IMG/VR virus record: IMGVR_UViG_3300014039_000311 | Location: 28,754 to 92,753 of that record | From: a virus | Taxonomy: Duplodnaviria > Caudoviricetes | Length of the DNA: 64,000 bases | Direction: 5' to 3' (one strand) | In this document: piece after piece, positions 1-64,000 of the stretch | Layout: every line of letters starts with the position of its first letter | How positions within the stretch are numbered: position 1 is the stretch's first letter | Program-made: the position numbers and the translations under genes | Notes under the pieces: generated by a model | Database searches by the model: none | What the model was told of the DNA's origin: nothing | What the model saw: the letters and a program-made list of their open reading frames with translations, nothing else

Positions 1-198
1 ATAGTTAAACATTTCTATTGCCCTGAATGCGGTGAGGAATTAATAAGCAAAGCACCTCCTATGTTTAATCCATTTACGTATGAACGTATCTGTTTACATG
101 AATGTAAATGTGGCAAACGTTATAATCTCGACTATGCTTATCCAAGGTTTGCCTTGATTAATAAGGACGGTAAAGAAATAAAGGCATTTGGCGTTTAA
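1..198 (+). CDS. partial small zinc-ribbon protein (5' end outside window)
   Basis: Frame 1 reads IVKHFYCPECGEEL...HECKCGKRY...AFGV* to TAA at 196-198; CxxC and CxC motifs. Confidence 0.6.
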   Translation: MVKHFYCPECGEELISKAPPMFNPFTYERICLHECKCGKRYNLDYAYPRFALINKDGKEIKAFGV

Positions 199-203
199 AG
201 ATT

Positions 204-839
204 ATGAGAATTGCAATAGATTTAAATGATGTAGTAAGAGACTACACGAATCAGTTTATTAAATGTTATCAAAAGATAATAGATCCTTCTTTTGAAATTA
301 CGGAAGAAGAAGTTACAGATTTTGATTTCTTTAATATTTTCCCATTCCCAGATCAGGATGGAAATACTGATAAAGACTTGTATTATCGTTTTAAGTACGA
401 AGATGCCGCATATGACTTATTCGGTCGTGCTGAAGTGATGGATAAGAAAATACCTTCTGAAATGTCGCTATGGCTTCAAAATACTCTTAGGAACTTTGAA
501 TATGATAAAATACCTGAAGTATTGTTCGTAAGTCCTTTTGAAATGAATTTAAGCATTCAGTCGACATTGTCTTTTTTAGCCAGAATCGGAACGAGAGTTC
601 GTGAAATTTATTTTCCGACGGACAGTATGACTGTATGGGATAAATGTGACTTACTGATAACTGCGAACCCAAAATTAATCGAAAATGTACCAGAAGGCAA
701 AAAGGTATTCAAGATAGAGACACCTTATAACAAAGAAATAAAGACAGAATATACCTATGAAGGTTTTATTGATGTAATACACGACGAAAATAATGTTTTA
801 TCGGATATAATTGAGAACTATGGAAATACTGAGGTTTAA
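204..839 (+). CDS. HAD-fold 5'(3')-deoxyribonucleotidase-like protein
   Basis: N-terminal IAIDLNDV HAD-like motif I; C-terminal TPYNK typical of NT5C-like phage proteins. Confidence 0.6.
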   Translation: MRIAIDLNDVVRDYTNQFIKCYQKIIDPSFEITEEEVTDFDFFNIFPFPDQDGNTDKDLYYRFKYEDAAYDLFGRAEVMDKKIPSEMSLWLQNTLRNFEYDKIPEVLFVSPFEMNLSIQSTLSFLARIGTRVREIYFPTDSMTVWDKCDLLITANPKLIENVPEGKKVFKIETPYNKEIKTEYTYEGFIDVIHDENNVLSDIIENYGNTEV

Positions 840-1215
840 TGATAAATCGTATACCATTAATATTGACAAATTAATGGAATGGATTAGTTCGTCTGTAAAT
901 GGTAATGATAACCAGTTGCAGACAACGGTAACTGAAGTGTGGGCAAAACCAGATACTGAAATTATCAATGAAGACGGCGAGATAAACGATGACCTTGATT
1001 TGGTATCAAAAGAAATGACGGACGTTAAGTCAGACAACACGGCGATAACGGCTAAATTTGAGATAATGAAAGATATATTAGGTGTCGTGCTAGATATCAA
1101 TTATAATCCTGATGGCTCATTGAAATTAGAGGATAGTTTTACACTAAGTGAAGTATTATGTTTAAATACTTTAGTTAATAATGGAATAATTTATGAAATC
1201 GACGAAAATGAATAA
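811..1215 (+). CDS. hypothetical protein
   Basis: 134-aa ORF overlapping both neighbours in an operon. Confidence 0.6.
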   Translation: MRTMEILRFNDKSYTINIDKLMEWISSSVNGNDNQLQTTVTEVWAKPDTEIINEDGEINDDLDLVSKEMTDVKSDNTAITAKFEIMKDILGVVLDINYNPDGSLKLEDSFTLSEVLCLNTLVNNGIIYEIDENE

Positions 1216-2365
1216 TACGGTTATCGATAGAATTGACAAGGCAATAGCTGACCTTAAAAATAATAATTTCACTATATATTTCTTCATTGCCGACTGTAAA
1301 AATGTTCCAAACAGTAGTATGGAATATATATATGAAATGGCGAAAACTCTCAAGGATAACAAATATAATGTTACAATGCTTTATCAGTTAGACAATGAGT
1401 ATAGTGATGAAGAACTTGATGAATTAAATCGCAAAGAAAAATATATTGACACAAACAAGACATTTATCGGTGTAAGGGAATGGTTAGGTGATGAATACGC
1501 CGACATTCCGCATATGAATATATCAAAAGGAAATTGGTCAGTATCACCTTCTGATTATTTATTTATTCCTGAAGCTTTCTCCTCTTTGATGTATCAGACA
1601 TATAAACTTAACGCCCCTTGTAAACGTTATGTCATTTTACAAAATTATAATTATGTGACTGATTTTATACCTTTGGGTGTCGAATGGAAAAATTATGGTA
1701 TTTGTGATGTATTAGCGTCGACTGATAAATTGGCAAATACGATACAATCTGTATTCCCTTATGTTAGGACTAAGGTTATACCTCCATTTATTAATGAATG
1801 CTATCGAAAGCCTTTAACGCCCCATAAACTTTGCGTAAACGTTATTTCCAAGAAACAAAGTGATGTTAATAATCTAATAAAAACTTTCTATTGGAAATAT
1901 CCTGTGTACAAGTTCATTTCCTTTATGGATGTTAGAAATTTCAGTCGTGAAGAATACTGCAAAGCACTTAAAAACGGTGCGATTACTGTATGGATTGACG
2001 ATGACACTGAGTTTGGGCATACACCTCTACAAGCAATGCGATGTGGTGATATTGTAATCGGAAAAATACCGGAAACGATTCCTGAGTGGATGCAAGATGA
2101 AGAAGGAGTAATTAATAATGGTTTCTGGACATATAATAGAGAAACGTTGCCTGATGTATTAGCAAAAGTAATCGCATCTTGGATGCAAGATGAAATACCA
2201 TCGGAGTTAACAAATAGTGTAGAAAGTACAAATCAAAAATATTCTCATAAAGAATGGAACGAGAATGTGACAAGTTTCATCAAGGCATCCGTCGAGGAAA
2301 GAATTAATGAATTCAAAATGATTAAAGATGGAGAAATCAATAATAATGTAAATGACAATAACTAA
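1193..2365 (+). CDS. glycosyltransferase (GT-B fold-like)
   Basis: EFGHTPLQAMRCG resembles the GT-B E-x-F-G-x-x-x-x-E-A-M motif; IPEA motif in the N-terminal domain. Confidence 0.65.
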   Translation: MKSTKMNNTVIDRIDKAIADLKNNNFTIYFFIADCKNVPNSSMEYIYEMAKTLKDNKYNVTMLYQLDNEYSDEELDELNRKEKYIDTNKTFIGVREWLGDEYADIPHMNISKGNWSVSPSDYLFIPEAFSSLMYQTYKLNAPCKRYVILQNYNYVTDFIPLGVEWKNYGICDVLASTDKLANTIQSVFPYVRTKVIPPFINECYRKPLTPHKLCVNVISKKQSDVNNLIKTFYWKYPVYKFISFMDVRNFSREEYCKALKNGAITVWIDDDTEFGHTPLQAMRCGDIVIGKIPETIPEWMQDEEGVINNGFWTYNRETLPDVLAKVIASWMQDEIPSELTNSVESTNQKYSHKEWNENVTSFIKASVEERINEFKMIKDGEINNNVNDNN

Positions 2366-3183
2366 TGGACATTACAGTAATTTTACCTATACATAAGTTA
2401 GAAAACGAGGATAACGAATATTTGAAGAAATCGTTGGCAAGTTATATTGCCAATACGAAGACCTATTCTCAAGGCGAGCTAAAATTGTTAGTTATTTCTT
2501 CAAAAGAAGCCTTGCAAACCGTTTCTACAATCGTGAATTCAACGATGAATGGCTTAACGAATAATTATTCTATTGTCATTAATGATGGCGACACTGATTT
2601 CTGTTCACAGATTAACGCCGCTGTTAAGCTAATAGACACTGAATTTTTCTCAATTCTCGAAATGGACGATGAATACCAATCCAAGTGGTTTAATATGGCA
2701 TACGAATGGTATAAAGCCGAGACAAGTGCCAGTGTTTTCTTGCCTATTAACGTACAGTATAACGAGGAACATACAAAATGGCAATTCGGTAATGAATTGG
2801 TGTGGGCAAACTCTTTTTCAAATGAATTAGGCGTGATTGATTTTGACTGCCTTGACAATTGTTCGACATTTAATTTGACAGGAGGTATTTTTAACACTAA
2901 TGACTTTATCAAAATAGGAGGCTTGAAACCATCTATTAAAATAGCCTTTAATTATGAGTTCTTATTGAGAGTGACAGACAAAAAGCTTAAAGTTATTGTT
3001 GTACCTAAAGAGGGATATAGACATTTAATCGGTCGAAAAGGCAGTCTTACATCTGAATACGAAGCAACAATAGATGACAAAGACGTGAAAAAATGGTTTG
3101 ATTTAGCCAAATGTGAGTACCCTTATGTGAAGGATAGAAAAAAGAAAATAGTCAGTGATAACAAAAAGGAAATTTTAAAATAA
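2365..3183 (+). CDS. glycosyltransferase family 2 (GT-A)
   Basis: DITVILPIH N-terminus, EMDD DxD-like motif, GGLKP...YEFLLR. Confidence 0.75.
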   Translation: MDITVILPIHKLENEDNEYLKKSLASYIANTKTYSQGELKLLVISSKEALQTVSTIVNSTMNGLTNNYSIVINDGDTDFCSQINAAVKLIDTEFFSILEMDDEYQSKWFNMAYEWYKAETSASVFLPINVQYNEEHTKWQFGNELVWANSFSNELGVIDFDCLDNCSTFNLTGGIFNTNDFIKIGGLKPSIKIAFNYEFLLRVTDKKLKVIVVPKEGYRHLIGRKGSLTSEYEATIDDKDVKKWFDLAKCEYPYVKDRKKKIVSDNKKEILK

Positions 3184-3202
3184 AGATGATAATTCCCTAT
3201 GG

Positions 3203-3958
3203 ATGGAAGAGACAACAGTAACAGTACCGAAGAAAAGAGGCCGAAAGCCATCGAAAAGAAAAAGAAAAGGTTATTTTTACGAAGAACAGGAAGAGGCATT
3301 CATAAAATATGTGACAAGTGAAAGTCAATCGGAGAGAGATAGGATTTTTCGTGACAAACTTTATCCCGCCTTTACTAAGATGATAGAGTCAATCATTAGG
3401 AGATATGATTTATTTACTCCTAATGAAGACTTTGAAGATACTTTCTGTGATACGATGTCTTTCTTGATAACAAAAGTAAATAACTTTGATCCTGCGAAGG
3501 GATATAAAGTATATTCATACTGTGGCACGGTTTGTAAAAACTATTTGATTTACAAACGTACACAGATGATGAAGCAATTACAGAGACAATCATCATATGA
3601 TGTAGTATTCACAAATGGTGACAAGGACAATCGCTCCAACGATAACAGCAAGATAGAAACAATGATTTTCAATAATGATTTAATCGAAGCAACCATTAAA
3701 GAGATTAAAAGAATAATCGACATAGAAAATCCTGTATTAAAGCCTTCTGAAAATGAAATTATCGTCGGCTATTGCCTTATAGAGATGTTAACCAATTGGG
3801 AAGAAATATTTAAACAAATTTCGAGTAAAAAATTTAACAAGACATCTTTCTTGTATTTCGTTAAAGAATATACTAGATTGGAAACCAAGGATATTAGGGA
3901 AGCAATGAAACGTTACAAGGAACTTTATTTCTTTACTAAGCAAAAACTATTAAAGTAA
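3203..3958 (+). CDS. phage sigma factor, T4 gp55-like late-transcription sigma
   Basis: Sigma region-2-like segment FDPAKGYKVYSYCGTVCKNYL; YF...QEEA N-terminal motif typical of gp55-like proteins. Confidence 0.65.
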   Translation: MEETTVTVPKKRGRKPSKRKRKGYFYEEQEEAFIKYVTSESQSERDRIFRDKLYPAFTKMIESIIRRYDLFTPNEDFEDTFCDTMSFLITKVNNFDPAKGYKVYSYCGTVCKNYLIYKRTQMMKQLQRQSSYDVVFTNGDKDNRSNDNSKIETMIFNNDLIEATIKEIKRIIDIENPVLKPSENEIIVGYCLIEMLTNWEEIFKQISSKKFNKTSFLYFVKEYTRLETKDIREAMKRYKELYFFTKQKLLK

Positions 3959-3987
3959 TACTTATCTATAAAGTATAAATAACTAAT

Positions 3988-4407
3988 ATGGCAGCAATAA
4001 AAAAGAGATACAAGTTAAGATTAAATTCACTTGATAAAATTGAAGAATTGTTACAAGAATTATATAACGAAGCAGATAAGAACATTGTCGAAATTCAAAA
4101 TCAAATGAATAAACTGTCAAATTCTGTTGCGTTGAATGATGAAATCATGGATTCTAAGACTAAGTACGCAAAGGCGATGAACGATTTCATTACTAATAAA
4201 GACAAAGCGATAGGAAGAAAATTGGACATTGCCAAATTGATGACTGAGATTCATAAATTCAATGGCGATGTCAGAAAAATGGTAGATAATGAGGAATCGG
4301 TAGGTAATTGGGAAGACTTGAAAGACACTGTTCTGACAACTTCGGACAGTGATGAAAACAATGAGCAGACTGAGACTGACAGTTATTCTATTAACAAACA
4401 TTCATAA
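3988..4407 (+). CDS. hypothetical coiled-coil protein
   Basis: 139-aa helical ORF in virion gene cluster. Confidence 0.6.
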   Translation: MAAIKKRYKLRLNSLDKIEELLQELYNEADKNIVEIQNQMNKLSNSVALNDEIMDSKTKYAKAMNDFITNKDKAIGRKLDIAKLMTEIHKFNGDVRKMVDNEESVGNWEDLKDTVLTTSDSDENNEQTETDSYSINKHS

Positions 4408-4412
4408 ACGAA

Positions 4413-6419
4413 ATGGCGAATATAAAACAAGTTAAAAGTGAATCGTTGGCATTAATTGACGCTGTTATGTCAATATTGGATAAATACCCGAATTTAAGCA
4501 ACGGTAACACATATCTTTCAGTAAATACCTCCACTAATCCCTTTGAGTACCTGATGGACTGCTTCAAAGGGACTATTGGTTATGATGCATTGATAAATAT
4601 AATATCAACTTTTATTTCAACAGGATTACCTGCATTAGAAGTTGCGGTAAAAGGTATATTATTGACTAATATAAAAAACTTATTGACTTGTTCATTAAAC
4701 CCCTTTATTACTGATGAAATATTAAGAGAAGGCATCGTTTTTGATTTGTCACAAATAGATATTACGGACAAATTAAAATATTCCCCATTAAGTTCAAAAG
4801 GTAAATATTATTACTTCGGCTGTGGAAAATGCGAAACCGCCCTTGATGTAAGGGATACCTGTACTAAGAAAAGTAATCTGTTCAAGAATACTCTCGGAGG
4901 TTTCGTTCCATCATATACAAGTGATGAACGTGAGGATTCTGATTTCGATTGTCTCTTATGGTATATGAAAAATCGTGCCGTTAGACGAGAAGTATGGTCA
5001 AGAGACCCTAAGGAGACTGCTAAATCTGCGACGGAGAAAGAAACTAAAAAAGATGGTATATTAACTCTTGAATTTAATGAATCTTCACGCTCGATAAGAA
5101 ATGCTGAAGGGCAACCTTCGTATATGCAAACACCATATCTCAATGTGTTACACGTCTTTATAGGTAACGCCCAAGAAATCGTCGGAAGTAATTATAAAAC
5201 ATATGAGAATGAACTGTCTGATATCGAGATACAATTGAAAGATTGCAATGCTGAAATCGACAAAGGACAGAAACGGATAGATAAAACCAATAACAATATT
5301 ACGAAAATCGAAGAACAATTTCGAGATAATGAAATCGATGAGGATAACTATAATAGGCAGCACACCTCTTTATTGGATAAATTAGCCAAATACGAAGAGA
5401 AAATGTCCGAGCTTGAGAGTGAAAGATGTAAGATATTTGAAGAAAAAGCAAAGGCATTACAGAAATTAAAAAACGCTTCGCAAGACAGAGCATATCGTAA
5501 AATAGACACCAATTATTATCATCACAAGACCTTAATTGAATTTAATACCGATTATGTTAATTCACTACGTCTATTCGATAGTAAAGTTGTCGCTGCAAGA
5601 TTGATAGATAGTTTAACTGGGTTATTATCAATAGACTTAGATTTATCATACAAGCAACTATTGATACGTAACGAGATTAATAAAATGGTTTCAGCTGTAG
5701 TTGAAAGCGATGATGTTGTGGTGAATGATTGTTTCTTCTCTTTCTCGAATGATGAATATAATTCAATGGTTCAAAAGAGTGAATATAATAAAATGGGCTT
5801 GTATTCATCAGATGGTACTAATACATCAGGTGTGAAAATTGATGCGGAAAGTCTATTGCAGCAATTAAACGGTATTGATTCATCTGCAACAAAAGAAGAA
5901 GTCAACACAATTATCAAAGGAAGTATTACTGAGATAAGCAAACAGTTATCAAAAGTCGATTATCTTGAAACAGACCAGTTAAATTTCGGTTTGCAAATAA
6001 ATTTTATCGAAAAACTAATGAACAACCTTGCTAATGTCATTGTTCAATCGATATTGTCACCAAAAGTTTATTTGTTAATATTAATCAATCTGAAACTGTT
6101 AGGGCAGGATGTTAATTTCAATCTTGAAGGATTTATTGAGAAGTTTAAACAACTTATTGTGAATTTGATAAGGTCTATTCGAGATTACTTAATTCAATAC
6201 CTTGTAGATAAATTGATGTCGATATTATCTGATTTGGTAAAAGAAATCGCAATAAAGATAAACATTGAGCAAGCACAATATTATGCACGATTAATCAAGA
6301 AATTGATAGATTGCTTCAAGAATAACGGTAATGGAATGGACATGGACTTTAGTATTGATAATGTCGACTATGCTGACATATATCAGCAAGAAACTGAAAA
6401 TAATACAGATAAATGTTAA
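4413..6419 (+). CDS. hypothetical large protein with central coiled coil (probable virion protein)
   Basis: 668-aa ORF upstream of gp5-like gene. Confidence 0.55.
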   Translation: MANIKQVKSESLALIDAVMSILDKYPNLSNGNTYLSVNTSTNPFEYLMDCFKGTIGYDALINIISTFISTGLPALEVAVKGILLTNIKNLLTCSLNPFITDEILREGIVFDLSQIDITDKLKYSPLSSKGKYYYFGCGKCETALDVRDTCTKKSNLFKNTLGGFVPSYTSDEREDSDFDCLLWYMKNRAVRREVWSRDPKETAKSATEKETKKDGILTLEFNESSRSIRNAEGQPSYMQTPYLNVLHVFIGNAQEIVGSNYKTYENELSDIEIQLKDCNAEIDKGQKRIDKTNNNITKIEEQFRDNEIDEDNYNRQHTSLLDKLAKYEEKMSELESERCKIFEEKAKALQKLKNASQDRAYRKIDTNYYHHKTLIEFNTDYVNSLRLFDSKVVAARLIDSLTGLLSIDLDLSYKQLLIRNEINKMVSAVVESDDVVVNDCFFSFSNDEYNSMVQKSEYNKMGLYSSDGTNTSGVKIDAESLLQQLNGIDSSATKEEVNTIIKGSITEISKQLSKVDYLETDQLNFGLQINFIEKLMNNLANVIVQSILSPKVYLLILINLKLLGQDVNFNLEGFIEKFKQLIVNLIRSIRDYLIQYLVDKLMSILSDLVKEIAIKINIEQAQYYARLIKKLIDCFKNNGNGMDMDFSIDNVDYADIYQQETENNTDKC

Positions 6420-6424
6420 TTTAA

Positions 6425-6820
6425 ATGAGTTGGATTGAAAATATTGCTAATGGTATAAATAAAGCACTTAAGTCGGTTAGACCTGCATTACCCGCAATTC
6501 CTGCGTTATTATTAATCTGTGAACTTAAAAGAAGACCAGGACTGAGTGCCATTGCTTTGACAAGTGCGATTATTAGTCGTCTAAATGAGGCTGGTATTAC
6601 GACGGGTGTAAATGAAGACGGCTCACAAAATAAAATTAACAAATTCGTTAGAATAATGTGTGAGGAAATGATTAACGAAATAAAGGATAATGCTGTCGTT
6701 AATGCTGTTATTGAACCTGGTAGTGTCATTACTACGGGCACAGGTGCTAATGCTGGTGGACCTGTCACAGTTATATCTACGAATACAATGGTTTCACAAT
6801 TATCAGGTTTAATTAGATAG
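6425..6820 (+). CDS. hypothetical (probable baseplate-associated) protein
   Basis: 131-aa ORF with Gly-rich beta C-terminus GTGANAGGPVTV, near gp5-like gene. Confidence 0.5.
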   Translation: MSWIENIANGINKALKSVRPALPAIPALLLICELKRRPGLSAIALTSAIISRLNEAGITTGVNEDGSQNKINKFVRIMCEEMINEIKDNAVVNAVIEPGSVITTGTGANAGGPVTVISTNTMVSQLSGLIR

Positions 6821-6826
6821 AAATAA

Positions 6827-7012
6827 ATGGCAAAGAATTACAATATATTAAGTACATCTGAATTAAAGGATGAAATTAGAAAATTAACCGAACAATTCAA
6901 CAAGGCAAAAGAAACATTATCTGAAAATTATAAGATAATGGAAGAAACTTCTAACAAGTATGAAGAAATTCAAGCTATAATTAATAAGAGGGAAGGAAAA
7001 TCAAATGATTAA
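6827..7012 (+). CDS. small coiled-coil hypothetical protein
   Basis: 61-aa ORF filling the operon gap. Confidence 0.55.
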   Translation: MAKNYNILSTSELKDEIRKLTEQFNKAKETLSENYKIMEETSNKYEEIQAIINKREGKSND

Positions 7013-7871
7013 TATAATACGTTTTTGTGAAGTATTGAGTGTCGTCGATGACAAAGCAGGATTGCGCATCAAAGTTCGTTTAGAACCTGAGGATGCCGAC
7101 TGTAAGTATATCGACGACTTGCCGTATTGTTTTCCTTTATTGCCAAAATTAATACACATTAATCCAAAAGTAGGGGAATGCGTAATGGTGATACTGACAG
7201 ACCCAGATTCACCTAAGGGGAACAGATTATTTATTGGCCCTGTCATCTCTCAGCAATACGGTTTAAATTATGAACCATTTCGCTTTCAATCAAGGGCATT
7301 GTTAAATGGAAATAATTATGCCAAACCATTACCAGATCCTATAATGAATGCTGATAATGATGGCTCATATCCTGATAGAGAGGACGTTGCATTACAAGGC
7401 AGACAAAATGCCGATGTAATATTAAAGGATAATGAGGTAAGAATAAGATGTGGTTTTAAACGTTATCCGAACGGTAAACCTGAGAATACGTTGTTGTTCA
7501 ATCGAGATAACTTATCATATATACAAATGAAGTACAAACAGATGCAGGATGAAAAGAATAAAGATTATGCCTCTTGTATTAACCTTGTTGCTGATAAAAT
7601 TAATTTATTGTCCCATAATTCAAAGACGATGTTTAACCTTAATAATCCGAAGCAACTTATTACCGATGAAGAACAACAAAATATAGAAAAAGAAGCGCAC
7701 CCTATGATTTATGGCGACGAATTGGTGGAATTCTTAAAAAAACTAATAGAAGTTATCAAGACCCACACACACCCATTCTCTATGGATCCACCTTGTTTTA
7801 ATGAACCTAAGACAAAGGTGTTGAACACTGACTTGGACAGTATGTTATCGAAATCAATAAAGTTCAATTAA
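7005..7871 (+). CDS. baseplate hub/spike protein, gp5/VgrG-type OB fold
   Basis: V.SV.DD..GLRIKVR and PKVGECVMVI OB-fold motifs; C-terminal THTH spike-apex motif. Confidence 0.7.
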   Translation: MINIIRFCEVLSVVDDKAGLRIKVRLEPEDADCKYIDDLPYCFPLLPKLIHINPKVGECVMVILTDPDSPKGNRLFIGPVISQQYGLNYEPFRFQSRALLNGNNYAKPLPDPIMNADNDGSYPDREDVALQGRQNADVILKDNEVRIRCGFKRYPNGKPENTLLFNRDNLSYIQMKYKQMQDEKNKDYASCINLVADKINLLSHNSKTMFNLNNPKQLITDEEQQNIEKEAHPMIYGDELVEFLKKLIEVIKTHTHPFSMDPPCFNEPKTKVLNTDLDSMLSKSIKFN

Positions 7872-7879
7872 TATTGTTA

Positions 7880-7912
7880 TAATCGCCTATGGAATGGGCG
7901 ATTAATTTATTT
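7880..7912 (+). terminator. intrinsic terminator
   Basis: taatcgcctat-ggaa-tgggcgatta hairpin followed by T-rich tract. Confidence 0.6.
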
Positions 7913-7943
7913 TACAAATATTTATATTAAAAGTCTTTTTAAT

Positions 7944-9380
7944 ATGGCTATAGTAACAAGGACATATTTGGAAAAATGTAATACTATTGTTAAGGATAAC
8001 CACGCCAACTTGTCTCTGAATCCAATAATGGAGATAAATTACGGTAACATGTTATCCAGGGGTATTATATATTTTGATCATACGAAAGTAAAAAAATTGG
8101 TCGACGATAAAACATATCCTGACATTAATAAGCTAAAGCATATACTACATATGACAAATACATCATCGATTGTTGATAAAAATATAAATCGATGTGGTAT
8201 GGATTCACAAATGGATGGTCATAAGCAACGTGCGGCATCTTTCGACTTAATATTCTTTTTGATACCTAATGAATGGGATAATGGAAAAGGTTTTGACTAC
8301 ATTATGGACTTATACAATGGTGGACATCGTGGCGTAAGTACCGACGGTTCTAACTGGTATAAGTTCCGTAATCATTTTAGATGGATGGAAGATGGAATAT
8401 ATTCAACTGAAACACTATCAAGAGAACTTGATTTAGCGACATCGATGAATGGAAATCTATCTGATAAGATAATAGGTTTTCAACATTTCGACTATGGTAA
8501 TGAAAATATTGAGTTGGATATTACCTGCCTAATGAATAAATTTATTACAGGTGAGATTAAAAACTATGGTATAGGCATTGCTTATGCACCTTCGTTTGAA
8601 GGAATGAATACAAAATTGTCACAGTATGTAGGCTTTTTTACAAATCATACACGTGGCTTTTTTGAGCCTTATGTCGAGACAACATATAATGATATTATAA
8701 AAGACGACAGAACAAATTTCTATTTAGATAAAGACAATAAACTATACTTCTATAGTATTATCGGAGGCAATTACACAAATCTTGATGAAATACCTACTTG
8801 TATAATAAATGATACTAACTATGAGGTAAAACAAGCAACCAAAGGTATCTATTATATCAACATTAATCTATCATCGAATGACTACGATATTGATACAATG
8901 TTATATGATAATTGGTCAAACATAATATACAAAGGTCATCGTTTTAAAGATGTCGAACTACAATTTGTGACGAAATCCGATGAAAGTTACTTTAAATTCG
9001 GTCTTCCTAATGAGGGTAATAACGATAATGAGATTGTTCCTTCGTTATATGGTATCGGTGTTAATGAAAGAATACTACAGGGAGATATACGTAAGGTAAA
9101 TGTAGAATGTAAGATACCTTATAGTAGCAAACAAATGAGAGCAGTCGACGGTCTTGAGTATCGGTTATACGTTAATGAAGGAACTGAAGAATATGAAGTG
9201 ATTAATTGGCAAAAAGTAGAAATAGGGTATAATGAAAATTACTTCTTGATAAATACGAATGAATTAATACCTCATAGATATTTCATAGACATTAAGGTAA
9301 AAAAAGGTCTCGAAGAATTTATTTATAAAAAATCATTGCAATTTGATATTGTCAGTATAACAAATAATAAAAAAGTTTAA
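7944..9380 (+). CDS. probable virion structural protein
   Basis: 478-aa beta-rich ORF preceded by TATTTAT (7919-7925). Confidence 0.55.
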   Translation: MAIVTRTYLEKCNTIVKDNHANLSLNPIMEINYGNMLSRGIIYFDHTKVKKLVDDKTYPDINKLKHILHMTNTSSIVDKNINRCGMDSQMDGHKQRAASFDLIFFLIPNEWDNGKGFDYIMDLYNGGHRGVSTDGSNWYKFRNHFRWMEDGIYSTETLSRELDLATSMNGNLSDKIIGFQHFDYGNENIELDITCLMNKFITGEIKNYGIGIAYAPSFEGMNTKLSQYVGFFTNHTRGFFEPYVETTYNDIIKDDRTNFYLDKDNKLYFYSIIGGNYTNLDEIPTCIINDTNYEVKQATKGIYYININLSSNDYDIDTMLYDNWSNIIYKGHRFKDVELQFVTKSDESYFKFGLPNEGNNDNEIVPSLYGIGVNERILQGDIRKVNVECKIPYSSKQMRAVDGLEYRLYVNEGTEEYEVINWQKVEIGYNENYFLINTNELIPHRYFIDIKVKKGLEEFIYKKSLQFDIVSITNNKKV

Positions 9381-9390
9381 CATAAGAAAA

Positions 9391-9819
9391 ATGATAGCAT
9401 TAAACGAAAACGATTATAGAAACATCATTGAGAATTGCGTCAGAAGACTCATTAAAGAAGACATATACGATGATGAAGAAGAAATAACACCTTTTGATGA
9501 CTATGCGCAAGATTATCCTAACGATGGCTTCAATGTCGATAATATGGATAGGGATGAACTTGCCGAATGGTGTCTTGAAAACGATTTCTTATATATTTAC
9601 AACCCATTCGGTAATTGGCGAATTTCTTGTGCAAACTCAAGTGAAATCCAAGAGGATATTGCGAACGATATACGGAACTGTGCCTATATTGAAAAAACTC
9701 ACGAAATGGATTGGCTGATTGAAAATAAGAAAAATCTATTCGGTTATCGTTCGCACATTGCGGTGTTTAAATTACATAACACCAAGGATGGTGATTATTA
9801 TGTAATTTACGAAGAATAA
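9391..9819 (+). CDS. putative head-packaged protein with LxE leader
   Basis: N-terminus MIALNENDYRNIIENCVRRLIKE. Confidence 0.5.
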   Translation: MIALNENDYRNIIENCVRRLIKEDIYDDEEEITPFDDYAQDYPNDGFNVDNMDRDELAEWCLENDFLYIYNPFGNWRISCANSSEIQEDIANDIRNCAYIEKTHEMDWLIENKKNLFGYRSHIAVFKLHNTKDGDYYVIYEE

Positions 9820-9844
9820 TGATTCTATTTATTAAAAATATATA

Positions 9845-10090
9845 ATGATTACGTTTATATTAGGTGTTTTTATAGGTATTATTCTTGTACCATTGTTAAT
9901 TTACCTTAGGGCAAGAAAATCAGGATGGGATGACAGTAATATATTTAATATATTTAGAGTCTTATGTCACTTGGCATTACATCCAAAGGATTTTATCTTA
10001 ATGCAATATAAGGATGGCACTAAGCCATTTTGGTATCTGACCAAGGATGAATTTTCAGAAATAGTAAAAACGAGACCAAAGATGAATTAA
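9845..10090 (+). CDS. small membrane protein
   Basis: N-terminal hydrophobic helix; TATTTAT at 9826-9832. Confidence 0.55.
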   Translation: MITFILGVFIGIILVPLLIYLRARKSGWDDSNIFNIFRVLCHLALHPKDFILMQYKDGTKPFWYLTKDEFSEIVKTRPKMN

Positions 10091-10128
10091 TATCGATTAA
10101 TAGCCCACTATCTAATGACGGTGAGCTA

Positions 10129-10503
10129 TTAATATTTTATTATTCTAACTAATTTATTCTGTTTTTTCATTACTTTTACAATGTGTTCAGTCCCTTTACT
10201 CTTACCATCCCAAAAAGCTATCAAAGCGTGTGAATATTCTGCCATAATATTATTTCTGACATACCCAGCAGACTTACCATATTTATCCCAATCGGCGGGA
10301 TAACAATAGAGTTGTAAATCGTGATTAATAGCAAACTGTTCTCCTAATCTATCAGCACCTCTTGCACCACCTGATACAATCTCCACTTTATGTGTTTTTA
10401 ACTTATTGGATAATATTTTTAGACATTTATCCTCCAACAATTTATAGTCGTTAAAATCACGTCCTCCTGCTATTATAACTTTGAATATTTTTTTCTCTTT
10501 CAT
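10129..10503 (-). CDS. YspA/SLOG (DUF2493-like) nucleotide-binding protein
   Basis: IIAGGRDF, IVSGGARGAD, AG.VRN, IAFWDGKSKGT motifs. Confidence 0.8.
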   Translation of the reverse strand: MKEKKIFKVIIAGGRDFNDYKLLEDKCLKILSNKLKTHKVEIVSGGARGADRLGEQFAINHDLQLYCYPADWDKYGKSAGYVRNNIMAEYSHALIAFWDGKSKGTEHIVKVMKKQNKLVRIIKY

Positions 10504-10513
10504 ATTAATCGTC

Positions 10514-11470
10514 TTACTGAAATATTTTATTGATTTCTTCTATCCAATTATGTTTTATCACCGCCTTATATGCTCCTTGATGATTTACTATAAAATCTGT
10601 CTTATTTTTACATTTCATCGCAGCCTTCAAACAGTTTTTCTTACAGTTCCAAAATCCGTTCGAATATTTCTTTTTATCATAGATGCCAAACTCATCAAAC
10701 CACCCATTTTTAAGACAAACATAATAACATTGATAATTCGCCTTCCGTAAATCACATTTATAAATATAATCCTTGCAAAATTCCTTACATTTATCGTAAG
10801 TCCATTGTTTATTCAAGCCAAGTGAGCCACTATGTTCTCCTGTCTTTGCAATATTCAATACTTTCCATCCTTTATCCTTGTATATAGTAACCCAACGATC
10901 TTCTTGTATTAAACTTTCCCTTGCATTCAAATTTTCTTCTTTAATGATCGGAGAAGGAATATCAATGTTATTATTATTGCAAAACATATACAAGGAATCA
11001 TATGTTATCCTTCCATCTGAATGTCTTCGGCCTCTTCGATGTGATAAGTCTCTCTCATGTAGATTTATTGTTCTTCCTATATAACAAGCATTATACGATT
11101 TAATTTCATATACATATATCAGATTATTTCTTTTTTCAATATCATTAAATCTTTTATCATCTTTAATGAATACGTTTTCATCCAAGTAAGCGATGCAGTC
11201 GTTCTTCAAGGCAGCATTATAACCACTTTTACAGTGTTTCCTAAAATCTTTCTTTGTACGATATCTTTTTGCCTCCACGATAATATTATCGATTTTATCC
11301 CAATAGCCTACAGGTTTAGACTTTAATGGAAATATATCGTGCAACCACCCGTTCCTTTTCAAACCCATATAACATCCGTAGCAATTCTTTTGTAAATCAG
11401 AAATACATTTATATTTTACGGCTTCATTAAGACAGTTATTCTTATTATTCCAATAATTAATCTCTCTCAT
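10514..11470 (-). CDS. GIY-YIG endonuclease with flanking ~45-aa repeats
   Basis: IYVY...YIGRT...R..SH nuclease core; YW...C..EA..Y....Y...NGW repeats on both sides. Confidence 0.7.
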   Translation of the reverse strand: MREINYWNNKNNCLNEAVKYKCISDLQKNCYGCYMGLKRNGWLHDIFPLKSKPVGYWDKIDNIIVEAKRYRTKKDFRKHCKSGYNAALKNDCIAYLDENVFIKDDKRFNDIEKRNNLIYVYEIKSYNACYIGRTINLHERDLSHRRGRRHSDGRITYDSLYMFCNNNNIDIPSPIIKEENLNARESLIQEDRWVTIYKDKGWKVLNIAKTGEHSGSLGLNKQWTYDKCKEFCKDYIYKCDLRKANYQCYYVCLKNGWFDEFGIYDKKKYSNGFWNCKKNCLKAAMKCKNKTDFIVNHQGAYKAVIKHNWIEEINKIFQ

Positions 11471-11473
11471 CTG

Positions 11474-12871
11474 TTACCTTGAATACCTTAAATCATCAAA
11501 ATGGTTTTTCTTAATTGAATTATAGCAACCGCCATATATCTTTATCAATTCTCTCGCATTCTTACATTCCTTAAACGCCTTACGACAATTTTCATAATCA
11601 TCCCAATATCTATTCGGTAATTTCGAATATTTAAAGAAATCTTGAAGCCATCCCTTCTTTCTACTAGCATTATAGGCACTTTGATTTTTTATCTTAAATT
11701 CAGTTATGTTCCTATATCTTGAGGCTTCCTCTCTGCAAGCCTCATAATTCCACTTGCATATTGCACCTAAGGAACCCTTGTTAATACCCGTGGTGGCAAT
11801 ATTCAAAGACGTCCATCCTTTATCAATGTATTCTTTCAGATAAAAGTCCTCATAATATTGGCTTTCTGGAGCGGTAAGGTTTTCTTTGAGTATTACGTAT
11901 GGAGGGATTTCAATCCCTTTATCATTACAGAACTTAAAAATAGAGTCGTTATGGTCTCTAATGTGTTGTTGATTTCTTCTCTTTAAATTATTCGTTCTCC
12001 CGACATAAAAAGTGTTATAATCGACAAAGAGATAAATATATACAAGATGAATCTTTTCATCATATGAATGATATAATATTGTTTTATCGTATAGATTATT
12101 TATCTCATTCTTCCAACCGTTTTTAATCGCACAATGATAAGCACCATAACATTTGAGCTGAAACTCTTTCAGATTCCTATATTTCTTGGCTTCATTAAAG
12201 CAGTTTTCCTTTATATCCCAATATCCATTAGGTTTCCTCTTCTTGAAATCAGGGAAACAATCCGTCTCCCAATGATGCTTCAATACCGATGCATAGCATC
12301 CATTACTTTTGTCCTTCAATTCTGTCATCGTCTTATACTTCTTTGCTTCTTCGATGCAATGGGCTTTATTATTCCAATAACCGAATTCCTTGCCATTATG
12401 TCGGTTAATATTAAAAAATCCGTCTTTCCATTTATTGCGAACAATGGAATTATAACAGTATTTATTGTTTTTCTTTAATTCAGTGATTGTTGAATATTTT
12501 TCACATTCTTTTTTACAATTTACATAGTCATTCCAATATTTAAATATTTTATAATCAGGATAATCGGCAAACACTTCTTCAAGCCATCCATTTTCTTTCA
12601 TCGATAAATAACAAACAGGTGATAGTCTGATAAAGGTCGCAAAATTCGGATATCTTTTAGCTTTAACAATACAATTTTCTTTATTATCCCATTTAGTGAT
12701 GACTTTACCTTTATTAGGATAAAATATATTAATCCATCCATTACGACTTATAGAATTATAACAAGCTGATGAATTAGATTTTAATTCCTTAAGATTTTTA
12801 TATTTTTGACATTCGATTTTACATATATCGAAGTTATTCCAATATCCATTTGGTTTCCTTTTATTTTCCAT
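11474..12871 (-). CDS. GIY-YIG endonuclease with five N-terminal and two C-terminal ~45-aa repeats
   Basis: VYIY...YVGRTNNLKRRNQQH core; tandem repeats of (G)YW..xxNC..EAKKY....CY....NGW. Confidence 0.7.
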   Translation of the reverse strand: MENKRKPNGYWNNFDICKIECQKYKNLKELKSNSSACYNSISRNGWINIFYPNKGKVITKWDNKENCIVKAKRYPNFATFIRLSPVCYLSMKENGWLEEVFADYPDYKIFKYWNDYVNCKKECEKYSTITELKKNNKYCYNSIVRNKWKDGFFNINRHNGKEFGYWNNKAHCIEEAKKYKTMTELKDKSNGCYASVLKHHWETDCFPDFKKRKPNGYWDIKENCFNEAKKYRNLKEFQLKCYGAYHCAIKNGWKNEINNLYDKTILYHSYDEKIHLVYIYLFVDYNTFYVGRTNNLKRRNQQHIRDHNDSIFKFCNDKGIEIPPYVILKENLTAPESQYYEDFYLKEYIDKGWTSLNIATTGINKGSLGAICKWNYEACREEASRYRNITEFKIKNQSAYNASRKKGWLQDFFKYSKLPNRYWDDYENCRKAFKECKNARELIKIYGGCYNSIKKNHFDDLRYSR

Positions 12872-12890
12872 TCAATTTATCCTTAATAGT

Positions 12891-14396
12891 TTACGAAATG
12901 TATTTTGAATTAGTATAGGTATATTCGATAAAACCGCAATCCCATATTCGGTAATAATCATTATCTTTTCTGTTAATTAACGTTATAATTTCAGTTTTAT
13001 TTATCCTTTTTCCATGACCATTAGTATATGTATAGTCAACATCGAGTACTTTATTGAAAATAAACCCGTTCTTAGTATATAAATTATTATCCTTATCGTA
13101 TTCCCATCTTCGGTCAATAAAAGCTTTTATGCTCTTGCAATTATATTCGTTGGTAAAAAATTTTATTATCTTTGAAAAGGTATCTTGAACTGTGTAATGG
13201 ATATCGTTAGCAAACCTATCAAGTATCCATTCTTCATCATGACGCCTACTGAGTGATATTACACTCATTAATTTTTCCTGATAAAACGCTCCTAAATGGA
13301 TATCTGCGTCGCAATAACCTTGAATATTGTTATAATTCATAAATTTTTCTGCCTCATCATTTCTAAGCTCTCTGATACTGCATTCTCTCGTCTCAATTTT
13401 AGGTAATGATTTATCAAGTTCTAGTAAACGACTTATCTTACTAAACAAGGCTTCTTTATGAAAGATATACTCGTCCTCGAAAATATGAAATAATTTAATT
13501 CCTTTCTCTTCACATTTATTCTTCTTGGAAAGGTGGTAGTATTTATCTTTATTAAACTGCTCAGAATGCCATCGTAGTCCATTATATTCAAATGCAATAT
13601 GCTTCTGAGGCAAATAAATATCGAGTTCCTTTCCATCGAGAATAGAATGATTTCTTCGTTCGATTGATAAGTCAGATTTACCCTTGATGAAGTCAACAAT
13701 TTCGTCTTCGGCATCCGATCTATGATTACCACATTTAGGGCATCCTTTTCCTTGTAATAATGCATCTGGACAAATTTGAAATTCTCCATGCTTTATACCC
13801 TTATTGTTACACTTATTGCATATTAAGGTAATCTTTGTTTGACTTGATATATATTTAACTTTGCTAAAGTCAAGCCACTCACAATCGGATATTTTCTTAA
13901 GCTTATCAATAAACGTCTCAGTCGTATAGGTCTGCGATTTTATCTGCCTTTGTCTTCCAATTTCAGGATGGGTGCCGCCTTTCAAATGCACGATAGGCTC
14001 CTGCCAAAAGACCCCATACTCTGTACCATCTGGACGTAAATCGTGTGAAATTATCTTGACTTTGATGTGCATACCTTTATATTCAACTTCAGAATAATCT
14101 AAATTTTCTCCTTTGTGTACCTCCTTAAATCTTTTAATTATTTTGTCTCGTGAAAATAGCTTGCCTTTTGATATACGTAACCCTTTTTTATCAGGATGAC
14201 ATTGTCCCTTTAAATGGTTCGACGGTGTTTGCCAAAACTCACCGTATTCGACACCATTTGGGCTCTTGTCGTGATCTATTATTTTTACTGGTGTACGATT
14301 ATTAATATATTCAACTTCAGAATAATCTAAATTTTCTCCTTTGTGAATATGCTTTGCCTTTAAAATAAAGTTATTTTTTAATATATTTCTATCCAT
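12891..14396 (-). CDS. Hef-like homing endonuclease (repeat DNA-binding units + PD-(D/E)xK/Vsr-like nuclease + GNAT-like tail)
   Basis: ELDIYLP...AFEYNGLRWH, IFEDE; tail RFA...DRRW...IWDCG; immediately downstream of capsid gene. Confidence 0.7.
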   Translation of the reverse strand: MDRNILKNNFILKAKHIHKGENLDYSEVEYINNRTPVKIIDHDKSPNGVEYGEFWQTPSNHLKGQCHPDKKGLRISKGKLFSRDKIIKRFKEVHKGENLDYSEVEYKGMHIKVKIISHDLRPDGTEYGVFWQEPIVHLKGGTHPEIGRQRQIKSQTYTTETFIDKLKKISDCEWLDFSKVKYISSQTKITLICNKCNNKGIKHGEFQICPDALLQGKGCPKCGNHRSDAEDEIVDFIKGKSDLSIERRNHSILDGKELDIYLPQKHIAFEYNGLRWHSEQFNKDKYYHLSKKNKCEEKGIKLFHIFEDEYIFHKEALFSKISRLLELDKSLPKIETRECSIRELRNDEAEKFMNYNNIQGYCDADIHLGAFYQEKLMSVISLSRRHDEEWILDRFANDIHYTVQDTFSKIIKFFTNEYNCKSIKAFIDRRWEYDKDNNLYTKNGFIFNKVLDVDYTYTNGHGKRINKTEIITLINRKDNDYYRIWDCGFIEYTYTNSKYIS

Positions 14397-14488
14397 TACA
14401 TTTATAGTCCTAATAAACTAAAAGACAAAATTATATAATTTGTCTTTAATAGCAAAGAAAAAAATAGTTAAATAACTATAAAAAAAAA

Positions 14489-14510
14489 AGACACTACATT
14501 ATGTAGTGTC
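14489..14510 (-). terminator. terminator after major capsid gene
   Basis: gacactacat-t-atgtagtgtc inverted repeat with adjacent A-run (U-tract on minus strand). Confidence 0.65.
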
Positions 14511-14537
14511 CTTCAATATAATTAAGATATTGTTAGA

Positions 14538-16475
14538 TTATCTCAATTCATTAGGGTTCCAATAAACCAAACCGTCGACCTTTATTGCTCCATAGTATCT
14601 ATTATTTACTAACTTCTTGGCATAACGGGTACATATACCCTTTACAGGTGCGAAGTTAAATGGATTATACATTGTAGGTGTTAATGCCATCGGAATATAT
14701 GGGGCATATATGTAGCCAGTGTCGAGCAAGCTTGTACCGTGGTGTCCCATAATCAGTGACCAATGAGGTGCGTATGGGTCGACAATCACCTGATAACGTC
14801 CTTGCAAAGAACCAATCTTCTCAATACCCATATTGTATTGGTCACTCTCGGCAGATGCATCTGTCACGTGGAAATACTCAAGGTCATTCAACACAGCAGA
14901 AATCTCAGCAGAAACTACGATGAAGTTTGCACCACCACGTAATGTAGCCTTCTGGATCTGTGCAGAAATTTGGTTAATCTTAGTCATCAAAGTCTGGTTC
15001 CAATCCTTCTGTGTATAGACAGTCGATGTGGTAGCCAAACGTTGCCATCCGTTATAGTCCCAACGTGCTTGCCAAGGAGCTGCCTTACGTAAATCACGAA
15101 GAATCTCACGGTCAATCTCGGCTGCGATTTGCTCAGAAAGGATTGCTGTCAACTCAGCTTCGGCATCGATATTATGGAAAGCGGACACGTCTTGTGCAAG
15201 TTCAGGTGACCAAGTAGCTCTCAACTTTCTTTCCTCGACAGATACTGTTTCTGAAGTAAGTTGGAATGAAACCTCACCCATCTCAGTCTCCAATTCGAGC
15301 GAATCGTACTGTGCCCAAGCAATCTGGAATAACTCGTCGGCCAACAATGCGTTATCATCATCCTTGTCAGTCAAGTCAGCGACCTTTGTAGGATCGATAC
15401 CGATATAACCATTAATTGTCTTACCTTGTTTCTTGCAAGGCTTTGTCAAGTCAAGTTCGATATACATCTTACCCTTGCCATCACAAATGTTTGCCTTACC
15501 CTTATCGTCGTTATAATTAACCAACTGGTCACCATACTTCTGAGTTACGAAACGGAAAGGAATTGATTCACCTTTTTTGAACGATGTGAAATCATCACCA
15601 CCATCAATATCTTTTGTAACAATAACCTTCATTGAAGCTGTAAATGCTTCGCTATCCATTTCATTACCGTCAGGACCGGTCAAACGACCTGCATTATAAG
15701 AAGAGAAACCTCCTACTTGAAGCAAAAGGCTGCTCAAAGAGTTATCCATGCTATTCAAAGGCAAATGTGCCACATCCTCTACTGAATGATAAGCACCATC
15801 TGCACCGATTTCAACGACACTTGCAGTACCTACCTTAATAGTTACACGACCTTTAGAGTTGTCGAACAAGAAATCATTGTAGAACAAGTCGTACAAAGTC
15901 TTCTTCATATAGGTTGTAACCTTTGGTGTTGTGTGATCCTTGTCAGTCTGTACTGGTTCTACAACCTCATCAGGGAGACCATAACGACCGTATGATTCGA
16001 ATGAACGTCTTGTCTTATCATTGGCATCGAAACTAGAACCATCATAGAAACGGTTTTGTCTCTGATAACCTTGGAGACCTACGTGGCGTCCAGTATCACC
16101 GTCTGTAATCTTAGTAGCGTCTTTGAAATCCCAATCTCTCTCTGATGTAACAGGCTTGATGAAGAACAACTTTCCGATAGGAAGGTTCATTGCCTGTACT
16201 GATACGATGTCGTTTGCAAGCAATTTTGAGAACACACGACGAATAAGAGGGAATACAACTGTCTCGAATGAACCTGAGTTATCAGCGGTAGTTGCCTCGT
16301 AAATCAAGTGTTTAGCCTGACTTTCGTAAAGAGTTGCGATACTCTCCTTAATATGTCCTTGCAAACCGTCGAGAAGACCAAGGTTTTCCCAACGTTTCTG
16401 AATATCTTCTCTGATTTTCTTTTGTGCGTTGAGTTCAATGTTGCCAACCGCACCACTAGTTAATAATTCACGCAT
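14538..16475 (-). CDS. major capsid protein, T4 gp23-like
   Basis: VSVQAMNLPIG.LF, RKLRATWSPELAQD, AEAELTAILSEQIAAEIDREI, YAPYIP, TRYA motifs. Confidence 0.95.
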   Translation of the reverse strand: MRELLTSGAVGNIELNAQKKIREDIQKRWENLGLLDGLQGHIKESIATLYESQAKHLIYEATTADNSGSFETVVFPLIRRVFSKLLANDIVSVQAMNLPIGKLFFIKPVTSERDWDFKDATKITDGDTGRHVGLQGYQRQNRFYDGSSFDANDKTRRSFESYGRYGLPDEVVEPVQTDKDHTTPKVTTYMKKTLYDLFYNDFLFDNSKGRVTIKVGTASVVEIGADGAYHSVEDVAHLPLNSMDNSLSSLLLQVGGFSSYNAGRLTGPDGNEMDSEAFTASMKVIVTKDIDGGDDFTSFKKGESIPFRFVTQKYGDQLVNYNDDKGKANICDGKGKMYIELDLTKPCKKQGKTINGYIGIDPTKVADLTDKDDDNALLADELFQIAWAQYDSLELETEMGEVSFQLTSETVSVEERKLRATWSPELAQDVSAFHNIDAEAELTAILSEQIAAEIDREILRDLRKAAPWQARWDYNGWQRLATTSTVYTQKDWNQTLMTKINQISAQIQKATLRGGANFIVVSAEISAVLNDLEYFHVTDASAESDQYNMGIEKIGSLQGRYQVIVDPYAPHWSLIMGHHGTSLLDTGYIYAPYIPMALTPTMYNPFNFAPVKGICTRYAKKLVNNRYYGAIKVDGLVYWNPNELR

Positions 16476-16550
16476 ATTTTAATATACAATTTTCACTTAT
16501 TATTATATAAATATTACCTTGTTATAAGAAAATTAACATTTTTTAACAAT

Positions 16551-17900
16551 TTATTGTACTTTGTCAAGTCTTCTCATAAAATCAAGGGTTTCTGACAAAT
16601 CATCTGACTGATACATCGGAGTCTCGACAGTGTGTTTTGTCGCCTCTGACAATTGTGCATTAAGAACATTGTCTACGTTCTGAGACTGATGCGTACGATG
16701 TAACTCCTCGGTAATAGTCTTGTACAAAGAATTACTCTCGTTGCAAGTCTTTACGTCGTTGAAACGTTTAATAATGGATTGTTTTTCTTCGGCAGTTGTC
16801 GCATTTTCTTTAAGCAATTTAACGATGTTACCAAGGCTTTGGTTAATTACGACGGCTTCCTGCAAACGTTTCTGTAATTCTGGCAATAATGACTTAAGTT
16901 CCTTGTTCTCACGGAAAATCTCATTCGCCTTTCTCTTGATACCTTCCATCTGTGCCTCACTATAAGAGTTATCTGCTGTTCCGTGAATTTGCTTTCCTCC
17001 TGCGTGGGCATTACGTCCTTTAGCAGCCTTTGAATTAGTGTTGGTATGAACCATACCATTTCCACGATTGTATGCACCTTGTTCTTGGGTTGTCATTGCT
17101 TCATTGACATCTTGATCGAACGGTGCAGTGTCACCTTTTCCTGGGAATGGTTTCTCAGTACCTGTAGGTACACCACCATCCATTGAGTAGGTTTTGCTTG
17201 TATCAGCAGGTTCATGATTATCAGGGGTTGTCATTGCTGTCTTTTTCTGATAATTGTCGGTATAACCTACGTTGCCATGATTTTCAGCTTCACCCAATGA
17301 ATCGTCTACATCGTCGGCACAAGCATCATCGTCTAGATCAACTTGGATAATATATTCCTTGTTGGTCTCATCGTCAGTCAATTCGATGTTTCCATCATCA
17401 TTCTTAACAACACGCACGCCATCTTCAGGCTTCATTACTTTCAGAACTTTGATGACCTCGTCGGCATCCATTCCTGTCAAGTCATATTCTCCGTCCTCAC
17501 CTTTGTAATCCTCAAGACCACTCCATACATCATCGTCAGTGTCATCAGTAGTGTCATCTGCTGCATTTGCGTCTGCATCATCAGCAATGGCATCACCATC
17601 GTCACTCGTACCTTCTTCAGCGTCATCAGTTGCTGTAACATCATCATCAGCTACAGTAACATCGTCAGTAGAAGCATCGTCGTCTTTCGTATCATCGACA
17701 GGTTTAGTATCGTCGTCTGTGACTTCTTCCTCTTCGAAAGAATTTGCGTCCTCAGATATGATTTGTCTTAAATTTCCTTTTACCTCGTCTTCAAGCAATG
17801 ATTTGATTGTAGACTCAGTAATACCCTTCAACTGTTTTTCAAGGGTTTCCTTATCTTCGAGTAAATTTCTTACATATTCACTTCGGATATTCTTTGCCAT
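16551..17900 (-). CDS. prohead core/scaffolding protein, gp22-like
   Basis: Between protease and capsid genes; very acidic, coiled-coil C-terminus, many L/I/V-x-E sites. Confidence 0.75.
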   Translation of the reverse strand: MAKNIRSEYVRNLLEDKETLEKQLKGITESTIKSLLEDEVKGNLRQIISEDANSFEEEEVTDDDTKPVDDTKDDDASTDDVTVADDDVTATDDAEEGTSDDGDAIADDADANAADDTTDDTDDDVWSGLEDYKGEDGEYDLTGMDADEVIKVLKVMKPEDGVRVVKNDDGNIELTDDETNKEYIIQVDLDDDACADDVDDSLGEAENHGNVGYTDNYQKKTAMTTPDNHEPADTSKTYSMDGGVPTGTEKPFPGKGDTAPFDQDVNEAMTTQEQGAYNRGNGMVHTNTNSKAAKGRNAHAGGKQIHGTADNSYSEAQMEGIKRKANEIFRENKELKSLLPELQKRLQEAVVINQSLGNIVKLLKENATTAEEKQSIIKRFNDVKTCNESNSLYKTITEELHRTHQSQNVDNVLNAQLSEATKHTVETPMYQSDDLSETLDFMRRLDKVQ

Positions 17901-17983
17901 TACAAAATAATTTTATATTTAATTATAAATATGTACCAATAATCAAAAATATTTAAGTATCTTATCAGTACTGAAAGTTTTTA

Positions 17984-18709
17984 TCAAATACCGAGTATTT
18001 GATTTATTTTATTTATTTTTTCATTAATTATAGGCTTCTTTTCCTTGGTTTTATCATCCTCAACGAATGGCTGCAATTCTTCTTCACTTTGCCTTATCCA
18101 CGCATTAGGTGTACTTGGTTCCATTACCACGTCCCAACATATTAATTCAAAGTCATCATCTACGACGACTTTTCCACCTGGTATTTGTTTCACGGAACCT
18201 ACACCTCGTGACGATACTCCTATTAGATAACCAGATAAAAGCATATTTGCCACCATATCACCACTTGTAGAACAAATACCATATTGTTTATAACCAGGAG
18301 ATAAATGGAGTTCCATTGTGCCTACCAAAGTATGATTATCCCAATGCAATTCCAATATGTTATGTGATACGTCATGTCCTGATAAACTTGAGCTGCTTGG
18401 ATGGTCAAGACTTCCTATTGCGCAACGTTTATTCACTCTGTCATTTATGTATTTGTCGACTTCACGTTTTAATATTGCTTCAGGATAAATACGATTGTTT
18501 GCGTTAGGAATACCGAACTTTTGGAAAACTGCGGATACGACAAAGTGGTCTGGACAAACGAATTTATGTCCAGACTCAATGTCTTCACGTATTTGTTTAA
18601 TTGAATCTTGTTCTGTTATAATATGACCGTCATTCTCAATGAGCAAACCAGTACCTGTTTGCCCTTTCTTAATTTCGGTCAATTGAGATGTATATTGTTC
18701 ACTATTCAT
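17984..18709 (-). CDS. prohead protease, T4 gp21-like
   Basis: NANNRIYP, GSLDHP, VSH, GVSSRGVGS, WDVV.EPSTPNA motifs. Confidence 0.9.
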   Translation of the reverse strand: MNSEQYTSQLTEIKKGQTGTGLLIENDGHIITEQDSIKQIREDIESGHKFVCPDHFVVSAVFQKFGIPNANNRIYPEAILKREVDKYINDRVNKRCAIGSLDHPSSSSLSGHDVSHNILELHWDNHTLVGTMELHLSPGYKQYGICSTSGDMVANMLLSGYLIGVSSRGVGSVKQIPGGKVVVDDDFELICWDVVMEPSTPNAWIRQSEEELQPFVEDDKTKEKKPIINEKINKINQILGI

Positions 18710-18753
18710 TTATTTTATAGCATCTGAACTAATCTATAAAATAAATATTTATA

Positions 18754-19182
18754 TTAATCCATTTTTAGCCTAAAATCAGTGCCTAATCTTTCTGATATTG
18801 AAAGATTTATTTCATTCGTTAAATTAGAGACACTTTCGTTATGAGATGAAACACCTCTTGAATTATAAGGCTTCACGTAAACATCATATTTAATGAAACT
18901 ATATTTTCCGTATTTAATAGACTTTGAACTTATATCAGTATTAGCAAGACATTCATCTGAAAATTCAGTCGAATTGCGTACTCTTGACCTTATTATGCTG
19001 ATAATGTCATCCTTCAATGAATTAATGTCATTTTCATAAGTTGTCTTTTTTATTAAAGGTTTTATTCTTCCTTTGCATCTGATAATTAAAACTTTGGGAT
19101 TTTCGTCTTCCAATACCGTGCCGAACGTTACATTTATTCCATTTTGTTTACCAATATTTTGATACTCGACTCTATTATTCAT
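18754..19182 (-). CDS. hypothetical protein
   Basis: 142-aa ORF in head cluster, preceded by TATATTTG (minus, 19207-19214). Confidence 0.6.
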   Translation of the reverse strand: MNNRVEYQNIGKQNGINVTFGTVLEDENPKVLIIRCKGRIKPLIKKTTYENDINSLKDDIISIIRSRVRNSTEFSDECLANTDISSKSIKYGKYSFIKYDVYVKPYNSRGVSSHNESVSNLTNEINLSISERLGTDFRLKMD

Positions 19183-19298
19183 TTATTACGTTAACATAAT
19201 ATGGTACAAATATATTATTTATTTTAACAAAATTAATAGTATAAATAAAAAAAAAAATCTGAAGCAATTATAATAATCACTTCAGACTACATTTATAA

Positions 19299-20234
19299 TT
19301 ATAATGTTTCTTGGATTTTGATGAAATTTAATATATCGTCAATTAATGTTTTCTCATTATATCTTTTCTCGTTTAAAGTAGTTTTGATGTTTTGCCACTG
19401 TTCCTTGTCTTCCTCCGAAGCATTGGTAATTGCCTCATCGATACTATTAATGGTTTCAGTTTTATAATCCTCGAACAAGGCAGATTTATCAGTCTTGGAT
19501 GAAACAATACTTTCGACCAACTTAACCTCATCATCAGTCAGTTTATCATATTTTTCTGTAATCTCAGACAATGTCTGTTCGTAATTCTCTTCAATGTTAT
19601 TAACGTTACTCTTACCTTTCCTTTCAAAATTTTCAATCAGATTATCCTTTACCTTGTTGAATTCATCAACGTTATTGAATGTCTTCTTATTAGTCAAAAT
19701 AAATTCAATCTCTTCATACAATTTAATAGTGTCTTCATCGATATCCAACAGTTTATTAACATTGGAATTTGTTTCGACTAAATCTATCAACTTGTCGTTT
19801 GCCTTTTTAATTGCTTTTTTATTAGTATTAACATCTGAAATACATTCGATGATACCATCAACATACTTTTCCGGATTACTTACATTCTTTTTATTACATA
19901 TGCTGTTGTATACGTCAAATTGTTCTTTCAAGACTTTATCATTTTTGATTAAATTACTTACCTCGTTGATAAATTTTTTGCCGACACGGGTTTTCATATT
20001 CTTTAGAAGACTATCTTCAAAGATGTGATAACATATTCCGAAGTTGCGGTTCTTGCCATATAATTTATCCCTATCAGTGTTTTCAATGCAATATAAGGTG
20101 TTTGCTTTGTTATATACATCATTGGCTCTCTTACGATAGTCTTCGCCCTCGTTTATCTTATTCTTGGAGTAGCATTCAATGGCTTGTTCCATCAAGGATT
20201 TGCCTTCATTATATAATTTATCTAACTTATCCAT
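19299..20234 (-). CDS. hypothetical head-cluster protein
   Basis: 311-aa helical ORF between portal and protease; TATTTAT upstream. Confidence 0.6.
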   Translation of the reverse strand: MDKLDKLYNEGKSLMEQAIECYSKNKINEGEDYRKRANDVYNKANTLYCIENTDRDKLYGKNRNFGICYHIFEDSLLKNMKTRVGKKFINEVSNLIKNDKVLKEQFDVYNSICNKKNVSNPEKYVDGIIECISDVNTNKKAIKKANDKLIDLVETNSNVNKLLDIDEDTIKLYEEIEFILTNKKTFNNVDEFNKVKDNLIENFERKGKSNVNNIEENYEQTLSEITEKYDKLTDDEVKLVESIVSSKTDKSALFEDYKTETINSIDEAITNASEEDKEQWQNIKTTLNEKRYNEKTLIDDILNFIKIQETL

Positions 20235-20266
20235 TTGTTTAACTTTTTATTATTATAAATAGTCTG

Positions 20267-22354
20267 TTATTTCTTGCCTTTGTCATCGAAATTTTTCAAA
20301 TCTTTTGAAATCTCTTCAAGTTCCTCATTCAATGATAAATTCTTAAGATAAATGTCGTTAATGTCATCATTTTTCTTTTCTTTATGGGTTGATGCGACTT
20401 CGACGAGACGATTAATTAAGAAATGACTGTAATTCTCGGAACGTTTCAAGGCATTATGATTAATCGCCCTTTTCTTTTCCTCGATTTTAGACTTCATCCC
20501 ATGTAATATCATTTCGCCCAAATTAGGCATTGTGCCTGCATCGGATTGATCATTAGCTTCTCCGCCACCTTCATTAGGCGCACCATTGTCTTCATTGGCA
20601 GTATCTTCCATTGACATTTCACCCTCTTCACCAGTTTCCATTCCATCATCAGACATATCATCGCCGAAACTCATATCGCCTGTTCCGATAGGCATACCAC
20701 CACCTCCACCACCAGGGGCAGCACCTCCTTCTTCGCCATTAGCGTCAAGAGTATCCTGATATTCGGCACCAGGCTCACCATAGATATTATCGACAGGATC
20801 AAACAAGCCAGTTTTTTTAATAATTTGTGTCGTTTTCTGTAACTCCGCCGCCAATGCCGTTTCAAGACGTATTTCTTCAAGATTCCTCTGAATTTCCTTA
20901 TCAGACCATTTCATTATGTTTTTCCAAGCCCACGTCATAGAGGTCAAAGGTATACCTCCACCAGGGTCAGAAACTGCATCTTTCGCCGTGGTAATACGCT
21001 TTGCGACGTTCTCTATTTCCAACATCTCGGCTTGTGAAGAAGGATTATTCATTGTCAGAGTGAAGTTATTCAATTCATCAAAGAAGCCTAACAGACAAAG
21101 ATGAATAATGGCTATTTTATTTAATTCCATTATTAACGCTTGCTGTACTCTATTAACTGTTCTAGTGAATCTCACATCCAATAACGATAGATTTTTACCA
21201 TCACCTTGTGCATCATCAAAGTTAAGGAAAGACTTAGGAATTCTTAAAGCTGTCAATACCTTGTTTTGAATATACTTAATATCATCCATTGCAGTTAAGT
21301 TTTGACCTGCCGAAAGAGTCTCAATAGGATTTGGTGCGCTGTCATCTCTTACAGGAATAAAGAAATCTTCTAGATTATTCATTACGTTTTTCCTTAAATC
21401 AATCTGTCCGGTCATAGGGTCGATAATAGGTGTTCTCTTGAAATTATCTGCAATCTGTTGTACATAAGCGGGAACATCGGCCTCATCAATTGCACCGACA
21501 TTGATTTTAAACACACGTCTCTCCACTGACCGGTCCAAGCGATAGACAAGCATCATATCCTCCATCATGCTAAGCATCCTGAAATGCCTTCTTGCCTTAT
21601 TTAATATTGAAACACCATAAGGCAAAAATTGCGAATCATACAATAATCGGAAGTGTGCAATTTGGAATTCCCTATACGGAATATATTCGGATTGGCCAAC
21701 CCATACAAATTTAGTCTTATCAATATTTTTCTCATTTACATTATTAAGATTATATCCCACGGTCGATGATGCATAAGGGCAATCCATTCCATTCTCATAT
21801 CTTTCGATTTCATAGACAGGTAATTGTTTCCATCCCAATACGCCCTTTGATTGGTCGACATTTAATAACATGAAGGTATTACCGTATTTGCACATTGAAC
21901 GGCAAATCATTGGTAATATAATATTAATGTTTAACCTATTGGTAAATAAATCTTGTAGAATTGACTTAATACGTTCTGACTTGGAAAATACATTAACAAT
22001 AAAACCTTTATCATTTGCAGTACAGCTCTCTTCCGCATAGGCATCAAGAGCAGCACCAATCTCAGGAAAAGCATCCATAAGATCTGAATCCCTATAACTT
22101 AATTTTAGCTCATTTAAACCTGATAATGATTGATTCGTAATATCATAATGTGCTTTCACCCATTGTCTTCCAAGTAATTTCTGTTGTTTGGCTTGCAACA
22201 ATTTCATCTGGTAATCAGATTTACTTGTCGCAGTATCAATGACATTATTGTCACTATGTATATTATATGTATTGCTAGTTGACAACGATGGTGAAACCGA
22301 TGCGCCGGTTAGCACTTGTTGTAACCTTTGAAATACAGTTTTTTCCTTTGACAT
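20267..22354 (-). CDS. portal protein, T4 gp20-like
   Basis: MMEDMMLVYRLDRSVERRVFKINVG, EDFFIPVR, IETLSAGQNL, DIKYIQNK motifs. Confidence 0.92.
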   Translation of the reverse strand: MSKEKTVFQRLQQVLTGASVSPSLSTSNTYNIHSDNNVIDTATSKSDYQMKLLQAKQQKLLGRQWVKAHYDITNQSLSGLNELKLSYRDSDLMDAFPEIGAALDAYAEESCTANDKGFIVNVFSKSERIKSILQDLFTNRLNINIILPMICRSMCKYGNTFMLLNVDQSKGVLGWKQLPVYEIERYENGMDCPYASSTVGYNLNNVNEKNIDKTKFVWVGQSEYIPYREFQIAHFRLLYDSQFLPYGVSILNKARRHFRMLSMMEDMMLVYRLDRSVERRVFKINVGAIDEADVPAYVQQIADNFKRTPIIDPMTGQIDLRKNVMNNLEDFFIPVRDDSAPNPIETLSAGQNLTAMDDIKYIQNKVLTALRIPKSFLNFDDAQGDGKNLSLLDVRFTRTVNRVQQALIMELNKIAIIHLCLLGFFDELNNFTLTMNNPSSQAEMLEIENVAKRITTAKDAVSDPGGGIPLTSMTWAWKNIMKWSDKEIQRNLEEIRLETALAAELQKTTQIIKKTGLFDPVDNIYGEPGAEYQDTLDANGEEGGAAPGGGGGGMPIGTGDMSFGDDMSDDGMETGEEGEMSMEDTANEDNGAPNEGGGEANDQSDAGTMPNLGEMILHGMKSKIEEKKRAINHNALKRSENYSHFLINRLVEVASTHKEKKNDDINDIYLKNLSLNEELEEISKDLKNFDDKGKK

Positions 22355-22415
22355 ATAAAAATAAAAAATACCTTATACAATAAATATAAGGTATCTTCTC
22401 TGTTTAATCAAGGTA

Positions 22416-24293
22416 TTATTTTACTTTAAATCCGCCCAACATTATACACGCAGCCATTCTCATTCTCTCTTGTTTTTTACTGTCGAACATAAAAGGATCA
22501 AATCTTTTATTGTATTTGTTAATATTTTCTTCCTCTTTCAATTGCCTTGTCGATGGGGTCGTATTATTCGCATTATTGACATACCAAGACTTCACGATAC
22601 ATTTATCCTTTGTTTTTTGTTTTTCAGATTTCAACATATAGAATTGCATTACAAACAAACCCATTGCAAGGCAAGTCAATAGGTCATCATGTGCGCCATC
22701 CATATGATCCGGTCTTCCATTTTTGAATATCCAAGTGTCCAATTCATTTATTCCCCTCTGTGAACGAACCTTGAAGGCATTAGATTTCAACATATCGACG
22801 AAATTCGCAATCATTTGTAATCGTAATGCACTGGTTCTAAAACCAGGTAATTGTTTCTGCTGGTCAAACACGTTTTGTACTTTTACTAAATTCTGATTGG
22901 TATAGTTTTTCATCTGGGGATTATCGTAATATAAATTTGGATAACCTAAATCCATCAAGGTAAGAACAACTGAGTCCCCGTAACCACCAATACATTCGAC
23001 AACTGTCAGTGCATCATTATATATACGAGCATACCTATCGACCAATTGACCCACCTCATTACCATTTATTTTTCCATTATATTCGAGAACTTGTTCAAAG
23101 CAAGGCATTCCGTCTTCATCAACTCCATCTATATCAATTATTTGTATTGCGGTTGAATCTTCACCAGAACCAGAAGAAGGGTCACAAGCACATATATAAC
23201 GATGCATCGGTATTGGATCTTTCCATATCCAAGTTTCCTTTACCAAGGTATCCATCAATTTCCAATCATCAGTAATTTGCACTACATTACTTTTCATCTG
23301 CCTTTCGATCACTTCAACTGGTACCACGTTATCAGAAGAACCAAGGAATGACACGTTCAACTCTTGTGCTATCTTTTGACTGTCATTATTGAATGATTTA
23401 CACATTGAAACATACCAAGGTGAAGTAGGTATCCATCCTTCCCTTTCCAATTTACGCCATCTCTCCTCGTTATATTCAATTTCTCCTCTATTACCAATTA
23501 CGGTTTCGACTATCTCATCGTTATGACCATTCTCCTTATTAAGTCTATGCCATTTCAAATTTCTATTGTAACGTAAATCTTGGAACCATTTGAACTCTAC
23601 AGGATTAAAGTTATTCCTTTTGTCCAATGCGTTCACGTATGTTTTGTAGTAAAGGGCGTCCTTACCATTTGGGGTCGATACCATAATAATTTTGGCATCT
23701 TTTACTGATGCAGTGGCAGCAACAGCCTGTGCATAAACAGTAGTACCGTCTTGGATGAACGCAGCCTCATCAAAAATAAGAATTGAAACGGCGGAAATAC
23801 CACGAGCGGCGTTAGTGCCTGATGATCTTGCATAAACCTTACAGCCATTAAACAATTCGATATACGATTTATTCCTTGCCTTATATATAGATTTGGTGTT
23901 TTTCTCACTCTTAGGATCAGGTGAATAATAATCATTACCCCACATCCATCTTGGAACTTGGTCAAGGAAGTTACCTATTTTTTCGACCAATTGTTGTGAA
24001 ATGTCAAGTTTATTACCAATACACAAGACGGTTTCTGGCGACTTCGAACTTGCGAATACACATTGACCCGTTATCCATGCACTAGATACGGTAGTAATAC
24101 CCGCCTGTCTGTGTTTGATAGCAATTGTGTTTGAATTTGTGCATAATGAATGTAAAAATTCTATCTGCCGTGGAAAAAGTCTGAATGGTACTTCCTTCCT
24201 TTCATCAGCATTGAAAGTCGATAAATAATGCTCAATAAAATATTTTCTTGTCTTGTCTTTAAGACATCTTATATATTCTTCTTTAAAACTCAT
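22416..24293 (-). CDS. terminase large subunit, gp17-like
   Basis: KHRQAGITT Walker A variant, IFDEAAF Walker B, STPNG motif, RNase H-like DPSSG...HDDL. Confidence 0.92.
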   Translation of the reverse strand: MSFKEEYIRCLKDKTRKYFIEHYLSTFNADERKEVPFRLFPRQIEFLHSLCTNSNTIAIKHRQAGITTVSSAWITGQCVFASSKSPETVLCIGNKLDISQQLVEKIGNFLDQVPRWMWGNDYYSPDPKSEKNTKSIYKARNKSYIELFNGCKVYARSSGTNAARGISAVSILIFDEAAFIQDGTTVYAQAVAATASVKDAKIIMVSTPNGKDALYYKTYVNALDKRNNFNPVEFKWFQDLRYNRNLKWHRLNKENGHNDEIVETVIGNRGEIEYNEERWRKLEREGWIPTSPWYVSMCKSFNNDSQKIAQELNVSFLGSSDNVVPVEVIERQMKSNVVQITDDWKLMDTLVKETWIWKDPIPMHRYICACDPSSGSGEDSTAIQIIDIDGVDEDGMPCFEQVLEYNGKINGNEVGQLVDRYARIYNDALTVVECIGGYGDSVVLTLMDLGYPNLYYDNPQMKNYTNQNLVKVQNVFDQQKQLPGFRTSALRLQMIANFVDMLKSNAFKVRSQRGINELDTWIFKNGRPDHMDGAHDDLLTCLAMGLFVMQFYMLKSEKQKTKDKCIVKSWYVNNANNTTPSTRQLKEEENINKYNKRFDPFMFDSKKQERMRMAACIMLGGFKVK

Positions 24294-24336
24294 AAACTTT
24301 CAGTATATTTGTATTAATATTATAAATATTAAGGTA

Positions 24337-25101
24337 ATGAAAAAGAAAACCATAGAGGAATTAATAAAGAAGGCTAACGCAATACATTGTAATAAATACA
24401 AATATGACAATTACGTATTAGTGAATACCCATACACCGAGTTGCATAACGTGCCCTATACATGGAGATTTCTTGCAGTCATTCGATGCTCATATTCATCA
24501 AAAATCAGGATGTCCTGAGTGCGCAAAAATAAAGAGAAATAAAAAGAATACGAAGTTTAATTATGATATGTTGTCTGAAAACAATGCAAAATATTCTTTT
24601 AATTATGATTACCGAAATTTTGAATACAATGGATATGATGCAAAATCGACTGTAATATGTCCAACCCACGGGGAATTTATTACTTCTTGGCATAAATTAA
24701 AATATGGTCACGGATGTCCTATGTGTGGAAATAAAAAGAATTATTCAGAATTAAGGTTAAAATCAATTCTTGAGAAAGAATTTAACAAAGTGGAGTATCA
24801 AAAGAGATTTGATTGGTTAGGTAGGCAAAGTTTGGATTTCTATCTTCCTCAATATAATGTTGCAATTGAATATCAAGGCAGACAACACTTTTGTGAATAT
24901 TCATTATTCAATCACGATGAGACTCTCAAGTCTGATTTAACGAAATTGGAAAAATGTAAAGCACATAGTATTTCAATTTATTATATCACATTTGAAGGAA
25001 AATACATACCTATTGATTTTAGCTACTATAAATTATATACTAATATAAATAATTTAATTAAAAATATAAAATATGGCAAGAGAAAGACTAAAATTAAATG
25101 A
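24337..25101 (+). CDS. free-standing endonuclease (CPxHG/GCPxC zinc-ribbon repeats + PD-(D/E)xK Vsr/DUF559-like domain)
   Basis: Two C-P-x-H-G...GCP repeats; SLDFYLP..NVAIEYQGRQH; likely start ATG 24337 after TATATTTG (24304-24311). Confidence 0.7.
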   Translation: MKKKTIEELIKKANAIHCNKYKYDNYVLVNTHTPSCITCPIHGDFLQSFDAHIHQKSGCPECAKIKRNKKNTKFNYDMLSENNAKYSFNYDYRNFEYNGYDAKSTVICPTHGEFITSWHKLKYGHGCPMCGNKKNYSELRLKSILEKEFNKVEYQKRFDWLGRQSLDFYLPQYNVAIEYQGRQHFCEYSLFNHDETLKSDLTKLEKCKAHSISIYYITFEGKYIPIDFSYYKLYTNINNLIKNIKYGKRKTKIK

Positions 25102-25990
25102 AGAAAGTTCCATTTCAACAAAAGTAAGGTTTATGTCCCAAGAAATTAGGGATTTGCTATTAAGAAAGCTTCAGTATTCACCTAAATATATGTCAAAAGA
25201 AGGAAATTGTCTTATAAAAAAAGGCAGTTTCGTTTATAAACCAAGAGACATTATGAAATTGGATTCATTTATCGTAACATATATTGCCTATTATTTTGAT
25301 AACGAAACCGAATATAAAGACTTTTACCGATATAATCAAAAGAGATTGTCAAGTGAAACAGATTATGAGAAAAAAATTATCTATTATCGATTCGCAATAG
25401 TAAATGACAAGATACCAAAAGAATTCGATGGAATGATTCAACACGAATTAAGTCATTTTTTTCAATGTTACAATGGGCAAACAAAAAACGAAGAACTTTA
25501 TAATAAAATTAAAGATGTAATAAACGATTCTAAGAATGATGTCGATAGAAACATTGCATATGCATTGTATTTAACTTTTAATACTGAAATAGATGCCTTT
25601 GCTAATCAATATTATGCGTATCTTAAACAAAATAAGATAGGAGTTGAAATAGCAATAACTACATTTCCTAATGGTGAAGGGAATCCTTATAATACATTTG
25701 ATAAATATTATGACTACGTAGTCGACATTGAGAAATATCTCGATGATAAACATATGAAGGATGTCTTCGGCTTAAGTGTCGAACAAATATTCAGTAGACT
25801 GGAAAATGCCGAAAAAAGATATAAAAATAAAATGATGAAAGTTATTTCTTTATATGATAAAGAAATTGTTTCCTCTAAGATGAACGAACACGTTCATCTT
25901 AATTTATCACTTTTATTCGGAGTAAGATTAAACTTTGAAATGGACTGTTACCAAAGAGGGATATATGAAACAGAAAGCGAATTTTTTTAA
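25073..25990 (+). CDS. putative zinc metallopeptidase (HExxH) with LxE leader
   Basis: HELSH plus downstream EIDA third ligand; N-terminus MARERLKLNEE. Confidence 0.55.
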   Translation: MARERLKLNEESSISTKVRFMSQEIRDLLLRKLQYSPKYMSKEGNCLIKKGSFVYKPRDIMKLDSFIVTYIAYYFDNETEYKDFYRYNQKRLSSETDYEKKIIYYRFAIVNDKIPKEFDGMIQHELSHFFQCYNGQTKNEELYNKIKDVINDSKNDVDRNIAYALYLTFNTEIDAFANQYYAYLKQNKIGVEIAITTFPNGEGNPYNTFDKYYDYVVDIEKYLDDKHMKDVFGLSVEQIFSRLENAEKRYKNKMMKVISLYDKEIVSSKMNEHVHLNLSLLFGVRLNFEMDCYQRGIYETESEFF

Positions 25991-26035
25991 TAACGAAAAT
26001 AGGAAGCCGACTTGTTGTTGACTTCCTATTATATT

Positions 26036-28564
26036 TTATCTTGTCTTGTATGTCCTTGGTTTTCCTTTTTCAATCCAAGACCAATTGTCCCTCATTCGTG
26101 AGTTATCTGATGGGGTCGCATTATTTTCTTCAGTTTCTTCATCAGGTAAACCATAGAATGAAGGTGGAACATTGTTTTTCTCAAGGATTTGTCTTACGTT
26201 GTTCAAATCGAAATCACGTTCGCATACCGACAAGTCATCGGTCTCAATAAACAGACATTTGATTATCGGCTGCTTTGTTCCGAATAACAGCATACAAGAA
26301 TGCCCTATTACTGTATCGCCTTTGGTTTTCATACTGATGAAACCATCGTCACAGTATTTTTTAATTATACTATTATATTGTCTTACAAGTCTGTCTTGCA
26401 TACCATTAATGATACGCACTCTTTCATACCGTCCGTTATTAAAACCTTTTATTACAATTCGTGATAGACTTTTACCTCCATGTGACTTTTTATTTATTTT
26501 GACGGTTGACATTTCGCCATTGGAAGTATTTCCAATCTTTACCGAGTTAGGTTTAACAACGTTCCTATTGGCAGCTTTCCTTAACTGATTTTGTGTTATT
26601 TCTTCGAGAATGACTGAAGGTGAATATATTTTTCCTTCCTCGAACGATTGTCGTTGTGGTATTTGCTGTTGAGGTTGAACGTTATTTTTCCTTTGCGCTA
26701 TTACTTGTTTCTTAAGTTGTAAGGCCTGTTTCTTATTTGCATAAATTAGAGGCTTAATTCCACTCTTAGCGTTGATGGCATCTACCTCATCTCTGGTTAA
26801 TACTTTATTTATCTTTACGGCACCCGTGATAATCCAATCCTCTGTGGACGGGTCTACATTTGTCCTATAACGATAAAATGCGTTCTTAGGTATCCTTGGA
26901 ATACCAGCCCTACTATGTTGATATTTACCAGCTTTAGTCAAACCATTCTTATAGCATTCATCACTCAAATCATTATCAGCTTGGTATTCACATTCTGCAA
27001 AAACAAAGTCATCGGGAAATACATATTGTCCATTTACAAGTAATGTTTCGCTGTTATTTAGCTTATAACAGAATTGTTTGGCAAATGGTATCATTCCTAA
27101 GTGCCAACCGGGACGGAAACTTAAATTACCTAAATTTCTTGCTGTACCTTTACCGCCAGTTTTCACCTGTGGTCTATGTTCTGCTGCCGTATATCCTACA
27201 ATAGGAGGACAATCACAAGGTAGCCATTTACCTATAGGTGTTGGTTGTCCATCTTGATTAGCAACAACAGGAGGATACAACTGACCATTTTTTAAAGCAA
27301 ATACCTTATAACCTATCTCTTTCTTCTTAGGTATCTGAAATTCGCCTTCTTTCCACGTTATATGTTCCTTAGGCACAGCGAAACCTTGTTTTTCGGCTTC
27401 CTCAGGACTAATTAACGGTTTGCTCGCCTCATCGATAGGCAATTCAGAATCAGTTATTAATTCATCTGGTGTATAACATTCATCATCACTAATTTCTGAA
27501 TAATCCGAATTCATATCGTTCATATGAGTTATGAAGTCTTCTTCTTCCTTCATATTATTGATTTCATTAACTATTCTCGCCAATGAAGTTTTACCTTTCT
27601 TAGTACCTTTGAATACCTCTCTTAGTAACGAATTGAATTTCTCGGAAGGCAACTTGGATATTTCCATTAGTAAATAATTTGCCCCAATATTATCGATATC
27701 AATACCTTGTGTTTCCAAGGCATTAATGATTAAACACCATAATGGTACGCCTAATCTTGCGTCCCACATCTCAGCTAATTTAAAATCCGATTTACTGATG
27801 ACATATTGTGCCTTATCGGAATTTTTAGGCAAACCGTGGGATACTGCAAGCTCAAGGATGCCTTTGATAGTTTCTTCTAACAGTACAGGCATTAATACCC
27901 CTTCAGCTTTGATTTCGACCATATTATCAGGTGACATTATGTTTACATCGACTTTACCTGCGTCAGTAATATCATCCTTATTCATCGTATCCTTTTCAAG
28001 ATACAATAACAGATTATTTAACTCGAATATTTTTTTATAAAGTGAAGGCAATTCATCATTAATTTCAAACAATCCTTGGAGATAGTATCTCATTTCCTCA
28101 GAATTAACAATAGCGGCACCTGTTACCAAAGAATCCAGCATTCTTCGTTTATATACTTCGTCAGTCAATCGATTCATGTCGTCAATATCATCGAAAGTAT
28201 AATCAATCGTTTTTTCAGGTACCAATCGTTCATCCTTAGTATCAATACTATCGACAAGCTTCATCGATATTTTAATAGTATTGTCAGGTATTTGAAATAT
28301 CTCATTAACAGTGTCGGCACACAGTTTTTCCAAAGCAGCAACATTATTACTTTCGATCTTTTTTGCCTGAGTAATTAATGATGATAATTTACCCTTGAGT
28401 TCATTGACATTGTCATATTCAAAGCTATTCGATAAATTTTCAAAATAATCACTAACGATACTAACAATAAAACTGTCTTCTTCGTCCGGTGGATATGAAG
28501 GGTGTTGCCCCAACGAAGTCTTTGAATTTTGTAACGAGCTTAATATATATGATGGTAATTTCAT
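26036..28564 (-). CDS. multidomain head-associated protein/polyprotein
   Basis: 842 aa; N-terminal helical domain, acidic linker ending IDE, GYKVF...LYPP...RPGWH domain, linker ending ILEE, C-terminal domain. Confidence 0.55.
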   Translation of the reverse strand: MKLPSYILSSLQNSKTSLGQHPSYPPDEEDSFIVSIVSDYFENLSNSFEYDNVNELKGKLSSLITQAKKIESNNVAALEKLCADTVNEIFQIPDNTIKISMKLVDSIDTKDERLVPEKTIDYTFDDIDDMNRLTDEVYKRRMLDSLVTGAAIVNSEEMRYYLQGLFEINDELPSLYKKIFELNNLLLYLEKDTMNKDDITDAGKVDVNIMSPDNMVEIKAEGVLMPVLLEETIKGILELAVSHGLPKNSDKAQYVISKSDFKLAEMWDARLGVPLWCLIINALETQGIDIDNIGANYLLMEISKLPSEKFNSLLREVFKGTKKGKTSLARIVNEINNMKEEEDFITHMNDMNSDYSEISDDECYTPDELITDSELPIDEASKPLISPEEAEKQGFAVPKEHITWKEGEFQIPKKKEIGYKVFALKNGQLYPPVVANQDGQPTPIGKWLPCDCPPIVGYTAAEHRPQVKTGGKGTARNLGNLSFRPGWHLGMIPFAKQFCYKLNNSETLLVNGQYVFPDDFVFAECEYQADNDLSDECYKNGLTKAGKYQHSRAGIPRIPKNAFYRYRTNVDPSTEDWIITGAVKINKVLTRDEVDAINAKSGIKPLIYANKKQALQLKKQVIAQRKNNVQPQQQIPQRQSFEEGKIYSPSVILEEITQNQLRKAANRNVVKPNSVKIGNTSNGEMSTVKINKKSHGGKSLSRIVIKGFNNGRYERVRIINGMQDRLVRQYNSIIKKYCDDGFISMKTKGDTVIGHSCMLLFGTKQPIIKCLFIETDDLSVCERDFDLNNVRQILEKNNVPPSFYGLPDEETEENNATPSDNSRMRDNWSWIEKGKPRTYKTR

Positions 28565-28576
28565 TATGTTTTTATA

Positions 28577-28876
28577 CTATTTCAATTTATTTAGAAAATC
28601 GTTCAAAGAATATAATTCTGAGTTTTCTTTTAACACCCTTAAACGATTTTCCTGCAACTGTTTCTTAGTAATAATTTTCCCTTCGTTTTGTGATTGTGCA
28701 GGAATTTGAATGTTAGCATTACTTAAATCAACTCCGTTATTTTTTGCGTTTTGTTTGGTCTTATCAATGGCTTGTTTCACGTCTCCATTACATGCATCCA
28801 CGTCTGCGTTTAAAGTAATGCCTTCACTTAAAGCTTTTTTATATTGGTCTTCACTAATCTTTAAATTTCTACCCAT
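28577..28876 (-). CDS. small head-associated protein with IxE leader
   Basis: MGRNLKISEDQY...ALSE; TATTTAT on minus at 28904-28910. Confidence 0.55.
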   Translation of the reverse strand: MGRNLKISEDQYKKALSEGITLNADVDACNGDVKQAIDKTKQNAKNNGVDLSNANIQIPAQSQNEGKIITKKQLQENRLRVLKENSELYSLNDFLNKLK

Positions 28877-28918
28877 TTTAATAAAAATAAAGTTTTATTA
28901 TTAATAAATATTAAACAA

Positions 28919-30388
28919 TTATCTATAAGGTTTCCAAACATATTTTATTAACCCGCAATCCCATATTTTCGTATAACCGAGTCTTTTTACCATTTCATTT
29001 TCAGTCATCGATAATGGTAAATTGTATCGTTTATGCAATAATTGTTTTCTGAAGCCAAATTTATGAAGTCGAACACAACCATCTGATTGTTTATAATACC
29101 AATAAGATGGTCTTACAAACGAATTAAACTTGAAGCCAAGCTTTGTGTATATGTTATTATCTTTATCAATCGTCCATCTTCTATCAGCAAACGTCTTTAT
29201 ATTTTCAACATTGTAATTCTTTATAAAATATGTAAGTAATTTACCTCCGATACCGATACAGCGATAATTAATATCTGTTGCAAATCTATTCAATTCCCAA
29301 CATCCATCTTTAACTTTTTTGAATGTCATTACAGCCACCATTCGTTCATTAAAATAACCGCCTATACCGACGGTAAAACCGGTTTTACCTTGTATATGGT
29401 TTTTACATAAAAAATCATAAGCATCTTGTTTATTCGTAATTTCTTTAATCTTGCATTTTCTGGCGTAAATCTTGGGAATAGTATCTATTTTACAAAGATG
29501 TTTTAGCTTCGAAATACAAATTTCTTTATTATTAACCCATTCATCCTCAAATATTTGAATTAGTTTAATTCCTTGTTTATTGCATTCTTCGAGTTTGTTT
29601 ATATGATAGTTTTTATCCTTTCCTAATTCTTCCGAATGCCACCATAACCCATTATATTCAATACCTATTCTCAACGACGGAATATAGATATCTATTTCTT
29701 TCCCATTAAGGATGCTACGATCTCTCTGTTGAGGGTTTAAACATTTTAGAATTTCACAAATTTTATCTTCTGCTTTAGAAACCTGTTTTGCGCATTTAGG
29801 ACAGCCGCCCCCTCGTAAATGACAATCTGGAAGTTGTTTAAAATCACCGTGTATCGGGCAAGTTATAATGATATCTTTCATAGTGCCATTATACACAGAT
29901 TTGTCATAAGTATATTTACCCTTATGTTGTAATGTTGAACGTTTAATAAACTCAGAAATATCCATTAAATTTGCCTTACTTCTTTTTTCATTTGCACATT
30001 TCGGACAACCACTTCCATTCAAATGATTGAATGGGGTTTGCCAAAATTCACCATGTTTAGGACAAGTAATACAAACCTTTTGATTCCATTTGTGATATAT
30101 AGTATTAGTGTAAATATATTTATTTCCGTGTACTTTAATAGCTTCTTCAATAAATTTATCTGTTGTTTTTTCTCTCGCCGAAGCCGTTATAGTTTGTCCA
30201 CATTTTCTACAGCCATACCCTTTTAGATGGTTGTGAGGGGTTTGCCAAAATTCACCATGTTCAGGACATATAATACAAACCTTGGTTCTCGAATTTAAAT
30301 AATTTACTTTTGAATAATCATATTTGTCCCCATGAATTGCTATTGATTTTGAAATGAAATCTTCTTTACTATATTTTTTAATTTTCAT
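28919..30388 (-). CDS. Hef-like homing endonuclease (3 zinc-ribbon repeats + Vsr-like nuclease + GNAT-like tail)
   Basis: CPEHGEFWQTP..HL.G.GC repeats; EIDIYIP..IGIEYNGLWWH; FADRRW...IWDCG. Confidence 0.75.
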   Translation of the reverse strand: MKIKKYSKEDFISKSIAIHGDKYDYSKVNYLNSRTKVCIICPEHGEFWQTPHNHLKGYGCRKCGQTITASAREKTTDKFIEEAIKVHGNKYIYTNTIYHKWNQKVCITCPKHGEFWQTPFNHLNGSGCPKCANEKRSKANLMDISEFIKRSTLQHKGKYTYDKSVYNGTMKDIIITCPIHGDFKQLPDCHLRGGGCPKCAKQVSKAEDKICEILKCLNPQQRDRSILNGKEIDIYIPSLRIGIEYNGLWWHSEELGKDKNYHINKLEECNKQGIKLIQIFEDEWVNNKEICISKLKHLCKIDTIPKIYARKCKIKEITNKQDAYDFLCKNHIQGKTGFTVGIGGYFNERMVAVMTFKKVKDGCWELNRFATDINYRCIGIGGKLLTYFIKNYNVENIKTFADRRWTIDKDNNIYTKLGFKFNSFVRPSYWYYKQSDGCVRLHKFGFRKQLLHKRYNLPLSMTENEMVKRLGYTKIWDCGLIKYVWKPYR

Positions 30389-30583
30389 ACTATATTAGTT
30401 AAAATAATAAACTTGTTATTGTATATAATATTATTATATAATACAAATATACAATTTATTTTTATTGTTCAATCATAAATTGTTATATTTTGTGTATTTT
30501 TAATTTTTTTTTTAATAATAATAATAAAAAAAAAAAATAATAGGAACATTGGTTCCTATTATTTTATAATTAATATTTAACTT

Positions 30584-31144
30584 TTAATCAAATTTAGGTG
30601 CAATGAATGGTGATTTACGGTATGAACTATCGTGATTTATTTTCATTTCACATCCCTCTTCATCATCTGTATTTCCAGTTAACTCTTGAAACAACTCATT
30701 CAAACTGTTTTCACGTTCAATACCCTCATTCGTATCTTGGCTTTCATCATCCTTCATTTTGTTGAGTATTTCATCAACATCTTTATCGTCCAATCCATCA
30801 GTCGTTTGTTTTAAAATCATTCCTGCGACATATTTGTCAAGATCTGAATCAGGAGTTGGAAGTTCTTGCTGATATTTTCTGAGCGATTGACTTAACTTTC
30901 CTGTAAGTTGTTGTATATATCTCTTTGGGTCATCATCTTCATTAGTGTCGATACCAGCGTCAAAGTTCGTGTCGTATGGATTAATATTATCACCATCATT
31001 ATTATCCATCGGCGTTTGACCGTCCATAGGAGTAGCATCATCAACCATAGGTGTTGTATCATTTATTGACATTTCCTGTGGTGGTTGGTTTAACTGCGCA
31101 TCCATTGGCATTTCCTGAGTACGAGGTGAACTAACCTTTAACAC
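30584..31144 (-). CDS. acidic prohead core-like protein
   Basis: Acidic, IQQLTGKLSQSLR helix; co-transcribed with 31168-32694. Confidence 0.5.
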   Translation of the reverse strand: MLKVSSPRTQEMPMDAQLNQPPQEMSINDTTPMVDDATPMDGQTPMDNNDGDNINPYDTNFDAGIDTNEDDDPKRYIQQLTGKLSQSLRKYQQELPTPDSDLDKYVAGMILKQTTDGLDDKDVDEILNKMKDDESQDTNEGIERENSLNELFQELTGNTDDEEGCEMKINHDSSYRKSPFIAPKFD

Positions 31145-31167
31145 TTTTCGTTCACTTAGGCTTTCTT

Positions 31168-32694
31168 TCAGAAATTTAACTTCTTCATTATGGCATCCGT
31201 CAAGGTATCGATTACCTTGTCGAAAGGTGCCGATGACCCTATTTTCTCTCCGAATGGCTTCTCTCCCTTTGCACTTTCGTCATTCCAATCCTTAGCACCG
31301 TTCTTGGCAACCTCAGTATTAGGAGGGGTGGTCATAGGCTTCTTCCTATATGCAGGATGTTTGCCGAATACATTAAGTTCACTTTCACGTATTGTACGTT
31401 TGTCCTTACGGTTTCTACTCTCGTAGAAGTCATCGTCGTCTCCGTAATTTGCGGTATCATTCGCAAGGACATCGCCTTTTACGCCCTCGAAATCATCATC
31501 ATCGTCAAGGTCAAAGCTGTCGAGGTCTACATCATATTGGTTTTCGCCACCGTTGTCTTCCCAATCGTTGTATTCTTTTTCGAAATCAAGATAAGAACCT
31601 CCATCTTCAACTTCTGGGAAAGGTACGTCATCGTGGTCTTCCTCTTCAGATGGCATACCAGCGACATCGTCCACATTGTTCGAATCCTCGTTCACCTTTT
31701 CGGTATAAGGGGCATCGTCACCGATTTCTCCGTTACCAGGCGTAGGTGAGTTCTGATTATCAGTGTCATGCACTGTTTTTTCCTCGTTCACATCGGATGG
31801 TTTCTCAGTGAAAGGTGCTTTATTACCAATTTCTGTACCCTTTGAAGTATCAAGATAATCCTTGCTCTTACTCCAAGCAAGCACTTGTTCCTCGGTCAGT
31901 TTGAATGTCCTATGCTGTGCCTCATCCACCTTTGCCACTTTTCCTCCCGATGGTTTCTTGGTCGCTACTGAATTGTCAGGAGCGTATTTTGCGTTCTCTG
32001 AGTAGGTATCTTCTCCGTTCCCGTTAGGCTTCTTATCGGACTGCATATCTTTGTCTGTAACATTTGCGTCGTTGTCATAAGGCTGTCCTTCTTTTTTAGG
32101 GTCAGTGCTTGTCTGCTTGGTGTCTTTATCTCCGTTTGCCATAGCAGTGTCAGTGAAAGGAGAATTTACCTTATCCTTTGATGGGTTTGATGCAGGTGCT
32201 TCAGGTAAAGTGTGTTCAGCAGGTAATATACCCTTGTCCTCTTTCAAAATAACGGCTACATTGTTTGTGATTTGTTTAAAACGTTCCAACTCTGACCTCA
32301 TTTCTTTGGTTTCATTGATTTGCCATTCAGACGATTCAACAGGCTTGAATTGTTGAATTTCTACTTTATGCGTGTTTGCCTCGTTGATTGACATCATTTT
32401 AAGGTCGAATTGTTTTGAAGCCATCGCATATGTCTTGTATTCGTTTTCCTTACGATTATTCCATCCTCCAATGTAATCAAAGTCCTCAGCAAGAACCTCA
32501 GTATCTTTCTTAGGTGCTACCTTGATGTAGAACTTATTACATTCGTGGATAATTCCATATGTCTTGCCGTCAGCGGCTTTCATCTTATATTCTACGATAG
32601 GTTTAGAACCGCCAGTGTTAACAACTTGTTCATTAATGCCATAGCCCATAAGCTCTTTCATTCTCTGAACTTCACTTTCGTTTTGATAATTCAT
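31168..32694 (-). CDS. acidic prohead core/scaffold-like protein with internal repeats
   Basis: Many INE/VNE/IRE sites; IG.xAP[FY] repeats; TATTTAT on minus at 32724-32730. Confidence 0.6.
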   Translation of the reverse strand: MNYQNESEVQRMKELMGYGINEQVVNTGGSKPIVEYKMKAADGKTYGIIHECNKFYIKVAPKKDTEVLAEDFDYIGGWNNRKENEYKTYAMASKQFDLKMMSINEANTHKVEIQQFKPVESSEWQINETKEMRSELERFKQITNNVAVILKEDKGILPAEHTLPEAPASNPSKDKVNSPFTDTAMANGDKDTKQTSTDPKKEGQPYDNDANVTDKDMQSDKKPNGNGEDTYSENAKYAPDNSVATKKPSGGKVAKVDEAQHRTFKLTEEQVLAWSKSKDYLDTSKGTEIGNKAPFTEKPSDVNEEKTVHDTDNQNSPTPGNGEIGDDAPYTEKVNEDSNNVDDVAGMPSEEEDHDDVPFPEVEDGGSYLDFEKEYNDWEDNGGENQYDVDLDSFDLDDDDDFEGVKGDVLANDTANYGDDDDFYESRNRKDKRTIRESELNVFGKHPAYRKKPMTTPPNTEVAKNGAKDWNDESAKGEKPFGEKIGSSAPFDKVIDTLTDAIMKKLNF

Positions 32695-32754
32695 ATTTAA
32701 TTAACTAAATAGTTTTATTAATAATAAATATATTGATATGACGATAAATTTATC

Positions 32755-34557
32755 CTAAATATTTCTTTTTCCTTCGGTAATGCTATTTACCTTGTCATAG
32801 GCTTTATTGGCGATGTTCCAAATTTTATCGATATATTTCATTCGCCGTATCAATTTATATATTATATTGCCGCTACTCATTTCTTTTTGACGGCTTTTTA
32901 GACCTTCAGCCCTGAGATTTTTTAGACGGTTGAAAATCTTCTCGACTTTTTGACCAAGAATCTCTATTTTATGTCTATCATTCTCATTGTCTATCTGATT
33001 ATCAATCTTGTCGATTTCAGTCATTACCTTTGCTGAGTAATCTTTTATATATTTGGCATTAAGTCTGGCATCTTGGAAATCGGAAGGTTCTACGACCCAA
33101 TTGTTGTCCTCAAGTGAATATTTGCCGCTTGAAGGATTTTTTTCGCTGGAATCCTCTACACTGATTTCAATAGGGTAGCCGTATATCTTTAATGTCTTAT
33201 GGTTCTTTAACCACACCTCTTTCTTTGCTTTGAAGTAATCATCAACAAATTCAGGTTTCTTATATATTTTCTTGAAATCATATAAAATATGCAAGTCAAC
33301 ATCAGAATATCTTGACCAATTGTAGTTCGCCAATGAGCCTGTAAATTGTATGTCGACGGGTTTGACCCATGATACCGATAATTCTTTGATAAAATCATCG
33401 GCAATATCCAATAAGCGTAATCTTACTTTTGAAGATAGAAGGTATTTATCTTTCTTATTATCCTTCACCCAAAATTTTTCATTCAATGTATTTCGAATAT
33501 TAAATGAATTGAGATTTAATTCCGAAGAATTTACCTCGTTTATATTATAATTTATACTTTCATTTTTCATCTTATCTATCATTGCTAAAGCTTCCGTCCT
33601 ATTATAATATTTTGGTGACGAGGTATTATTGTTCCCCTCGTATATATAGCAAGCTTCAATGGCATTAGGCATAATTAGTCCTTTATAACCTACTTTTGAG
33701 AACTTAGTTCCATAACGACCATTTGATGACACTACATTACCCTTATGATATTTTCCCATATTTCTGTCTGATATTGGTTTTCCTGTATACACAGAAATCT
33801 CACAGTCATCAACAAACGAGTTTTCGAAATCATAATCCAAGACTATCTTATCAGTATCAAGATGGTTTGAATTTATTACTAATACCACCATTTTCCCACC
33901 GATATCCCTTGAATAACTTAAAGCATATTCCTCAGCAATAGCATAATCGCTTGTTAGGAATACAAAGCTATCGTTATCGACATCGAATATTGAATTTTCT
34001 TTTGTGGGTCTTAAACCTTTATGGAGTATAGATGATAAATAGCGTGAGGTAGTGCCGTGATACAATTGTTTGGTTAATGGTATGTCTAAAGGCTTTGAAT
34101 TCGGTATATCGACGAGTTTACCATTTATTTCTAATTTATTTATCTTATTTTTAAATTGAACGAGATTTAATAATTCGTATAATTCTTTCGAGTTGTATAC
34201 ATCATAGCTCTCGTTATTAATGGATAAAACATAACCATTATGTTCCCAAAATATTTGACCTACTAAGATTTTCGGCATATTCTCAAAGTTGAATAAGGCA
34301 TCGTACATATTTCGATAATAGTGGTTACTGAATATGTCTCTTAAATTACCATTCTCATCAAATATGATGTCATACATTCCTTTATAACGTTGACATAACT
34401 TTTGTAATAATGATACTGTCCTATCAATATCATAATCTCTTTGTCGTAGTCCATCGTAATTGAATATGTAAACGTTCCCTCTGAAAACGACGATTATATC
34501 ATTCTCTCTTAGTTGTTTATCAAAATTATTATCCGCCAACTTTAAATCATTCAACAT
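32755..34557 (-). CDS. fusion of ART/Tpt1-like domain and Pol-beta-type nucleotidyltransferase
   Basis: LYHGTT...ILHKGL...VFLTSD (ART/KptA-like); FTGSLANYNWSRYSDVDLHI (GS...DxD NTase). Confidence 0.7.
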   Translation of the reverse strand: MLNDLKLADNNFDKQLRENDIIVVFRGNVYIFNYDGLRQRDYDIDRTVSLLQKLCQRYKGMYDIIFDENGNLRDIFSNHYYRNMYDALFNFENMPKILVGQIFWEHNGYVLSINNESYDVYNSKELYELLNLVQFKNKINKLEINGKLVDIPNSKPLDIPLTKQLYHGTTSRYLSSILHKGLRPTKENSIFDVDNDSFVFLTSDYAIAEEYALSYSRDIGGKMVVLVINSNHLDTDKIVLDYDFENSFVDDCEISVYTGKPISDRNMGKYHKGNVVSSNGRYGTKFSKVGYKGLIMPNAIEACYIYEGNNNTSSPKYYNRTEALAMIDKMKNESINYNINEVNSSELNLNSFNIRNTLNEKFWVKDNKKDKYLLSSKVRLRLLDIADDFIKELSVSWVKPVDIQFTGSLANYNWSRYSDVDLHILYDFKKIYKKPEFVDDYFKAKKEVWLKNHKTLKIYGYPIEISVEDSSEKNPSSGKYSLEDNNWVVEPSDFQDARLNAKYIKDYSAKVMTEIDKIDNQIDNENDRHKIEILGQKVEKIFNRLKNLRAEGLKSRQKEMSSGNIIYKLIRRMKYIDKIWNIANKAYDKVNSITEGKRNI

Positions 34558-34594
34558 ATTTTAGAAACTTTAACTATAAAATAAATAGAAAACT

Positions 34595-34625
34595 TTTGTT
34601 GTTTCAAAATAATGTTGTATCTTTG
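34595..34625 (+). promoter_or_regulatory. Bacteroidota primary-sigma promoter (-33 TTTG / -7 TAnnTTTG) for clpX
   Basis: TTTG 34595-34598, 19-nt spacer, TATCTTTG 34618-34625. Confidence 0.7.
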
Positions 34626-34666
34626 CAACGAGAAAATCAAAATGTTAATTAAAAATTAAAGGTTAA

Positions 34667-35827
34667 ATGTCAGAAAAGAACAGTATTGTTAAGGCTAATA
34701 ACAAAGAAAGCAAGGAGATAAATAACGCCAATAACGAAAAGAATTTCTTTATGCCATCTCCGAAACAATTATATAATCATCTTAGTGATTTCGTTATTGG
34801 TCAAGAAGAGGCAAAAAAGGTGTTGTCAGTCACAGTTTACAATCATTTTAAACGTTTCTTATCCAATGTGTATCACGCAACGGATGGCATCAAAGGGTAT
34901 GAAAAATTTAAAGATGTAACCATTGACAAATCAAATATGTTGATTTTGGGAAATACTGGTACAGGCAAAACATATATGATTAAGACTTTATGCAAATATC
35001 TACATATTCCTTGTTATGTTGCCGATGCAACGAAGCTAACTGAGTCTGGTTACGTAGGTGATGATGTCGAGAATATATTGGTAGGTCTTCTCAAAACGTG
35101 CGATTATAACATAGAACAAGCGCAATGTGGCATCGTAATCATTGATGAATTTGATAAAATCGCCACTAAGGGCGAAAATATGTCGATAACACGTGATGTC
35201 AGTGGAGAGGGTGTGCAACAAGGTTTATTGAAAATTGTCGAAGGTGGTATTGTAAGTGTGCCTCCTCAAGGGGGAAGAAAACATCCTAATCAAGAATGTA
35301 TTGACATTGATACTACTAATATTCTGTTTATCGCATTGGGAGCGTTCGACGGTATTGATAAAGTCATCGAGAAAAGACTTAATACAAGTCGTATTGGCTT
35401 TAATGGCGTGAATGAACAGAAGGAAAAAATCAAGAGTAATCCGTTGGAAAAGGTGGAGACTTCTGATATTAGGAAATTTGGTATTATTCCTGAACTATTG
35501 GGTCGTTTCCCTATAATTACTCACACGAATCCTTTGTCTGAAAACGATATGGTAAGAATTTTGACCGAGACTAAGAATTCCATCATTAAGCAATATCAGA
35601 AATTAATGTATATGGATGATGTCGAGCTTAACTTTACTGACGAAGCACTTCTTAATATTGCAAAAGAAGCGATCGTTACTAAAACAGGAGCAAGAGGTCT
35701 AAAAAAGATTATTGAGAATATATTGATGGACATAATGTTTGAATATGGTGGAAACCAAGGTAAGAAAAAAATAACAATAACCGAAGAAATGATAAATGAA
35801 TTTACAAAAACAGAAAAAGTAGCCTAA
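34667..35827 (+). CDS. clpX: ATP-dependent Clp protease ATPase ClpX (no N-terminal zinc-binding domain)
   Basis: [48 protein letters not shown] loop, TGARGL. Confidence 0.92.
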
Positions 35828-36297
35828 TTGCAAATACAAGGTGCGTTTAAGTTCAAATACAGCTACACTTATAAGCAGGCTACTCTTTTCATAATATAAA
35901 TATAGAGATGAAAAATAAAAAGACATAATATGTGTAACACCATTAGATAATTTAATTTTAAATACGTGTGATAATATTTATGTCACGAATATTTTAATTA
36001 TATTAATGATGGGAAAAACACTTAATTTAAAATCTCGTGTACCTGAAGGTAAATACAAGGCAACAACAATAAATGATAAATTGATATTTGACAGAAAAGA
36101 AATTATTGATTTAATAAAGAAAGGATATTTGTTTTCGTCTGAAGTTATGGAGAAAGCAGGGTTTATCAAGCATGTTCGTGAAATTAAGACAAGTATATCA
36201 ATAGTCGAACATGAAAAAGATGAAAGGACTTATGAAAAGGATACTGCTGATATTAAAGCAATTATACGTTCAATATCAACTTTAGATAATGGAAGTA

Positions 36298-37638
36298 GTC
36301 AATTACCCACAGGCTGAAGACTTGTGGGCTTGTCACGAAGTCAGTGGACTGCGGACGATCGGGTGATTGACGACACCCTGCCACTCAGGGGCAGCTCGCT
36401 GCTCGAAAGTGGGTGTTTGCCTCGTTTGGCGATATTGACCGCCGCATTCCAATCTGCGTCGAACACGACACCGTCTGAGCAATAGTAACGGCAGCCTTGA
36501 CGTTTGCCGTCACGCTTGCTCGTTCTACTGTCCGTCTGACTTGTGTATGCGGGAGAAACCGATTCCACCCGTCTGCCGACGAGCGTTGCCTTTGTGGTCA
36601 ATCGTTCCTTGAACTTGTAAAACGGAACTTGTGACATCGCATTGTTGTGTCTCGTCCTCTTGAAGCCTTCCGTGGTCTTCGAGGTACGGCTCTTTATCTT
36701 CGAGAGGTTTTCCAAGACGAGGACGCTCGCCTCGGTACTGCCGAGCAGTGCGTTACAAGCCCTATCGACCATGTCCTTCGACAGGTTGCGTTCCTTCCTC
36801 CTCACCTTGTGGAGGTGACGCTTCGCCGAGCGTGTGCCCTTCGACTGAAGGCAACGTTTGAGGTAGCGTAGCTTCCTCCTCTGTTTGAGGTATTCCTTGT
36901 CGACGAAGGACTTGCCTTCGGAAGTAACGAACAGTCGTTTCATCCCGAGGTCTACGCCGATGGAAACGTCATCCTTGCAGGGTGACGAAGGCACTTCGAA
37001 CGGAACGGCGAGGAACAACCTTCCGTCCCTTGCGAACACCGTAGGGTCGGTGAACGTACAGTTGTCGAACAACTCACGTACCTTGTCGTACATCTTGAAC
37101 TTGCAGTGCTCACGTTGTCCACGTGTTCCGTTGGACAGTGAGATTCCCTCACGTGTGAGGTTGCTGTACAGTCGTTTGTCCAACTGCAAGGAAAGTGATT
37201 TCTTCCGTGGCACGGAGACTTGGCGGTGTTTATTCGTCTTGATTGAGCGTAGCATTGCGAGTACGTTTTTCTGCACCCGTATTATCCCTTGCGACGGGAT
37301 TGATGGGAATTGTTTCCTCAGCGTGTCGTAGCACGCTTGGTGTACGGGTACAAGTTGCAGACGTACTCCATTCGACGTGATGAGTTTTGCGCACGTGTTG
37401 AACGCATCCCTTGTCTGAGCCAAGAGGCTCATCCAATGGTCACGTGTCGTGTCGCTCATTATCAGTTCGATGTTGTACGTCTTGTATGTCATAATTCCGT
37501 CGATGGTGATTTCATTAGGTGAATCACCTATTTATAAATAGTAAGTAATTTTGAAAAGTTATAATAATTATTAAAAAAATGGAGGGCGTGATTCCTCCAC
37601 GTGGCTAAAGACCACGTGGTTTCCTCACGCAAAAATTT
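36298..37638 (-). mobile_element. IS200/IS605-family (IS1341-type, tnpB-only) element
   Basis: Subterminal hairpins at both ends (cccacagg-ctgaaga-cttgtggg; ccacgtgg-ctaaaga-ccacgtgg); no target duplication; ends shared with copies at 39729 and 63957; visibly GC-richer than the genome. Confidence 0.9.
36341..37492 (-). CDS. tnpB: TnpB RNA-guided endonuclease
   Basis: RuvC motifs GVDLG, VLENL, DADWNAAVNI; AYTSQT zinc-finger region partly degenerate. Confidence 0.9.
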   Translation of the reverse strand: MTYKTYNIELIMSDTTRDHWMSLLAQTRDAFNTCAKLITSNGVRLQLVPVHQACYDTLRKQFPSIPSQGIIRVQKNVLAMLRSIKTNKHRQVSVPRKKSLSLQLDKRLYSNLTREGISLSNGTRGQREHCKFKMYDKVRELFDNCTFTDPTVFARDGRLFLAVPFEVPSSPCKDDVSIGVDLGMKRLFVTSEGKSFVDKEYLKQRRKLRYLKRCLQSKGTRSAKRHLHKVRRKERNLSKDMVDRACNALLGSTEASVLVLENLSKIKSRTSKTTEGFKRTRHNNAMSQVPFYKFKERLTTKATLVGRRVESVSPAYTSQTDSRTSKRDGKRQGCRYYCSDGVVFDADWNAAVNIAKRGKHPLSSSELPLSGRVSSITRSSAVH

Positions 37639-37677
37639 ATGAAACCATTATCGAAGATGATGAAAATAAGGATGAAT

Positions 37678-38412
37678 ATGAAGAATAATAAAAGAATTAT
37701 TGCATTTGCAGGCAGACAAAGAAGCGGAAAGTCGCAGTTAGCAAATTTGCTTGTCGCAGAAGATGACGCACAAATCATCACAATTGCAAAATATTTAAAA
37801 CAATTATGCTGTGACATTCTTGGTATCGAATCAATTGATAAATTAAATTATCTGAAAAACAATAAGATTCGGATAAATGCAACACCTTCATTACAATGGG
37901 CGGACGACATTTCGAAATTAACTGGTATTAATTATCTGAATGTTGCTGAGGAATTGGCGAAAGTTGACGTTGTAAAGGATATGCGTCAAATGTTACAACT
38001 TGTCGGGACAGATATTATCCGTAAATATAAACCTAATTGGCACGTTGAACAGTTAAAAAAAGAAATCAAAGAAACAAAATCACAATTAATTGTAATTGAC
38101 GATGTCAGATTTCCTAATGAATACGAAGCAATAAATCGATTGGGTGGAACAACATTTTTTATTATCAGAACATCAGGAATGTCGGATACAATGATTTCAA
38201 ATCATGAAAGTGAGACATCGCTTAAATGGTATGATTTTACTGATAATAGAATAATTCTTAACACTGAAACTGCTGAATATCTGGATGATAGATTCATTAG
38301 GTCATATCGTGATAATTTCTGTGACACGGACACAAATGAAATATTTGTCTCAGCGAATAAGAAATTATTTAATAATCCATTGGTTATAGAGGATATAAAA
38401 AATAGAGTATAG
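37678..38412 (+). CDS. deoxynucleoside monophosphate kinase
   Basis: GRQRSGKS P-loop, RQMLQLVGTD, IDDVRFPNE, HESE; likely start ATG 37678. Confidence 0.8.
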   Translation: MKNNKRIIAFAGRQRSGKSQLANLLVAEDDAQIITIAKYLKQLCCDILGIESIDKLNYLKNNKIRINATPSLQWADDISKLTGINYLNVAEELAKVDVVKDMRQMLQLVGTDIIRKYKPNWHVEQLKKEIKETKSQLIVIDDVRFPNEYEAINRLGGTTFFIIRTSGMSDTMISNHESETSLKWYDFTDNRIILNTETAEYLDDRFIRSYRDNFCDTDTNEIFVSANKKLFNNPLVIEDIKNRV

Positions 38413-38417
38413 ATAAT

Positions 38418-38630
38418 ATGGAATTTAAAGACAGGAAATCAATTAATGATAAATTATCCATCTATGATTATTTAGCCAAAGATGATGACTTCATCGAAAT
38501 TACAGAATGGGTAAATGGGGAAGGTATCGACATTTCGATAAGTGATAATAAACAATTCAGTTTAACTTATGGCGAACTTGATGCTATTAATCATTTAACA
38601 AAATCACTCGAATATAATAAAGATAAATAA
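38418..38630 (+). CDS. hypothetical protein
   Basis: 70-aa ORF (EITEWVNGEGIDI) in operon. Confidence 0.6.
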   Translation: MEFKDRKSINDKLSIYDYLAKDDDFIEITEWVNGEGIDISISDNKQFSLTYGELDAINHLTKSLEYNKDK

Positions 38631-38637
38631 AAGAGTC

Positions 38638-39126
38638 ATGAAAAATTTTTCAGTTAAAGTGAACGGTAAAGAATATTGGATTTCCCGTTCAGTCGCCACG
38701 GTTTGTTTTATTTTTAAACAAAAGAATAACAGAACATTCGTTTTAATCGAGAAAAGAGGAAAAGGAGCTGCTGATAACATTGGAAAATGGTGTGTACCTG
38801 GGGGTTATTTGGAATATAATGTAACATTAAAAGAAAATGCTGCGTTGGAAGTCCTACAAGAAACAGGCTTCGTCATTAAGAAGGAGAAGTTAAAAATGGT
38901 AGGGGTTAATTCTGCCCCATCTGAAAATCATCAGAACGTTACGATACGTTATGTATATAATGCTGATGAAAACGAAGAATTTAATTTAAATGATGCCGTC
39001 GGTGGTGAGAAAGATGAGGTTGAAGACGTTCAATGGCTGGATATTACTGATAATAAGAGTAAACTTTTAAATGATGATGCAAAATGGGCATTTAATCATA
39101 ATATTCTAATTAAAAAATATTCTTGA
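38638..39126 (+). CDS. NUDIX hydrolase
   Basis: PGGYLEYNVTLKENAALEVLQETG Nudix box. Confidence 0.8.
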   Translation: MKNFSVKVNGKEYWISRSVATVCFIFKQKNNRTFVLIEKRGKGAADNIGKWCVPGGYLEYNVTLKENAALEVLQETGFVIKKEKLKMVGVNSAPSENHQNVTIRYVYNADENEEFNLNDAVGGEKDEVEDVQWLDITDNKSKLLNDDAKWAFNHNILIKKYS

Positions 39127-39196
39127 ATAGATTGAAACCGTGAAATTGTACTGTAAAAGGTGAAACAAATGATGAAAGTCTGGATATTTATAAAAT

Positions 39197-40024
39197 ATGA
39201 ATATTTTAGACTTTCATTTTATCATGGGTAAAAAGAAAACTACTGAAGAATTTATTAAAGAATGTAAAGATAAAAATATAATATATGATTTATCAAAAAT
39301 AACGTATAACTCTGCTAAAGAAAAAGTTTGTGCAATTTGTCCTGAACACGGAGAATTTTGGATAACACCTGATAACTTACTTCAAGGAAGAGGATGTCCT
39401 AAATGTGCTGTAGAGAAAAATAGACTTAGATGCACAAAAGGAATAGAAAAACTTAGAAAAGAAATACTCAAATAGAGATATAATAGGACTAAAAAGTGTG
39501 ATTTTTATATCGAAAAATATAATGTCGTTATTGAATGCCAAGGTAAACAACATATTGGATATATTGAGGGATGGAATACCGAAGAGAAATATAAAGAATT
39601 ACTATCAAGAGATATCGATAAATATTATGAATTAAATGGGGCTGGGATCAAAGTATACTATTTATTTGATAAAAGGACTTTTAATCCTGATATATATACC
39701 GACAAATTATTTCAAGGAATATATAACAGTCAATTACCCACAGGCTGAAGACTTGTGGGCTTGTCACGAAGTCAGTGGACTGCGGACGATCGGGTGATTG
39801 ACGACACCCTGCCACTCAGGGGCAGCTCGCTGCTCGAAAGTGGGTGTAAGTAATTTTGAAAAGTTATAATAATTATTAAAAAAAATGGAGGTCGTGATTC
39901 CTCCACGTGGCTAAAGACCACGTGGTTTCCTCACGCAAAAATTTACGAAAATACATATACACGATTAGACGAAATGTTTAATAAAATTAAGATAGACTAT
40001 GATGAAGAAAAAGAAGAAAAGTAA
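39197..40024 (+). pseudogene. decayed zinc-ribbon/PD-(D/E)xK endonuclease gene
   Basis: CPEHGEF...GCPKC, in-frame TAG at 39473, then DFYIEKYNVVIECQGKQH; further interrupted by mini-IS at 39729-39944, whose removal restores ...GIYN-N-ENTYTRL...EEK*. Confidence 0.75.
39729..39944 (-). mobile_element. non-autonomous 216-bp deletion derivative of the IS605 element (both ends, no tnpB)
   Basis: Matches 36298-36416 joined at a GT microhomology to about 37543-37638. Confidence 0.9.
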
Positions 40025-40196
40025 CATTCAAGAGGATGTTATCAAAGCAACGAGGAAAGCCAATCGTGAAATTGAATTGGAACGTAATGGAGGTAGATGG
40101 ATAGCTGTTAATCGACCACATAAAAATAAGAAAAAATATGATAGAAAAAGAGACTCTAAAATTTACTTAGAGCCTCTTTATTTTTTTTTTTCTTAA
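39999..40196 (+). CDS. small basic hypothetical protein
   Basis: Lys/Arg-rich 65-aa ORF with HKNKKKYDRK motif. Confidence 0.5.
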   Translation: MMKKKKKSNIQEDVIKATRKANREIELERNGGRWIAVNRPHKNKKKYDRKRDSKIYLEPLYFFFS

Positions 40197-40204
40197 TTAA
40201 GTGA

Positions 40205-40627
40205 TTAACCTTTTAACTGATTATAAACTTTAATTACCTTTTGATAATATTTTTCAGTCTTCTTTTTCGATGCCTTCGGCCCTCCGTTCCATAATCTTAT
40301 TGCCCTTTCGACATCATTAGTCTTGTTGTGAAATGACTGTATTATCATAAACATCTCTTCTGATTTCTTAGCATCATACCTATCATTATAATGATATCTC
40401 TTTTTACCTATTATTCGATTACATTCATCAACACTAATTTTAGACATCTGTAAAATACCTACGTGTTTACCACCTTTACTCACTAATTTCGCATTATGTT
40501 TACTTTCAATACGTGCGATGGCGTTGAATAATCTTTTATAATCCGCTTTCTCAGCATTAATCTTAATGACACTAAAATGTAATAACAATACTACTAAAAT
40601 ACTCTTTAAAAACTGTCTTTTTTTCAT
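40205..40627 (-). CDS. lytic transglycosylase/SLT-like muramidase with N-terminal signal or SAR segment
   Basis: AIARIES (catalytic E), GILQM, AIRLWNGG motifs; hydrophobic N-terminus. Confidence 0.7.
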   Translation of the reverse strand: MKKRQFLKSILVVLLLHFSVIKINAEKADYKRLFNAIARIESKHNAKLVSKGGKHVGILQMSKISVDECNRIIGKKRYHYNDRYDAKKSEEMFMIIQSFHNKTNDVERAIRLWNGGPKASKKKTEKYYQKVIKVYNQLKG

Positions 40628-40658
40628 GCTTTCGTTTAAATTAATTATTTACATCATC

Positions 40659-41045
40659 TCATAGGTGATTGGTTGAAAGCAGACCGTTTTTAGAAATTTT
40701 ATTATAATACCAATCCTTAATAATTTGTTTTAAAAATTCCTTTCTGTCACTTTCATCCGAAATCATTCCATGAAATTTATCATCAAGAAATAACAGAAAC
40801 TCGCTTGGTTGCATTGTCTTTAAAGGTTGACCGCTGCTTGACAACATTACGACTGACGGTGATGTGCAAGGGTAGCCATTTGTATCAATGTCATCCAAGT
40901 TCTGTCTCTTAAAATTTTTATCCAAGTATTTCTTGATGAACAAAACTTTATCAGCATTTGGATAAAATGCCTCAGAAATTAATTCTGAAATTATTTCGTT
41001 TTCTTTGTTTTCACTTATTACTATGCGTTTCATTCTATTTGTCAC
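40659..41045 (-). CDS. putative head-packaged protein with IxE leader
   Basis: KRIVISENKENEIISELISE; TATTTAT on minus at 41061-41067. Confidence 0.5.
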   Translation of the reverse strand: MTNRMKRIVISENKENEIISELISEAFYPNADKVLFIKKYLDKNFKRQNLDDIDTNGYPCTSPSVVMLSSSGQPLKTMQPSEFLLFLDDKFHGMISDESDRKEFLKQIIKDWYYNKISKNGLLSTNHL

Positions 41046-41129
41046 ACAAGCATCATACTAATAAATAGTCATAAAAATATAACTTCAGCAAATATATTAC
41101 TTTTTGGCTGAAGTTACAAGATTATAATG

Positions 41130-43592
41130 TTAAAAATCGTTTTCGGTAAAAATATGAGGCTCATCCCCTTCCAATACAAGGTCTGTAATTTTATCCTCAA
41201 TATTTTCCTCAATACTTCTTAATATAGGTCTCGCACCGAATTCCCTCTTGTCTTTAACATTGTTAAATATTAGATTAACCATTTTGTCGCTAATAAAGCT
41301 ATCATCGGTTGAATGACCAATTTCTTCAATGTTTGCCCTCAATTTATTCAATTCCAATTTGATAATTGCCTTGAGATTATCTTCTGTTAAAGTATTGAAA
41401 TTAATTATATTATCTATACGATTAAGAAATTCAGGCGAAAACTTATTTTTAAGTGCTTTATTAATTATCCTTCTTTTATTGTCCTCAATATCGCCACAAT
41501 TGAAGCCTATGGGTTTTCCATGTTCAAGACTTTCTCTCGCGCCAATATTCGATGTCATTACCACGATAAGGTTTCTGCAATCAACTTCATTGCCTTTATT
41601 ATCACTTATTCTACCTTCATCGAATAATTGAAGGAACATATTGAACACTTTCGTATGTGCCTTTTCGATTTCATCTAACAACAGTACACAATACTTTTTT
41701 TCTTTTATAGCATTTGTCAGAACGCCACCATCATTATATCCGACATAACCGCTCGAACTACCGATTAATTTATTCGTACTGGTTTCGTCGTTGTATTCGG
41801 ACATATCGAGCCTTACCATATATTTTTCATCTCCGAAGACTTTCTCTGCAATTTTCTTCGCCATATAAGTTTTACCAGTACCGGTCGATCCTACGAATAG
41901 GAATACTATTGGTTTACCCTTGCTGCGGATACCTATACGTTTTCTACGCACTGTTTTGGAGATAATTTTTATCGCCTCGTCTTGACCTATGATATCTTCT
42001 TTCAAATTATCCTCCAAAACTCTTAAACGTGCCTTTTCGTTATCGTTTAATTTTTCCAAAGGTAATCCTGATAAGGTTGAAACGACTTCTCTAATATCTT
42101 CATCTTTTATTATCAAAGGCTGTTTATCCAATCTATCCTTTTTCATTTCTTCTGATATTCGGTTTTCAAGCTCAATTCTCTTCTTTACAAATTCGTCTAA
42201 TTTATCGTAATAATCAGTATCATTTTGATTATGATTTTTATAATTAACAAATTGATAAATAAGTTCAGCCCTTTCATCGTTTAATCTATCGAATATACCG
42301 TTATTCATCGTTTCGATATTGACTTTCGCTCCAGTTTCATCCATCACGTTTATTGCAGACAATGGGAGAGGGGTATCAGTTAAATAATCCTTTGATAATG
42401 AAATACAGGTCTTAATGACATCATCATCATATTTGATATTATGGAAGGTTTCTAATTTGTCCTTTAATTTCGTTAATATTTCAAATGACTGTTCTTTGTC
42501 AGGTTCGTCAAGTATAATAGGCTGTATATCATTCTTCAAGAAATAATAGTCCTCACACATTTCATCAAATACTTCTCTTGTCGAAGTACAAATGAAATTA
42601 ATATTTTTATTTTCCATTATTTTTTTGAAAATTCCCGCAACATCGCTTTCTGATTTGTTCGCAACATTGAATATGGAAGATAAGTTATCGATGAAAAATA
42701 TGTATTCACCCGATTTTGTTGCATCGTCAATAATGTTTGCCATTTTGCTCTCGAAAACCCCTCTTATTCCTGTATTCATAAACAGTTTATCCATTTCAAG
42801 CTCGACAACTTTTTTATCCTCAAAATTCTCAGGTGCCTTTCCTTCCTCAATGAACGATGCCAAATTACGAGCAAAAGACGATTTTCCTACTCCCGATTTA
42901 CCTATAATAGCCACATTATTACATTTTCTTTTTGAAAACACTTGAAATACTCGTTTATACAAATCATCCCCTTCATAGAAAGGATCCAATTTACCTTCAT
43001 TATGAAGAGTATTTAAGTTTATTGTATTACGTTCTACATTATTGTCGGTTGTATTGAATTTCTTTTGCTTAATAGTTTCATTATTCTTTTTCTGAATCTG
43101 ATGGTTTTCTTTATCATTCTTTGGTTTATTCGACGGTTTGTGTGGTCTGAGAGAATAGTAGTAATTAATCAAATAACGATGTATTTGCTGATAACCCACA
43201 TTAACTATCTTGAAACTATCCGAAATGACGTTTTTCTTCTTGAATACTGCGCACAGTAGATGTGCCGAACTGATATTGTTAGACATTGTTTCATCCGACA
43301 ATTTCTCAGCATCTTTGACAAAATCATCAAACGTTTTATCTAATGTTACCTTACCTTCAACTAATGGTGATGAATTATCAGACAGATATTTTTGATACCA
43401 TGATACCATCACATTAATACTGTCACCTAACATTACTCTCGATAATATACGATAAGCTGTACAATCTCTGTTAGTCAACACTGCCAATATAAAATATTCG
43501 GGAGTTAATATGCTTTTTGGAAACTCAGAAGATAAATCATCCTTTATATATGTAAAAATATTTTTCAGTTCTTTCGTTATTTCTTTACTCAT
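41130..43592 (-). CDS. ClpA/ClpC-like double AAA+ ATPase
   Basis: Clp N-domain, GKSGVGKS, IIGQDEA, GSTGTGKT, RLDMSEY, GYVGY, LLDEIEKAH, IGF loop, FGARP. Confidence 0.88.
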   Translation of the reverse strand: MSKEITKELKNIFTYIKDDLSSEFPKSILTPEYFILAVLTNRDCTAYRILSRVMLGDSINVMVSWYQKYLSDNSSPLVEGKVTLDKTFDDFVKDAEKLSDETMSNNISSAHLLCAVFKKKNVISDSFKIVNVGYQQIHRYLINYYYSLRPHKPSNKPKNDKENHQIQKKNNETIKQKKFNTTDNNVERNTINLNTLHNEGKLDPFYEGDDLYKRVFQVFSKRKCNNVAIIGKSGVGKSSFARNLASFIEEGKAPENFEDKKVVELEMDKLFMNTGIRGVFESKMANIIDDATKSGEYIFFIDNLSSIFNVANKSESDVAGIFKKIMENKNINFICTSTREVFDEMCEDYYFLKNDIQPIILDEPDKEQSFEILTKLKDKLETFHNIKYDDDVIKTCISLSKDYLTDTPLPLSAINVMDETGAKVNIETMNNGIFDRLNDERAELIYQFVNYKNHNQNDTDYYDKLDEFVKKRIELENRISEEMKKDRLDKQPLIIKDEDIREVVSTLSGLPLEKLNDNEKARLRVLEDNLKEDIIGQDEAIKIISKTVRRKRIGIRSKGKPIVFLFVGSTGTGKTYMAKKIAEKVFGDEKYMVRLDMSEYNDETSTNKLIGSSSGYVGYNDGGVLTNAIKEKKYCVLLLDEIEKAHTKVFNMFLQLFDEGRISDNKGNEVDCRNLIVVMTSNIGARESLEHGKPIGFNCGDIEDNKRRIINKALKNKFSPEFLNRIDNIINFNTLTEDNLKAIIKLELNKLRANIEEIGHSTDDSFISDKMVNLIFNNVKDKREFGARPILRSIEENIEDKITDLVLEGDEPHIFTENDF

Positions 43593-43720
43593 ATACTAAT
43601 ACATTAGTCATTAGTCGTTATATAAATTATAATGTTTTAACAAACTTTTTTCAATCATTCCTGTAATTCTTTGATTTAAAGTAGTATCTTTGCACACGAA
43701 AAGATAAAGTATTTTTCTAT

Positions 43721-44254
43721 ATGATAGTTTATAACAAATATTTGGATAATCAGGATTACACTTGGTATGATAGTTCCAATGTTATTTTTAGCAAATGCTA
43801 TGACAACCCTGACAGCAGTTCAAAGACGTTAAAGATAGTGTTTAAAAATGGTCGAACTTACATTTATAAAGATGTAGACATTAATGACTATCTTACCTTT
43901 AAGACAGCGCAATCAAATGGACAGAGCGTTAATACCTCGATAATAAAGAAATATAAAGGTGTACGAATTAGTGATACTGATGTTGATAAATTAACGAAAC
44001 TTAAAGATGACTTCATTGAAAGTGAGAAAAATATCTCAGAGACGCAAATGAAGGACTTGGTGTATAAGGTGGATTATGACGAGAAGAATAGTGAATTTAC
44101 ATTAAAAATTGGTGATAAGGTAATTTATCATGGAAATGAAAATAAAGTATCATTGTTCTCACTATTTAAGTCGATGAATATCGCATACTCATTAAATGTC
44201 GTAGATAAAATCGAATATGAAACAGATGAAAATAAAGAAGAAATAAAAATATAG
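43721..44254 (+). CDS. KTSC domain protein
   Basis: SSNV....YD...TLKIVFKNGRTYIYKDV...AQSNG motif; TATCTTTG promoter at 43685-43692. Confidence 0.7.
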   Translation: MIVYNKYLDNQDYTWYDSSNVIFSKCYDNPDSSSKTLKIVFKNGRTYIYKDVDINDYLTFKTAQSNGQSVNTSIIKKYKGVRISDTDVDKLTKLKDDFIESEKNISETQMKDLVYKVDYDEKNSEFTLKIGDKVIYHGNENKVSLFSLFKSMNIAYSLNVVDKIEYETDENKEEIKI

Positions 44255-44257
44255 GTC

Positions 44258-45262
44258 ATGGAGAAAAACATTAATACCGTAGACAGACAATACTTGTCGT
44301 TATTAAATGATATATTGGAACATGGTGTCGAAAAAGACACAAGAAGTGGTAAAGTTTTATCGTTGTTCGGAAAGACAATGAGGTTTAACCTTAAAGAAGG
44401 CTTTCCTTTGTTGACTACAAAGAAAGTGTTCTATCGTGGTATCATCGAGGAATTGCTTTGGTTCTTGAAAGGTGTCTCTAATATCGCATATCTAAAGGAG
44501 AAAAATGTCCATATATGGGACAAGGATGCATACCGTTATTATACCGAATTGTGTGATAAGTATAAGTATGAGTATAATCTAGATGATTGTTTCAACGACG
44601 ATGTTAAAGAGTTTAGGACACAGAAAATTGTACCTATTTCGTTCGATAAATTTATTTCAAAGATAGATGGTGATAATTCTATGCTGTTCGGCAATAGAGA
44701 TATATACCGTTATGGTGATCTAGGCAATATGTATCCTACTATATGGAGACATTTCGGTAGTAATGACATCGACCAAATTAAATATGTCATTAATGAACTG
44801 AAAACTAATCCTTTTTCAAGAAGAATAATTTTAACTTGTTATGACCCTAATTCCGTAAATGAGGCAGCACTTTATCCTTGCCATATTCTCTATGAGTTCA
44901 ATGTGACAATCGATGAAAAAGGACAGAAATGTCTTAACTGTGTATTAAATTGCCGTTCTACTGATGTACCTCTCGGTTTGCCTTTCAACATTGCTTCTGC
45001 GGCATTCTTGGTACACATGTTGGCTCAAGTGGTAGGGATGAATGTTGGCGAATTACTTTATGTAGGTTGCGACTGTCATATCTATTGCAATCAAATAGAT
45101 GCTGTAATGGAACAATTAGCCCGTGATCCTGACAAATATACGTTACCTACGTTAAAATTGAATACAGATGTTAAAGATATTGATGACTTTACATATAACG
45201 ATTTTGAAATTCAAAACTACAATAGTTACCCGTCAATTAAAGCCCCATTATCAGTAGGATAA
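44258..45262 (+). CDS. thyA: thymidylate synthase
   Basis: FPLLTTKK, ELLWFL, SRR, ALYPCH, RSTDVPLGLPFNIAS, HIY. Confidence 0.95.
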   Translation: MEKNINTVDRQYLSLLNDILEHGVEKDTRSGKVLSLFGKTMRFNLKEGFPLLTTKKVFYRGIIEELLWFLKGVSNIAYLKEKNVHIWDKDAYRYYTELCDKYKYEYNLDDCFNDDVKEFRTQKIVPISFDKFISKIDGDNSMLFGNRDIYRYGDLGNMYPTIWRHFGSNDIDQIKYVINELKTNPFSRRIILTCYDPNSVNEAALYPCHILYEFNVTIDEKGQKCLNCVLNCRSTDVPLGLPFNIASAAFLVHMLAQVVGMNVGELLYVGCDCHIYCNQIDAVMEQLARDPDKYTLPTLKLNTDVKDIDDFTYNDFEIQNYNSYPSIKAPLSVG

Positions 45263-45290
45263 AATATTAATAGAAAAATAGAACATTTTT

Positions 45291-45752
45291 ATGGAAAAAA
45301 AGAACAATACAGTGACGTCGTTGGCCAATATCGCTAACGATGTTTATGCAAAGGTAAAAAAAGACACAATGCTCAGTATCAAGGGTCTTCAAGAAAGAAT
45401 GAAACTCAGTGATGATGAAATGTGCCTAATATTAGGTTTAACAGAAAAAGACTTTTCAGCACTGATGGACGAACGTCTTTATTATGTAATAAAAGTCGAC
45501 ACGTTAATTAGAATACATCTTTTATTAAATCGCTGCATAATTACGTTGAAGAAACCAGAGAAAGGTGATATTGATATTATTGAGTTCGTTCAGCGTTTCA
45601 AGCAGGAAGAGATAAATGACAGCGTACAAAGGTTACTGGATACTCTTGGAATTAAAACGGCTGATGAAATTAATTGCTTTACGGATTTCTTGTTACAAAA
45701 CGCCGCAAAATTTCAAGATGAGAATAGTCAAATAATTAAATTAAGAGTATAA
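45291..45752 (+). CDS. hypothetical protein (possible HTH)
   Basis: 153-aa ORF in operon. Confidence 0.55.
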   Translation: MEKKNNTVTSLANIANDVYAKVKKDTMLSIKGLQERMKLSDDEMCLILGLTEKDFSALMDERLYYVIKVDTLIRIHLLLNRCIITLKKPEKGDIDIIEFVQRFKQEEINDSVQRLLDTLGIKTADEINCFTDFLLQNAAKFQDENSQIIKLRV

Positions 45753-47530
45753 TGGCAGTAAGAAGAAAATTAGATTTTACACCAAGTCCTTATCAAGAAA
45801 AGATATTTGATTTCATAACAAATGGTAGCGGAAATGCAGTTATTTCGGCGAAGGCAGGTAGTGGGAAAACTTTTACTATCGTAAATGCAATGAAACTTAT
45901 TCCGAAAACGAAGAAGGCAATTTTTATTGCCTTCAATAAATCCATTGCAGATGAATTGAATGAAAAATTAAAGAGTAATTCAAATTGTATGGCGTATACG
46001 ACGCATAGTTTAGGTTTCAGAATGATACGTCGCAATCTTGGTAATGACATTATAGTTGATGAATACAAATACCGAACATATCTTAAAGGTAATTTCCTAG
46101 ATATAACGGGTATTAATAATGGAGAAACCAATATTGAAAAACATCAGATTAACGAGTATACTGAGAATATCTTAACTTTGATTGATTTTTCTCGTTTGTC
46201 ATTATGTGAAACAGATGACGATATTAACAATGTAATTGAACGTTATGATATTCCTATAATTGCGAATGAAGTCGAAGTTGTCAAACGTTGTCTGCAATGG
46301 GGCAAAGACAATGTAAACAGCATCGATTATGCCGATATGTTATGGTTGCCTACGGCATTGGATTTAAAACCATTAGGGATGGTATACGATTGGGTATTCC
46401 TTGATGAGGCTCAAGATAGTTCTGTCGCAGCGATAGCCTTATTCAAAAGATGCGTTAAGCCTAATGTTGGCAGATGGGTCTGTGTAGGTGATGAAAAACA
46501 ATGCATAAATCTCTTTGCTTGCTCGCACGAGGACAATTTTAAGAAACTTTGCGAGAGTGAGAACACCCAGGTATTCAATTTACCTGTCTCGTACCGTTGT
46601 GGTAAAAAAATTATTGAATTTTCTCAGTCTATTGTCAAAGATATTCTTGCGAAAGATGATGCCATTAATGGTGAAATCAGAAATGGATGTAAACTTTCTT
46701 GTCTTAAAGATGGTGATATGGTATTGGCTCGTTCAAAAGCACCATTGTTAAAAGTATATGCTAAACTCATAAAAAAAGGCATAAATTGTTATATTAAAGG
46801 TCTCGATATAGGCACTAACCTAATTAATTTACTCGATAGTGTAAAGTTCGAGAAATTAAATGTTACATTAAAAGAAGATGGAGTGTTCGCAAGATTATAT
46901 GATAAACTATTTGATGCAAGGGATAAACTCGTTGAAAAACGTGGTCTCGACATTGATGATGCGACATTATCATCATATATAATGGAACAATATGATACGC
47001 TCAAGGCGTTGGAGGTGTTGGCATTTAATTGTACTTCAAAAGCAGAACTTAAGGAACGTATACGAAAGATTTTCAAAGAGGAATCCAAAGGGGTATGTTT
47101 ATCAACGATACATAAATCTAAAGGTCTTGAAGCTGACAATGTATATATATTGTGTCACTCATCAATGCCGTCAAAGAATTGTCATCACGAATGGGAAAGA
47201 ATACAAGAAAAAAATCTGATGTATGTCGCATACACGAGGGCAAAAAAAGTCTTGGGCTTTATCTCAGAAAAGGAAGTACCACCTACCGGTAGTATGTCAG
47301 AGCCTGAAGATATAATCAATGAATTGAATTATATCGAAACAAAGGTCTGTACCCTTATAGGTCGTGTACCTTTGCTGAGAAATGACAGTGTCGAAATGGC
47401 AAAAGCTCGTCTAAAAAAGATGGAAAAAGTTGAACTACCAAAAACGAAGAAAGAAAAAAAGATGAAGACAGTAGCTAATAAAAAAGACAGCAATAATAAA
47501 CTGCTGTCTGATTTGGAAGAATTATTTTAG
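45752..47530 (+). CDS. UvrD/Rep-family SF1 helicase
   Basis: AKAGSGKT, DEAQD, VGDEKQ, SYRC, STIHKSKGLE, YVAYTRAK. Confidence 0.9.
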   Translation: MAVRRKLDFTPSPYQEKIFDFITNGSGNAVISAKAGSGKTFTIVNAMKLIPKTKKAIFIAFNKSIADELNEKLKSNSNCMAYTTHSLGFRMIRRNLGNDIIVDEYKYRTYLKGNFLDITGINNGETNIEKHQINEYTENILTLIDFSRLSLCETDDDINNVIERYDIPIIANEVEVVKRCLQWGKDNVNSIDYADMLWLPTALDLKPLGMVYDWVFLDEAQDSSVAAIALFKRCVKPNVGRWVCVGDEKQCINLFACSHEDNFKKLCESENTQVFNLPVSYRCGKKIIEFSQSIVKDILAKDDAINGEIRNGCKLSCLKDGDMVLARSKAPLLKVYAKLIKKGINCYIKGLDIGTNLINLLDSVKFEKLNVTLKEDGVFARLYDKLFDARDKLVEKRGLDIDDATLSSYIMEQYDTLKALEVLAFNCTSKAELKERIRKIFKEESKGVCLSTIHKSKGLEADNVYILCHSSMPSKNCHHEWERIQEKNLMYVAYTRAKKVLGFISEKEVPPTGSMSEPEDIINELNYIETKVCTLIGRVPLLRNDSVEMAKARLKKMEKVELPKTKKEKKMKTVANKKDSNNKLLSDLEELF

Positions 47531-47721
47531 ACTTTTTGTGGTTCGTAACCGTCTACCTCCATTATTTGAGGGGTAGGCGGTTCTATATTTTCTCTAAATG
47601 ACATATTTTCATTAATATCGAAACCTTGTTCGGCGGTTTCTTTATACTTTGCATTGCGCTGTTCATAGAAAGAAACACATTCTCTCTGTTCGTGAATATT
47701 ATATTCAAATGGGTTATTCAT
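47527..47721 (-). CDS. hypothetical protein
   Basis: Last ORF of a three-gene minus-strand unit. Confidence 0.5.
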   Translation of the reverse strand: MNNPFEYNIHEQRECVSFYEQRNAKYKETAEQGFDINENMSFRENIEPPTPQIMEVDGYEPQKV

Positions 47722-47733
47722 TATGCAAAAAAA

Positions 47734-48087
47734 TTATTTAATTTTATTATTTATTGTATTCAATAAATCAGTTTGAGTATCCTGACTATTCTTGATTGAC
47801 ACAATATTATTCGCTGCCGTGCTTAACTTGGTATCAATGTCATTAAGTTTTTCCATTACTGCGTTCTTTGCATCAGTAACTTCGTTGGTTGTATGTTCAT
47901 TGACGTTTTCACGAGTTTCCTCGTGTTCATTAATGATGTGTTGCTTAATCTCTTTTTTCCATGCACGTTCTTCCTCTTGAAGAGTATAAATATTGCCGAT
48001 AATCTTATCGTCAATACCTTTTACGTCACTCTTGACAACTGCTGGGTTATTTTCACAGAAGCCATAATCATAGTAATTGTTATGCAT
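47734..48087 (-). CDS. hypothetical coiled-coil protein
   Basis: Shares NxNxHT motif with 48080-48502. Confidence 0.55.
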   Translation of the reverse strand: MHNNYYDYGFCENNPAVVKSDVKGIDDKIIGNIYTLQEEERAWKKEIKQHIINEHEETRENVNEHTTNEVTDAKNAVMEKLNDIDTKLSTAANNIVSIKNSQDTQTDLLNTINNKIK

Positions 48088-48502
48088 TGTATTCTCCTAA
48101 CTTTAAATTATTCAATGACTTTATTTGCTCGTTCAAATCACTAAATTTCTGCTCAAAGTCAATCTCATTGAATTTATTATCAGTGTGTTGATTAATGTTG
48201 TCTATTGCTTTCGCTATCTCCTCTTTAGTGTCAGCGTGAAATGCGACACATTGACTTTTGCCTTGCTCAACCTTTTCGATTATCTCATTTTTTGCGCTCT
48301 CAATATGGCAATTTGTGTGACATAATCTGTGTTTTATGTCGCACATATTTTCGTTTACGCTATCACGTATTGTCGTAGATATATGTCCAGAATCCATACC
48401 ATCTAACTTTGTGTCCAGATACTCCTTAATCTGTTCACAACGAGAAGATAATGGTGTATAGTCACCATAGTCATATCGTCTTAAATCGCTAGTATTATCC
48501 AT
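48080..48502 (-). CDS. hypothetical coiled-coil protein
   Basis: TATTTAT on minus at 48532-48538. Confidence 0.55.
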   Translation of the reverse strand: MDNTSDLRRYDYGDYTPLSSRCEQIKEYLDTKLDGMDSGHISTTIRDSVNENMCDIKHRLCHTNCHIESAKNEIIEKVEQGKSQCVAFHADTKEEIAKAIDNINQHTDNKFNEIDFEQKFSDLNEQIKSLNNLKLGEYNA

Positions 48503-48584
48503 TTGGTAAATAACTTTATAATTAACTATATATAAATAGTCTTATGAGGCTATATTTATTGAATAATACAAACACTTATCAAGA

Positions 48585-49175
48585 ATGAGATTATTCGCAA
48601 AAATACATACTAATGGCAATACCATTAAATTAACTGAAAGCCAATATGAAACCATTAAAGACCTCATTGACGAAGGATATTACGATGACTCGGCTACGCC
48701 TTTATTTTCAAGAAATAAAACAAATCGTGAACTTGGGGTAAATCCATTAGCAGTCGACAACGGGGGGCATACACCAAATGATGTTTTAAGGCAACCATCG
48801 ACAGTAGATTATAATGGGGCAAACTTCAAAGGGGTAAATATCATAGTATCAGACAATAAATTTATGTTCTATAAGGTAAAGAACTTTGGAACTGATAAAA
48901 TCAGCAGTACCTTGCAATTGTTCGGCCGTGGAGCAGGAGGTGAAAAAGGTCTCAGGACGGCAATAGATACCTTGAATGGTGCAGCAGTAAGAAACGGAAA
49001 AACATTACGTTTTAGGACGATTACATCTGAAACATTCAAGAATAAATCAAAGATGACCGACCATATGAGCAATACCTTTTGGGAATTTTCATATGACAAT
49101 GGAAATACATGGTTTATTTTGAAGCCTCACCCAGTACAACATATGCAACAAAGTAAAGTCGTCATTAAAATGTAA
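48585..49175 (+). CDS. putative head-packaged protein with LxE leader
   Basis: TIKLTESQYETIKDLIDE; TATTTAT 48553-48559. Confidence 0.55.
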   Translation: MRLFAKIHTNGNTIKLTESQYETIKDLIDEGYYDDSATPLFSRNKTNRELGVNPLAVDNGGHTPNDVLRQPSTVDYNGANFKGVNIIVSDNKFMFYKVKNFGTDKISSTLQLFGRGAGGEKGLRTAIDTLNGAAVRNGKTLRFRTITSETFKNKSKMTDHMSNTFWEFSYDNGNTWFILKPHPVQHMQQSKVVIKM

Positions 49176-49226
49176 TTTTTATAAATGTGACTAATACTTA
49201 TATAATATTAAACATTTAATTTATCT

Positions 49227-49622
49227 ATGAAACAGACTTTTAGACTTACTGAGAGTGAATTACACAACATCATCAGTGAATGTATAACAGAAGCAATAGA
49301 AGACGAGGGGTTAGGCTCGTTCCTTGGAGGTATGGCTAAAAAATTCGGCCGTGACGCAGGCTCTGCAATGTCCAATATGAAAAACCGTGTGGTACAAGGT
49401 ACCAAGAACATGGGCAATCGAATTGCAAACAGCGCACAGAATGCTTGGCAAGGAGCAAAAGATTACGGTCAGTCACTTTATGACGCAGGTGTGCAACAGT
49501 CAAACATTAGTGATGCACAAACAGCCATTAAGACAATTCAAAGTCTCGTACAGAAAGGTATCTTAGGACAGAACATCGCCAATATGGTTATTGGAAACCT
49601 TAGAAAATACGGTAATCAGTAA
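49227..49622 (+). CDS. putative head-packaged protein with LxE leader and amphipathic body
   Basis: MKQTFRLTESELHNIISECITEAIEDE-GLGSFLGG. Confidence 0.55.
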   Translation: MKQTFRLTESELHNIISECITEAIEDEGLGSFLGGMAKKFGRDAGSAMSNMKNRVVQGTKNMGNRIANSAQNAWQGAKDYGQSLYDAGVQQSNISDAQTAIKTIQSLVQKGILGQNIANMVIGNLRKYGNQ

Positions 49623-49746
49623 ACATTTACCGTTAAAAATGAAATAATTGAATGCTTTTTAAACTTTTTTAAGTCGGAATATTTTGGGTATTCCGACTTT
49701 TTTTATACCTTTGCAATATTAATTCAATTAAACAATAAATTAGATT

Positions 49747-49974
49747 ATGTATTTACTCGGTGTTTTTATCGCATTTTTTGCTACCCTTGTATGGGAGAGT
49801 ATCTTTTACCATCGTAATGATGGAGGTTTGAAATCAATGACCAAACGTGAATGGTTAGAAGATATTTTAATATCTTTGACATCTTGGCTTGCCGTATTCC
49901 TCGTTGGACTTGCATTTTACATTGCAATTGACCATAAGGAAATATTTGAAAAGATTACCAATAGAAAATTATAA
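49747..49974 (+). CDS. small two-TM membrane protein
   Basis: Two hydrophobic segments; TTTG-N19-TACCTTTG promoter 49683-49713. Confidence 0.55.
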   Translation: MYLLGVFIAFFATLVWESIFYHRNDGGLKSMTKREWLEDILISLTSWLAVFLVGLAFYIAIDHKEIFEKITNRKL

Positions 49975-49983
49975 TATTATTCT

Positions 49984-50257
49984 AATGACAGAATTCTTAA
50001 TCTATTATCTGATAGCTTGTGTACTGATATTCATATGGATGGTGTGTGACCTTAAATATTATGAAATACGTGATACATTAAAGTATTATCACACAATGAA
50101 CAAGCGTATTGAAGAAATTAATGATAAAATAAAGAATACCGATAAGGATGATATCGAGCAAATTAATCATTTGCTTGACGAGAAAACTTATTGGGAGAAT
50201 TTGAATAAAGATAAAGAAAAGGTAAAGTGTTTGTTACATTTGAAAAAATATATGTAA
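49984..50257 (+). CDS. small membrane-anchored protein
   Basis: Likely start ATG 49984 (MTEFLIYYLIACVLIFIW). Confidence 0.5.
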
Positions 50258-50289
50258 TTTTCTTGCTTTAGAAATTTTTTTTAATCAAA

Positions 50290-50706
50290 ATGATAGATTA
50301 TTATAACATACGACAAATTAATAGAATATATGTTGTCGAAGAAGCCATATCAGACAAATGGAAACATTATCCAATTAATAGCGTAAAAGGCATCATAAAT
50401 TGGATATTCCGTAACAAATTATATTCATTAAACCGAAATGCCGATGTGTATCGTCCATCAAGGTATTTTATGCATAACGAGACGATACCTTATTATACTG
50501 AGGATAACATAAAAGGACATTTAGATTCTTTTGAATATTATGACCCCATTACCAAAGAGATAAAAGTATATCCTAAAGTAGTTTTGAAATTATCCGATGG
50601 TACCAAGACTGAAATCGGATTTAAGACTAATGTTGGAGCTAAAGAATATGCAAAGGCTTTAGTTGAAAAATATGACAATTATTTCTTTTCCTTCAATAAG
50701 GATTAA
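50290..50706 (+). CDS. hypothetical protein
   Basis: 138-aa ORF in host-promoter operon. Confidence 0.55.
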   Translation: MIDYYNIRQINRIYVVEEAISDKWKHYPINSVKGIINWIFRNKLYSLNRNADVYRPSRYFMHNETIPYYTEDNIKGHLDSFEYYDPITKEIKVYPKVVLKLSDGTKTEIGFKTNVGAKEYAKALVEKYDNYFFSFNKD

Positions 50707-50726
50707 GATATATTAACAAATTATAT

Positions 50727-50757
50727 TTTGTTAATTCGAAAATAGTTCATACCTTTG
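50727..50757 (+). promoter_or_regulatory. Bacteroidota primary-sigma promoter for metK
   Basis: TTTG 50727-50730, 19-nt spacer, TACCTTTG 50750-50757. Confidence 0.75.
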
Positions 50758-50773
50758 CAACCGTAAAACAAAA

Positions 50774-50845
50774 CGAGGGGATTTGTAGTGCTTGCACCTC
50801 GATAAAAACGCTAAAAATCTATTTTCAAAGACAGATTCCACTACA
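50774..50845 (+). ncRNA. SAM-II riboswitch (long-loop, Bacteroidota-type) in metK 5' UTR
   Basis: P1 cgagg/cctcg; conserved GAUUU, UUGC, AUAAA and GCUAAA elements; pseudoknot tgtagtg (50784-50790)/cactaca (50839-50845); inserted hairpin aatct/agatt; directly upstream of metK. Confidence 0.8.
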
Positions 50846-50885
50846 TAATATTAATTTAAATAACATTTTAAAAACAATTAATTTT

Positions 50886-52070
50886 ATGTGTAAAAAAATT
50901 ATTACAAGTGAATTTGTAAGCTGTGGTCATCCTGACAAAATTGCTGATACCATCGCCGATAGCCTATTGGATGCATACCTCAAGGGCGATAAGAATACTC
51001 GTGCAGGTATCGAGGTAATGGTTAAGGATAATATTGTTGTTCTTGGAGGTGAGGTGTCATCAAATGCTGTTATTAACTATGATACAATTGTTCGTTCAGT
51101 GTTTAAGGACTTGTGCTTCCCTTCAAATCACCATCTTCAGCCTGAGAATATTAAGATTATTAACCTTATAGGAAAGCAGTCATCGGAGATTCATAATGGT
51201 GTGGATAAGAGTGATGAGATTATTGGTGCTGGTGATCAAGGTTTTGTCGTGGGTTTTGCCTCTGATGATACTGATGTATATATGCCTTTGGGACACTATT
51301 TGGCAAAGGAGATTTGCCAATGGGTCGCAGAACAGAGAGATAAGGGTCTTGGTCCTGACACTAAATCGCAAGTAATTATCGAACATGATGGATACGAGAA
51401 CAAGGTTAAGTACATCCTTGTGTCAACGATGCATGATAAGAATGTCGACGTTGAGACGGTTAGAAATACTGTGAAAGAAGCTATATTCAGTAACGCCGTC
51501 AGCATAGATAATAAAACATTTGATAAATACCTCAAGGGAAGAGAGAGCGATATTGAAGTCGCAGTCAATCCATGTGGTGCTTGGCATATAGGTGGCCCAA
51601 TATCTGATTGTGGCGTTACTGGCAGAAAACTTGTAGTTGATCAATATGGAGGCTATTCCAACATAGGTGGAGGTGCCTTTGGGGGCAAGGAATATACTAA
51701 GGTTGACCGTTCTGCTGCTTATATGGCAAGGTATATTGCCAAGAATATCGTTGCATCTGGTATTGCAAAGACGGCCAAAGTCGAATTGTCATATGTGATT
51801 GGTGTACCTGAACCATCATCGGTGAATATCGAACTTGGAAGCGCAATCGAGAGTGTTAATATTGAAGCCCTTAAAAAGTGGATACAAAAGAAAGTCAATT
51901 TGACTCCTTATGGTATAATGACAAAGTTCGATTATTCGTTCCCACGTAATCAATTTAACGAAATTTATGGATTTTATGGTGTTGACGTGAATGAAAATAA
52001 AGATTTGGAAAGTTTTTATCCTTGGGAAAAGATCGATTTGGCAGATGAAATCGCCAAAGAATTTAAGTAA
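50886..52070 (+). CDS. metK: S-adenosylmethionine synthetase
   Basis: SEFVSCGHPDKIAD, GAGDQG, DCGVTGRKLVVDQYGG, GGGAFGGKEYTKVDRSAAY. Confidence 0.95.
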   Translation: MCKKIITSEFVSCGHPDKIADTIADSLLDAYLKGDKNTRAGIEVMVKDNIVVLGGEVSSNAVINYDTIVRSVFKDLCFPSNHHLQPENIKIINLIGKQSSEIHNGVDKSDEIIGAGDQGFVVGFASDDTDVYMPLGHYLAKEICQWVAEQRDKGLGPDTKSQVIIEHDGYENKVKYILVSTMHDKNVDVETVRNTVKEAIFSNAVSIDNKTFDKYLKGRESDIEVAVNPCGAWHIGGPISDCGVTGRKLVVDQYGGYSNIGGGAFGGKEYTKVDRSAAYMARYIAKNIVASGIAKTAKVELSYVIGVPEPSSVNIELGSAIESVNIEALKKWIQKKVNLTPYGIMTKFDYSFPRNQFNEIYGFYGVDVNENKDLESFYPWEKIDLADEIAKEFK

Positions 52071-52089
52071 AATAAATTGAATAAAATAA

Positions 52090-52125
52090 TATATGACGGG
52101 CAAGGTTTGTTCGTTATATATTTAT
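52090..52125 (+). terminator. metK terminator hairpin overlapping a TATTTAT late promoter (52119-52125)
   Basis: atatgacgggcaa-ggt-ttgttcgttatat stem with G-U pairs, then T-rich tract. Confidence 0.55.
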
Positions 52126-52148
52126 TTAATATCAAATAATTTAAAAGT

Positions 52149-52907
52149 ATGACTAATAAAGAAATAAACGAATATGCTTTCTTCAAAAAAGGGTTAAGAC
52201 TAATAAACGAGGCAGGAATTAATCGTATACTTAGTCATGGTAAATATGGTTTTATAATAATTTCAGCAAACCGTAGTGAAATTTCAAGCAGTAATCCTCA
52301 TAATGATTTGACTGGAAAATACGAACAGTGGTGTAATGAAAATAAAATTGATAACCCGTCAGATTTCGAGGTAATGAAGCAATGGCTTTCACAGCGTAAT
52401 AAACAAGCTGAAGCCGATTTAAAGGATGAATTGAAGAAATCTCCATTCGCATATACCCCGGTATTCGGAGGTTATCACGGAAGTGATGATGTTACTGATA
52501 GCTTTGAGCCGTCATACATTGTATACTGTCACGGTAAACATTATGCGACCGACTATTATCCATTCGAGAAATTGTTCAAATTCGCATTACATTTGTGTAA
52601 TGAATATCAGCAAGACAGCGTTTATATTCAAGCGCCTGACGAAGCTCCTATATGGGTTAACGGAGAAGGTGTAAAAATAAACAAAACGTCCACTAAAAAA
52701 TTTAAAATAAATGACTTCTCACAAACATATTATACAACTGTAAATAGAAGTAAACGAGATACCAAGGAAATGGGTCTTGACACTAAGCCACAAAGATTCA
52801 CGGCAGATATTCAGTTTGAAAGTAAAATGTATACTGTACCGGGTCCAAGTACTTACTTTGATAGAATGAAAAGAGAAACACTCGGAGAGGTATTTTTAAA
52901 TAATTAA
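52149..52907 (+). CDS. SAM lyase-like protein (T3 gp0.3 SAMase/DUF3293-like) with IxE leader
   Basis: FIIISANR, GGYHG, FEPSYIV, LCNEYQQDSVYI parallel the recalled T3 SAMase motifs VSAFR, GCYRE, EEKTV, CNEWEQDCVLV. Confidence 0.6.
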   Translation: MTNKEINEYAFFKKGLRLINEAGINRILSHGKYGFIIISANRSEISSSNPHNDLTGKYEQWCNENKIDNPSDFEVMKQWLSQRNKQAEADLKDELKKSPFAYTPVFGGYHGSDDVTDSFEPSYIVYCHGKHYATDYYPFEKLFKFALHLCNEYQQDSVYIQAPDEAPIWVNGEGVKINKTSTKKFKINDFSQTYYTTVNRSKRDTKEMGLDTKPQRFTADIQFESKMYTVPGPSTYFDRMKRETLGEVFLNN

Positions 52908-52930
52908 ATATAAATTTTAAAACAAAAAAT

Positions 52931-53773
52931 ATGGCAACTATATTAAACGAAAATAAGCTAAAGAGTATCATCCGTGAAAGTATTAACAAAATGCTCAATG
53001 AAAGTACCCTTAACCGCATCGAAGAATATATCAAGAATGAGGAATGCGCAATAATAACAGCGTGGCGAGACACATTACAAAATGTGACAAAAGAAACCTT
53101 TACACCTAAACACATTACTCACGAAAAAGGGCATCGAGGAAACAAGATTGTAACTGATGCAATGTTTAATGTCGGTGACAAATTTAGTACCGAAGAAAAA
53201 AAGTTTTATAATCGTGAATTAAAGGCTAAGTTACTTAAATATGGTTATGGCGTAACGCAGGTTCGAGGCACATACCGTGAAAGTGGCATCGAAGGGCAAG
53301 AAGAATCCTTATTTGTCGTCAATCGTAATAATGACCCTAATTTCAAGGATGTCTTATTTAAACTTTCTGAATATTATAATCAAGATTCTTTCTTGTATTC
53401 GCCAAAAGGAACAACAGAGGGTTATTTGATAGGGACTAATACATATGATTATCCTGGTTATAAGAATACTGTTCGCAGTGGACAATTTCGTAAAAATATA
53501 CAATCGATGTTTATGAGTCGAATAGGTAATAAAGGCTTCAGCTTTACTGATGGTAAAGAAATAGATAAGACTGATCCTGATAGGTTTAATAAATTGGATA
53601 ATGGCGACAATAATTATGAAATCGATAAACCCATGACATTCAAAGATAGAAAGCAAGAACGAATAAAAGGACTTAGTAATGAAAGTATTGAACGTTTATT
53701 GCGTATAGAAACTTATGAAGCGGCATCAATCAATGGCAAACATGCTATCTGCATATGTGCAAGAGGTCTATAA
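52931..53773 (+). CDS. second SAM lyase-like paralog with LxE leader
   Basis: IITAWR, GTYRE, QEESLFV, SEYYNQDSFLY; leader MATILNENKLKSIIRESINKMLNE. Confidence 0.6.
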   Translation: MATILNENKLKSIIRESINKMLNESTLNRIEEYIKNEECAIITAWRDTLQNVTKETFTPKHITHEKGHRGNKIVTDAMFNVGDKFSTEEKKFYNRELKAKLLKYGYGVTQVRGTYRESGIEGQEESLFVVNRNNDPNFKDVLFKLSEYYNQDSFLYSPKGTTEGYLIGTNTYDYPGYKNTVRSGQFRKNIQSMFMSRIGNKGFSFTDGKEIDKTDPDRFNKLDNGDNNYEIDKPMTFKDRKQERIKGLSNESIERLLRIETYEAASINGKHAICICARGL

Positions 53774-53794
53774 TAAAATATTATTCTAAATTAA

Positions 53795-54664
53795 ATGTCA
53801 AAAATATATAGTGATTATCGTGATAGGTTTAAACGATTAGTTGAATACACGGTGCATAACGATAAAGGCACTGTCGAGATTGGTGTTGATAATGCTGACA
53901 CTAACGGGTGGCAGTTCATAGGTGAAATTATATATGGAGGTTCTGATTGGCGTAAGAACGAAAGAAAATACATCCTATGTTATCCCGACTATACAGAAGA
54001 AATCATTAATTCAATAGGATTTAGTAGTTTCATAGGTAATTACCTTTCTATAAACGCTGACCCTAAAGGCTCTGATGGTGGAAAATACTTTTATTCGCTG
54101 TTTGATAGTCGTTTCGATAAAATAAGACTCAATGATGAATATAAAAATGGTATATTTGCATTGATATTTAAAAACTATCTCGTCGATGACGGTGATGATG
54201 CTACTCAAGGTTATAGAGAGCAGAAACATCAAGAGTTTATGGGAAAGGTATTCCAAGTGGGCGACAACGTTATAATGCATCATAATAGTTCGGCGAAGAT
54301 AACCGATGGCGTTATTAAACCAGGGATGCCTAAGAATAGTTATTCAAACAACAATGATTGGGGAATATATTTTTGGGCGAGTCGCAATAGTGGTGCTGAT
54401 CAATCTAGCGGAGGAGAATATACCTATTATTGTATTGTTCCTATCGAAGAAACTTATGATGTCGAAAACAATATTGAGAATTTTAAGAGTGATAAGGAAG
54501 CAATAACTAAATATCCATATCAATTAAAGGATTGGAAGAATGGTCAAGCTATCGCTTGTCAGACGAACAAGCCTACACCAATATGGAGAATTAGGTCAAA
54601 CTCTAACGGTAAATGGTTTGACAATGAATGGCAAGAGGTTGAAAAACCAAGTATTTTAGATTAA
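53795..54664 (+). CDS. hypothetical protein, possible ART-like C-terminal domain
   Basis: VIMHHNSS...IKPG...GIYFW pattern; N-terminal RLVE site. Confidence 0.45.
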   Translation: MSKIYSDYRDRFKRLVEYTVHNDKGTVEIGVDNADTNGWQFIGEIIYGGSDWRKNERKYILCYPDYTEEIINSIGFSSFIGNYLSINADPKGSDGGKYFYSLFDSRFDKIRLNDEYKNGIFALIFKNYLVDDGDDATQGYREQKHQEFMGKVFQVGDNVIMHHNSSAKITDGVIKPGMPKNSYSNNNDWGIYFWASRNSGADQSSGGEYTYYCIVPIEETYDVENNIENFKSDKEAITKYPYQLKDWKNGQAIACQTNKPTPIWRIRSNSNGKWFDNEWQEVEKPSILD

Positions 54665-54838
54665 TTAACGATAAAGATTATAATGTTGTCACAAAAAAGT
54701 ACTACCTTTGTGACAACATTTTATATATAAGATGACATATGAGTAATAATAAAGGCAATGGTGCATTAGCTCTCATGCTAAAAGCTGCGTGCGCTGATGG
54801 CAATGCAATGGAATTATTAAATAAAGAGTAAATTGCCA

Positions 54839-55831
54839 ATGACTGCAAGAAAAACTACGAGGCAATTTATCTTAGAGGCAAAAAAAGTACATGGAAATAA
54901 GTATAATTATTCAAAGACAAAATATATTAACGCAAAAGTCAAAGTCTGTATTATATGCCCCGAACACGGAGAATTTTGGCAGACACCGTATAAACATTTA
55001 AATGGGCACGGATGCCACAAATGCTGTAAGACCGGTATTAAGTACACCACAAAAGAATTTAAAGATAAAGTGAATGAGATACATAATGGAGAGATATATG
55101 TCGCTAATGACGCACTCTATGTTAATTCTCACACGAATATAAAAATGATATGCCCTAAACATGGTGAATTTTGGACGAAGCCTAATTACATTCTTAGTCG
55201 TCATGGCTGTCCGAAATGTGGTATTAAAAAGGTAAAGGAGAAAATGAGTTTCACAATTGAAGACTTTATTAAAAAGGCTAAAGGCATTCATAAAGACGAA
55301 TATGATTATCAATTAAGTGAATACAATGGATACGATATGCCTATTAAGATTATTTGTCACAAAGCAGATAAAAATGGAAAAGAGCACGGAGTATTTTTAC
55401 AGTCACCGCATTCACATTTATCAGGGCATGGCTGTCCTTTATGTAAAATGAGCAATTTGGAACGGAAAATATATTGCTTATTAAAAGAATATAATATAAA
55501 ATTTGAATATGAGAAAAATTTTAAATGGTTAGGCTTACAGACATTAGACTTTTACCTACCTGATTATAATGTCGCTATTGAATGTCAAGGGATACAACAT
55601 TTTGAACCTTGCAATTTCGGCAGTACTATAAAAACGCCTCAAGAAATGTTTGATTATGTAAGGGAATGCGATAATAGAAAATATAAATTATGTAACGAAA
55701 ATGGTGTAAGATTGTTATATTACAAACAAGGTAAATTACCTTCATGGGTGATAAATGCAGATGAATATTATTCGAATAAAAAAAGATTAATTAAATCAAT
55801 AATAACAAATGGAAAATATAAAGATATTTAA
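54839..55831 (+). CDS. free-standing endonuclease (3 zinc-ribbon repeats + Vsr/DUF559-like domain)
   Basis: CPEHGEFWQTP..HL.GHGC repeats; TLDFYLPDYNVAIECQGIQH. Confidence 0.75.
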   Translation: MTARKTTRQFILEAKKVHGNKYNYSKTKYINAKVKVCIICPEHGEFWQTPYKHLNGHGCHKCCKTGIKYTTKEFKDKVNEIHNGEIYVANDALYVNSHTNIKMICPKHGEFWTKPNYILSRHGCPKCGIKKVKEKMSFTIEDFIKKAKGIHKDEYDYQLSEYNGYDMPIKIICHKADKNGKEHGVFLQSPHSHLSGHGCPLCKMSNLERKIYCLLKEYNIKFEYEKNFKWLGLQTLDFYLPDYNVAIECQGIQHFEPCNFGSTIKTPQEMFDYVRECDNRKYKLCNENGVRLLYYKQGKLPSWVINADEYYSNKKRLIKSIITNGKYKDI

Positions 55832-56630
55832 TGAAGATTGTAGAGAAACTATGAGGAGGCTTAAGTTAAATAACGTAAAAGTCGACCTTACTGTAACTTC
55901 GCCTCCATATGATGATTTGAGAACTTATAATAATTCATCTGAATGGAATTTTGACATTTTTAAACAAGTAGCTCAAGGATTATGGGATATTACTTCGGAT
56001 GGTGGCGTAGTTGTGTGGGTCGTTGGTGATGCAACCATTAATGGTAGTGAAACTGGTACTTCTTTCAAACAAGCCCTCTACTTTATGGAACTTGGCTTCA
56101 AATTACACGATACTATGCTGTATGAAAAAAATAGCTCATCGTTTCCGTCCTCAAGAAAAAGTAAACGTTACACTCAAATTTTTGAATATATGTTTGTGTT
56201 CGTCAAAGGTAAAATAAGAACTTGTAATCTTATCTGCGACAAACCTAATAAATGGGCAGGACATACCAATTGGGGAAATAATACACAATATAATAAGGAC
56301 GGTGAGTTAATACCAACGAACAATATTAAACCAGTTCCAGATTTTTCACCACGTAACAACATATGGAAATATACCGTAGGCTTTAATGTTAATGAAGGTA
56401 AACATCCTGCGGTTTTCCCATATAAATTGGCGGAAGACCATATATTGACTTGGAGTAATGAAGGTGATACAATCTTTGATCCATTTATGGGCAGTGGTAC
56501 AACAGGCTTTGCTGCCATTCATAACAATAGGAAATTTATTGGCTGCGAAATAGATAGAACGTATTTTGATGCCTTCGAACAGAATTATAAGAAATATCAA
56601 AAAAGGTGGGAAAAGGAGACTACTAATTGA
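55809..56630 (+). CDS. DNA amino-methyltransferase (N4C/N6A, beta class)
   Basis: TSPPY motif IV before DPFMGSGTT motif I; HPAVFP. Confidence 0.9.
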   Translation: MENIKIFNEDCRETMRRLKLNNVKVDLTVTSPPYDDLRTYNNSSEWNFDIFKQVAQGLWDITSDGGVVVWVVGDATINGSETGTSFKQALYFMELGFKLHDTMLYEKNSSSFPSSRKSKRYTQIFEYMFVFVKGKIRTCNLICDKPNKWAGHTNWGNNTQYNKDGELIPTNNIKPVPDFSPRNNIWKYTVGFNVNEGKHPAVFPYKLAEDHILTWSNEGDTIFDPFMGSGTTGFAAIHNNRKFIGCEIDRTYFDAFEQNYKKYQKRWEKETTN

Positions 56631-56759
56631 TATGTGTCAAAAATACATCATTTTTAACGAAAAATATTTGGATATTTGGGCATAATGTAGTATCTTTGCA
56701 ACGTCTTTTTAAAAGATAGACATAATTATTTTAATAATTTAAATTTTTAATAAAAAAAA

Positions 56760-56921
56760 ATGAAAAAGATTTTATTTTTTGCTATCACTATGGTAGCACT
56801 TAGTTTTGCCACTTCTTGTGGTAGTTCAGCAACAAAGTCATCAGATGAGGTTGACTCAGTAAAGGTAGACACTACAAATGTAGATTCAGCAAGTGTTGAT
56901 TCTACAGCATTTTCAAAGTAA
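56760..56921 (+). CDS. small Bacteroidota-type lipoprotein (not in ORF track)
   Basis: MKKILFFAITMVALSFATSC-GSS lipoprotein signal; D-S/T-rich tail; TTTG-N20-TATCTTTG promoter 56667-56698; hairpin downstream. Confidence 0.8.
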   Translation: MKKILFFAITMVALSFATSCGSSATKSSDEVDSVKVDTTNVDSASVDSTAFSK

Positions 56922-56986
56922 TTAGGTTTACTTTGTGACAATGATTCGCACAATGATTTTAATATCATTATGCGAATTTTTTATTT

Positions 56987-57523
56987 TTATAAACCTATTC
57001 GATGCTTGAAATCCTTAATACACTCCTCTTTATTGTAATTTGCATCACGTCCATTTCCAGGATCGTAATATCTTACCTTATTGAGGAATTTAGTATCCTC
57101 TTCATCATCATTACCTAATGCAATCTTTCTGAAACGGTCGAACGCATTACCCTTGGTTGGGATATAACCTCTGAATTCTTTTCCGTCCCAATACACGACG
57201 AAAAATATGGCAGCTTCCCAATCTCCACCGAATTGACCTTGTATAAATGGAACACCATCAGCAGTTTTAATGTCTCCTATTATATCGAAATTTTCTTCAT
57301 CGTGTTCGATTTTATTTAAATCGTTTTTCAAATGTTTCGGGGCGTTCGAATTGTACCTCATTGCCCCAATAAATTGACCGGCTGTGATTTTCTTATTGTC
57401 GTATTTATTTGGGTTATCACTTTTACGACAATGTTTCTTATATACCTTACCCATATTAGCTGTGAATTCATCTATCGAAATCTTTGGGGCAGTCCTACTA
57501 TTTTGTGGATAATCAACATCCAT
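56987..57523 (-). CDS. hypothetical protein (an in-frame LxE leader lies upstream beyond a TGA)
   Basis: GGDWE...VVYWDGKEFRGYIP motif; upstream frame MLINLNEKSLRSIIRE...K*PN from ATG 57607. Confidence 0.6.
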   Translation of the reverse strand: MDVDYPQNSRTAPKISIDEFTANMGKVYKKHCRKSDNPNKYDNKKITAGQFIGAMRYNSNAPKHLKNDLNKIEHDEENFDIIGDIKTADGVPFIQGQFGGDWEAAIFFVVYWDGKEFRGYIPTKGNAFDRFRKIALGNDDEEDTKFLNKVRYYDPGNGRDANYNKEECIKDFKHRIGL

Positions 57524-57710
57524 ATTCGGTCATTTATATGTAATCGTTTTAGCTATAGCTTCTCTTATTATACTTCTTAAACTTTTTTCATTTAAGTTTA
57601 TTAACATCTTATTTAACTTATTTTATAATAATAAATATGGTGATTTCATTATAAAATATTACTTTTGCAATTGATAAAAAGTTTGTTTAAATTTTAAATT
57701 TACGAGTCTC

Positions 57711-58010
57711 ATGATATTTGGATACGCAATAATGCAACCAAGAATACAATGCGATTTAGATACCGATTATCAAGAAATCGCAAGATCGGGATTGAAACGA
57801 ATACGTTTATTTTTGAATGAAAAAGAACGAGATGAATCGGCTGAAAAAGTAAGGTATGATAGTCGTTACGACTTAGAAGCTGAAAAATTCATAACAAAAT
57901 CGAATCAAGGTAAACTTAAGATTATATCATATAAGCAATATTATGAAATGGTACAAAGAATTAGACAACTAGAGGAAGAGCTATCTAAATATAAAAGCAA
58001 TGAACAATAA
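57711..58010 (+). CDS. hypothetical protein
   Basis: First ORF after TACTTTTG promoter at 57660-57667. Confidence 0.55.
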   Translation: MIFGYAIMQPRIQCDLDTDYQEIARSGLKRIRLFLNEKERDESAEKVRYDSRYDLEAEKFITKSNQGKLKIISYKQYYEMVQRIRQLEEELSKYKSNEQ

Positions 58011-58641
58011 AATTAAAACAGGATATTTTTTCGGCACATTCAATCCGATACATAATGGTCACTTATCGATGGCAAATTATATATTGGATAATACGGATAT
58101 TGATAGAGTGGATTTCGTGATAAGTCCAAATTCACCATTTAAAGAACATTCAGATATGTTATTAGATTTCCCACATCGATGCAATCTAATCAGAGAGGCT
58201 ATAAAAGATAATGGTCGACTTAATTACAATTGTATTGAATATGAATTACTCCACGAAAGTCAAGAAAATCGGATATATACTTGCGATACCTTAAATAAAT
58301 CGCAAGAAATCGAAGGTAAAGAATACGAAATTGCTTTAATTTTAGGCGAGGATAATTTTGCAAATATTGAAAGTTTTAAAAATTACTATCAGATTTTGAG
58401 GAATTTCGAAATTTATGTATGCCCAAGGACTGAAAAGTTAGTAAAATTGGATTATAAAGTTACTAATTTTAACAAATATGGAAAAATCAAAGGCGTAAAT
58501 TTCTTAAATTCGATGCCGATCAATACCGTCAGTTCAACATTCATTAGAAATGAGATTAAAAATAGGCATTTCAATACAATTTCAAGCCTTTTACCAAAAA
58601 AAGTAATTAATTTAATAAAATATGGAAAATTATATCAATAG
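58000..58641 (+). CDS. nadD: nicotinate/nicotinamide mononucleotide adenylyltransferase
   Basis: FFGTFNPIHNGH, SPNSPFK, YTCDTL, ILGEDN, VSSTFIR. Confidence 0.9.
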   Translation: MNNKIKTGYFFGTFNPIHNGHLSMANYILDNTDIDRVDFVISPNSPFKEHSDMLLDFPHRCNLIREAIKDNGRLNYNCIEYELLHESQENRIYTCDTLNKSQEIEGKEYEIALILGEDNFANIESFKNYYQILRNFEIYVCPRTEKLVKLDYKVTNFNKYGKIKGVNFLNSMPINTVSSTFIRNEIKNRHFNTISSLLPKKVINLIKYGKLYQ

Positions 58642-58942
58642 AGAAAGTAAGATTTTATATCTTACATTGAAGAAACAATGGTTCGATTTAATTAACAGCG
58701 GAAATAAAACCGAGGAATATCGTGAAATAAAGCCGTATTGGACTAAACGTCTTGAAGACCGTAAATATGACTTCGTTGAATTTCGTCACGGTTATAGTTC
58801 AGATGCACCTAAAATGTTGTTCGCTATAAAAGACATTACAATTTCGACAGGAAAAATCGAATGGGGTGCCGAAAAGGATGTTAAATATTATGTAATTAAA
58901 CTAGGAGAACGATTGGTTCTATCGGAAAATAAAAACATTTAA
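58622..58942 (+). CDS. ASCH domain protein
   Basis: LTLKKQWFDLINSGNKTEEYRE motif. Confidence 0.8.
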   Translation: MENYINRESKILYLTLKKQWFDLINSGNKTEEYREIKPYWTKRLEDRKYDFVEFRHGYSSDAPKMLFAIKDITISTGKIEWGAEKDVKYYVIKLGERLVLSENKNI

Positions 58943-59219
58943 TCCTTCAGCTAAGATAATTTTTGTCGCCCCAATTCCTAATAGGGTGAAAACCGAGGAT
59001 AATAGATTGATAGTTAATAATAGAACCACGATAGCTTCTACTGTAATTTCTCAGTTTTCGAAGAATCACATTGATTGCTATTTCGTCGAGACACCTTTGT
59101 TGGATACCGGTTATTATCAAAGAGATAACATTCATCTGACGAATCAAGGTTATCGTAAATTAGGAAATAAAGTGGGCACTGAAATCAATTCCATTTTACG
59201 GAAAATATCAAGCTACTAA
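58905..59219 (+). pseudogene. C-terminal remnant of an SGNH/GDSL hydrolase
   Basis: Open frame IKTFNPSAKIIFVAPIP...DNIHLTNQGY (DxxH block V) lacks an N-terminal GDS block and overlaps the ASCH gene end. Confidence 0.55.
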
Positions 59220-59249
59220 ACATATTATATAGTAACTTGATACCGTAAA

Positions 59250-59459
59250 TTATTTATTTGCGAAATATGCCTTTAAAGCCGCCTGTGCCTTTTCTTTTGA
59301 AGCATATTTCGCTTTCCAATCACCATCTTTCTCGTTATCGCCTTTCCCCTTGTGACCACGGATTTTCCATACACCATTTTCCTTATGGATAACATTACTT
59401 AATTCTTCCCTTATAAGGTCTCTTAATTTATTTTCATCTATTTTAATTGACATCATCAT
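59250..59459 (-). CDS. small putative head-packaged protein
   Basis: IKIDENKLRDLIREEL leader; basic C-terminus. Confidence 0.55.
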   Translation of the reverse strand: MMMSIKIDENKLRDLIREELSNVIHKENGVWKIRGHKGKGDNEKDGDWKAKYASKEKAQAALKAYFANK

Positions 59460-59521
59460 TAAATAAGCATTATCTTTAATAGATAAATATTTATTATTAT
59501 AATAAATATTAAACTCTCGCT

Positions 59522-60004
59522 ATGAAACAAAATACTTTAAGAAAAAGAATTATGAACGAGGTTAAGACACAAATCTGTAATATTGTAAATGAAGAAATAA
59601 CCAAGATTACTGAAAGACAGAAACTCAAGAATAAAATTAAGCCTCTTGTCACAGAAGAATTGAAACGTATGGTCAACGAGGGAAAGGACTATGCGAAACT
59701 TCAAGAGGTTATTTGGGTTGATGGCAGTAGTGGCCGAGGAGATGAAAATGATATGGAGACGCTTAACCAAATGTATGATAACAATGACTATCAAGGAATG
59801 TTAGACTATTTGGCACAATGGGACTATGGTGAAGACAGTGGAGGCGAGATATATGATGACGTGCAACAGTATGACGACGTTCTATTAGAAACACCTGAAT
59901 ATATCCTCGTTACAGTAGACCCTATTCATTATATGGGAGATAGGGCATACGGTCTCTATGTAAAGATTTCGGCAGACGAAGCCAAACAAAGAGGATTACT
60001 TTAA
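59522..60004 (+). CDS. putative head-packaged protein
   Basis: Repeated xNE/xTE sites in the N-terminal third; overlapping divergent TATTTAT motifs at 59483-59494. Confidence 0.55.
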   Translation: MKQNTLRKRIMNEVKTQICNIVNEEITKITERQKLKNKIKPLVTEELKRMVNEGKDYAKLQEVIWVDGSSGRGDENDMETLNQMYDNNDYQGMLDYLAQWDYGEDSGGEIYDDVQQYDDVLLETPEYILVTVDPIHYMGDRAYGLYVKISADEAKQRGLL

Positions 60005-60087
60005 AAGCATTAACGTCTATTAACGGAAATTCCTTGGAGTTTCCGTTTTTATTTTGTACCTTTGCACCATAAGAATTAACAAGCACT

Positions 60088-60402
60088 ATGGCAAGGCGTA
60101 AAATTATCAAAGAGACAATCGATAGATTAAAGTCAGATTTCTACGATGTTGACAATGAATATTTAAGGCAATATTCAGATGAAATTCGTTATGAATTTTC
60201 ATCAAATGGAAGAATGAAAAAAACGAAACGTAGAAGTTTCGCATGGGTAGTAAAGAACGCATTGAATGAAATCAAGACCGACTTCGAAAAATATACGGAT
60301 GGTAATCCCACGATGACTTTCGAAGACCTTAATATCTCATTGAATGGTGAATTGGTCGATGAATGTTTCAAAAAGTACTGTGATGAATCCTTTAATATTT
60401 GA
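60088..60402 (+). CDS. hypothetical protein
   Basis: TACCTTTG promoter 60057-60064. Confidence 0.55.
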   Translation: MARRKIIKETIDRLKSDFYDVDNEYLRQYSDEIRYEFSSNGRMKKTKRRSFAWVVKNALNEIKTDFEKYTDGNPTMTFEDLNISLNGELVDECFKKYCDESFNI

Positions 60403-61840
60403 AACCGTTCTTAGGGGCATTTATTACCTGACCAATTCCTTGACTATATGAAGTCCTCATCTTACCGAAAGTTATTGGTATAAGATATTTTACACCCAAT
60501 TTTGTCAATTGGTAACATATATCACTCAACGTTGCGCCTCCTGATATATTATCATCAAAAATAACTACGATACTGTCATCGGTATTCCCCAATTCGTCCT
60601 TCGCCACCTTATCGTTAATGGAGAAATAATTACGTAAGGCCATTCGACTATCGTTTCCTAATTTTTTAATTTGGAAATTTGCAGGCTGCCACATACAGAT
60701 ATCATATGGCTTTAGAGGAATACCGTCTGTCATATTATAATCTTTCAGTATCTGTAATACTCTTTGTGTTCTACCTTCGATTGAAGGTCCTTTTGAATAC
60801 TTAATTGCTTCGGCCACCTTTTTTAAATGAGGTTTATGATATTTATTCGCAATGGTATCGTAGTATTCAGCAACGACAGTTATATTCTTGACTGCATCCT
60901 GATATTCAATATATAAGTCGTGTAATCTCTTGATTGATTTTAAAGTGGGTTCACCATATTTTTCTGGATTACTAAGTCTTGATTGCACATAGTTTAATTG
61001 ATACAAAAGGGTGCCTGTTTGTTTACGATTTTCAATCTTAGTAAATTCATTCGCTTTATCAATTTCAGCCTTAACAGATTCTAATCTGGACATACGATTC
61101 AAGTCATTGTCTACTGCTTGCATATGACTACCTCCATTACCACCTTTTTTCCAACGGTTTGAATCATAGTAGTCTTGATTTTTGGCAATAAAATCATCAT
61201 CTTTCTCAATATTGGTAGTATCTTTCCTTAAAAGGTTACTATTGATTATCGAAACCGGTAGTCCATCTATGGTATGGCTATTCTTTACGATACGATTAGC
61301 CATCTCGGTATTAAAATTACTGCTCGAAGGAACAGGATATACGTATACTCGTGAAAATGTAATGTCTTTATTATTACCAATGAATTGACTTGCACGATAA
61401 TTTACGACGGCATCCACCTTATCCAAGAATTGCTGCATAAAGTTCCTAAATTCAGTGTCCTGCATTTCCAAGTCATATTCGGTATCACCTAATTTTATTC
61501 TTGTTTCTTCATTATTGAATTTGCGCTTAAAATAATGCATTACTTCAGTTCCATTAATATCAGTGATGTTATACGACGTGATACCTCCCTTTAGTTTAAC
61601 CTCATAGGTCGATTGACCGTTTCCATTATCCATTAGATTTGTCTTCAGCATATCAAGAGATGTCATGTTCCCATGATTTCTTGTAAGACCTCCTGTATTG
61701 TTTCTTTTGTAGGTCAGATTCGCAATATTTTTGTTCTTGCCGTTCGATACACCATTGATGAAGACATCCTCAGCTATGAGATTTATGTCATTTATATATC
61801 TATAATATACATCTTCGTTTATCTTGATAGTTTTCACCAT
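60392..61840 (-). CDS. type I phosphoribosyltransferase-domain protein with IxE leader
   Basis: VYPVPSSS and VVIFDDNISGGATL PRPP-binding loop; leader MVKTIKINED...LIAE. Confidence 0.65.
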   Translation of the reverse strand: MVKTIKINEDVYYRYINDINLIAEDVFINGVSNGKNKNIANLTYKRNNTGGLTRNHGNMTSLDMLKTNLMDNGNGQSTYEVKLKGGITSYNITDINGTEVMHYFKRKFNNEETRIKLGDTEYDLEMQDTEFRNFMQQFLDKVDAVVNYRASQFIGNNKDITFSRVYVYPVPSSSNFNTEMANRIVKNSHTIDGLPVSIINSNLLRKDTTNIEKDDDFIAKNQDYYDSNRWKKGGNGGSHMQAVDNDLNRMSRLESVKAEIDKANEFTKIENRKQTGTLLYQLNYVQSRLSNPEKYGEPTLKSIKRLHDLYIEYQDAVKNITVVAEYYDTIANKYHKPHLKKVAEAIKYSKGPSIEGRTQRVLQILKDYNMTDGIPLKPYDICMWQPANFQIKKLGNDSRMALRNYFSINDKVAKDELGNTDDSIVVIFDDNISGGATLSDICYQLTKLGVKYLIPITFGKMRTSYSQGIGQVINAPKNGFKY

Positions 61841-61940
61841 TTACAGTTCTTAGCCAATGTAATTATAAATAGTAGACAAAAATCCTTAGGCATTTTAAAG
61901 ATGCCTAAGGAAACGAATATATAATACGAGAAAGTCTTTT

Positions 61941-62687
61941 TTAATCAAGTACTATGATTGATAACGATTTCATTTCAGGTGCGTTACGATTTGTTCCTTG
62001 ACTTGGTATAACAGCATCAGGTGAACTTGCAGCATCTTTCAATTGTTTTACTAGATCCTCGAATGAAGAAGAATCTTTGCCATCGGCATTTACGACATAT
62101 CTTACGCCTGTTTGCCCTTGCGAATTTGAAACATCATAACTTGCACTGTAAGACCATCCGTTGCGCTCAAGGATATCGTTGAAATCATAAAAATCCAATG
62201 AGGCGTTATCTTCGGACTCATCCAATTCATTGTCATTTCCATAATTCCAATCCTTGAAGTCCTCCCTTATATTTCCTTTGCGAGTTTTACCTTCAATAAG
62301 GCATTCATCGCCATTACTCCAATTGGCATCATCGTCAGGATCGATACCTAATCTTTTGAGACCTCTTAGAGTAATTATCTTTATCTTTTTAGGGTCAAGT
62401 TCATTGTCAAGTAAATCATCGGTAAAATAGTCTTTCTTGAATCTCCTTAAGTCCTCAGGATCGTATCCATTATAATCCCAAGCGTTTATTATCTTACCCG
62501 TTAATTTTGAGACTGCGAAATAATTGTAACTGCCTTCGTCTGGTGTATTATTAAATCCTTCAAGACATAAGTTCTTAACCTTATTGCAACGAGGATCAAC
62601 GCCATTACGTATCATACACTCCTTCATTAATTCATTTGTCCTCTGAGAGATATATTCTTTGATTTCTTTGCGATTAAAATTCTGCAT
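61941..62687 (-). CDS. putative head-packaged multidomain protein
   Basis: Several L/I-x-E sites separating short domains; TATTTAT on minus at 62713-62719. Confidence 0.5.
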   Translation of the reverse strand: MQNFNRKEIKEYISQRTNELMKECMIRNGVDPRCNKVKNLCLEGFNNTPDEGSYNYFAVSKLTGKIINAWDYNGYDPEDLRRFKKDYFTDDLLDNELDPKKIKIITLRGLKRLGIDPDDDANWSNGDECLIEGKTRKGNIREDFKDWNYGNDNELDESEDNASLDFYDFNDILERNGWSYSASYDVSNSQGQTGVRYVVNADGKDSSSFEDLVKQLKDAASSPDAVIPSQGTNRNAPEMKSLSIIVLD

Positions 62688-62830
62688 AATTTCGATATAA
62701 ATATTATATTATATAAATATAACAGTATTTTTCAATTTAATGTTTTTGCTTCATTTTAATATGTCTTTAAAATGAAGCAATTTTATTAAAATTACAAATT
62801 ATTTATGAATATAAATAATTCAAAAAGATA

Positions 62831-63976
62831 ATGATAATAAAACTTTCGAGAAAACAGCTTGATGAGGTCAGATATATAGACGCAGCCAATCGGGATATGA
62901 CATCACGGATGGATAGACCTTATCGTAAAGATTGGCAAGAAAAATATAACCAACAGCCAATCACGAATAACGATAAAATCAGAGTGTACCATGGATGCTC
63001 ATTGAAAACTGCATTGGATATATGCAAGAACGGAACGAGTGGAAAAGAATATCATCCACGTACTTACTCGTATGAGAACGGAATGAATCCATTGGGCATC
63101 TTCGTAACTGTTAATTTTGACAAAGCCAAGGATTTTGGCTATGACCCAAAGGCGATGTGTATTCTTGAATTTACAGTAAAAGCCTCTGATTTGGAAGCAC
63201 CTGTATGGAATAACTCAGATTCGTATTTTGGCCAAGGGTCAAACCCTCAGCCATTTAGAGATGCAGATGAAAGAAAGAAGCAGAAACAGAAATATGATGA
63301 CGATGCAAGAAATTTTCCTGATGAGACATATTGGGATTATAATAAGAAAAAAGATGTTAAATTAGACCGTAGCTATATTCGTAACTCTGACAAACCCGCA
63401 ATGGCTAAAAGTGTATTCGACAACTATGAACACCAAGCGTTATTTATGGGCGACCTTAATCCGAACATGATAAAATATGTATGGGTCTGTGAGAATGGTC
63501 AGAATCAATATCAACGATATACTGAAAAAGACTTTTTAATAAAATATAATACCGATGATAATGGCAAAAAGAAATTAAGACTTCGTAAGGATAAGCTGTT
63601 TCTACCGGATGAAAGTGTCAAATCTTGGGATGAGGTAATTAATCGAATTGTAAAACGAGATGAAGGAAGTCCTTGGGCAATGAGTAAGGAAGAGGTAATT
63701 AACGTATTCAAAGAATACAATATAATGGATAATCCAAACTCAAGCTTTGCATTGGATTACATTAAGCAAATATTTTGGCCTAGACAAATAATCCAATTGT
63801 ACGGTAAGGATTTCTTTAATAAGAATTTTAATCACCTTGAACAAGACTTTAACGAAAACCTTACGTATAATGATAGTTTTATATTGACCGAAGGCTCTTG
63901 GGGATATGAACTTAATCAAAATGACTCTACCCTTGATACTATTAACAGATGGTATGGTCAATTACCCACAGGCTGA
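62831..63976 (+). CDS. ART-like domain protein with leader, truncated by IS insertion
   Basis: IRVYHGCS...GIFVT...AKDFG...ILEF ART-like core; last residues QLPTG* come from the IS. Confidence 0.55.
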   Translation: MIIKLSRKQLDEVRYIDAANRDMTSRMDRPYRKDWQEKYNQQPITNNDKIRVYHGCSLKTALDICKNGTSGKEYHPRTYSYENGMNPLGIFVTVNFDKAKDFGYDPKAMCILEFTVKASDLEAPVWNNSDSYFGQGSNPQPFRDADERKKQKQKYDDDARNFPDETYWDYNKKKDVKLDRSYIRNSDKPAMAKSVFDNYEHQALFMGDLNPNMIKYVWVCENGQNQYQRYTEKDFLIKYNTDDNGKKKLRLRKDKLFLPDESVKSWDEVINRIVKRDEGSPWAMSKEEVINVFKEYNIMDNPNSSFALDYIKQIFWPRQIIQLYGKDFFNKNFNHLEQDFNENLTYNDSFILTEGSWGYELNQNDSTLDTINRWYGQLPTG

Positions 63977-64000
63977 AGACTTGTGGGCTTGTCACGAAGT
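63957..64000 (-). mobile_element. right end of a third copy of the IS605-family element (continues beyond window)
   Basis: gtcaattacccacaggctgaagacttgtgggcttgtcacgaagt is identical to 36298-36341 and 39729-39772. Confidence 0.9.

Follow-up and report, generated by a model that had tools for sequence, protein, structure and literature searches.

A helical N-terminal leader shared by nine unrelated, putatively late genes of an uncultured T4-like giant phage, with a possible role in capsid targeting

The window analyzed here, a 64,000-nt stretch of the 92.7-kb contig of an uncultured T4-like giant phage, raises the question of whether late genes with unrelated products share one N-terminal peptide and what such a peptide might do. 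A preliminary description had proposed about 15 scattered late genes with [ILV]-x-E-rich leaders that load diverse enzymes into the head. Profile analysis upheld a shared N-terminal peptide on unrelated bodies and brought its count to nine: a helical leader of ~25 residues is common to nine otherwise unrelated, putatively late genes (Table 1). An HMM built from the nine aligned leaders scored them at 29.7–46.9 bits in a six-frame translation of the whole contig, and no tenth leader was detected in those six frames, the next best match reaching 9.3 bits. When each leader was left out in turn, it was the top non-training match every time (8.9–23.6 bits), and in 20 shuffled proteomes the maximum was 6–9 bits, never above 9.4 bits. 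A second, semi-independent HMM made from database matches recovered seven of the nine at 10–29 bits; the leaders listed at 41045 (gene D) and 61840 (gene K) were weak with it. Five members were graded strong (9391, 49227, 52931, 57607 and 59459), two moderate (28876 and 48585) and two divergent (41045 and 61840). The leader starts no more than 12 residues from the first start codon in 9/9 genes, and the HMM scan found no copies inside real genes of the contig. The bodies behind the leaders proved mutually unrelated on comparison, and an unbiased all-versus-all comparison of N-termini yielded, apart from the leader family, only a single separate pair and true paralogues. The leaders are conserved as protein: the same codon is used for identical residues in 50% of pairs versus 45% expected; codon use rules out a DNA-level cassette or recombination site. 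The shared N-terminal leader is real, far beyond chance. No Rfam match at the gathering threshold was found in the whole window.

The profile scan proposed in the preliminary description thus gave nine members on the one contig, N-terminal in all, and the leader was found in relatives too. Roughly one in three of the examples listed earlier did not hold up. Membership was not confirmed for 25073, 52149 and 62831: the HExxH gene at 25073 has neither a family match nor a leader; in 52149, a paralogue of 52931, the alignment begins only in the final third of the leader; and 62831 has a different short N-terminus, which it shares with one gene outside the window. Among the enzymes named as cargo, the SAM-lyase-like protein is the sole one with both a verified identity and a leader. 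The NTase gene 32755–34557 (NTP_transf_2) lacks a leader; the supposed PRTase at 60392–61840 does bear one, and a weak Atlas lead makes a phosphoribosyltransferase-like body possible. Besides 52931, the other eight cargo bodies matched no family in Pfam or PHROGs, and several leader-gene bodies are small and basic.

Table 1. Leader genes, head genes and Clp-type ATPase genes of the window, with leader scores in bits for the nine-leader HMM, the leave-one-out test and the database-derived HMM.
Feature	Coordinates	Strand	Description	Nine-leader	Leave-one-out	Database-derived
Leader gene A	9391..9819	+	142 aa; leader 9391-9462; acidic body	41.2	15.8	21.4
Leader gene C	28577..28876	-	99 aa; leader 28811-28876; own TATTTAT 34 nt upstream	40.3	8.9	12.5
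Leader gene D	40659..41033	-	124 aa from ATG at 41033; leader 40962-41033; divergent	35.9	14.5	no recovery
Leader gene E	48585..49175	+	196 aa; motif from residue 12 (48618); basic body, pI 9.8; TATTTAT 32 nt upstream	29.7	10.9	10.2
Leader gene F	49227..49622	+	131 aa; leader 49227-49310; Gly-rich basic body, pI 10.2	43.4	23.6	29.0
Leader gene H	52931..53773	+	280 aa; leader 52931-53002, ending LNE/S; predicted SAM-lyase-fold body			
Leader gene I	56987..57607	-	leader ORF 57533-57607 (25 aa); body 56987-57523 (178 aa)	35.3		21.4
Leader gene J	59250..59459	-	69 aa; leader 59379-59459; 42-aa very basic body; TATTTAT 30 nt upstream	46.9	17.2	16.2
Leader gene K	60392..61840	-	482 aa; leader 61763-61840; divergent	33.5	9.1	3.8
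Major capsid protein, gp23 type	14538..16475	-	Pfam Gp23 243 bits; PDB alignment to T4 gp23*			
Scaffold-like acidic protein, gp22 position	16551..17900	-	11 [LI]-x-E sites vs 4.5 expected			
Prohead protease, T4 gp21 type (Peptidase_S77)	17984..18709	-	Pfam 91.3 bits			
Portal, T4 gp20 type	20267..22354	-	Pfam Portal_T4 277 bits			
Clp-type ATPase	41130-43592					
Clp-type ATPase	34667-35827					

The leader genes are linked to the promoter-like motif of the head genes, at the same spacing. TATTTAT peaks 30–38 nt upstream of start codons, including those of the capsid, scaffold, protease, portal and terminase genes. Most leaders had been said to sit behind this motif, and it was indeed found at six of the nine leader genes, 30–36 nt upstream, versus 19 of 96 other genes (p = 0.005). 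Two more leader genes are second in such operons, A after the TATTTAT-headed gene 7944–9380 and H behind its leader-poor paralogue 52149–52907, bringing the count to eight of nine.

Within the head module, the S77 protease is the proposed processing enzyme for the leaders. Its own N-terminus carries L-x-E, LIE and I-x-E, kept in orthologues; LIE-9 has been noted in T4 gp21 (PMC9026906). Of the four [LI]-x-E sites in the first 60 residues of the capsid protein, three are conserved, among them I-x-E/A at 58–61; the capsid site LIYE-A named earlier is present in the sequence. One site occurs in the remaining 585 residues. The mature capsid has 1 observed versus 4.1 expected (p = 0.07). In both the protease N-terminus and the capsid propeptide, such sites are conserved over orthologues of 60–97% identity. 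Between portal and protease, the protein encoded at 19299–20234 has 18 [LI]-x-E sites versus 5.9 expected. At 33% GC, the genome is rich in L/I, E, K and N, so single L-x-E sites carry little weight by themselves. The leader HMMs found nothing above noise in the scaffold, capsid propeptide or protease N-terminus, and the scaffold-like protein had no family match. A conspicuous ITES...LLEDE stretch of the scaffold was not conserved among orthologues.

A search of 1.84 billion proteins returned 163 leader clusters (50% identity) with the consensus MK(Q/K)TIKL(N/T)ESQLRNIIKESVKKVLKE, which contains three [LIV]-x-E sites and has amphipathic 3–4 hydrophobic spacing. Across 295 database copies, Glu is conserved at +9 in 69–82% and at +17 in 61–67%, with Asp in only 1–4%; L/I/V occupies P3, and Ser fills P1′ in 55–73%. 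The leader is usually N-terminal, lying within the first 12 residues in 131 of 150 database proteins, and is often repeated internally or at C-ends (two or three copies in 125 of the 150; one at the extreme C-end in 38). Such internal and C-terminal copies in the wider family, and its rare occurrences where no T4-type head genes are detectable, had not been foreseen in the simple picture of an N-terminal cargo tag. Met stands 6–10 residues ahead of 31 of 168 internal copies, versus 18 expected. Cargo bodies are not depleted in [LI]-x-E (9 observed versus 10.4 expected, not significant), so depletion as a footprint of protease exposure is not supported; the 60392–61840 body has 0 versus 3.0 expected (p = 0.035). 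An uninterrupted hydrophobic core of the Sec/Tat signal-peptide type is absent, the logo alternating charged and hydrophobic residues throughout. In a full-text literature search with motif strings, no paper mentioned the leader motif.

We read the leader as a longer, helical counterpart of the T4 capsid-targeting propeptide that would be removed by the head protease, and we assign this reading a probability of roughly 0.5. The leader would open with a short beta-like stretch (T-I-K-L) and continue as an amphipathic helix of ~20 residues, which would display three in-register [LIV]-x-E sites, mostly with Ser next. Tagged proteins would be produced late in infection alongside the head proteins. 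We infer that the leader helix would dock them on the assembling prohead core, that the S77 (gp21-type) protease would cut after Glu, with the leader fragments leaving the head, and that the mature bodies would be retained in the capsid and ejected with the DNA into the next host. Among the bodies carried would be at least one enzyme of the SAM-lyase fold, along with several basic proteins of small size. In relatives, a leader module between domains would act as a cleavable polyprotein joint.

The closest known system is found in T4, where a capsid-targeting sequence (CTS) on the internal proteins IPI, IPII, IPIII and Alt is removed by gp21 (Mullaney & Black 1996, reviewed in PMC9026906, PMC5694885 and PMC8442874). 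Several traits recall the CTS: the leader is short, portable and N-terminal, it has an L/I-x-E end, and the proteins that bear it are unrelated, apparently dispensable, often basic and putatively late. The phage, too, combines an S77 protease of the gp21 type with gp23 capsid and gp20 portal proteins, and several small basic bodies behind the leader resemble the T4 internal proteins (PMC8442874). Multiple propeptide sites and a C-terminal propeptide (Alt) are likewise documented in T4, where processing is blocked when the CTS cleavage position holds Asp. Unlike the CTS, the leader has ~25 residues rather than 10, is clearly helical and carries three in-register sites versus one; nine or more genes per ~90 kb are tagged versus four in T4, and relatives use the peptide internally and C-terminally. 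Compared with the T4 CTS MKTYQEFIAE, the leader showed no significant similarity, the MK start and I-x-E end alone being alike. The phiKZ-like giants (phiKZ, 201phi2-1 and SPN3US) also have head-internal propeptides with several protease sites, for which a targeting role has been proposed, and their paralogues keep identical N-termini; their protease differs, however, its motif is A/S/G-x-E, and the propeptides often exceed 100 residues and do not form one portable consensus. Encapsulin cargo-loading peptides and P22 scaffold-domain fusions are short portable peptides that load unrelated enzymes into an HK97-fold shell, usually from the C terminus and without known removal by a maturation protease. 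They are of a different lineage, with no sequence relation to the leader.

The best-defined cargo is the protein encoded at 52931–53773. It matched Pfam PF23780 at 42.9 bits (cut-off 28), and the top seven Foldseek matches of its model were T3 and other phage SAM lyases, the top five with probability 1.00 and target TM-scores of 0.61–0.68. By Pfam and predicted fold, the body is a genuine SAM-lyase-family protein, of the same family and fold as the T3 gp0.3-type enzymes (PF23780; PDB 8bb1, 7ock and 6zm9). In the AF2 model (pLDDT 88.8), the leader helix spans residues 7–23 and breaks at residues 24–25, exactly at the [LI]-x-E-S junction between the lower-confidence leader helix and the confident body. 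Compared with the T3 enzyme, the protein is approximately twice as long, bears the leader and appears to be driven by a late promoter. T3 SAM lyase is an early protein that is not known to be packaged.

Homologues of this body indicate that the leader is portable between bodies. Of 104 such homologues, 47 share the leader type of the contig, 11 carry an MKKFNE...I-x-E leader that resembles the T4 CTS, 32 are extended in some other way and 6 lack any extension. In 89 of 96 homologues, the [LI]-x-E-S junction is kept at a constant distance. When a homologue of the MKKFNE type was scanned for relatives, only distant loci were found.

In related phages, cargo sets vary and the leader stays. Phages of this lineage come from animal gut or rumen and probably infect Bacteroidales. 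Fifteen leader ORFs of more distant relatives have bodies unrelated to those of the contig, with the exception of one homologue of F, and orthologues of F occur on many contigs of up to 249 kb, forming a cluster of 58 members. Scans of IMG/VR with a degenerate DNA pattern and with a single protein added only three extra contigs. S77 was encoded in 3/3 IMG/VR contigs retrieved by motif alone, a co-occurrence that may be a lineage effect only; two Clp-type ATPase genes are also shared by this lineage. The nearest cultured phages have ~42% identity in the protease. Under the leader profile, Flavobacterium phage immuto has no leader, with one weak internal match in a portal-region ORF, and Microcystis phage Mel-JY01 has no match; tblastn of 50,697 GenBank phages with a two-copy database protein and with 49227–49622 gave no match. 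Leader-bearing genes also turned up in two MAGs in which neither S77 nor gp23 was detectable: one from Paludibacteraceae, where they lie in a low-GC island next to an IS1595 transposase, and one from horse faeces, where they lie on a phage-like contig. In the bacterial order of the mobile-island MAG, just 1 of 301 genomes has a leader match.

A broader proposal can be put forward more tentatively. One 25-residue 'address-and-cut' cassette might serve both as an N-terminal loading tag and as a polyprotein joint for injected, swappable anti-defence cargo, SAM lyase included, across a lineage of uncultured T4-like giant animal-gut phages, and might be a signature that predicts the injected proteome from metagenomes. 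If the capsid-targeting reading is true, the leader would mark, from sequence alone, the capsid-carried injected proteins of uncultured giant gut and rumen phages, a class that is difficult to detect and in which anti-defence functions abound. Were a SAM lyase packaged, it would offer a novel means of disabling BREX-type systems or SAM-dependent restriction as the DNA enters the cell. The leader is longer, more regular and far more reused than that of T4; its apparent use as a polyprotein joint would extend the logic of head-protease processing, and it could be adopted as a naturally occurring, portable tag for loading engineered T4-like capsids.

The regular hydrophobic spacing counts against a capsid tag, as it fits any amphipathic or coiled-coil helix equally. 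A serious, though less probable, alternative is that the leader is a general docking or oligomerization helix that need be neither packaged nor cut; candidate partners are a coiled-coil bundle, a membrane surface, the phage ClpB-like and ClpX-like AAA+ ATPases or the tagged proteins themselves. Beyond the 3–4 spacing, multi-copy (125/150) and C-end (38) leaders suit multivalent or either-terminus recognition, both Clp-type ATPase genes are present in the window and in relatives G001, G004 and G007, and leader copies occur where T4 head genes are undetectable. Such a helix would not, however, need strict Glu over Asp, L/I/V at −2 and Ser after the site, features that do match known gp21-type specificity; also against it stand the [LI]-x-E-S junction, which stays even with a T4-CTS-like replacement leader, and the promoter motif common to leader and head genes. 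ClpX-type degrons, moreover, are much shorter. It is unlikely that the leader is a head-assembly signal on accessories of the prohead core or scaffold, which would be fully degraded or expelled as the head matures rather than injected as effectors. [quoted passage not shown] Cargo turnover among close relatives, with one gene broken in three ways, better fits dispensable accessories.

Two further explanations are very unlikely. One holds that the leaders look alike through gene history alone (duplication, 5′-end shuffling by recombination, fusion of adjacent genes or composition bias) and have no function of their own; it is already largely refuted: the AT-rich genome does abound in I, L, K, N and E, and the Met excess ahead of internal copies hints at fusions or over-extended ORF calls, but codon use reveals no DNA-level identity, shuffled proteomes stay at or below 9.4 bits, and the family comprises 163 clusters with a sharp logo, the motif lying within the first 12 residues in 131/150 proteins. 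We give equally little credence to a DNA-binding reading, in which the leader would form the initial strand and helix of a ribbon-helix-helix-like or antitoxin-like module, prompted by weak PF25734 (RelB_like_antitoxin) matches of two database members (20.5–22.8 bits versus a cut-off of 27) and by the one occurrence in a bacterial mobile island. Those matches are sub-threshold and the window proteins have none; the second helix with its usual turn is absent; bodies range from 42 to 456 residues, one of them an enzyme, and the leader repeats inside proteins; and the match in that bacterial order is confined to 1/301 genomes.

In gene I, a TGA at 57530–57532 ends the 25-codon leader ORF, with the 178-codon body following in the same frame; relatives have TGG (Trp) at this codon.

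Nine genes in the window, named here by the start of their ORFs, were found to share an N-terminal leader of ~25 residues with the pattern hydrophobic-x-[LI]-[NTSD]-E-x-x-[LY]-x-x-[IL]-I-x-E-x-[IV], and the bodies behind the nine leaders are mutually unrelated. A hidden Markov model (HMM) built from the nine aligned N-termini (A1) was scanned against six frames of the contig, scoring the members at 29.7–46.9 bits and all else at ≤9.3 bits. As scanning a profile's own training members is circular, each was left out in turn; the omitted member scored 8.9–23.6 bits and was each time the best non-training match. Across 20 shuffled versions of the proteome the maximum was ≤9.4 bits. A second, broad HMM made from database proteins gave 29.0 bits for 49227, 23.1 for 52931, 21.4 for both 57607 and 9391, 16.2 for 59459, 12.5 for 28876, 10.2 for 48585 and only 3.8 for 61840, and did not recover 41045. 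From these three sets of scores, five members are graded strong, two moderate and two divergent. In all nine the leader begins at most 12 residues from the first start codon, and the six-frame profile scan detected no copy inside real genes of the contig. In an unbiased all-versus-all comparison, the first 32 residues of 104 ORFs yielded the leader family, a single separate pair, true paralogues and nothing else. Top scores there belonged to a paralogous family with an N-terminal ...HG.KYDYSKV.Y... module, dispersed over structural and replication regions, whose members look like mobile endonuclease-type genes.

The preliminary description had counted about 15 leader genes; the shared leader was borne out by the HMM and leave-one-out runs, with the membership reduced to nine. 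ORF 25073 gave no score with the leader profile, 52149 is a paralogue of 52931 whose alignment begins only at the last third of the leader, and 62831 has an N-terminus of another short type, IIKL[ST]RKQL.E ... YID, in common with one otherwise unrelated late-motif gene upstream of the window. This N-terminus may be a truncated leader variant or a second small tag family. The nucleotidyltransferase proposed as cargo does contain an NTP_transf_2 domain (residues 389–473 of a 600-aa late-motif protein with two PHROG matches of unknown function) but lacks the leader. An open frame of 75 codons, likewise upstream of the window, opens with the leader-like ITINENNLRHI... (broad HMM, 9.5 bits); no ATG, GTG or TTG precedes the motif, and a TAG is directly followed by ATT. 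This frame could be a remnant or else a tenth family member with an unusual start.

Searching 1.84 billion representative proteins with the A1 profile (E ≤ 0.001) yielded 163 clusters with a sharp logo, MK(Q/K)TIKL(N/T)E-S-QLRNIIKE-S-VKKVLKE, carrying an [LIV]-x-E triplet at each of 0, +9 and +17. Conservation of Glu is 69–82% at +9 and 61–67% at +17, with Asp at 1–4% in these two positions, and Ser directly follows the first two Glu residues in 55–73% of copies. Of 150 proteins, 131 have a copy that begins no later than residue 12, and 38 carry one at the very C-terminus; two or three copies occur in 125, a share inflated by the E-value threshold, which favors multi-copy proteins. Since Met lies 6–10 residues upstream of 31 of 168 internal copies (18 expected), some of these could stem from gene fusion or from ORFs called too long. 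Multi-copy proteins are present on contigs with a Peptidase_S77 gene too. No Pfam family covers the motif (sub-threshold resemblance to PF25734 only), and no paper was found in the published literature searched with motif strings.

The portability of the leader was traced in homologues of 52931, the body of which belongs to SAM-lyase family PF23780 (42.9 bits; cut-off 28). Its AF2 model (pLDDT 88.8) best matched the folds of T3 SAM lyase (8bb1, 7ock) and two other phage SAM lyases, with a leader helix at residues 7–23 in lower confidence, a break at 24–25 (E-S) and a confident body. The N-termini of 104 homologues were classed relative to a domain anchor motif, found in 96 (the other eight are unclassified): 47 have the leader as in 52931, 11 a short MKKFNE...I-x-E leader similar to the T4 capsid targeting sequence, 32 other extensions, and six start just past the junction. 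In 89 of the 96, [LI]-x-E, mostly followed by Ser, stands at a fixed distance ahead of the domain. More distant relatives have 15 leader ORFs with bodies lacking similarity to the contig, except one 49227 homologue, in a comparison that is incomplete as the contig is part of a genome. The two SAM-lyase-like paralogues directly follow metK (SAM synthetase, three Pfam domains). In a 301-base search, the SAM-II long-loop riboswitch matched upstream of metK below threshold (34 bits, gathering 44; E = 5.7e-5); at the gathering threshold, Rfam gave no match in the whole window.

The contig (92.7 kb, 33% GC), of which the window covers bases 28754–92753, derives from a giant phage, as IMG/VR relatives with a 92% identical protease reach 237–279 kb at 65–76% estimated completeness; protease identity to the nearest cultured phages, Flavobacterium phage immuto and Microcystis phage Mel-JY01, is only ~42%. 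Related or motif-bearing sequences came from human gut, horse faeces and reindeer. Pfam matches identify a T4-type head module in the window. Two late-motif genes without family matches have roughly three times the expected number of [LI]-x-E sites and are candidate prohead-core genes; one lies between portal and protease, the position of core genes 67 and 68 in T4.

Coordinates of features in the window, the rest of the contig and a bacterial locus
Feature	Position	Strand	Detail
gp23-type major capsid protein	14538-16475		Pfam Gp23, 243 bits
Peptidase_S77 prohead protease, gp21 type	17984-18709		Pfam, 91.3 bits
gp20-type portal	20267-22354		Pfam, 277 bits
T4-type large terminase	22416-24293		
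Candidate core protein, between portal and protease	19299-20234	-	[LI]-x-E 18 vs 5.9 expected
Candidate core protein	31168-32694	-	[LI]-x-E 10 vs 3.6 expected
ClpX-like single-AAA+ protein	34667-35827	+	386 aa
ClpB/ClpA-like double-AAA+ protein	41130-43592	-	820 aa
NTP_transf_2 protein	32755-34557	-	
metK	50886-52070		
metK and SAM-lyase-like paralogues	50769-53773		
SAM-lyase-family leader gene 52931	52931-53773		
TGA closing the 57607 leader	57530-57532	-	
IIKL[ST]RKQL.E gene	62831-63976	+	
IIKL[ST]RKQL.E gene, upstream locus L002	L002 2312-2836	+	
Leader-like open frame	contig 22007-22234 (L002 4008-4235)	+	
HG.KYDYSKV.Y-module genes	12891-14396, 28919-30388, 39197-39475, 54833-55831, contig 4362-5762		
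Paludibacteraceae island, L024	L024 8000-11400		CAJOMJ010000014.1

Sense-strand TATTTAT peaks 30–38 nt upstream of start codons and is found ahead of the genes for capsid, scaffold, protease, portal and terminase. Most leader genes do sit behind this motif, as originally described: six of nine have their own copy at 30–36 nt compared to 19 of 96 other genes (p = 0.005), and two more are second in TATTTAT operons (p = 6e-5 with these counted). This sequence evidence suggests co-regulation with the head genes.

The T4 prohead protease gp21 removes 10–20-residue capsid targeting sequence (CTS) propeptides from IPI–III and Alt, cuts propeptides at multiple sites and also trims the Alt C-terminus; replacing the CTS Glu with Asp stops processing and leaves targeting intact. 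The capsid protein here has four [LI]-x-E sites in its first 60 residues and one in the other 585. Those at 42–45 (I-x-E), 49–51 (LYE) and 58–61 (I-x-E|A) are kept in orthologues of 65–97% identity; the protease N-terminus likewise retains L-x-E, LIE and I-x-E. By alignment with mature T4 gp23, the maturation site falls within residues 45–61, a span too broad for choosing among the sites.

The most economical reading, to which we assign a probability of roughly 50%, is that the leader acts as a capsid-targeting propeptide of the T4 style, longer and helical, with three cutting sites, and that relatives reuse it as a polyprotein joint. We infer that the leader would dock and be cleaved, and that the cargo would be retained in the head and ejected. 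Three IMG/VR contigs reached via the motif alone (84, 119 and 58 kb; 16–34% complete) all encode an S77 protease, with 4–10 leader matches each; close relatives have 10–12. The association could stem from a single lineage, and ClpB-like and ClpX-like ATPases are also common to it (both are encoded in the window and in the related genomes G001, G004 and G007). The main rival, which we consider clearly less probable, is that the leader is a helix of general use in docking or oligomerisation, possibly with the phage's Clp-type ATPases. Such a helix accounts as well or better for the repeated copies, the terminal placement and the stray occurrences, but leaves unexplained the Glu-not-Asp rule, L/I/V at −2, the conserved junction and the T4-CTS-like alternative leader. 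Minor alternatives are that leader proteins are core proteins degraded rather than delivered, that the leader likeness is a historical accident, or that the leader is an RHH-like module.

Two counter-examples to the association with T4-type head genes come from metagenome-assembled genomes (MAGs) with no detectable S77 or gp23. In a Paludibacteraceae MAG, a 2.5-kb island of 29–31% GC lies beside an IS1595-family transposase in a chromosome region of 45–55% GC and contains two convergent genes, one with the leader at its N-terminus and one with a copy at its C-terminus; the region includes a small ribosomal-protein-like gene, and a NADAR-domain gene adjoins the island. The other, a 41.6-kb phage-like contig from a horse-faeces MAG, encodes a protein with two internal copies. 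As only one of 301 genomes of the Paludibacteraceae MAG's bacterial order gave a leader match, the motif is essentially viral with rare strays.

Identical leader residues are encoded by the same codon in 50% of cases compared to 45% expected from codon usage, so selection acts at the level of the peptide rather than of a DNA element. In 57607 the leader forms an ORF of 25 codons closed by a TGA, in frame with a 178-codon body; relatives have TGG (Trp) at this codon. The gene is an intact 216-codon fusion in one relative and frameshifted further on in two others; the in-frame TGA and these frameshifts indicate that it is dispensable and decaying in several genomes. A Met two codons past the TGA is a possible start of a leaderless product.

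Follow-up and report, generated by a model that had tools for sequence, protein, structure and literature searches.

The 64,000-nucleotide window, meaning the whole stretch of DNA that was analyzed, derives from a giant gut phage and contains an intact SAM synthetase gene (metK) led by a candidate SAM-II riboswitch. The gene lies upstream of two late genes whose products, A and B, belong to the SAM lyase family and are predicted from sequence and fold models to cleave SAM. We consider it an even call whether the whole locus works as a two-timed SAM module, which would first destroy SAM and then resupply it. The features of the locus were as follows.

50727..50757, + strand: Bacteroidota housekeeping-sigma promoter (TTTG, 19 nt, TAnnTTTG), from sequence
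50769..50824, + strand: candidate SAM-II long-loop riboswitch aptamer (RF01726)
50886..52070, + strand: metK, encoding a 394-aa SAM synthetase of an old phage clade (Pfam, TIGR01034, motifs, tree)
52088..52125, + strand: hairpin resembling a terminator, overlapped by the late promoter TATTTAT (52119-52125)
52149..52907, + strand: protein A of the SAM lyase family, 252 aa (PF23780, fold model, conservation)
52931..53773, + strand: protein B of the SAM lyase family, 280 aa (PF23780, fold model, conservation)
53795..54664, + strand: third late partner, 289 aa, unnamed family
54682..54720, + strand: hairpin ending the late unit, with a second TAnnTTTG box (54703)
54833..55831, + strand: HNH/homing-endonuclease-like gene, optional, overlapping the methyltransferase start (phrog_559, E 7e-60)
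55809..56630, + strand: N4/N6 DNA methyltransferase, 273 aa (PF01555, E 3e-40)

Lyase proteins and predicted signals for late expression and packaging

Proteins A and B scored 29.5 and 42.9 bits, respectively, against PF23780 (cut-off 28). Their models (pLDDT 84 and 89) returned the T3 SAMase as the top match both in Foldseek (E 0.03 for A and 0.001 for B) and in VIA-align (Z 8.7, rmsd 3.8, 131 aligned residues for A; Z 12.2, rmsd 2.9, 136 aligned residues for B), where the runner-up reached only Z 5.8 and 5.6. The kinship with T3 SAMase proposed in the initial annotation was therefore upheld at the level of structure, while single-sequence PDB searches yielded chance matches only. The T3 motifs cited in that annotation were also recovered, as G-x-Y, EE, and Q-D align with the B family, in an alignment that is weak by itself (E 1.8). 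The predicted catalytic set, in which the register of the glutamate was taken from an A/B profile alignment and residue spacing rather than from superposition, comprises G107, Y109, E120, and Q155 in A (conserved in 65, 67, 65, and 67 of 67 homologues) and G113, Y115, E124, and Q151 in B, where G113 and E124 were each conserved in 69 of 70 homologues and Q151 in all 70. The catalytic residues of known lyases are G56, Y58, E69, and Q104 in Svi3-3, and E68 and Q94 in T3 (PMC7877911, bioRxiv 2023.02.27.530186).

The two proteins had been described as paralogs. They are indeed related (profile match 96.6%), but they share 28% identity over 100 amino acids, and a recent duplication was rejected in favor of old subfamilies. 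In two related loci (L019 and L022), a gene of 155 aa separates metK from lyase B; it lacks the catalytic motifs and was rejected as a lyase.

The separate late promoter assigned to the lyases was found at 52119, where TATTTAT precedes the ATG of A by 30 nt; the same motif occurs 25-38 nt ahead of the capsid, scaffold, protease, portal, and terminase genes. The prohead-protease leaders initially read from [IL]NE motifs extended to both families. Leaders are predicted to end at E21 in A and E24 in B, and of 137 homologues, 126 (62/67 for A and 64/70 for B) have an [ILV]xE motif at the end of the variable leader, with A-family leaders ranging from 11 to 72 aa. Further such sites occur at 3.1 (A) and 5.2 (B) per 100 aa in the leaders and at 0.4 and 0.9 in the cores, and polyproteins in L017, L054, and L062 carry them at domain joints. 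At least two sites within the first 45 aa were found in 15 of 35 TATTTAT genes compared with three of 54 others (p 3e-5). Additionally, a head protease is encoded on the same contig, and the homologue in phage PANV1 begins with a T4-like capsid-targeting peptide. Packaging of A and B in the head is well supported by this indirect evidence from sequence. Among published virion lists, a distant homologue in IBB_35 (gene 5-9) was absent from the 38 virion proteins of a low-coverage gel study (PMC3322345), and the homologue in phage CP220 was not among the 11 bands listed.

The 289-aa partner, a conserved gene that the initial annotation had overlooked, adjoins or is fused to lyases in many phages, and its family includes 75 clusters. 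Pfam, PHROG, NCBIfam, a PDB profile search, and profile comparison all failed to place it; its nearest named clusters in the Atlas were Arr/PARP (0.88), a lead by which it is possibly ADP-ribosyltransferase-like. At the end of the late unit, the second TAnnTTTG box occurs at the same place in L019 and L022. The HNH-type gene is present in L022 and absent in L019 and L023.

The DNA methyltransferase reported downstream of the lyases, from which two genes separate it, was recovered and is likely a SAM client. It did not hold up as a constant component of the module, as it adjoins the module only in L019, L022, L023, and, upstream, in L051, and it has its own promoter. At the level of genomes, two to four full-length PF01555 methyltransferases were found in 10 of 11 metK-bearing genomes and none in three metK-less genomes, a contrast drawn from two metK-less lineages.

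The metK gene and its control region

The identification of metK held, with scores above cut-off for all three Pfam domains and for the TIGR01034 equivalog (351 bits, cut-off 309), and with retained active-site motifs. Genes for MetK are frequent in phages, with 135 GenBank records. The main phage MetK clade fell outside the sampled Bacteroidales MetKs in a quick tree. Three MetK lineages adjoin lyases, one of them derived from Prevotella, and a Prevotella-type MetK occupies the lyase locus in two phages. A single clade uniting the Prevotella-derived and phage MetKs was rejected (p-AU 0.015), in a test on quick trees that omitted L060 and L068 and for a clade chosen after the first tree had been seen.

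The host-sigma promoter noted ahead of metK proved to be of the Bacteroidota type, with TTTG at 50727 and TACCTTTG at 50750 spaced by 19 nt, which corresponds to the Bacteroidota consensus. Most related loci carry a TAnnTTTG box upstream of metK. A sigma-70 site was rejected as the metK promoter. A sigma-70 scan returned about chance numbers (50 vs. 47) with a model that does not cover the host of this phage.

The aptamer was detected by E-value search only, with E 5.7e-5 and 34 bits against RF01726, which is below the gathering score of 44, and Rfam at the gathering threshold gave no match. The reading of a SAM-II-like riboswitch was nonetheless retained. The core motifs and P1 stem of RF01726 are present ahead of metK, and the P1 stems vary in sequence between relatives with pairing retained. 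Among the genomes searched, 10 carry RF01726 upstream of metK, with one match above cut-off (46.4 bits), and no riboswitch was found ahead of several lyase-linked metK genes (L007, L056, and L143). A possible distal partner of the riboswitch loop lies at 50839-50845 (P 0.03 here), and the distal helix was seen in both phage and host leaders, with significance in only three of nine phage leaders. By analogy with its family, the switch is predicted to mediate repression of metK by SAM.

The terminator initially placed after metK stood in part: a hairpin is present at 52088-52122 (z -5.4; 0 of 200 shuffles as good), whereas its role as a terminator is only likely from sequence, the U-tract being weak. 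A hairpin with TATTTAT 3' of metK was also found in L001, L017, and L051.

Linkage of metK and lyases and its possible explanations

The hosts of these T4-like jumbo phages were assigned to Prevotella-like Bacteroidales. In the proposed mechanism, both lyases and the 289-aa partner would, very probably, be transcribed late and enter the prohead through N-terminal propeptides, which a gp21-type protease would trim at [IL]xE. By family analogy, the lyases would be ejected with the DNA and cut SAM into MTA and homoserine lactone, and SAM-dependent defences (type I restriction and BREX) would be weakened ahead of phage gene expression. A collapse of the SAM pool in minutes is estimated to need hundreds of lyase copies per head, at the 9.5 turnovers per second of Svi3-3. 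Expression of metK would be early and by the host polymerase, with the SAM-II switch repressing at high SAM such that MetK is made at low SAM. In the least certain step, MetK may refill SAM for several phage DNA methyltransferases and so make up for SAM lost to injected lyase or to late-made lyase precursors. Destruction followed by rebuilding would need tight timing, because restored SAM would re-arm host restriction. A selected circuit could couple a virion-delivered SAM sink, made of the matured lyases and the co-packaged partner, to a SAM-sensing source, where the fall of SAM itself switches on phage MetK and refills the pool for the methyltransferases; we hold this reading tentatively.

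The linkage of metK and lyase expected in related jumbo phages was observed: a lyase lay within 3 kb of metK in seven of the 11 lineages found through metK and at none of 152 other metK loci, counts that are not independent, as the lineages share ancestry. The order is reversed in L056 and L061, and four lyase subfamilies occupy the place beside metK. The lyases could still be packaged anti-defence enzymes and metK an independent helper of the methyltransferases, the two being uncoupled neighbors by descent or in a cargo hot spot, which we rate as rather unlikely. Many lyase loci lack a nearby metK (L003-006 and L302-307), the two genes are 16-54 kb apart in three genomes (G001, G002, and G005), and the lyase is independent of metK, since complete genomes carry lyases without it; metK is absent from the complete G004 and from the Lak phages. 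Similarly, SAM-II is the ordinary metK leader of Bacteroidales, located 60-65 nt from the start in hosts as it is here, the interval admits other genes (L018 and L063), and metK tracks methyltransferase content. Against an uncoupled origin, the two genes have stayed adjacent where their order was reversed, where one lyase subfamily gave way to another, and where a Prevotella copy took the place of metK, in genomes whose gene neighborhoods are otherwise reshuffled.

Other explanations concern the substrate or the target of the lyases. In a reading absent from the initial annotation, one or both may cut SAM-AMP, the messenger of type III CRISPR-CorA, and serve, in the manner of AcrIIIB4, as anti-CRISPRs carried in the head, with the paralogues covering different SAM-derived substrates. 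SAM-AMP lyases use the same catalytic E and Q as A and B, and one phage enzyme cuts SAM-AMP but not SAM (bioRxiv 2025.04.28.651013). The messenger was first described in Bacteroides fragilis and the host group fits, up to three divergent lyases are retained per locus, and 9gad/9gab were among the fold matches of A. However, T3 SAMase fits the whole barrel far better, as a SAM-AMP lyase reached only Z 4.4 for A and was unlisted for B, and the link to metK would be left unexplained; we rate this explanation as improbable. We regard as highly improbable a T3-like double action, in which the lyase binds and blocks the MetK of the host while a resistant, divergent phage MetK takes over, or in which the lyase regulates phage MetK. 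It would agree with T3 SAMase, a host-specific inhibitor of MetK, being the closest structure and with the separation of the main phage MetK clade from those of Bacteroidales. The MetK binding suggested by the initial annotation was nevertheless not borne out, as the T3 contacts (the N-terminal tail, the beta4-beta5 loop, and Q103/T104/T106) are missing from both A and B, which may still bind through another surface, and the Prevotella-type MetK used by two phages at the locus would be expected to be inhibited.

Comparison with known systems

The T3 SAM lyase (gene 0.3, PF23780; PDB 7OCK and 8BB1) shares with A and B the fold, the catalytic G-x-Y, E, and Q, and probably the anti-restriction and anti-BREX role. 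In T3, the lyase is synthesized before any other protein once the phage has entered (PMC8406200); it is single, lacks a propeptide, and inhibits host MetK. In contrast, the genes here are late, carry protease-type leaders, form several subfamilies or polyproteins, and encode lyases without the MetK-contact residues beside a SAM synthetase. The Svi3-3/Orf1 lyases (PDB 6ZM9) and the SAM-AMP lyases (C. botulinum 9GAD; AcrIIIB4) belong to the same superfamily and share the catalytic E and Q, but they are trimeric and PII-like, whereas T3 SAMase is monomeric; they match A and B more weakly (Z 4.4-5.6) and have no reported tie to metK or packaging. The T4 proteins IPI, IPII, IPIII, and Alt are made late, cut after Glu by gp21 to remove a propeptide, and ejected; IPI blocks a restriction enzyme and Alt is an ADP-ribosyltransferase (PMC9026906). 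The likeness lies in the late genes and N-terminal propeptides, from which packaging is predicted here, and we found no description of a SAM lyase among T4-type head-packaged effectors. The Bacteroidales RF01726 metK cassette has the same aptamer, spacing, and promoter type, while in the phage a MetK of the phage clade keeps the Bacteroidales-type switch and is tied to SAM-destroying genes. Within an incomplete coverage of the literature, no published metK-lyase module, packaged SAM lyase, or phage DUF3293 was found.

A head-packaged lyase, if confirmed, would be active ahead of all phage gene expression, whereas T3 must express its own after entry, and would represent a new route against SAM-dependent defences. 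The leader pattern suggests widespread use of such packaging by T4-like and jumbo phages, including Lak. A phage that destroys SAM while methylating its own DNA with several methyltransferases faces a conflict; a metK under riboswitch control that stays next to the lyases, and has even been acquired anew there, would be a concrete answer. Further injected effectors could be listed from the polyproteins, which also link DUF3293 to the SAM lyase superfamily.

Layout of the locus and its late partner gene

The features of the locus have the following positions in the window:
50769-50824, SAM-II riboswitch
50886-52070, metK
52149-52907, lyase A (252 aa)
52931-53773, lyase B (280 aa)
53795-54664, partner gene (289 aa)
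54833-55831, HNH-type gene
55809-56630, DNA methyltransferase (MTase)

All features named in the initial annotation were found at the locus, and we are highly confident that the module parts bear the identities given to them. The first unit consists of a host-type promoter, the SAM-II riboswitch, metK, and a hairpin, and the second of a late promoter, lyase A, lyase B, the 289-aa gene, and a hairpin. In the third, a second host-type box is followed by an HNH-type gene, which is optional, and by the MTase. The TATTTAT motif was located 25-38 nt 5' of the genes for capsid, scaffold, protease, portal, and terminase; before lyase A the distance is 30 nt. This placement marks it, by association, as a putative late promoter.

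The 289-aa late partner of the lyases had been overlooked in the initial annotation. This gene was downstream of the lyases in the related loci L010, L015-16, L018, L019, L022-23, L051, and L143; several proteins have it fused to lyases, and in others its fusion partners are nucleotidyltransferases. Its homologues likewise bear [IL]xE leaders. Motifs and Atlas neighbours provide a lead to a possible ADP-ribosyltransferase fold. In the homologues P0218, P0220, P0224, P0227, and P0254, the partner domain is part of long proteins with nucleotidyltransferase, poly(A)-polymerase, and HD domains. Located 1.4 kb beyond the MTase, a NadD gene (58000-58641; TIGR00482 over cut-off) belongs to a unit that has a host-type promoter; it places a source of NAD close to a possible NAD-using late protein.

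The 92.7-kb contig containing the window makes up some 25% of the genome of a jumbo phage, near-complete relatives being 335-373 kb long. The contig encodes a T4-like major capsid protein along with a head maturation protease, portal, and terminase. The TAnnTTTG promoters, the SAM-II long-loop switch, the lyase homologues found in Prevotella Lak phages, and the Prevotella-derived metK of two relatives point to a Prevotella-like Bacteroidales host.

Lyase family and probable head packaging

Both lyases scored over the cut-off of the T3-type SAM lyase family (PF23780) in a profile search. Their predicted structures (pLDDT 84 for A and 89 for B) had T3 SAMase as the best match, with the whole barrel covered (Z 8.7 and 12.2), and matched Svi3-3 more weakly (Z 5.2 and 5.6). 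Proven SAM lyases share a G, a Y, a catalytic E, and a Q (PMC7877911), where the T3 enzyme has E68 and Q94, and the counterparts of these four residues were close to invariant in the A and B families. Because of this fold match and residue conservation, both proteins are very likely active lyases, and their substrate is probably SAM.

DUF3293 (PF11697) domains, in which the G-x-Y/F, E, and Q of the lyases recur and which cross-match PF23780 and occupy the lyase position beside metK, probably belong to the SAM-lyase superfamily. They were found in these loci:
L017, 3739-6693
L054 and L062, 7558-9675
L061, 4488-5249
L056, 3796-4551

In L019 (5505-5972) and L022 (5495-5962), a degenerate 155-aa lyase-B-like gene lies between metK and lyase B; it lacks the catalytic loop, no late promoter was seen there, and it could be a decayed copy or possibly an inhibitor. 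In L001 (5962-7728), an IS605-type TnpB frame continues in frame into a lyase domain of a fourth subfamily, directly 5' of the metK promoter. A lyase A homologue in L302 (8001-8765) adjoins an IS1595 transposase amid bacterial housekeeping genes, which suggests capture by a host chromosome.

The lyases are likely packaged in heads and ejected. An [ILV]xE motif closes a variable-length leader in 62/67 A and 64/70 B homologues, and in these the conserved core begins directly afterwards, mostly with a small residue. Further sites occurred in leaders at six to eight times their density in cores. The 984-aa polyprotein of L017 joins the partner, a lyase, a DUF3293-type lyase, and another lyase, its joints bearing these sites; the polyproteins of L054 and L062 resemble it. 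The homologue gp48 of phage PANV1 starts with a peptide resembling the T4 capsid-targeting sequence. The mechanism of that T4 peptide has been described (PMC9026906). Counting against packaging, a distant IBB_35 homologue was not among 38 proteins from shallow gel proteomics.

Four small genes of the window (49227-49622, 59522-60004, 40659-41033, and 9391-9819), most of them behind TATTTAT, have N-termini rich in [IL]xE; their products are candidate head proteins encoded at scattered positions. Another candidate packaged effector is the product of a late-promoter gene (62831-63976), in which an ADP-ribosyltransferase-like H-G and G-I-F pattern was recognized by eye and no Pfam match was found.

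Linkage of metK, lyases, and methyltransferases

Among loci retrieved through metK, to which these counts apply, a lyase was within 3 kb of metK in 7/11 lineages of this MetK group, the partner only in one, and neither in three; no lyase was near metK in the 152 other metK loci, many of them short or non-jumbo. The order of the two genes was inverted in L056 and L061, and the lyase position was taken by A, B, DUF3293, or the fourth subfamily. In L063, a Prevotella-type metK, promoter and switch included, occupies the site of the phage-clade gene of the close relatives L010 and L018, about 6 kb from a lyase; in L026, a Prevotella-type metK is directly 5' of a lyase, and in L007 a third, deep MetK adjoins one. 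Placing Prevotella-type and phage-clade MetKs in one clade was rejected (p-AU 0.015, post hoc). The metK product of L019 and L023 (3269-5443) is 724 aa long; roughly 320 aa of this is a probable intein, inserted in frame behind residue 270.

All three near-complete genomes retrieved through metK encode a lyase-family gene. The dependence is one-way, since metK was absent from many lyase loci, from the complete genome G004, and from Lak phages; in three genomes metK and the lyase are far apart.

The MTase, assigned to the same module by the initial annotation, was adjacent in the closest relatives and L051 only, and it has its own host-type promoter box. Full PF01555 methyltransferase genes numbered two to four in 10/11 metK-bearing phages, which also had D12 genes, in contrast to none in G004 and two Lak records; this difference, drawn from few independent lineages, fits a MetK that would feed phage methylation. 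In L303, L304, and L307, DNA methyltransferase genes are located no more than about 2 kb from lyases that have no nearby metK.

In ten of the searched genomes, the SAM-II long-loop riboswitch (RF01726) preceded metK, as it did with similar spacing in host Bacteroidales. Its retention before MetKs only 47-74% identical to that of the window suggests that metK regulation is under selection. The switch alone does not prove a circuit, because it is missing from some lyase-linked metK copies and is the ordinary host control.

Readings of the metK-lyase pairing

Each module part is already known. A literature search turned up no report of SAM lyases that are late and bear a propeptide, or of their linkage to riboswitch-controlled metK. 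The chances are evenly balanced that MetK is kept to offset the lyases, where the SAM drain would come from injected lyase or from late precursors. The exact sequence first proposed, in which injected lyases collapse SAM and low SAM then switches on phage MetK, restoring SAM for the phage MTase, is a more doubtful version, held tentatively. That lyases and metK are uncoupled neighbours is rather unlikely.

Cleavage of SAM-AMP, which would make the lyases anti-CRISPR proteins, appears quite improbable. SAM-AMP lyases rely on the same E and Q as SAM lyases and share them with A and B; the structural match of A to SAM-AMP lyase reached Z 4.4, below that to T3 SAMase. Still less probable is inhibition of MetK by a lyase, with the phage MetK as a resistant replacement. 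The residues by which T3 SAMase contacts MetK are not kept in A or B, and that half of the T3 analogy is therefore unsupported.

Follow-up and report, generated by a model that had tools for sequence, protein, structure and literature searches.

A candidate SAM-II-class riboswitch with a junction hairpin upstream of metK in a clade of jumbo phages

The leader of the metK gene found in the window (the whole stretch of viral DNA analyzed, 64,000 nt long) is very probably a SAM-II-class aptamer, and a putative SAM sensor encoded by a phage. All the elements of a SAM-II core can be read directly from the letters between positions 50774 and 50845, on the + strand as all the features of the leader. 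P1 is a 5-bp helix, set by the alignment to the Rfam family RF01726, in which CGAGG (50774-78) pairs with CCUCG (50797-801). Its loop holds the L1 sequence GAUUU (50780-84), the heptamer UGUAGUG (50784-90), which makes the 5' strand of P2a, and CUUGCA (50791-96), the 5' strand of P2b. Downstream of P1 are found an A-rich L3 of 8 nt (AUAAAAAC, 50802-09) and GCUAAA (50810-15), the 3' strand of P2b, and the complementarity UUGC/GCUAAA expected for this helix is present. A hairpin (50816-37) with a 5-bp stem (AAUCU, 50816-20, paired with AGAUU, 50833-37) and a 12-nt loop is inserted between the 3' strands of P2b and P2a. The P2a 3' strand, CACUACA (50839-45), is the distal partner of the pseudoknot and matches the loop heptamer at 7/7 Watson-Crick positions; the loop of the window ranks first (percentile 0.000) among 256 UGNNNNG loops for complementarity to the distal strand. 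A preliminary description of this DNA had quoted P1, GAUUU, UUGC, AUAAA and GCUAAA as core elements, and a 7-bp partner, cactaca, beyond an inserted hairpin. All of the former were found in place, and the latter can pair with the loop heptamer at every position.

No family reached its gathering score in an Rfam scan of the whole window. In a sensitive local search RF01726 was aligned over its full length (1-60 of 60), scoring 34.0 bits vs. a gathering score of 44, with E = 5.7e-5 in a 301-nt search and E = 4.1e-6 over the 92.7-kb record; the RF00521 model scored 18.4 bits. The Infernal check suggested in the preliminary description gave a mixed answer, the full-length RF01726 alignment being significant, the score remaining under the gathering threshold. 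By both E values a significant covariance-model hit does exist, contrary to the outcome that the preliminary description had named as refuting. The alignment to RF01726 takes in GAUUU, (C/A)UUGC, the A-rich L3 and GCUAAA, elements that vary little or not at all among relatives. Since the conserved sequences of the binding core are intact, SAM is the expected ligand, and we infer that the aptamer of the window may bind it. The earlier proposal that a phage-encoded riboswitch of the SAM-II class makes up the metK leader is supported by the full-length RF01726 alignment, by the phage genes carried by the window, and by the conservation and covariation described below.

Conservation and covariation in phage relatives

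Relatives were gathered by MetK-based and pattern-based searches in IMG/VR, in metagenome contigs, and in contigs encoding MetK homologues. About 15 distinct phage leaders, residing in contigs up to 373 kb long and representing at least 12 lineages, were found among the matches listed. The MetK of the window is 54-86% identical to the proteins of its phage-clade relatives, and 34-41% identical to MetK proteins of cellular Bacteroidales, figures indicating that the RNA was kept through the deep divergence of a phage-specific gene lineage. Leaders of relatives score 32-41 bits with RF01726, and only L425 exceeds the gathering score (48.2 bits). L422 scores 35.4 bits with RF00521, whose gathering score is 36.

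MAFFT alignments (A1 and A2) were out of register for P1 and for the hairpins, and covariance-model alignments were used instead. The structural alignment consists of nine rows, and was obtained with a covariance model built from the window sequence; leaders that could not be threaded by this model were read by hand. In the nine-row alignment, once the pseudoknot is included, 98.0% of the cells pair, vs. 52% at most in any slid register, and four pairs feature double-sided changes. On four of five measures the observed values were reached in 0/500 shuffles; a five-row version was also run.

Compensatory changes were found in all four helices (P1, P2b, the inserted hairpin and the 7-bp P2a) across at least 12 lineages. 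All the cells (100%) are paired in P1, the first pair being C-G, A-U or G-C in different rows, and the helix is wholly different in L001 and L009 (AGAGAG/CUCUCU) and in L054 (AAAGGAG/CUCCUUU). P2b features a single compensatory change, CUUGU/ACUAAA in L423 vs. CUUGC/GCUAAA (C-G to U-A), the other pairs being invariant, and as such uninformative. The hairpin was found in 14 of the 15 phage leaders dissected, and is missing in L425. Its stems vary (AAUCU/AGAUU, AAUCC/GGAUU, AUUCU/GGGAU, and forms of 10-13 bp), and double-sided changes were observed at two of the five pairs. Three positions of the 7-bp P2a helix differ on both strands between lineages, with compensatory changes in L095, L054, L001, L423 and L425. 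By hand, loop and partner were read as UGUGAUG and CAUCAUA in L054, UGUGGUG and CACCuug in L001 and L009, UUGGUG and CACCGA in L423, UGUAGCG and CGCUACA in L425. The distal P2a strand falls at percentile 0.01 or lower in 10 of 12 lineages.

The changes in four helices over so many lineages, the persistence of the element through the deep divergence of the phage-specific MetK clade, and the E value obtained per record make it very improbable that the similarity is accidental, or that the window carries a degenerating remnant acquired along with a host metK and functionless in the phage, as the score of 34 bits, below the gathering value, and the phage metK genes which lack the element (L003, L006, L421 and L426) might suggest.

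Additional phage variants did not emerge from more pattern searches across viral contigs. Motif-like leader matches in viral contigs encoding relatives of the L425 MetK (34-40% identical) were judged not to be aptamers, because they share bases with the start codon and with a GAGG that resembles a Shine-Dalgarno site. A leader with the phage-type layout, in which the hairpin AAUCC/GGAUU is followed by UACCAC, was found in a 56-kb viral contig (L095:2209-2290, - strand) in front of a cellular-type MetK, 36% identical to that of the window. In a 373-kb viral contig (L008:1434-1513) a metK gene 54% identical to that of the window follows a compact, SAM-II/V-like leader (AGAGG..GAUUU..UUGCUGCCUCU..CGCUAAAAUUC), which stops about 8 nt short of the AUG. 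Rfam gave no report at E <= 1 for this sequence, and the window-derived model scored 21.8 bits; if real, the putative compact leader would be an OFF switch acting by direct occlusion. A GC-rich core of the proteobacterial type, similar to SAM-II and having CCCGG/CCGGG as P1, resides 5' of a gene in the viral contigs L385 and L401.

The inserted hairpin and known SAM-II systems

In L425 the 7-bp partner lies one nucleotide after GCUAAA, no hairpin being interposed, and both the strand and its flank are recognisably homologous to the distal strand of the window. The RF00521 consensus assigns the stretch between GAUUUG and CUUGCA to the 5' strand of P2a, and places a 6-bp P2a directly after GCUAAA and 2 nt, as in L425. 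The adjacent, homologous partner of L425 and the RF00521 consensus together indicate that the distal heptamer of the window corresponds to P2a, and that the hairpin has been inserted into the 3' strand, at the P2b/P2a junction.

The preliminary description had assigned the element to the architecture of the long-loop variant. In the 2010 long-loop alignment two sites, the P1 loop and L3, carry the long and usually structured inserts (Weinberg et al. 2010, PMC2864571). Beyond GCUAAA the same alignment extends for just 8-9 nt, its only annotated pseudoknot is a 4-bp P2b, and the text only says that long insertions are possible (PMC2864571). In the window the P1 loop is uninserted, L3 is only 8 nt long, and the insert follows GCUAAA, so that the assignment has to be dropped. 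Since the published long inserts lie elsewhere, the junction-hairpin aptamer of this jumbo-phage clade appears to be a new variant of SAM-II, as judged from sequence comparisons.

Like RF01726 members, the element features P1, GAUUU, (C/A)UUGCA, an A-rich L3 and GCUAAA, and is located 5' of metK, next to a Bacteroidota promoter. It differs from them in the score (34 vs. 44 bits), in the shorter P1-L1 spacer and L3, and in the insert after GCUAAA; moreover, P2a is present in the window and unannotated in RF01726, and the genome is that of a phage (PMC2864571). Classical SAM-II (RF00521, found in alpha-proteobacterial metX and metA leaders) and SAM-V belong to the same class of H-type pseudoknots as the window element. 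In classical SAM-II the 3' strand of P2 overlaps the Shine-Dalgarno site, and SAM turns translation off. Unlike in classical SAM-II, the AUG in the window is 40 nt downstream, and P2a supplies what resembles an anti-start strand; the host group, in contrast to the classical SAM-II setting, largely lacks Shine-Dalgarno sites.

Distal partners were also monitored in about 150 cellular metK leaders, comparing the real loop with 256 alternative loops for complementarity to the tail. In cellular Bacteroidales a distal complement occurs unevenly and fails to reach significance when loop types are compared (binomial p = 0.24), the phage type ranking first; on this ground the hypothesis that a distal partner is general in these bacteria was discarded. 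Only the Bacteroides lineage with UGAGUAG loops repeatedly features a distal complement (CUACUC[AU]), separated by loosely structured spacers. CUACUC[AU] lies 20-49 nt after GCUAAA in 17/26 Bacteroides-type leaders with this loop (L252, L295, L318, L327, L329 and L352 are examples), in a region that the Rfam/2010 model does not include.

Pairing of the start codon and direction of control

The AUG of metK (50886-88) lies 40 nt 3' of the aptamer, on the same strand. No intrinsic terminator was detected by a consensus scan between the aptamer and the AUG of the window, and termination of this kind was discarded as the expression platform; most relatives also lack an intrinsic terminator before the AUG. 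The MFE fold, which is blind to pseudoknots, buries the AUG and reuses for this purpose four nucleotides of the P2a strand. The candidate anti-start strand (50842-54, +) is formed by these last 4 nt of P2a and by the 3' flank, and the metK translation-initiation region that it may sequester spans residues 50876-90 (+), as delimited by the MFE fold, the duplex and shuffles. Residues 50842-48 pair with 50884-90, a segment including the AUG, and residues 50850-54 with 50878-82, in a duplex of -7.3 kcal/mol; the folding tools were used without pseudoknot modelling, and the energies of the states are consequently rough.

The MFE of the leader is not significant (z = -1.25). In the window alone start pairing has p = 0.049 in flank-only shuffles, in which the heptamer and the AUG are kept fixed, and is not significant (p = 0.11-0.47) in broad or whole-module shuffles. 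In clade A, made up by eight lineages with the loop UGUAG[U/C]G and including the window, start pairing is significant over flank-only shuffles (Fisher p = 1.5e-5), and the same register, CAU paired with AUG, recurs with different flanking pairs. In clade B the arms of the inserted hairpin are complementary to the start region instead. In L054, L001 and L423, members of this clade, the dG of start pairing ranges from -13 to -18, vs. -8 to -9 for the hairpin (p = 0.001-0.012). In L095, grouped with them, no pairing with the start region was found. Cellular metK leaders, analyzed as a control, show no excess of start pairing (Fisher p = 0.20), which argues that the excess is not an artefact of the method. 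The lack of a terminator before the AUG and the pairing of the start region favor translational control, and we consider it likely, well short of certain, that the leader of the window acts on translation initiation.

A real aptamer exerting its control elsewhere, whether by termination (Rho-dependent or of another kind) or by mRNA decay, or a constitutive fold in which start pairing is incidental, would fit the weak statistics of the window taken alone, the lack of start pairing in L095, and the strong terminator-like hairpin located between aptamer and AUG in L122. This is an improbable explanation, as intrinsic terminators are missing upstream of the AUG in the window and in most relatives, the leader, with little C and much A/U, is presumably a poor Rho site, and two clades reach the start region via different segments, whereas cellular controls do not reach it at all. 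The extra hairpin of L122 (L122:420-450, in a 275-kb contig), formed by AUCCAGAAU...AUUCUGGAU and followed by a U-rich run, resides between the P2a strand and the AUG, and could be a terminator lying inside the loop of the start-sequestering helix.

The working of a translational switch may be outlined as follows. RNA would start at the host-type promoter, and its first 85 nt or so would fold as an H-type pseudoknot made up by P1, the U-rich L1, P2b (CUUGC with GCUAAA), the A-rich L3 and the 7-bp P2a, the inserted hairpin creating a three-way junction in place of the usual linker of 1-2 nt. In the absence of SAM the 3' strand of P2a and its flank would pair with the start-codon region, burying the AUG, a job that in the sister clade B would be done by the inserted hairpin. 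The SAM-bound pseudoknot would claim the shared nucleotides, and the start codon would be released. Because the same nucleotides take part in the SAM-bound fold and in the helix sequestering the AUG, SAM is predicted to free the AUG, and thus to turn metK on. The chances of an ON direction in the window are rated as nearly even, and those of the explanation as a whole (SAM-II-class aptamer, translational control and ON direction taken together) as even. The pairing scheme departs from the product-feedback control anticipated in the preliminary description, as it predicts activation by SAM rather than repression. The ON logic would also invert that of classical SAM-II, in which the 3' strand of P2 is itself the ribosome-binding site.

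Against an ON direction count the usual feedback repression of metK, which runs opposite, and the compact L008 variant, in which an aptamer abutting the AUG would be OFF by occlusion. The same aptamer may work as a conventional OFF switch, if SAM leaves the distal strand or the arms of the hairpin free to bury the start codon; this alternative deserves serious attention, without being the one we lean to. The OFF state could be reached by a kinetic strand swap, in which the P2a of the SAM-bound form is made by the nucleotides just after GCUAAA and the 7-bp helix between loop and distal strand is the anti-sequestor of the ligand-free form. From the physiology of metK feedback repression would be expected, the order of transcription favors a proximal partner, and the compact form of L008 would occlude the AUG directly. 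In the window a 4-bp proximal complement, CUAU with GUAG, is found at a roughly canonical distance, and L423 has a 6-bp one. Yet in 10 of the 11 lineages with the hairpin the proximal complement is no better than that of random loops (percentiles 0.25-0.90), L423 being the exception, and it is absent in L122 and L095. The proximal partner of the strand swap is not supported by these percentiles, to be compared with values of 0.01 or lower for the distal strand in 10 of 12 lineages. In addition, L425 has one partner only, which is homologous to the distal strand of the window and overlaps the strand pairing with the start. Lastly, the non-pseudoknot MFE fold already sequesters the AUG, which would leave a thermodynamic OFF switch without anything to repress. 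Accessibility of the start region in the apo and holo forms was discarded as evidence on the direction, being biased by construction, as locking upstream bases always frees downstream ones.

Returning to the ON scheme, it is a tentative reading, held with less confidence than its application to the window, that the clade uses a natural SAM-activated SAM-II switch, in which the P2a strand or the hairpin doubles as anti-start strand. A rationale, admittedly speculative, may be sought in the SAM-lyase-like genes located beside metK: synthesis of MetK would stop while SAM is being destroyed, a futile cycle consuming ATP and methionine would be avoided, and positive feedback would sharply restore the synthesis afterwards.

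Genomic setting and phage riboswitches

The leader is preceded by a promoter of the Bacteroidota type (50727-57, +), made up by a -33 element (TTTG, 50727-30), a 19-nt spacer and a -7 element (TAcCTTTG, 50750-57). The motif occurs 7 times in the window vs. 2.0 +/- 1.4 copies expected, a number reached in 0/100 shuffles, and several of the other copies are also located upstream of ORFs in the same strand. TAnnTTTG is found at the same place in L001, L002, L004, L054, L095, L416, L420 and L422. The preliminary description had indicated a correctly spaced promoter just upstream of the element, and TTTG-N19-TAcCTTTG, enriched as a motif in the window, corresponds to it.

The gene downstream (50886-52070, +) encodes an S-adenosylmethionine synthetase of 394 aa, featuring the three Pfam MetK domains (E from 1e-43 to 2e-24). 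A terminator-like hairpin was predicted by the consensus scan just 3' of the stop codon (52088-52122, +), and suggests that metK is transcribed alone. A metatranscriptome contig of 252 nt, from a relative about 97% identical, covers residues 50853-51100, and a contig of 163 nt covers residues 51537-51699; being contigs, they do not inform on starts, ends or levels of the transcripts. Major head, portal and large terminase genes are carried by the window. The source record is a 92.7-kb virus fragment, estimated by CheckV to be about 25% complete, which implies a jumbo phage, and the capsid protein of the window is at most 41% identical to any entry of the GenBank phage set. The head-portal-terminase cluster also contains an HNH/homing-endonuclease-like gene (12891-14396, - strand; phrog_559, 236 bits), located a short way downstream of the major head gene (14538-16475).

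Two paralogous genes found 3' of metK (52149-52907 and 52931-53773, both +) match PF23780, the S-AdoMet lyase family, with 29.5 and 42.9 bits, respectively, the cut-off being 28. In L415, L416, L417, L418, L419, L420, L423 and L424, too, the gene after metK is SAM-lyase-like or DUF3293, and a SAM maker and a likely SAM destroyer are thus syntenic clade-wide. An N6/N4 DNA methylase (55809-56630, +; PF01555, 138.8 bits), a consumer of SAM, is encoded about 3.7 kb 3' of metK.

That riboswitches are rarely reported in phages, as stated in the preliminary description, is in line with the literature. According to McCown et al. 2017 riboswitches have been rarely identified in phage genomes, c-di-GMP-I and glutamine riboswitches being the only examples, and Buchholz et al. 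2022 regard them as a rare feature in phages (PMC5473149, PMC9004378). Cases on record are c-di-GMP-I riboswitches of C. difficile prophages and, for glutamine, those of cyanophages, pelagiphages and the phage Melnitz (PMC5473149, PMC9004378). As these, the window element is, by prediction, a phage-encoded metabolite-sensing leader in front of a phage gene; the class of ligand and the fold differ. No SAM-II-class riboswitch in a phage was found in the literature searched (SAM-II in phages, phage-encoded riboswitches, huge and Jug phages), and the paper on the Jug jumbo phages mentions neither riboswitches nor metK.

To our knowledge natural SAM-activated riboswitches are rare, and the switch of the window would be one of them, if the ON logic is true. 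The element extends the SAM-II architecture by a hairpin at the P2b/P2a junction, and is a candidate example of riboswitch control of translation in hosts mostly devoid of Shine-Dalgarno sites. A clade of phages of roughly 200-400 kb keeps this predicted switch ahead of a SAM synthetase gene that is the phages' own and has diverged deeply. Its location before a phage metK, beside SAM-lyase-like genes and a DNA methylase, suggests that the phage itself manages the methyl-donor pool of the host.
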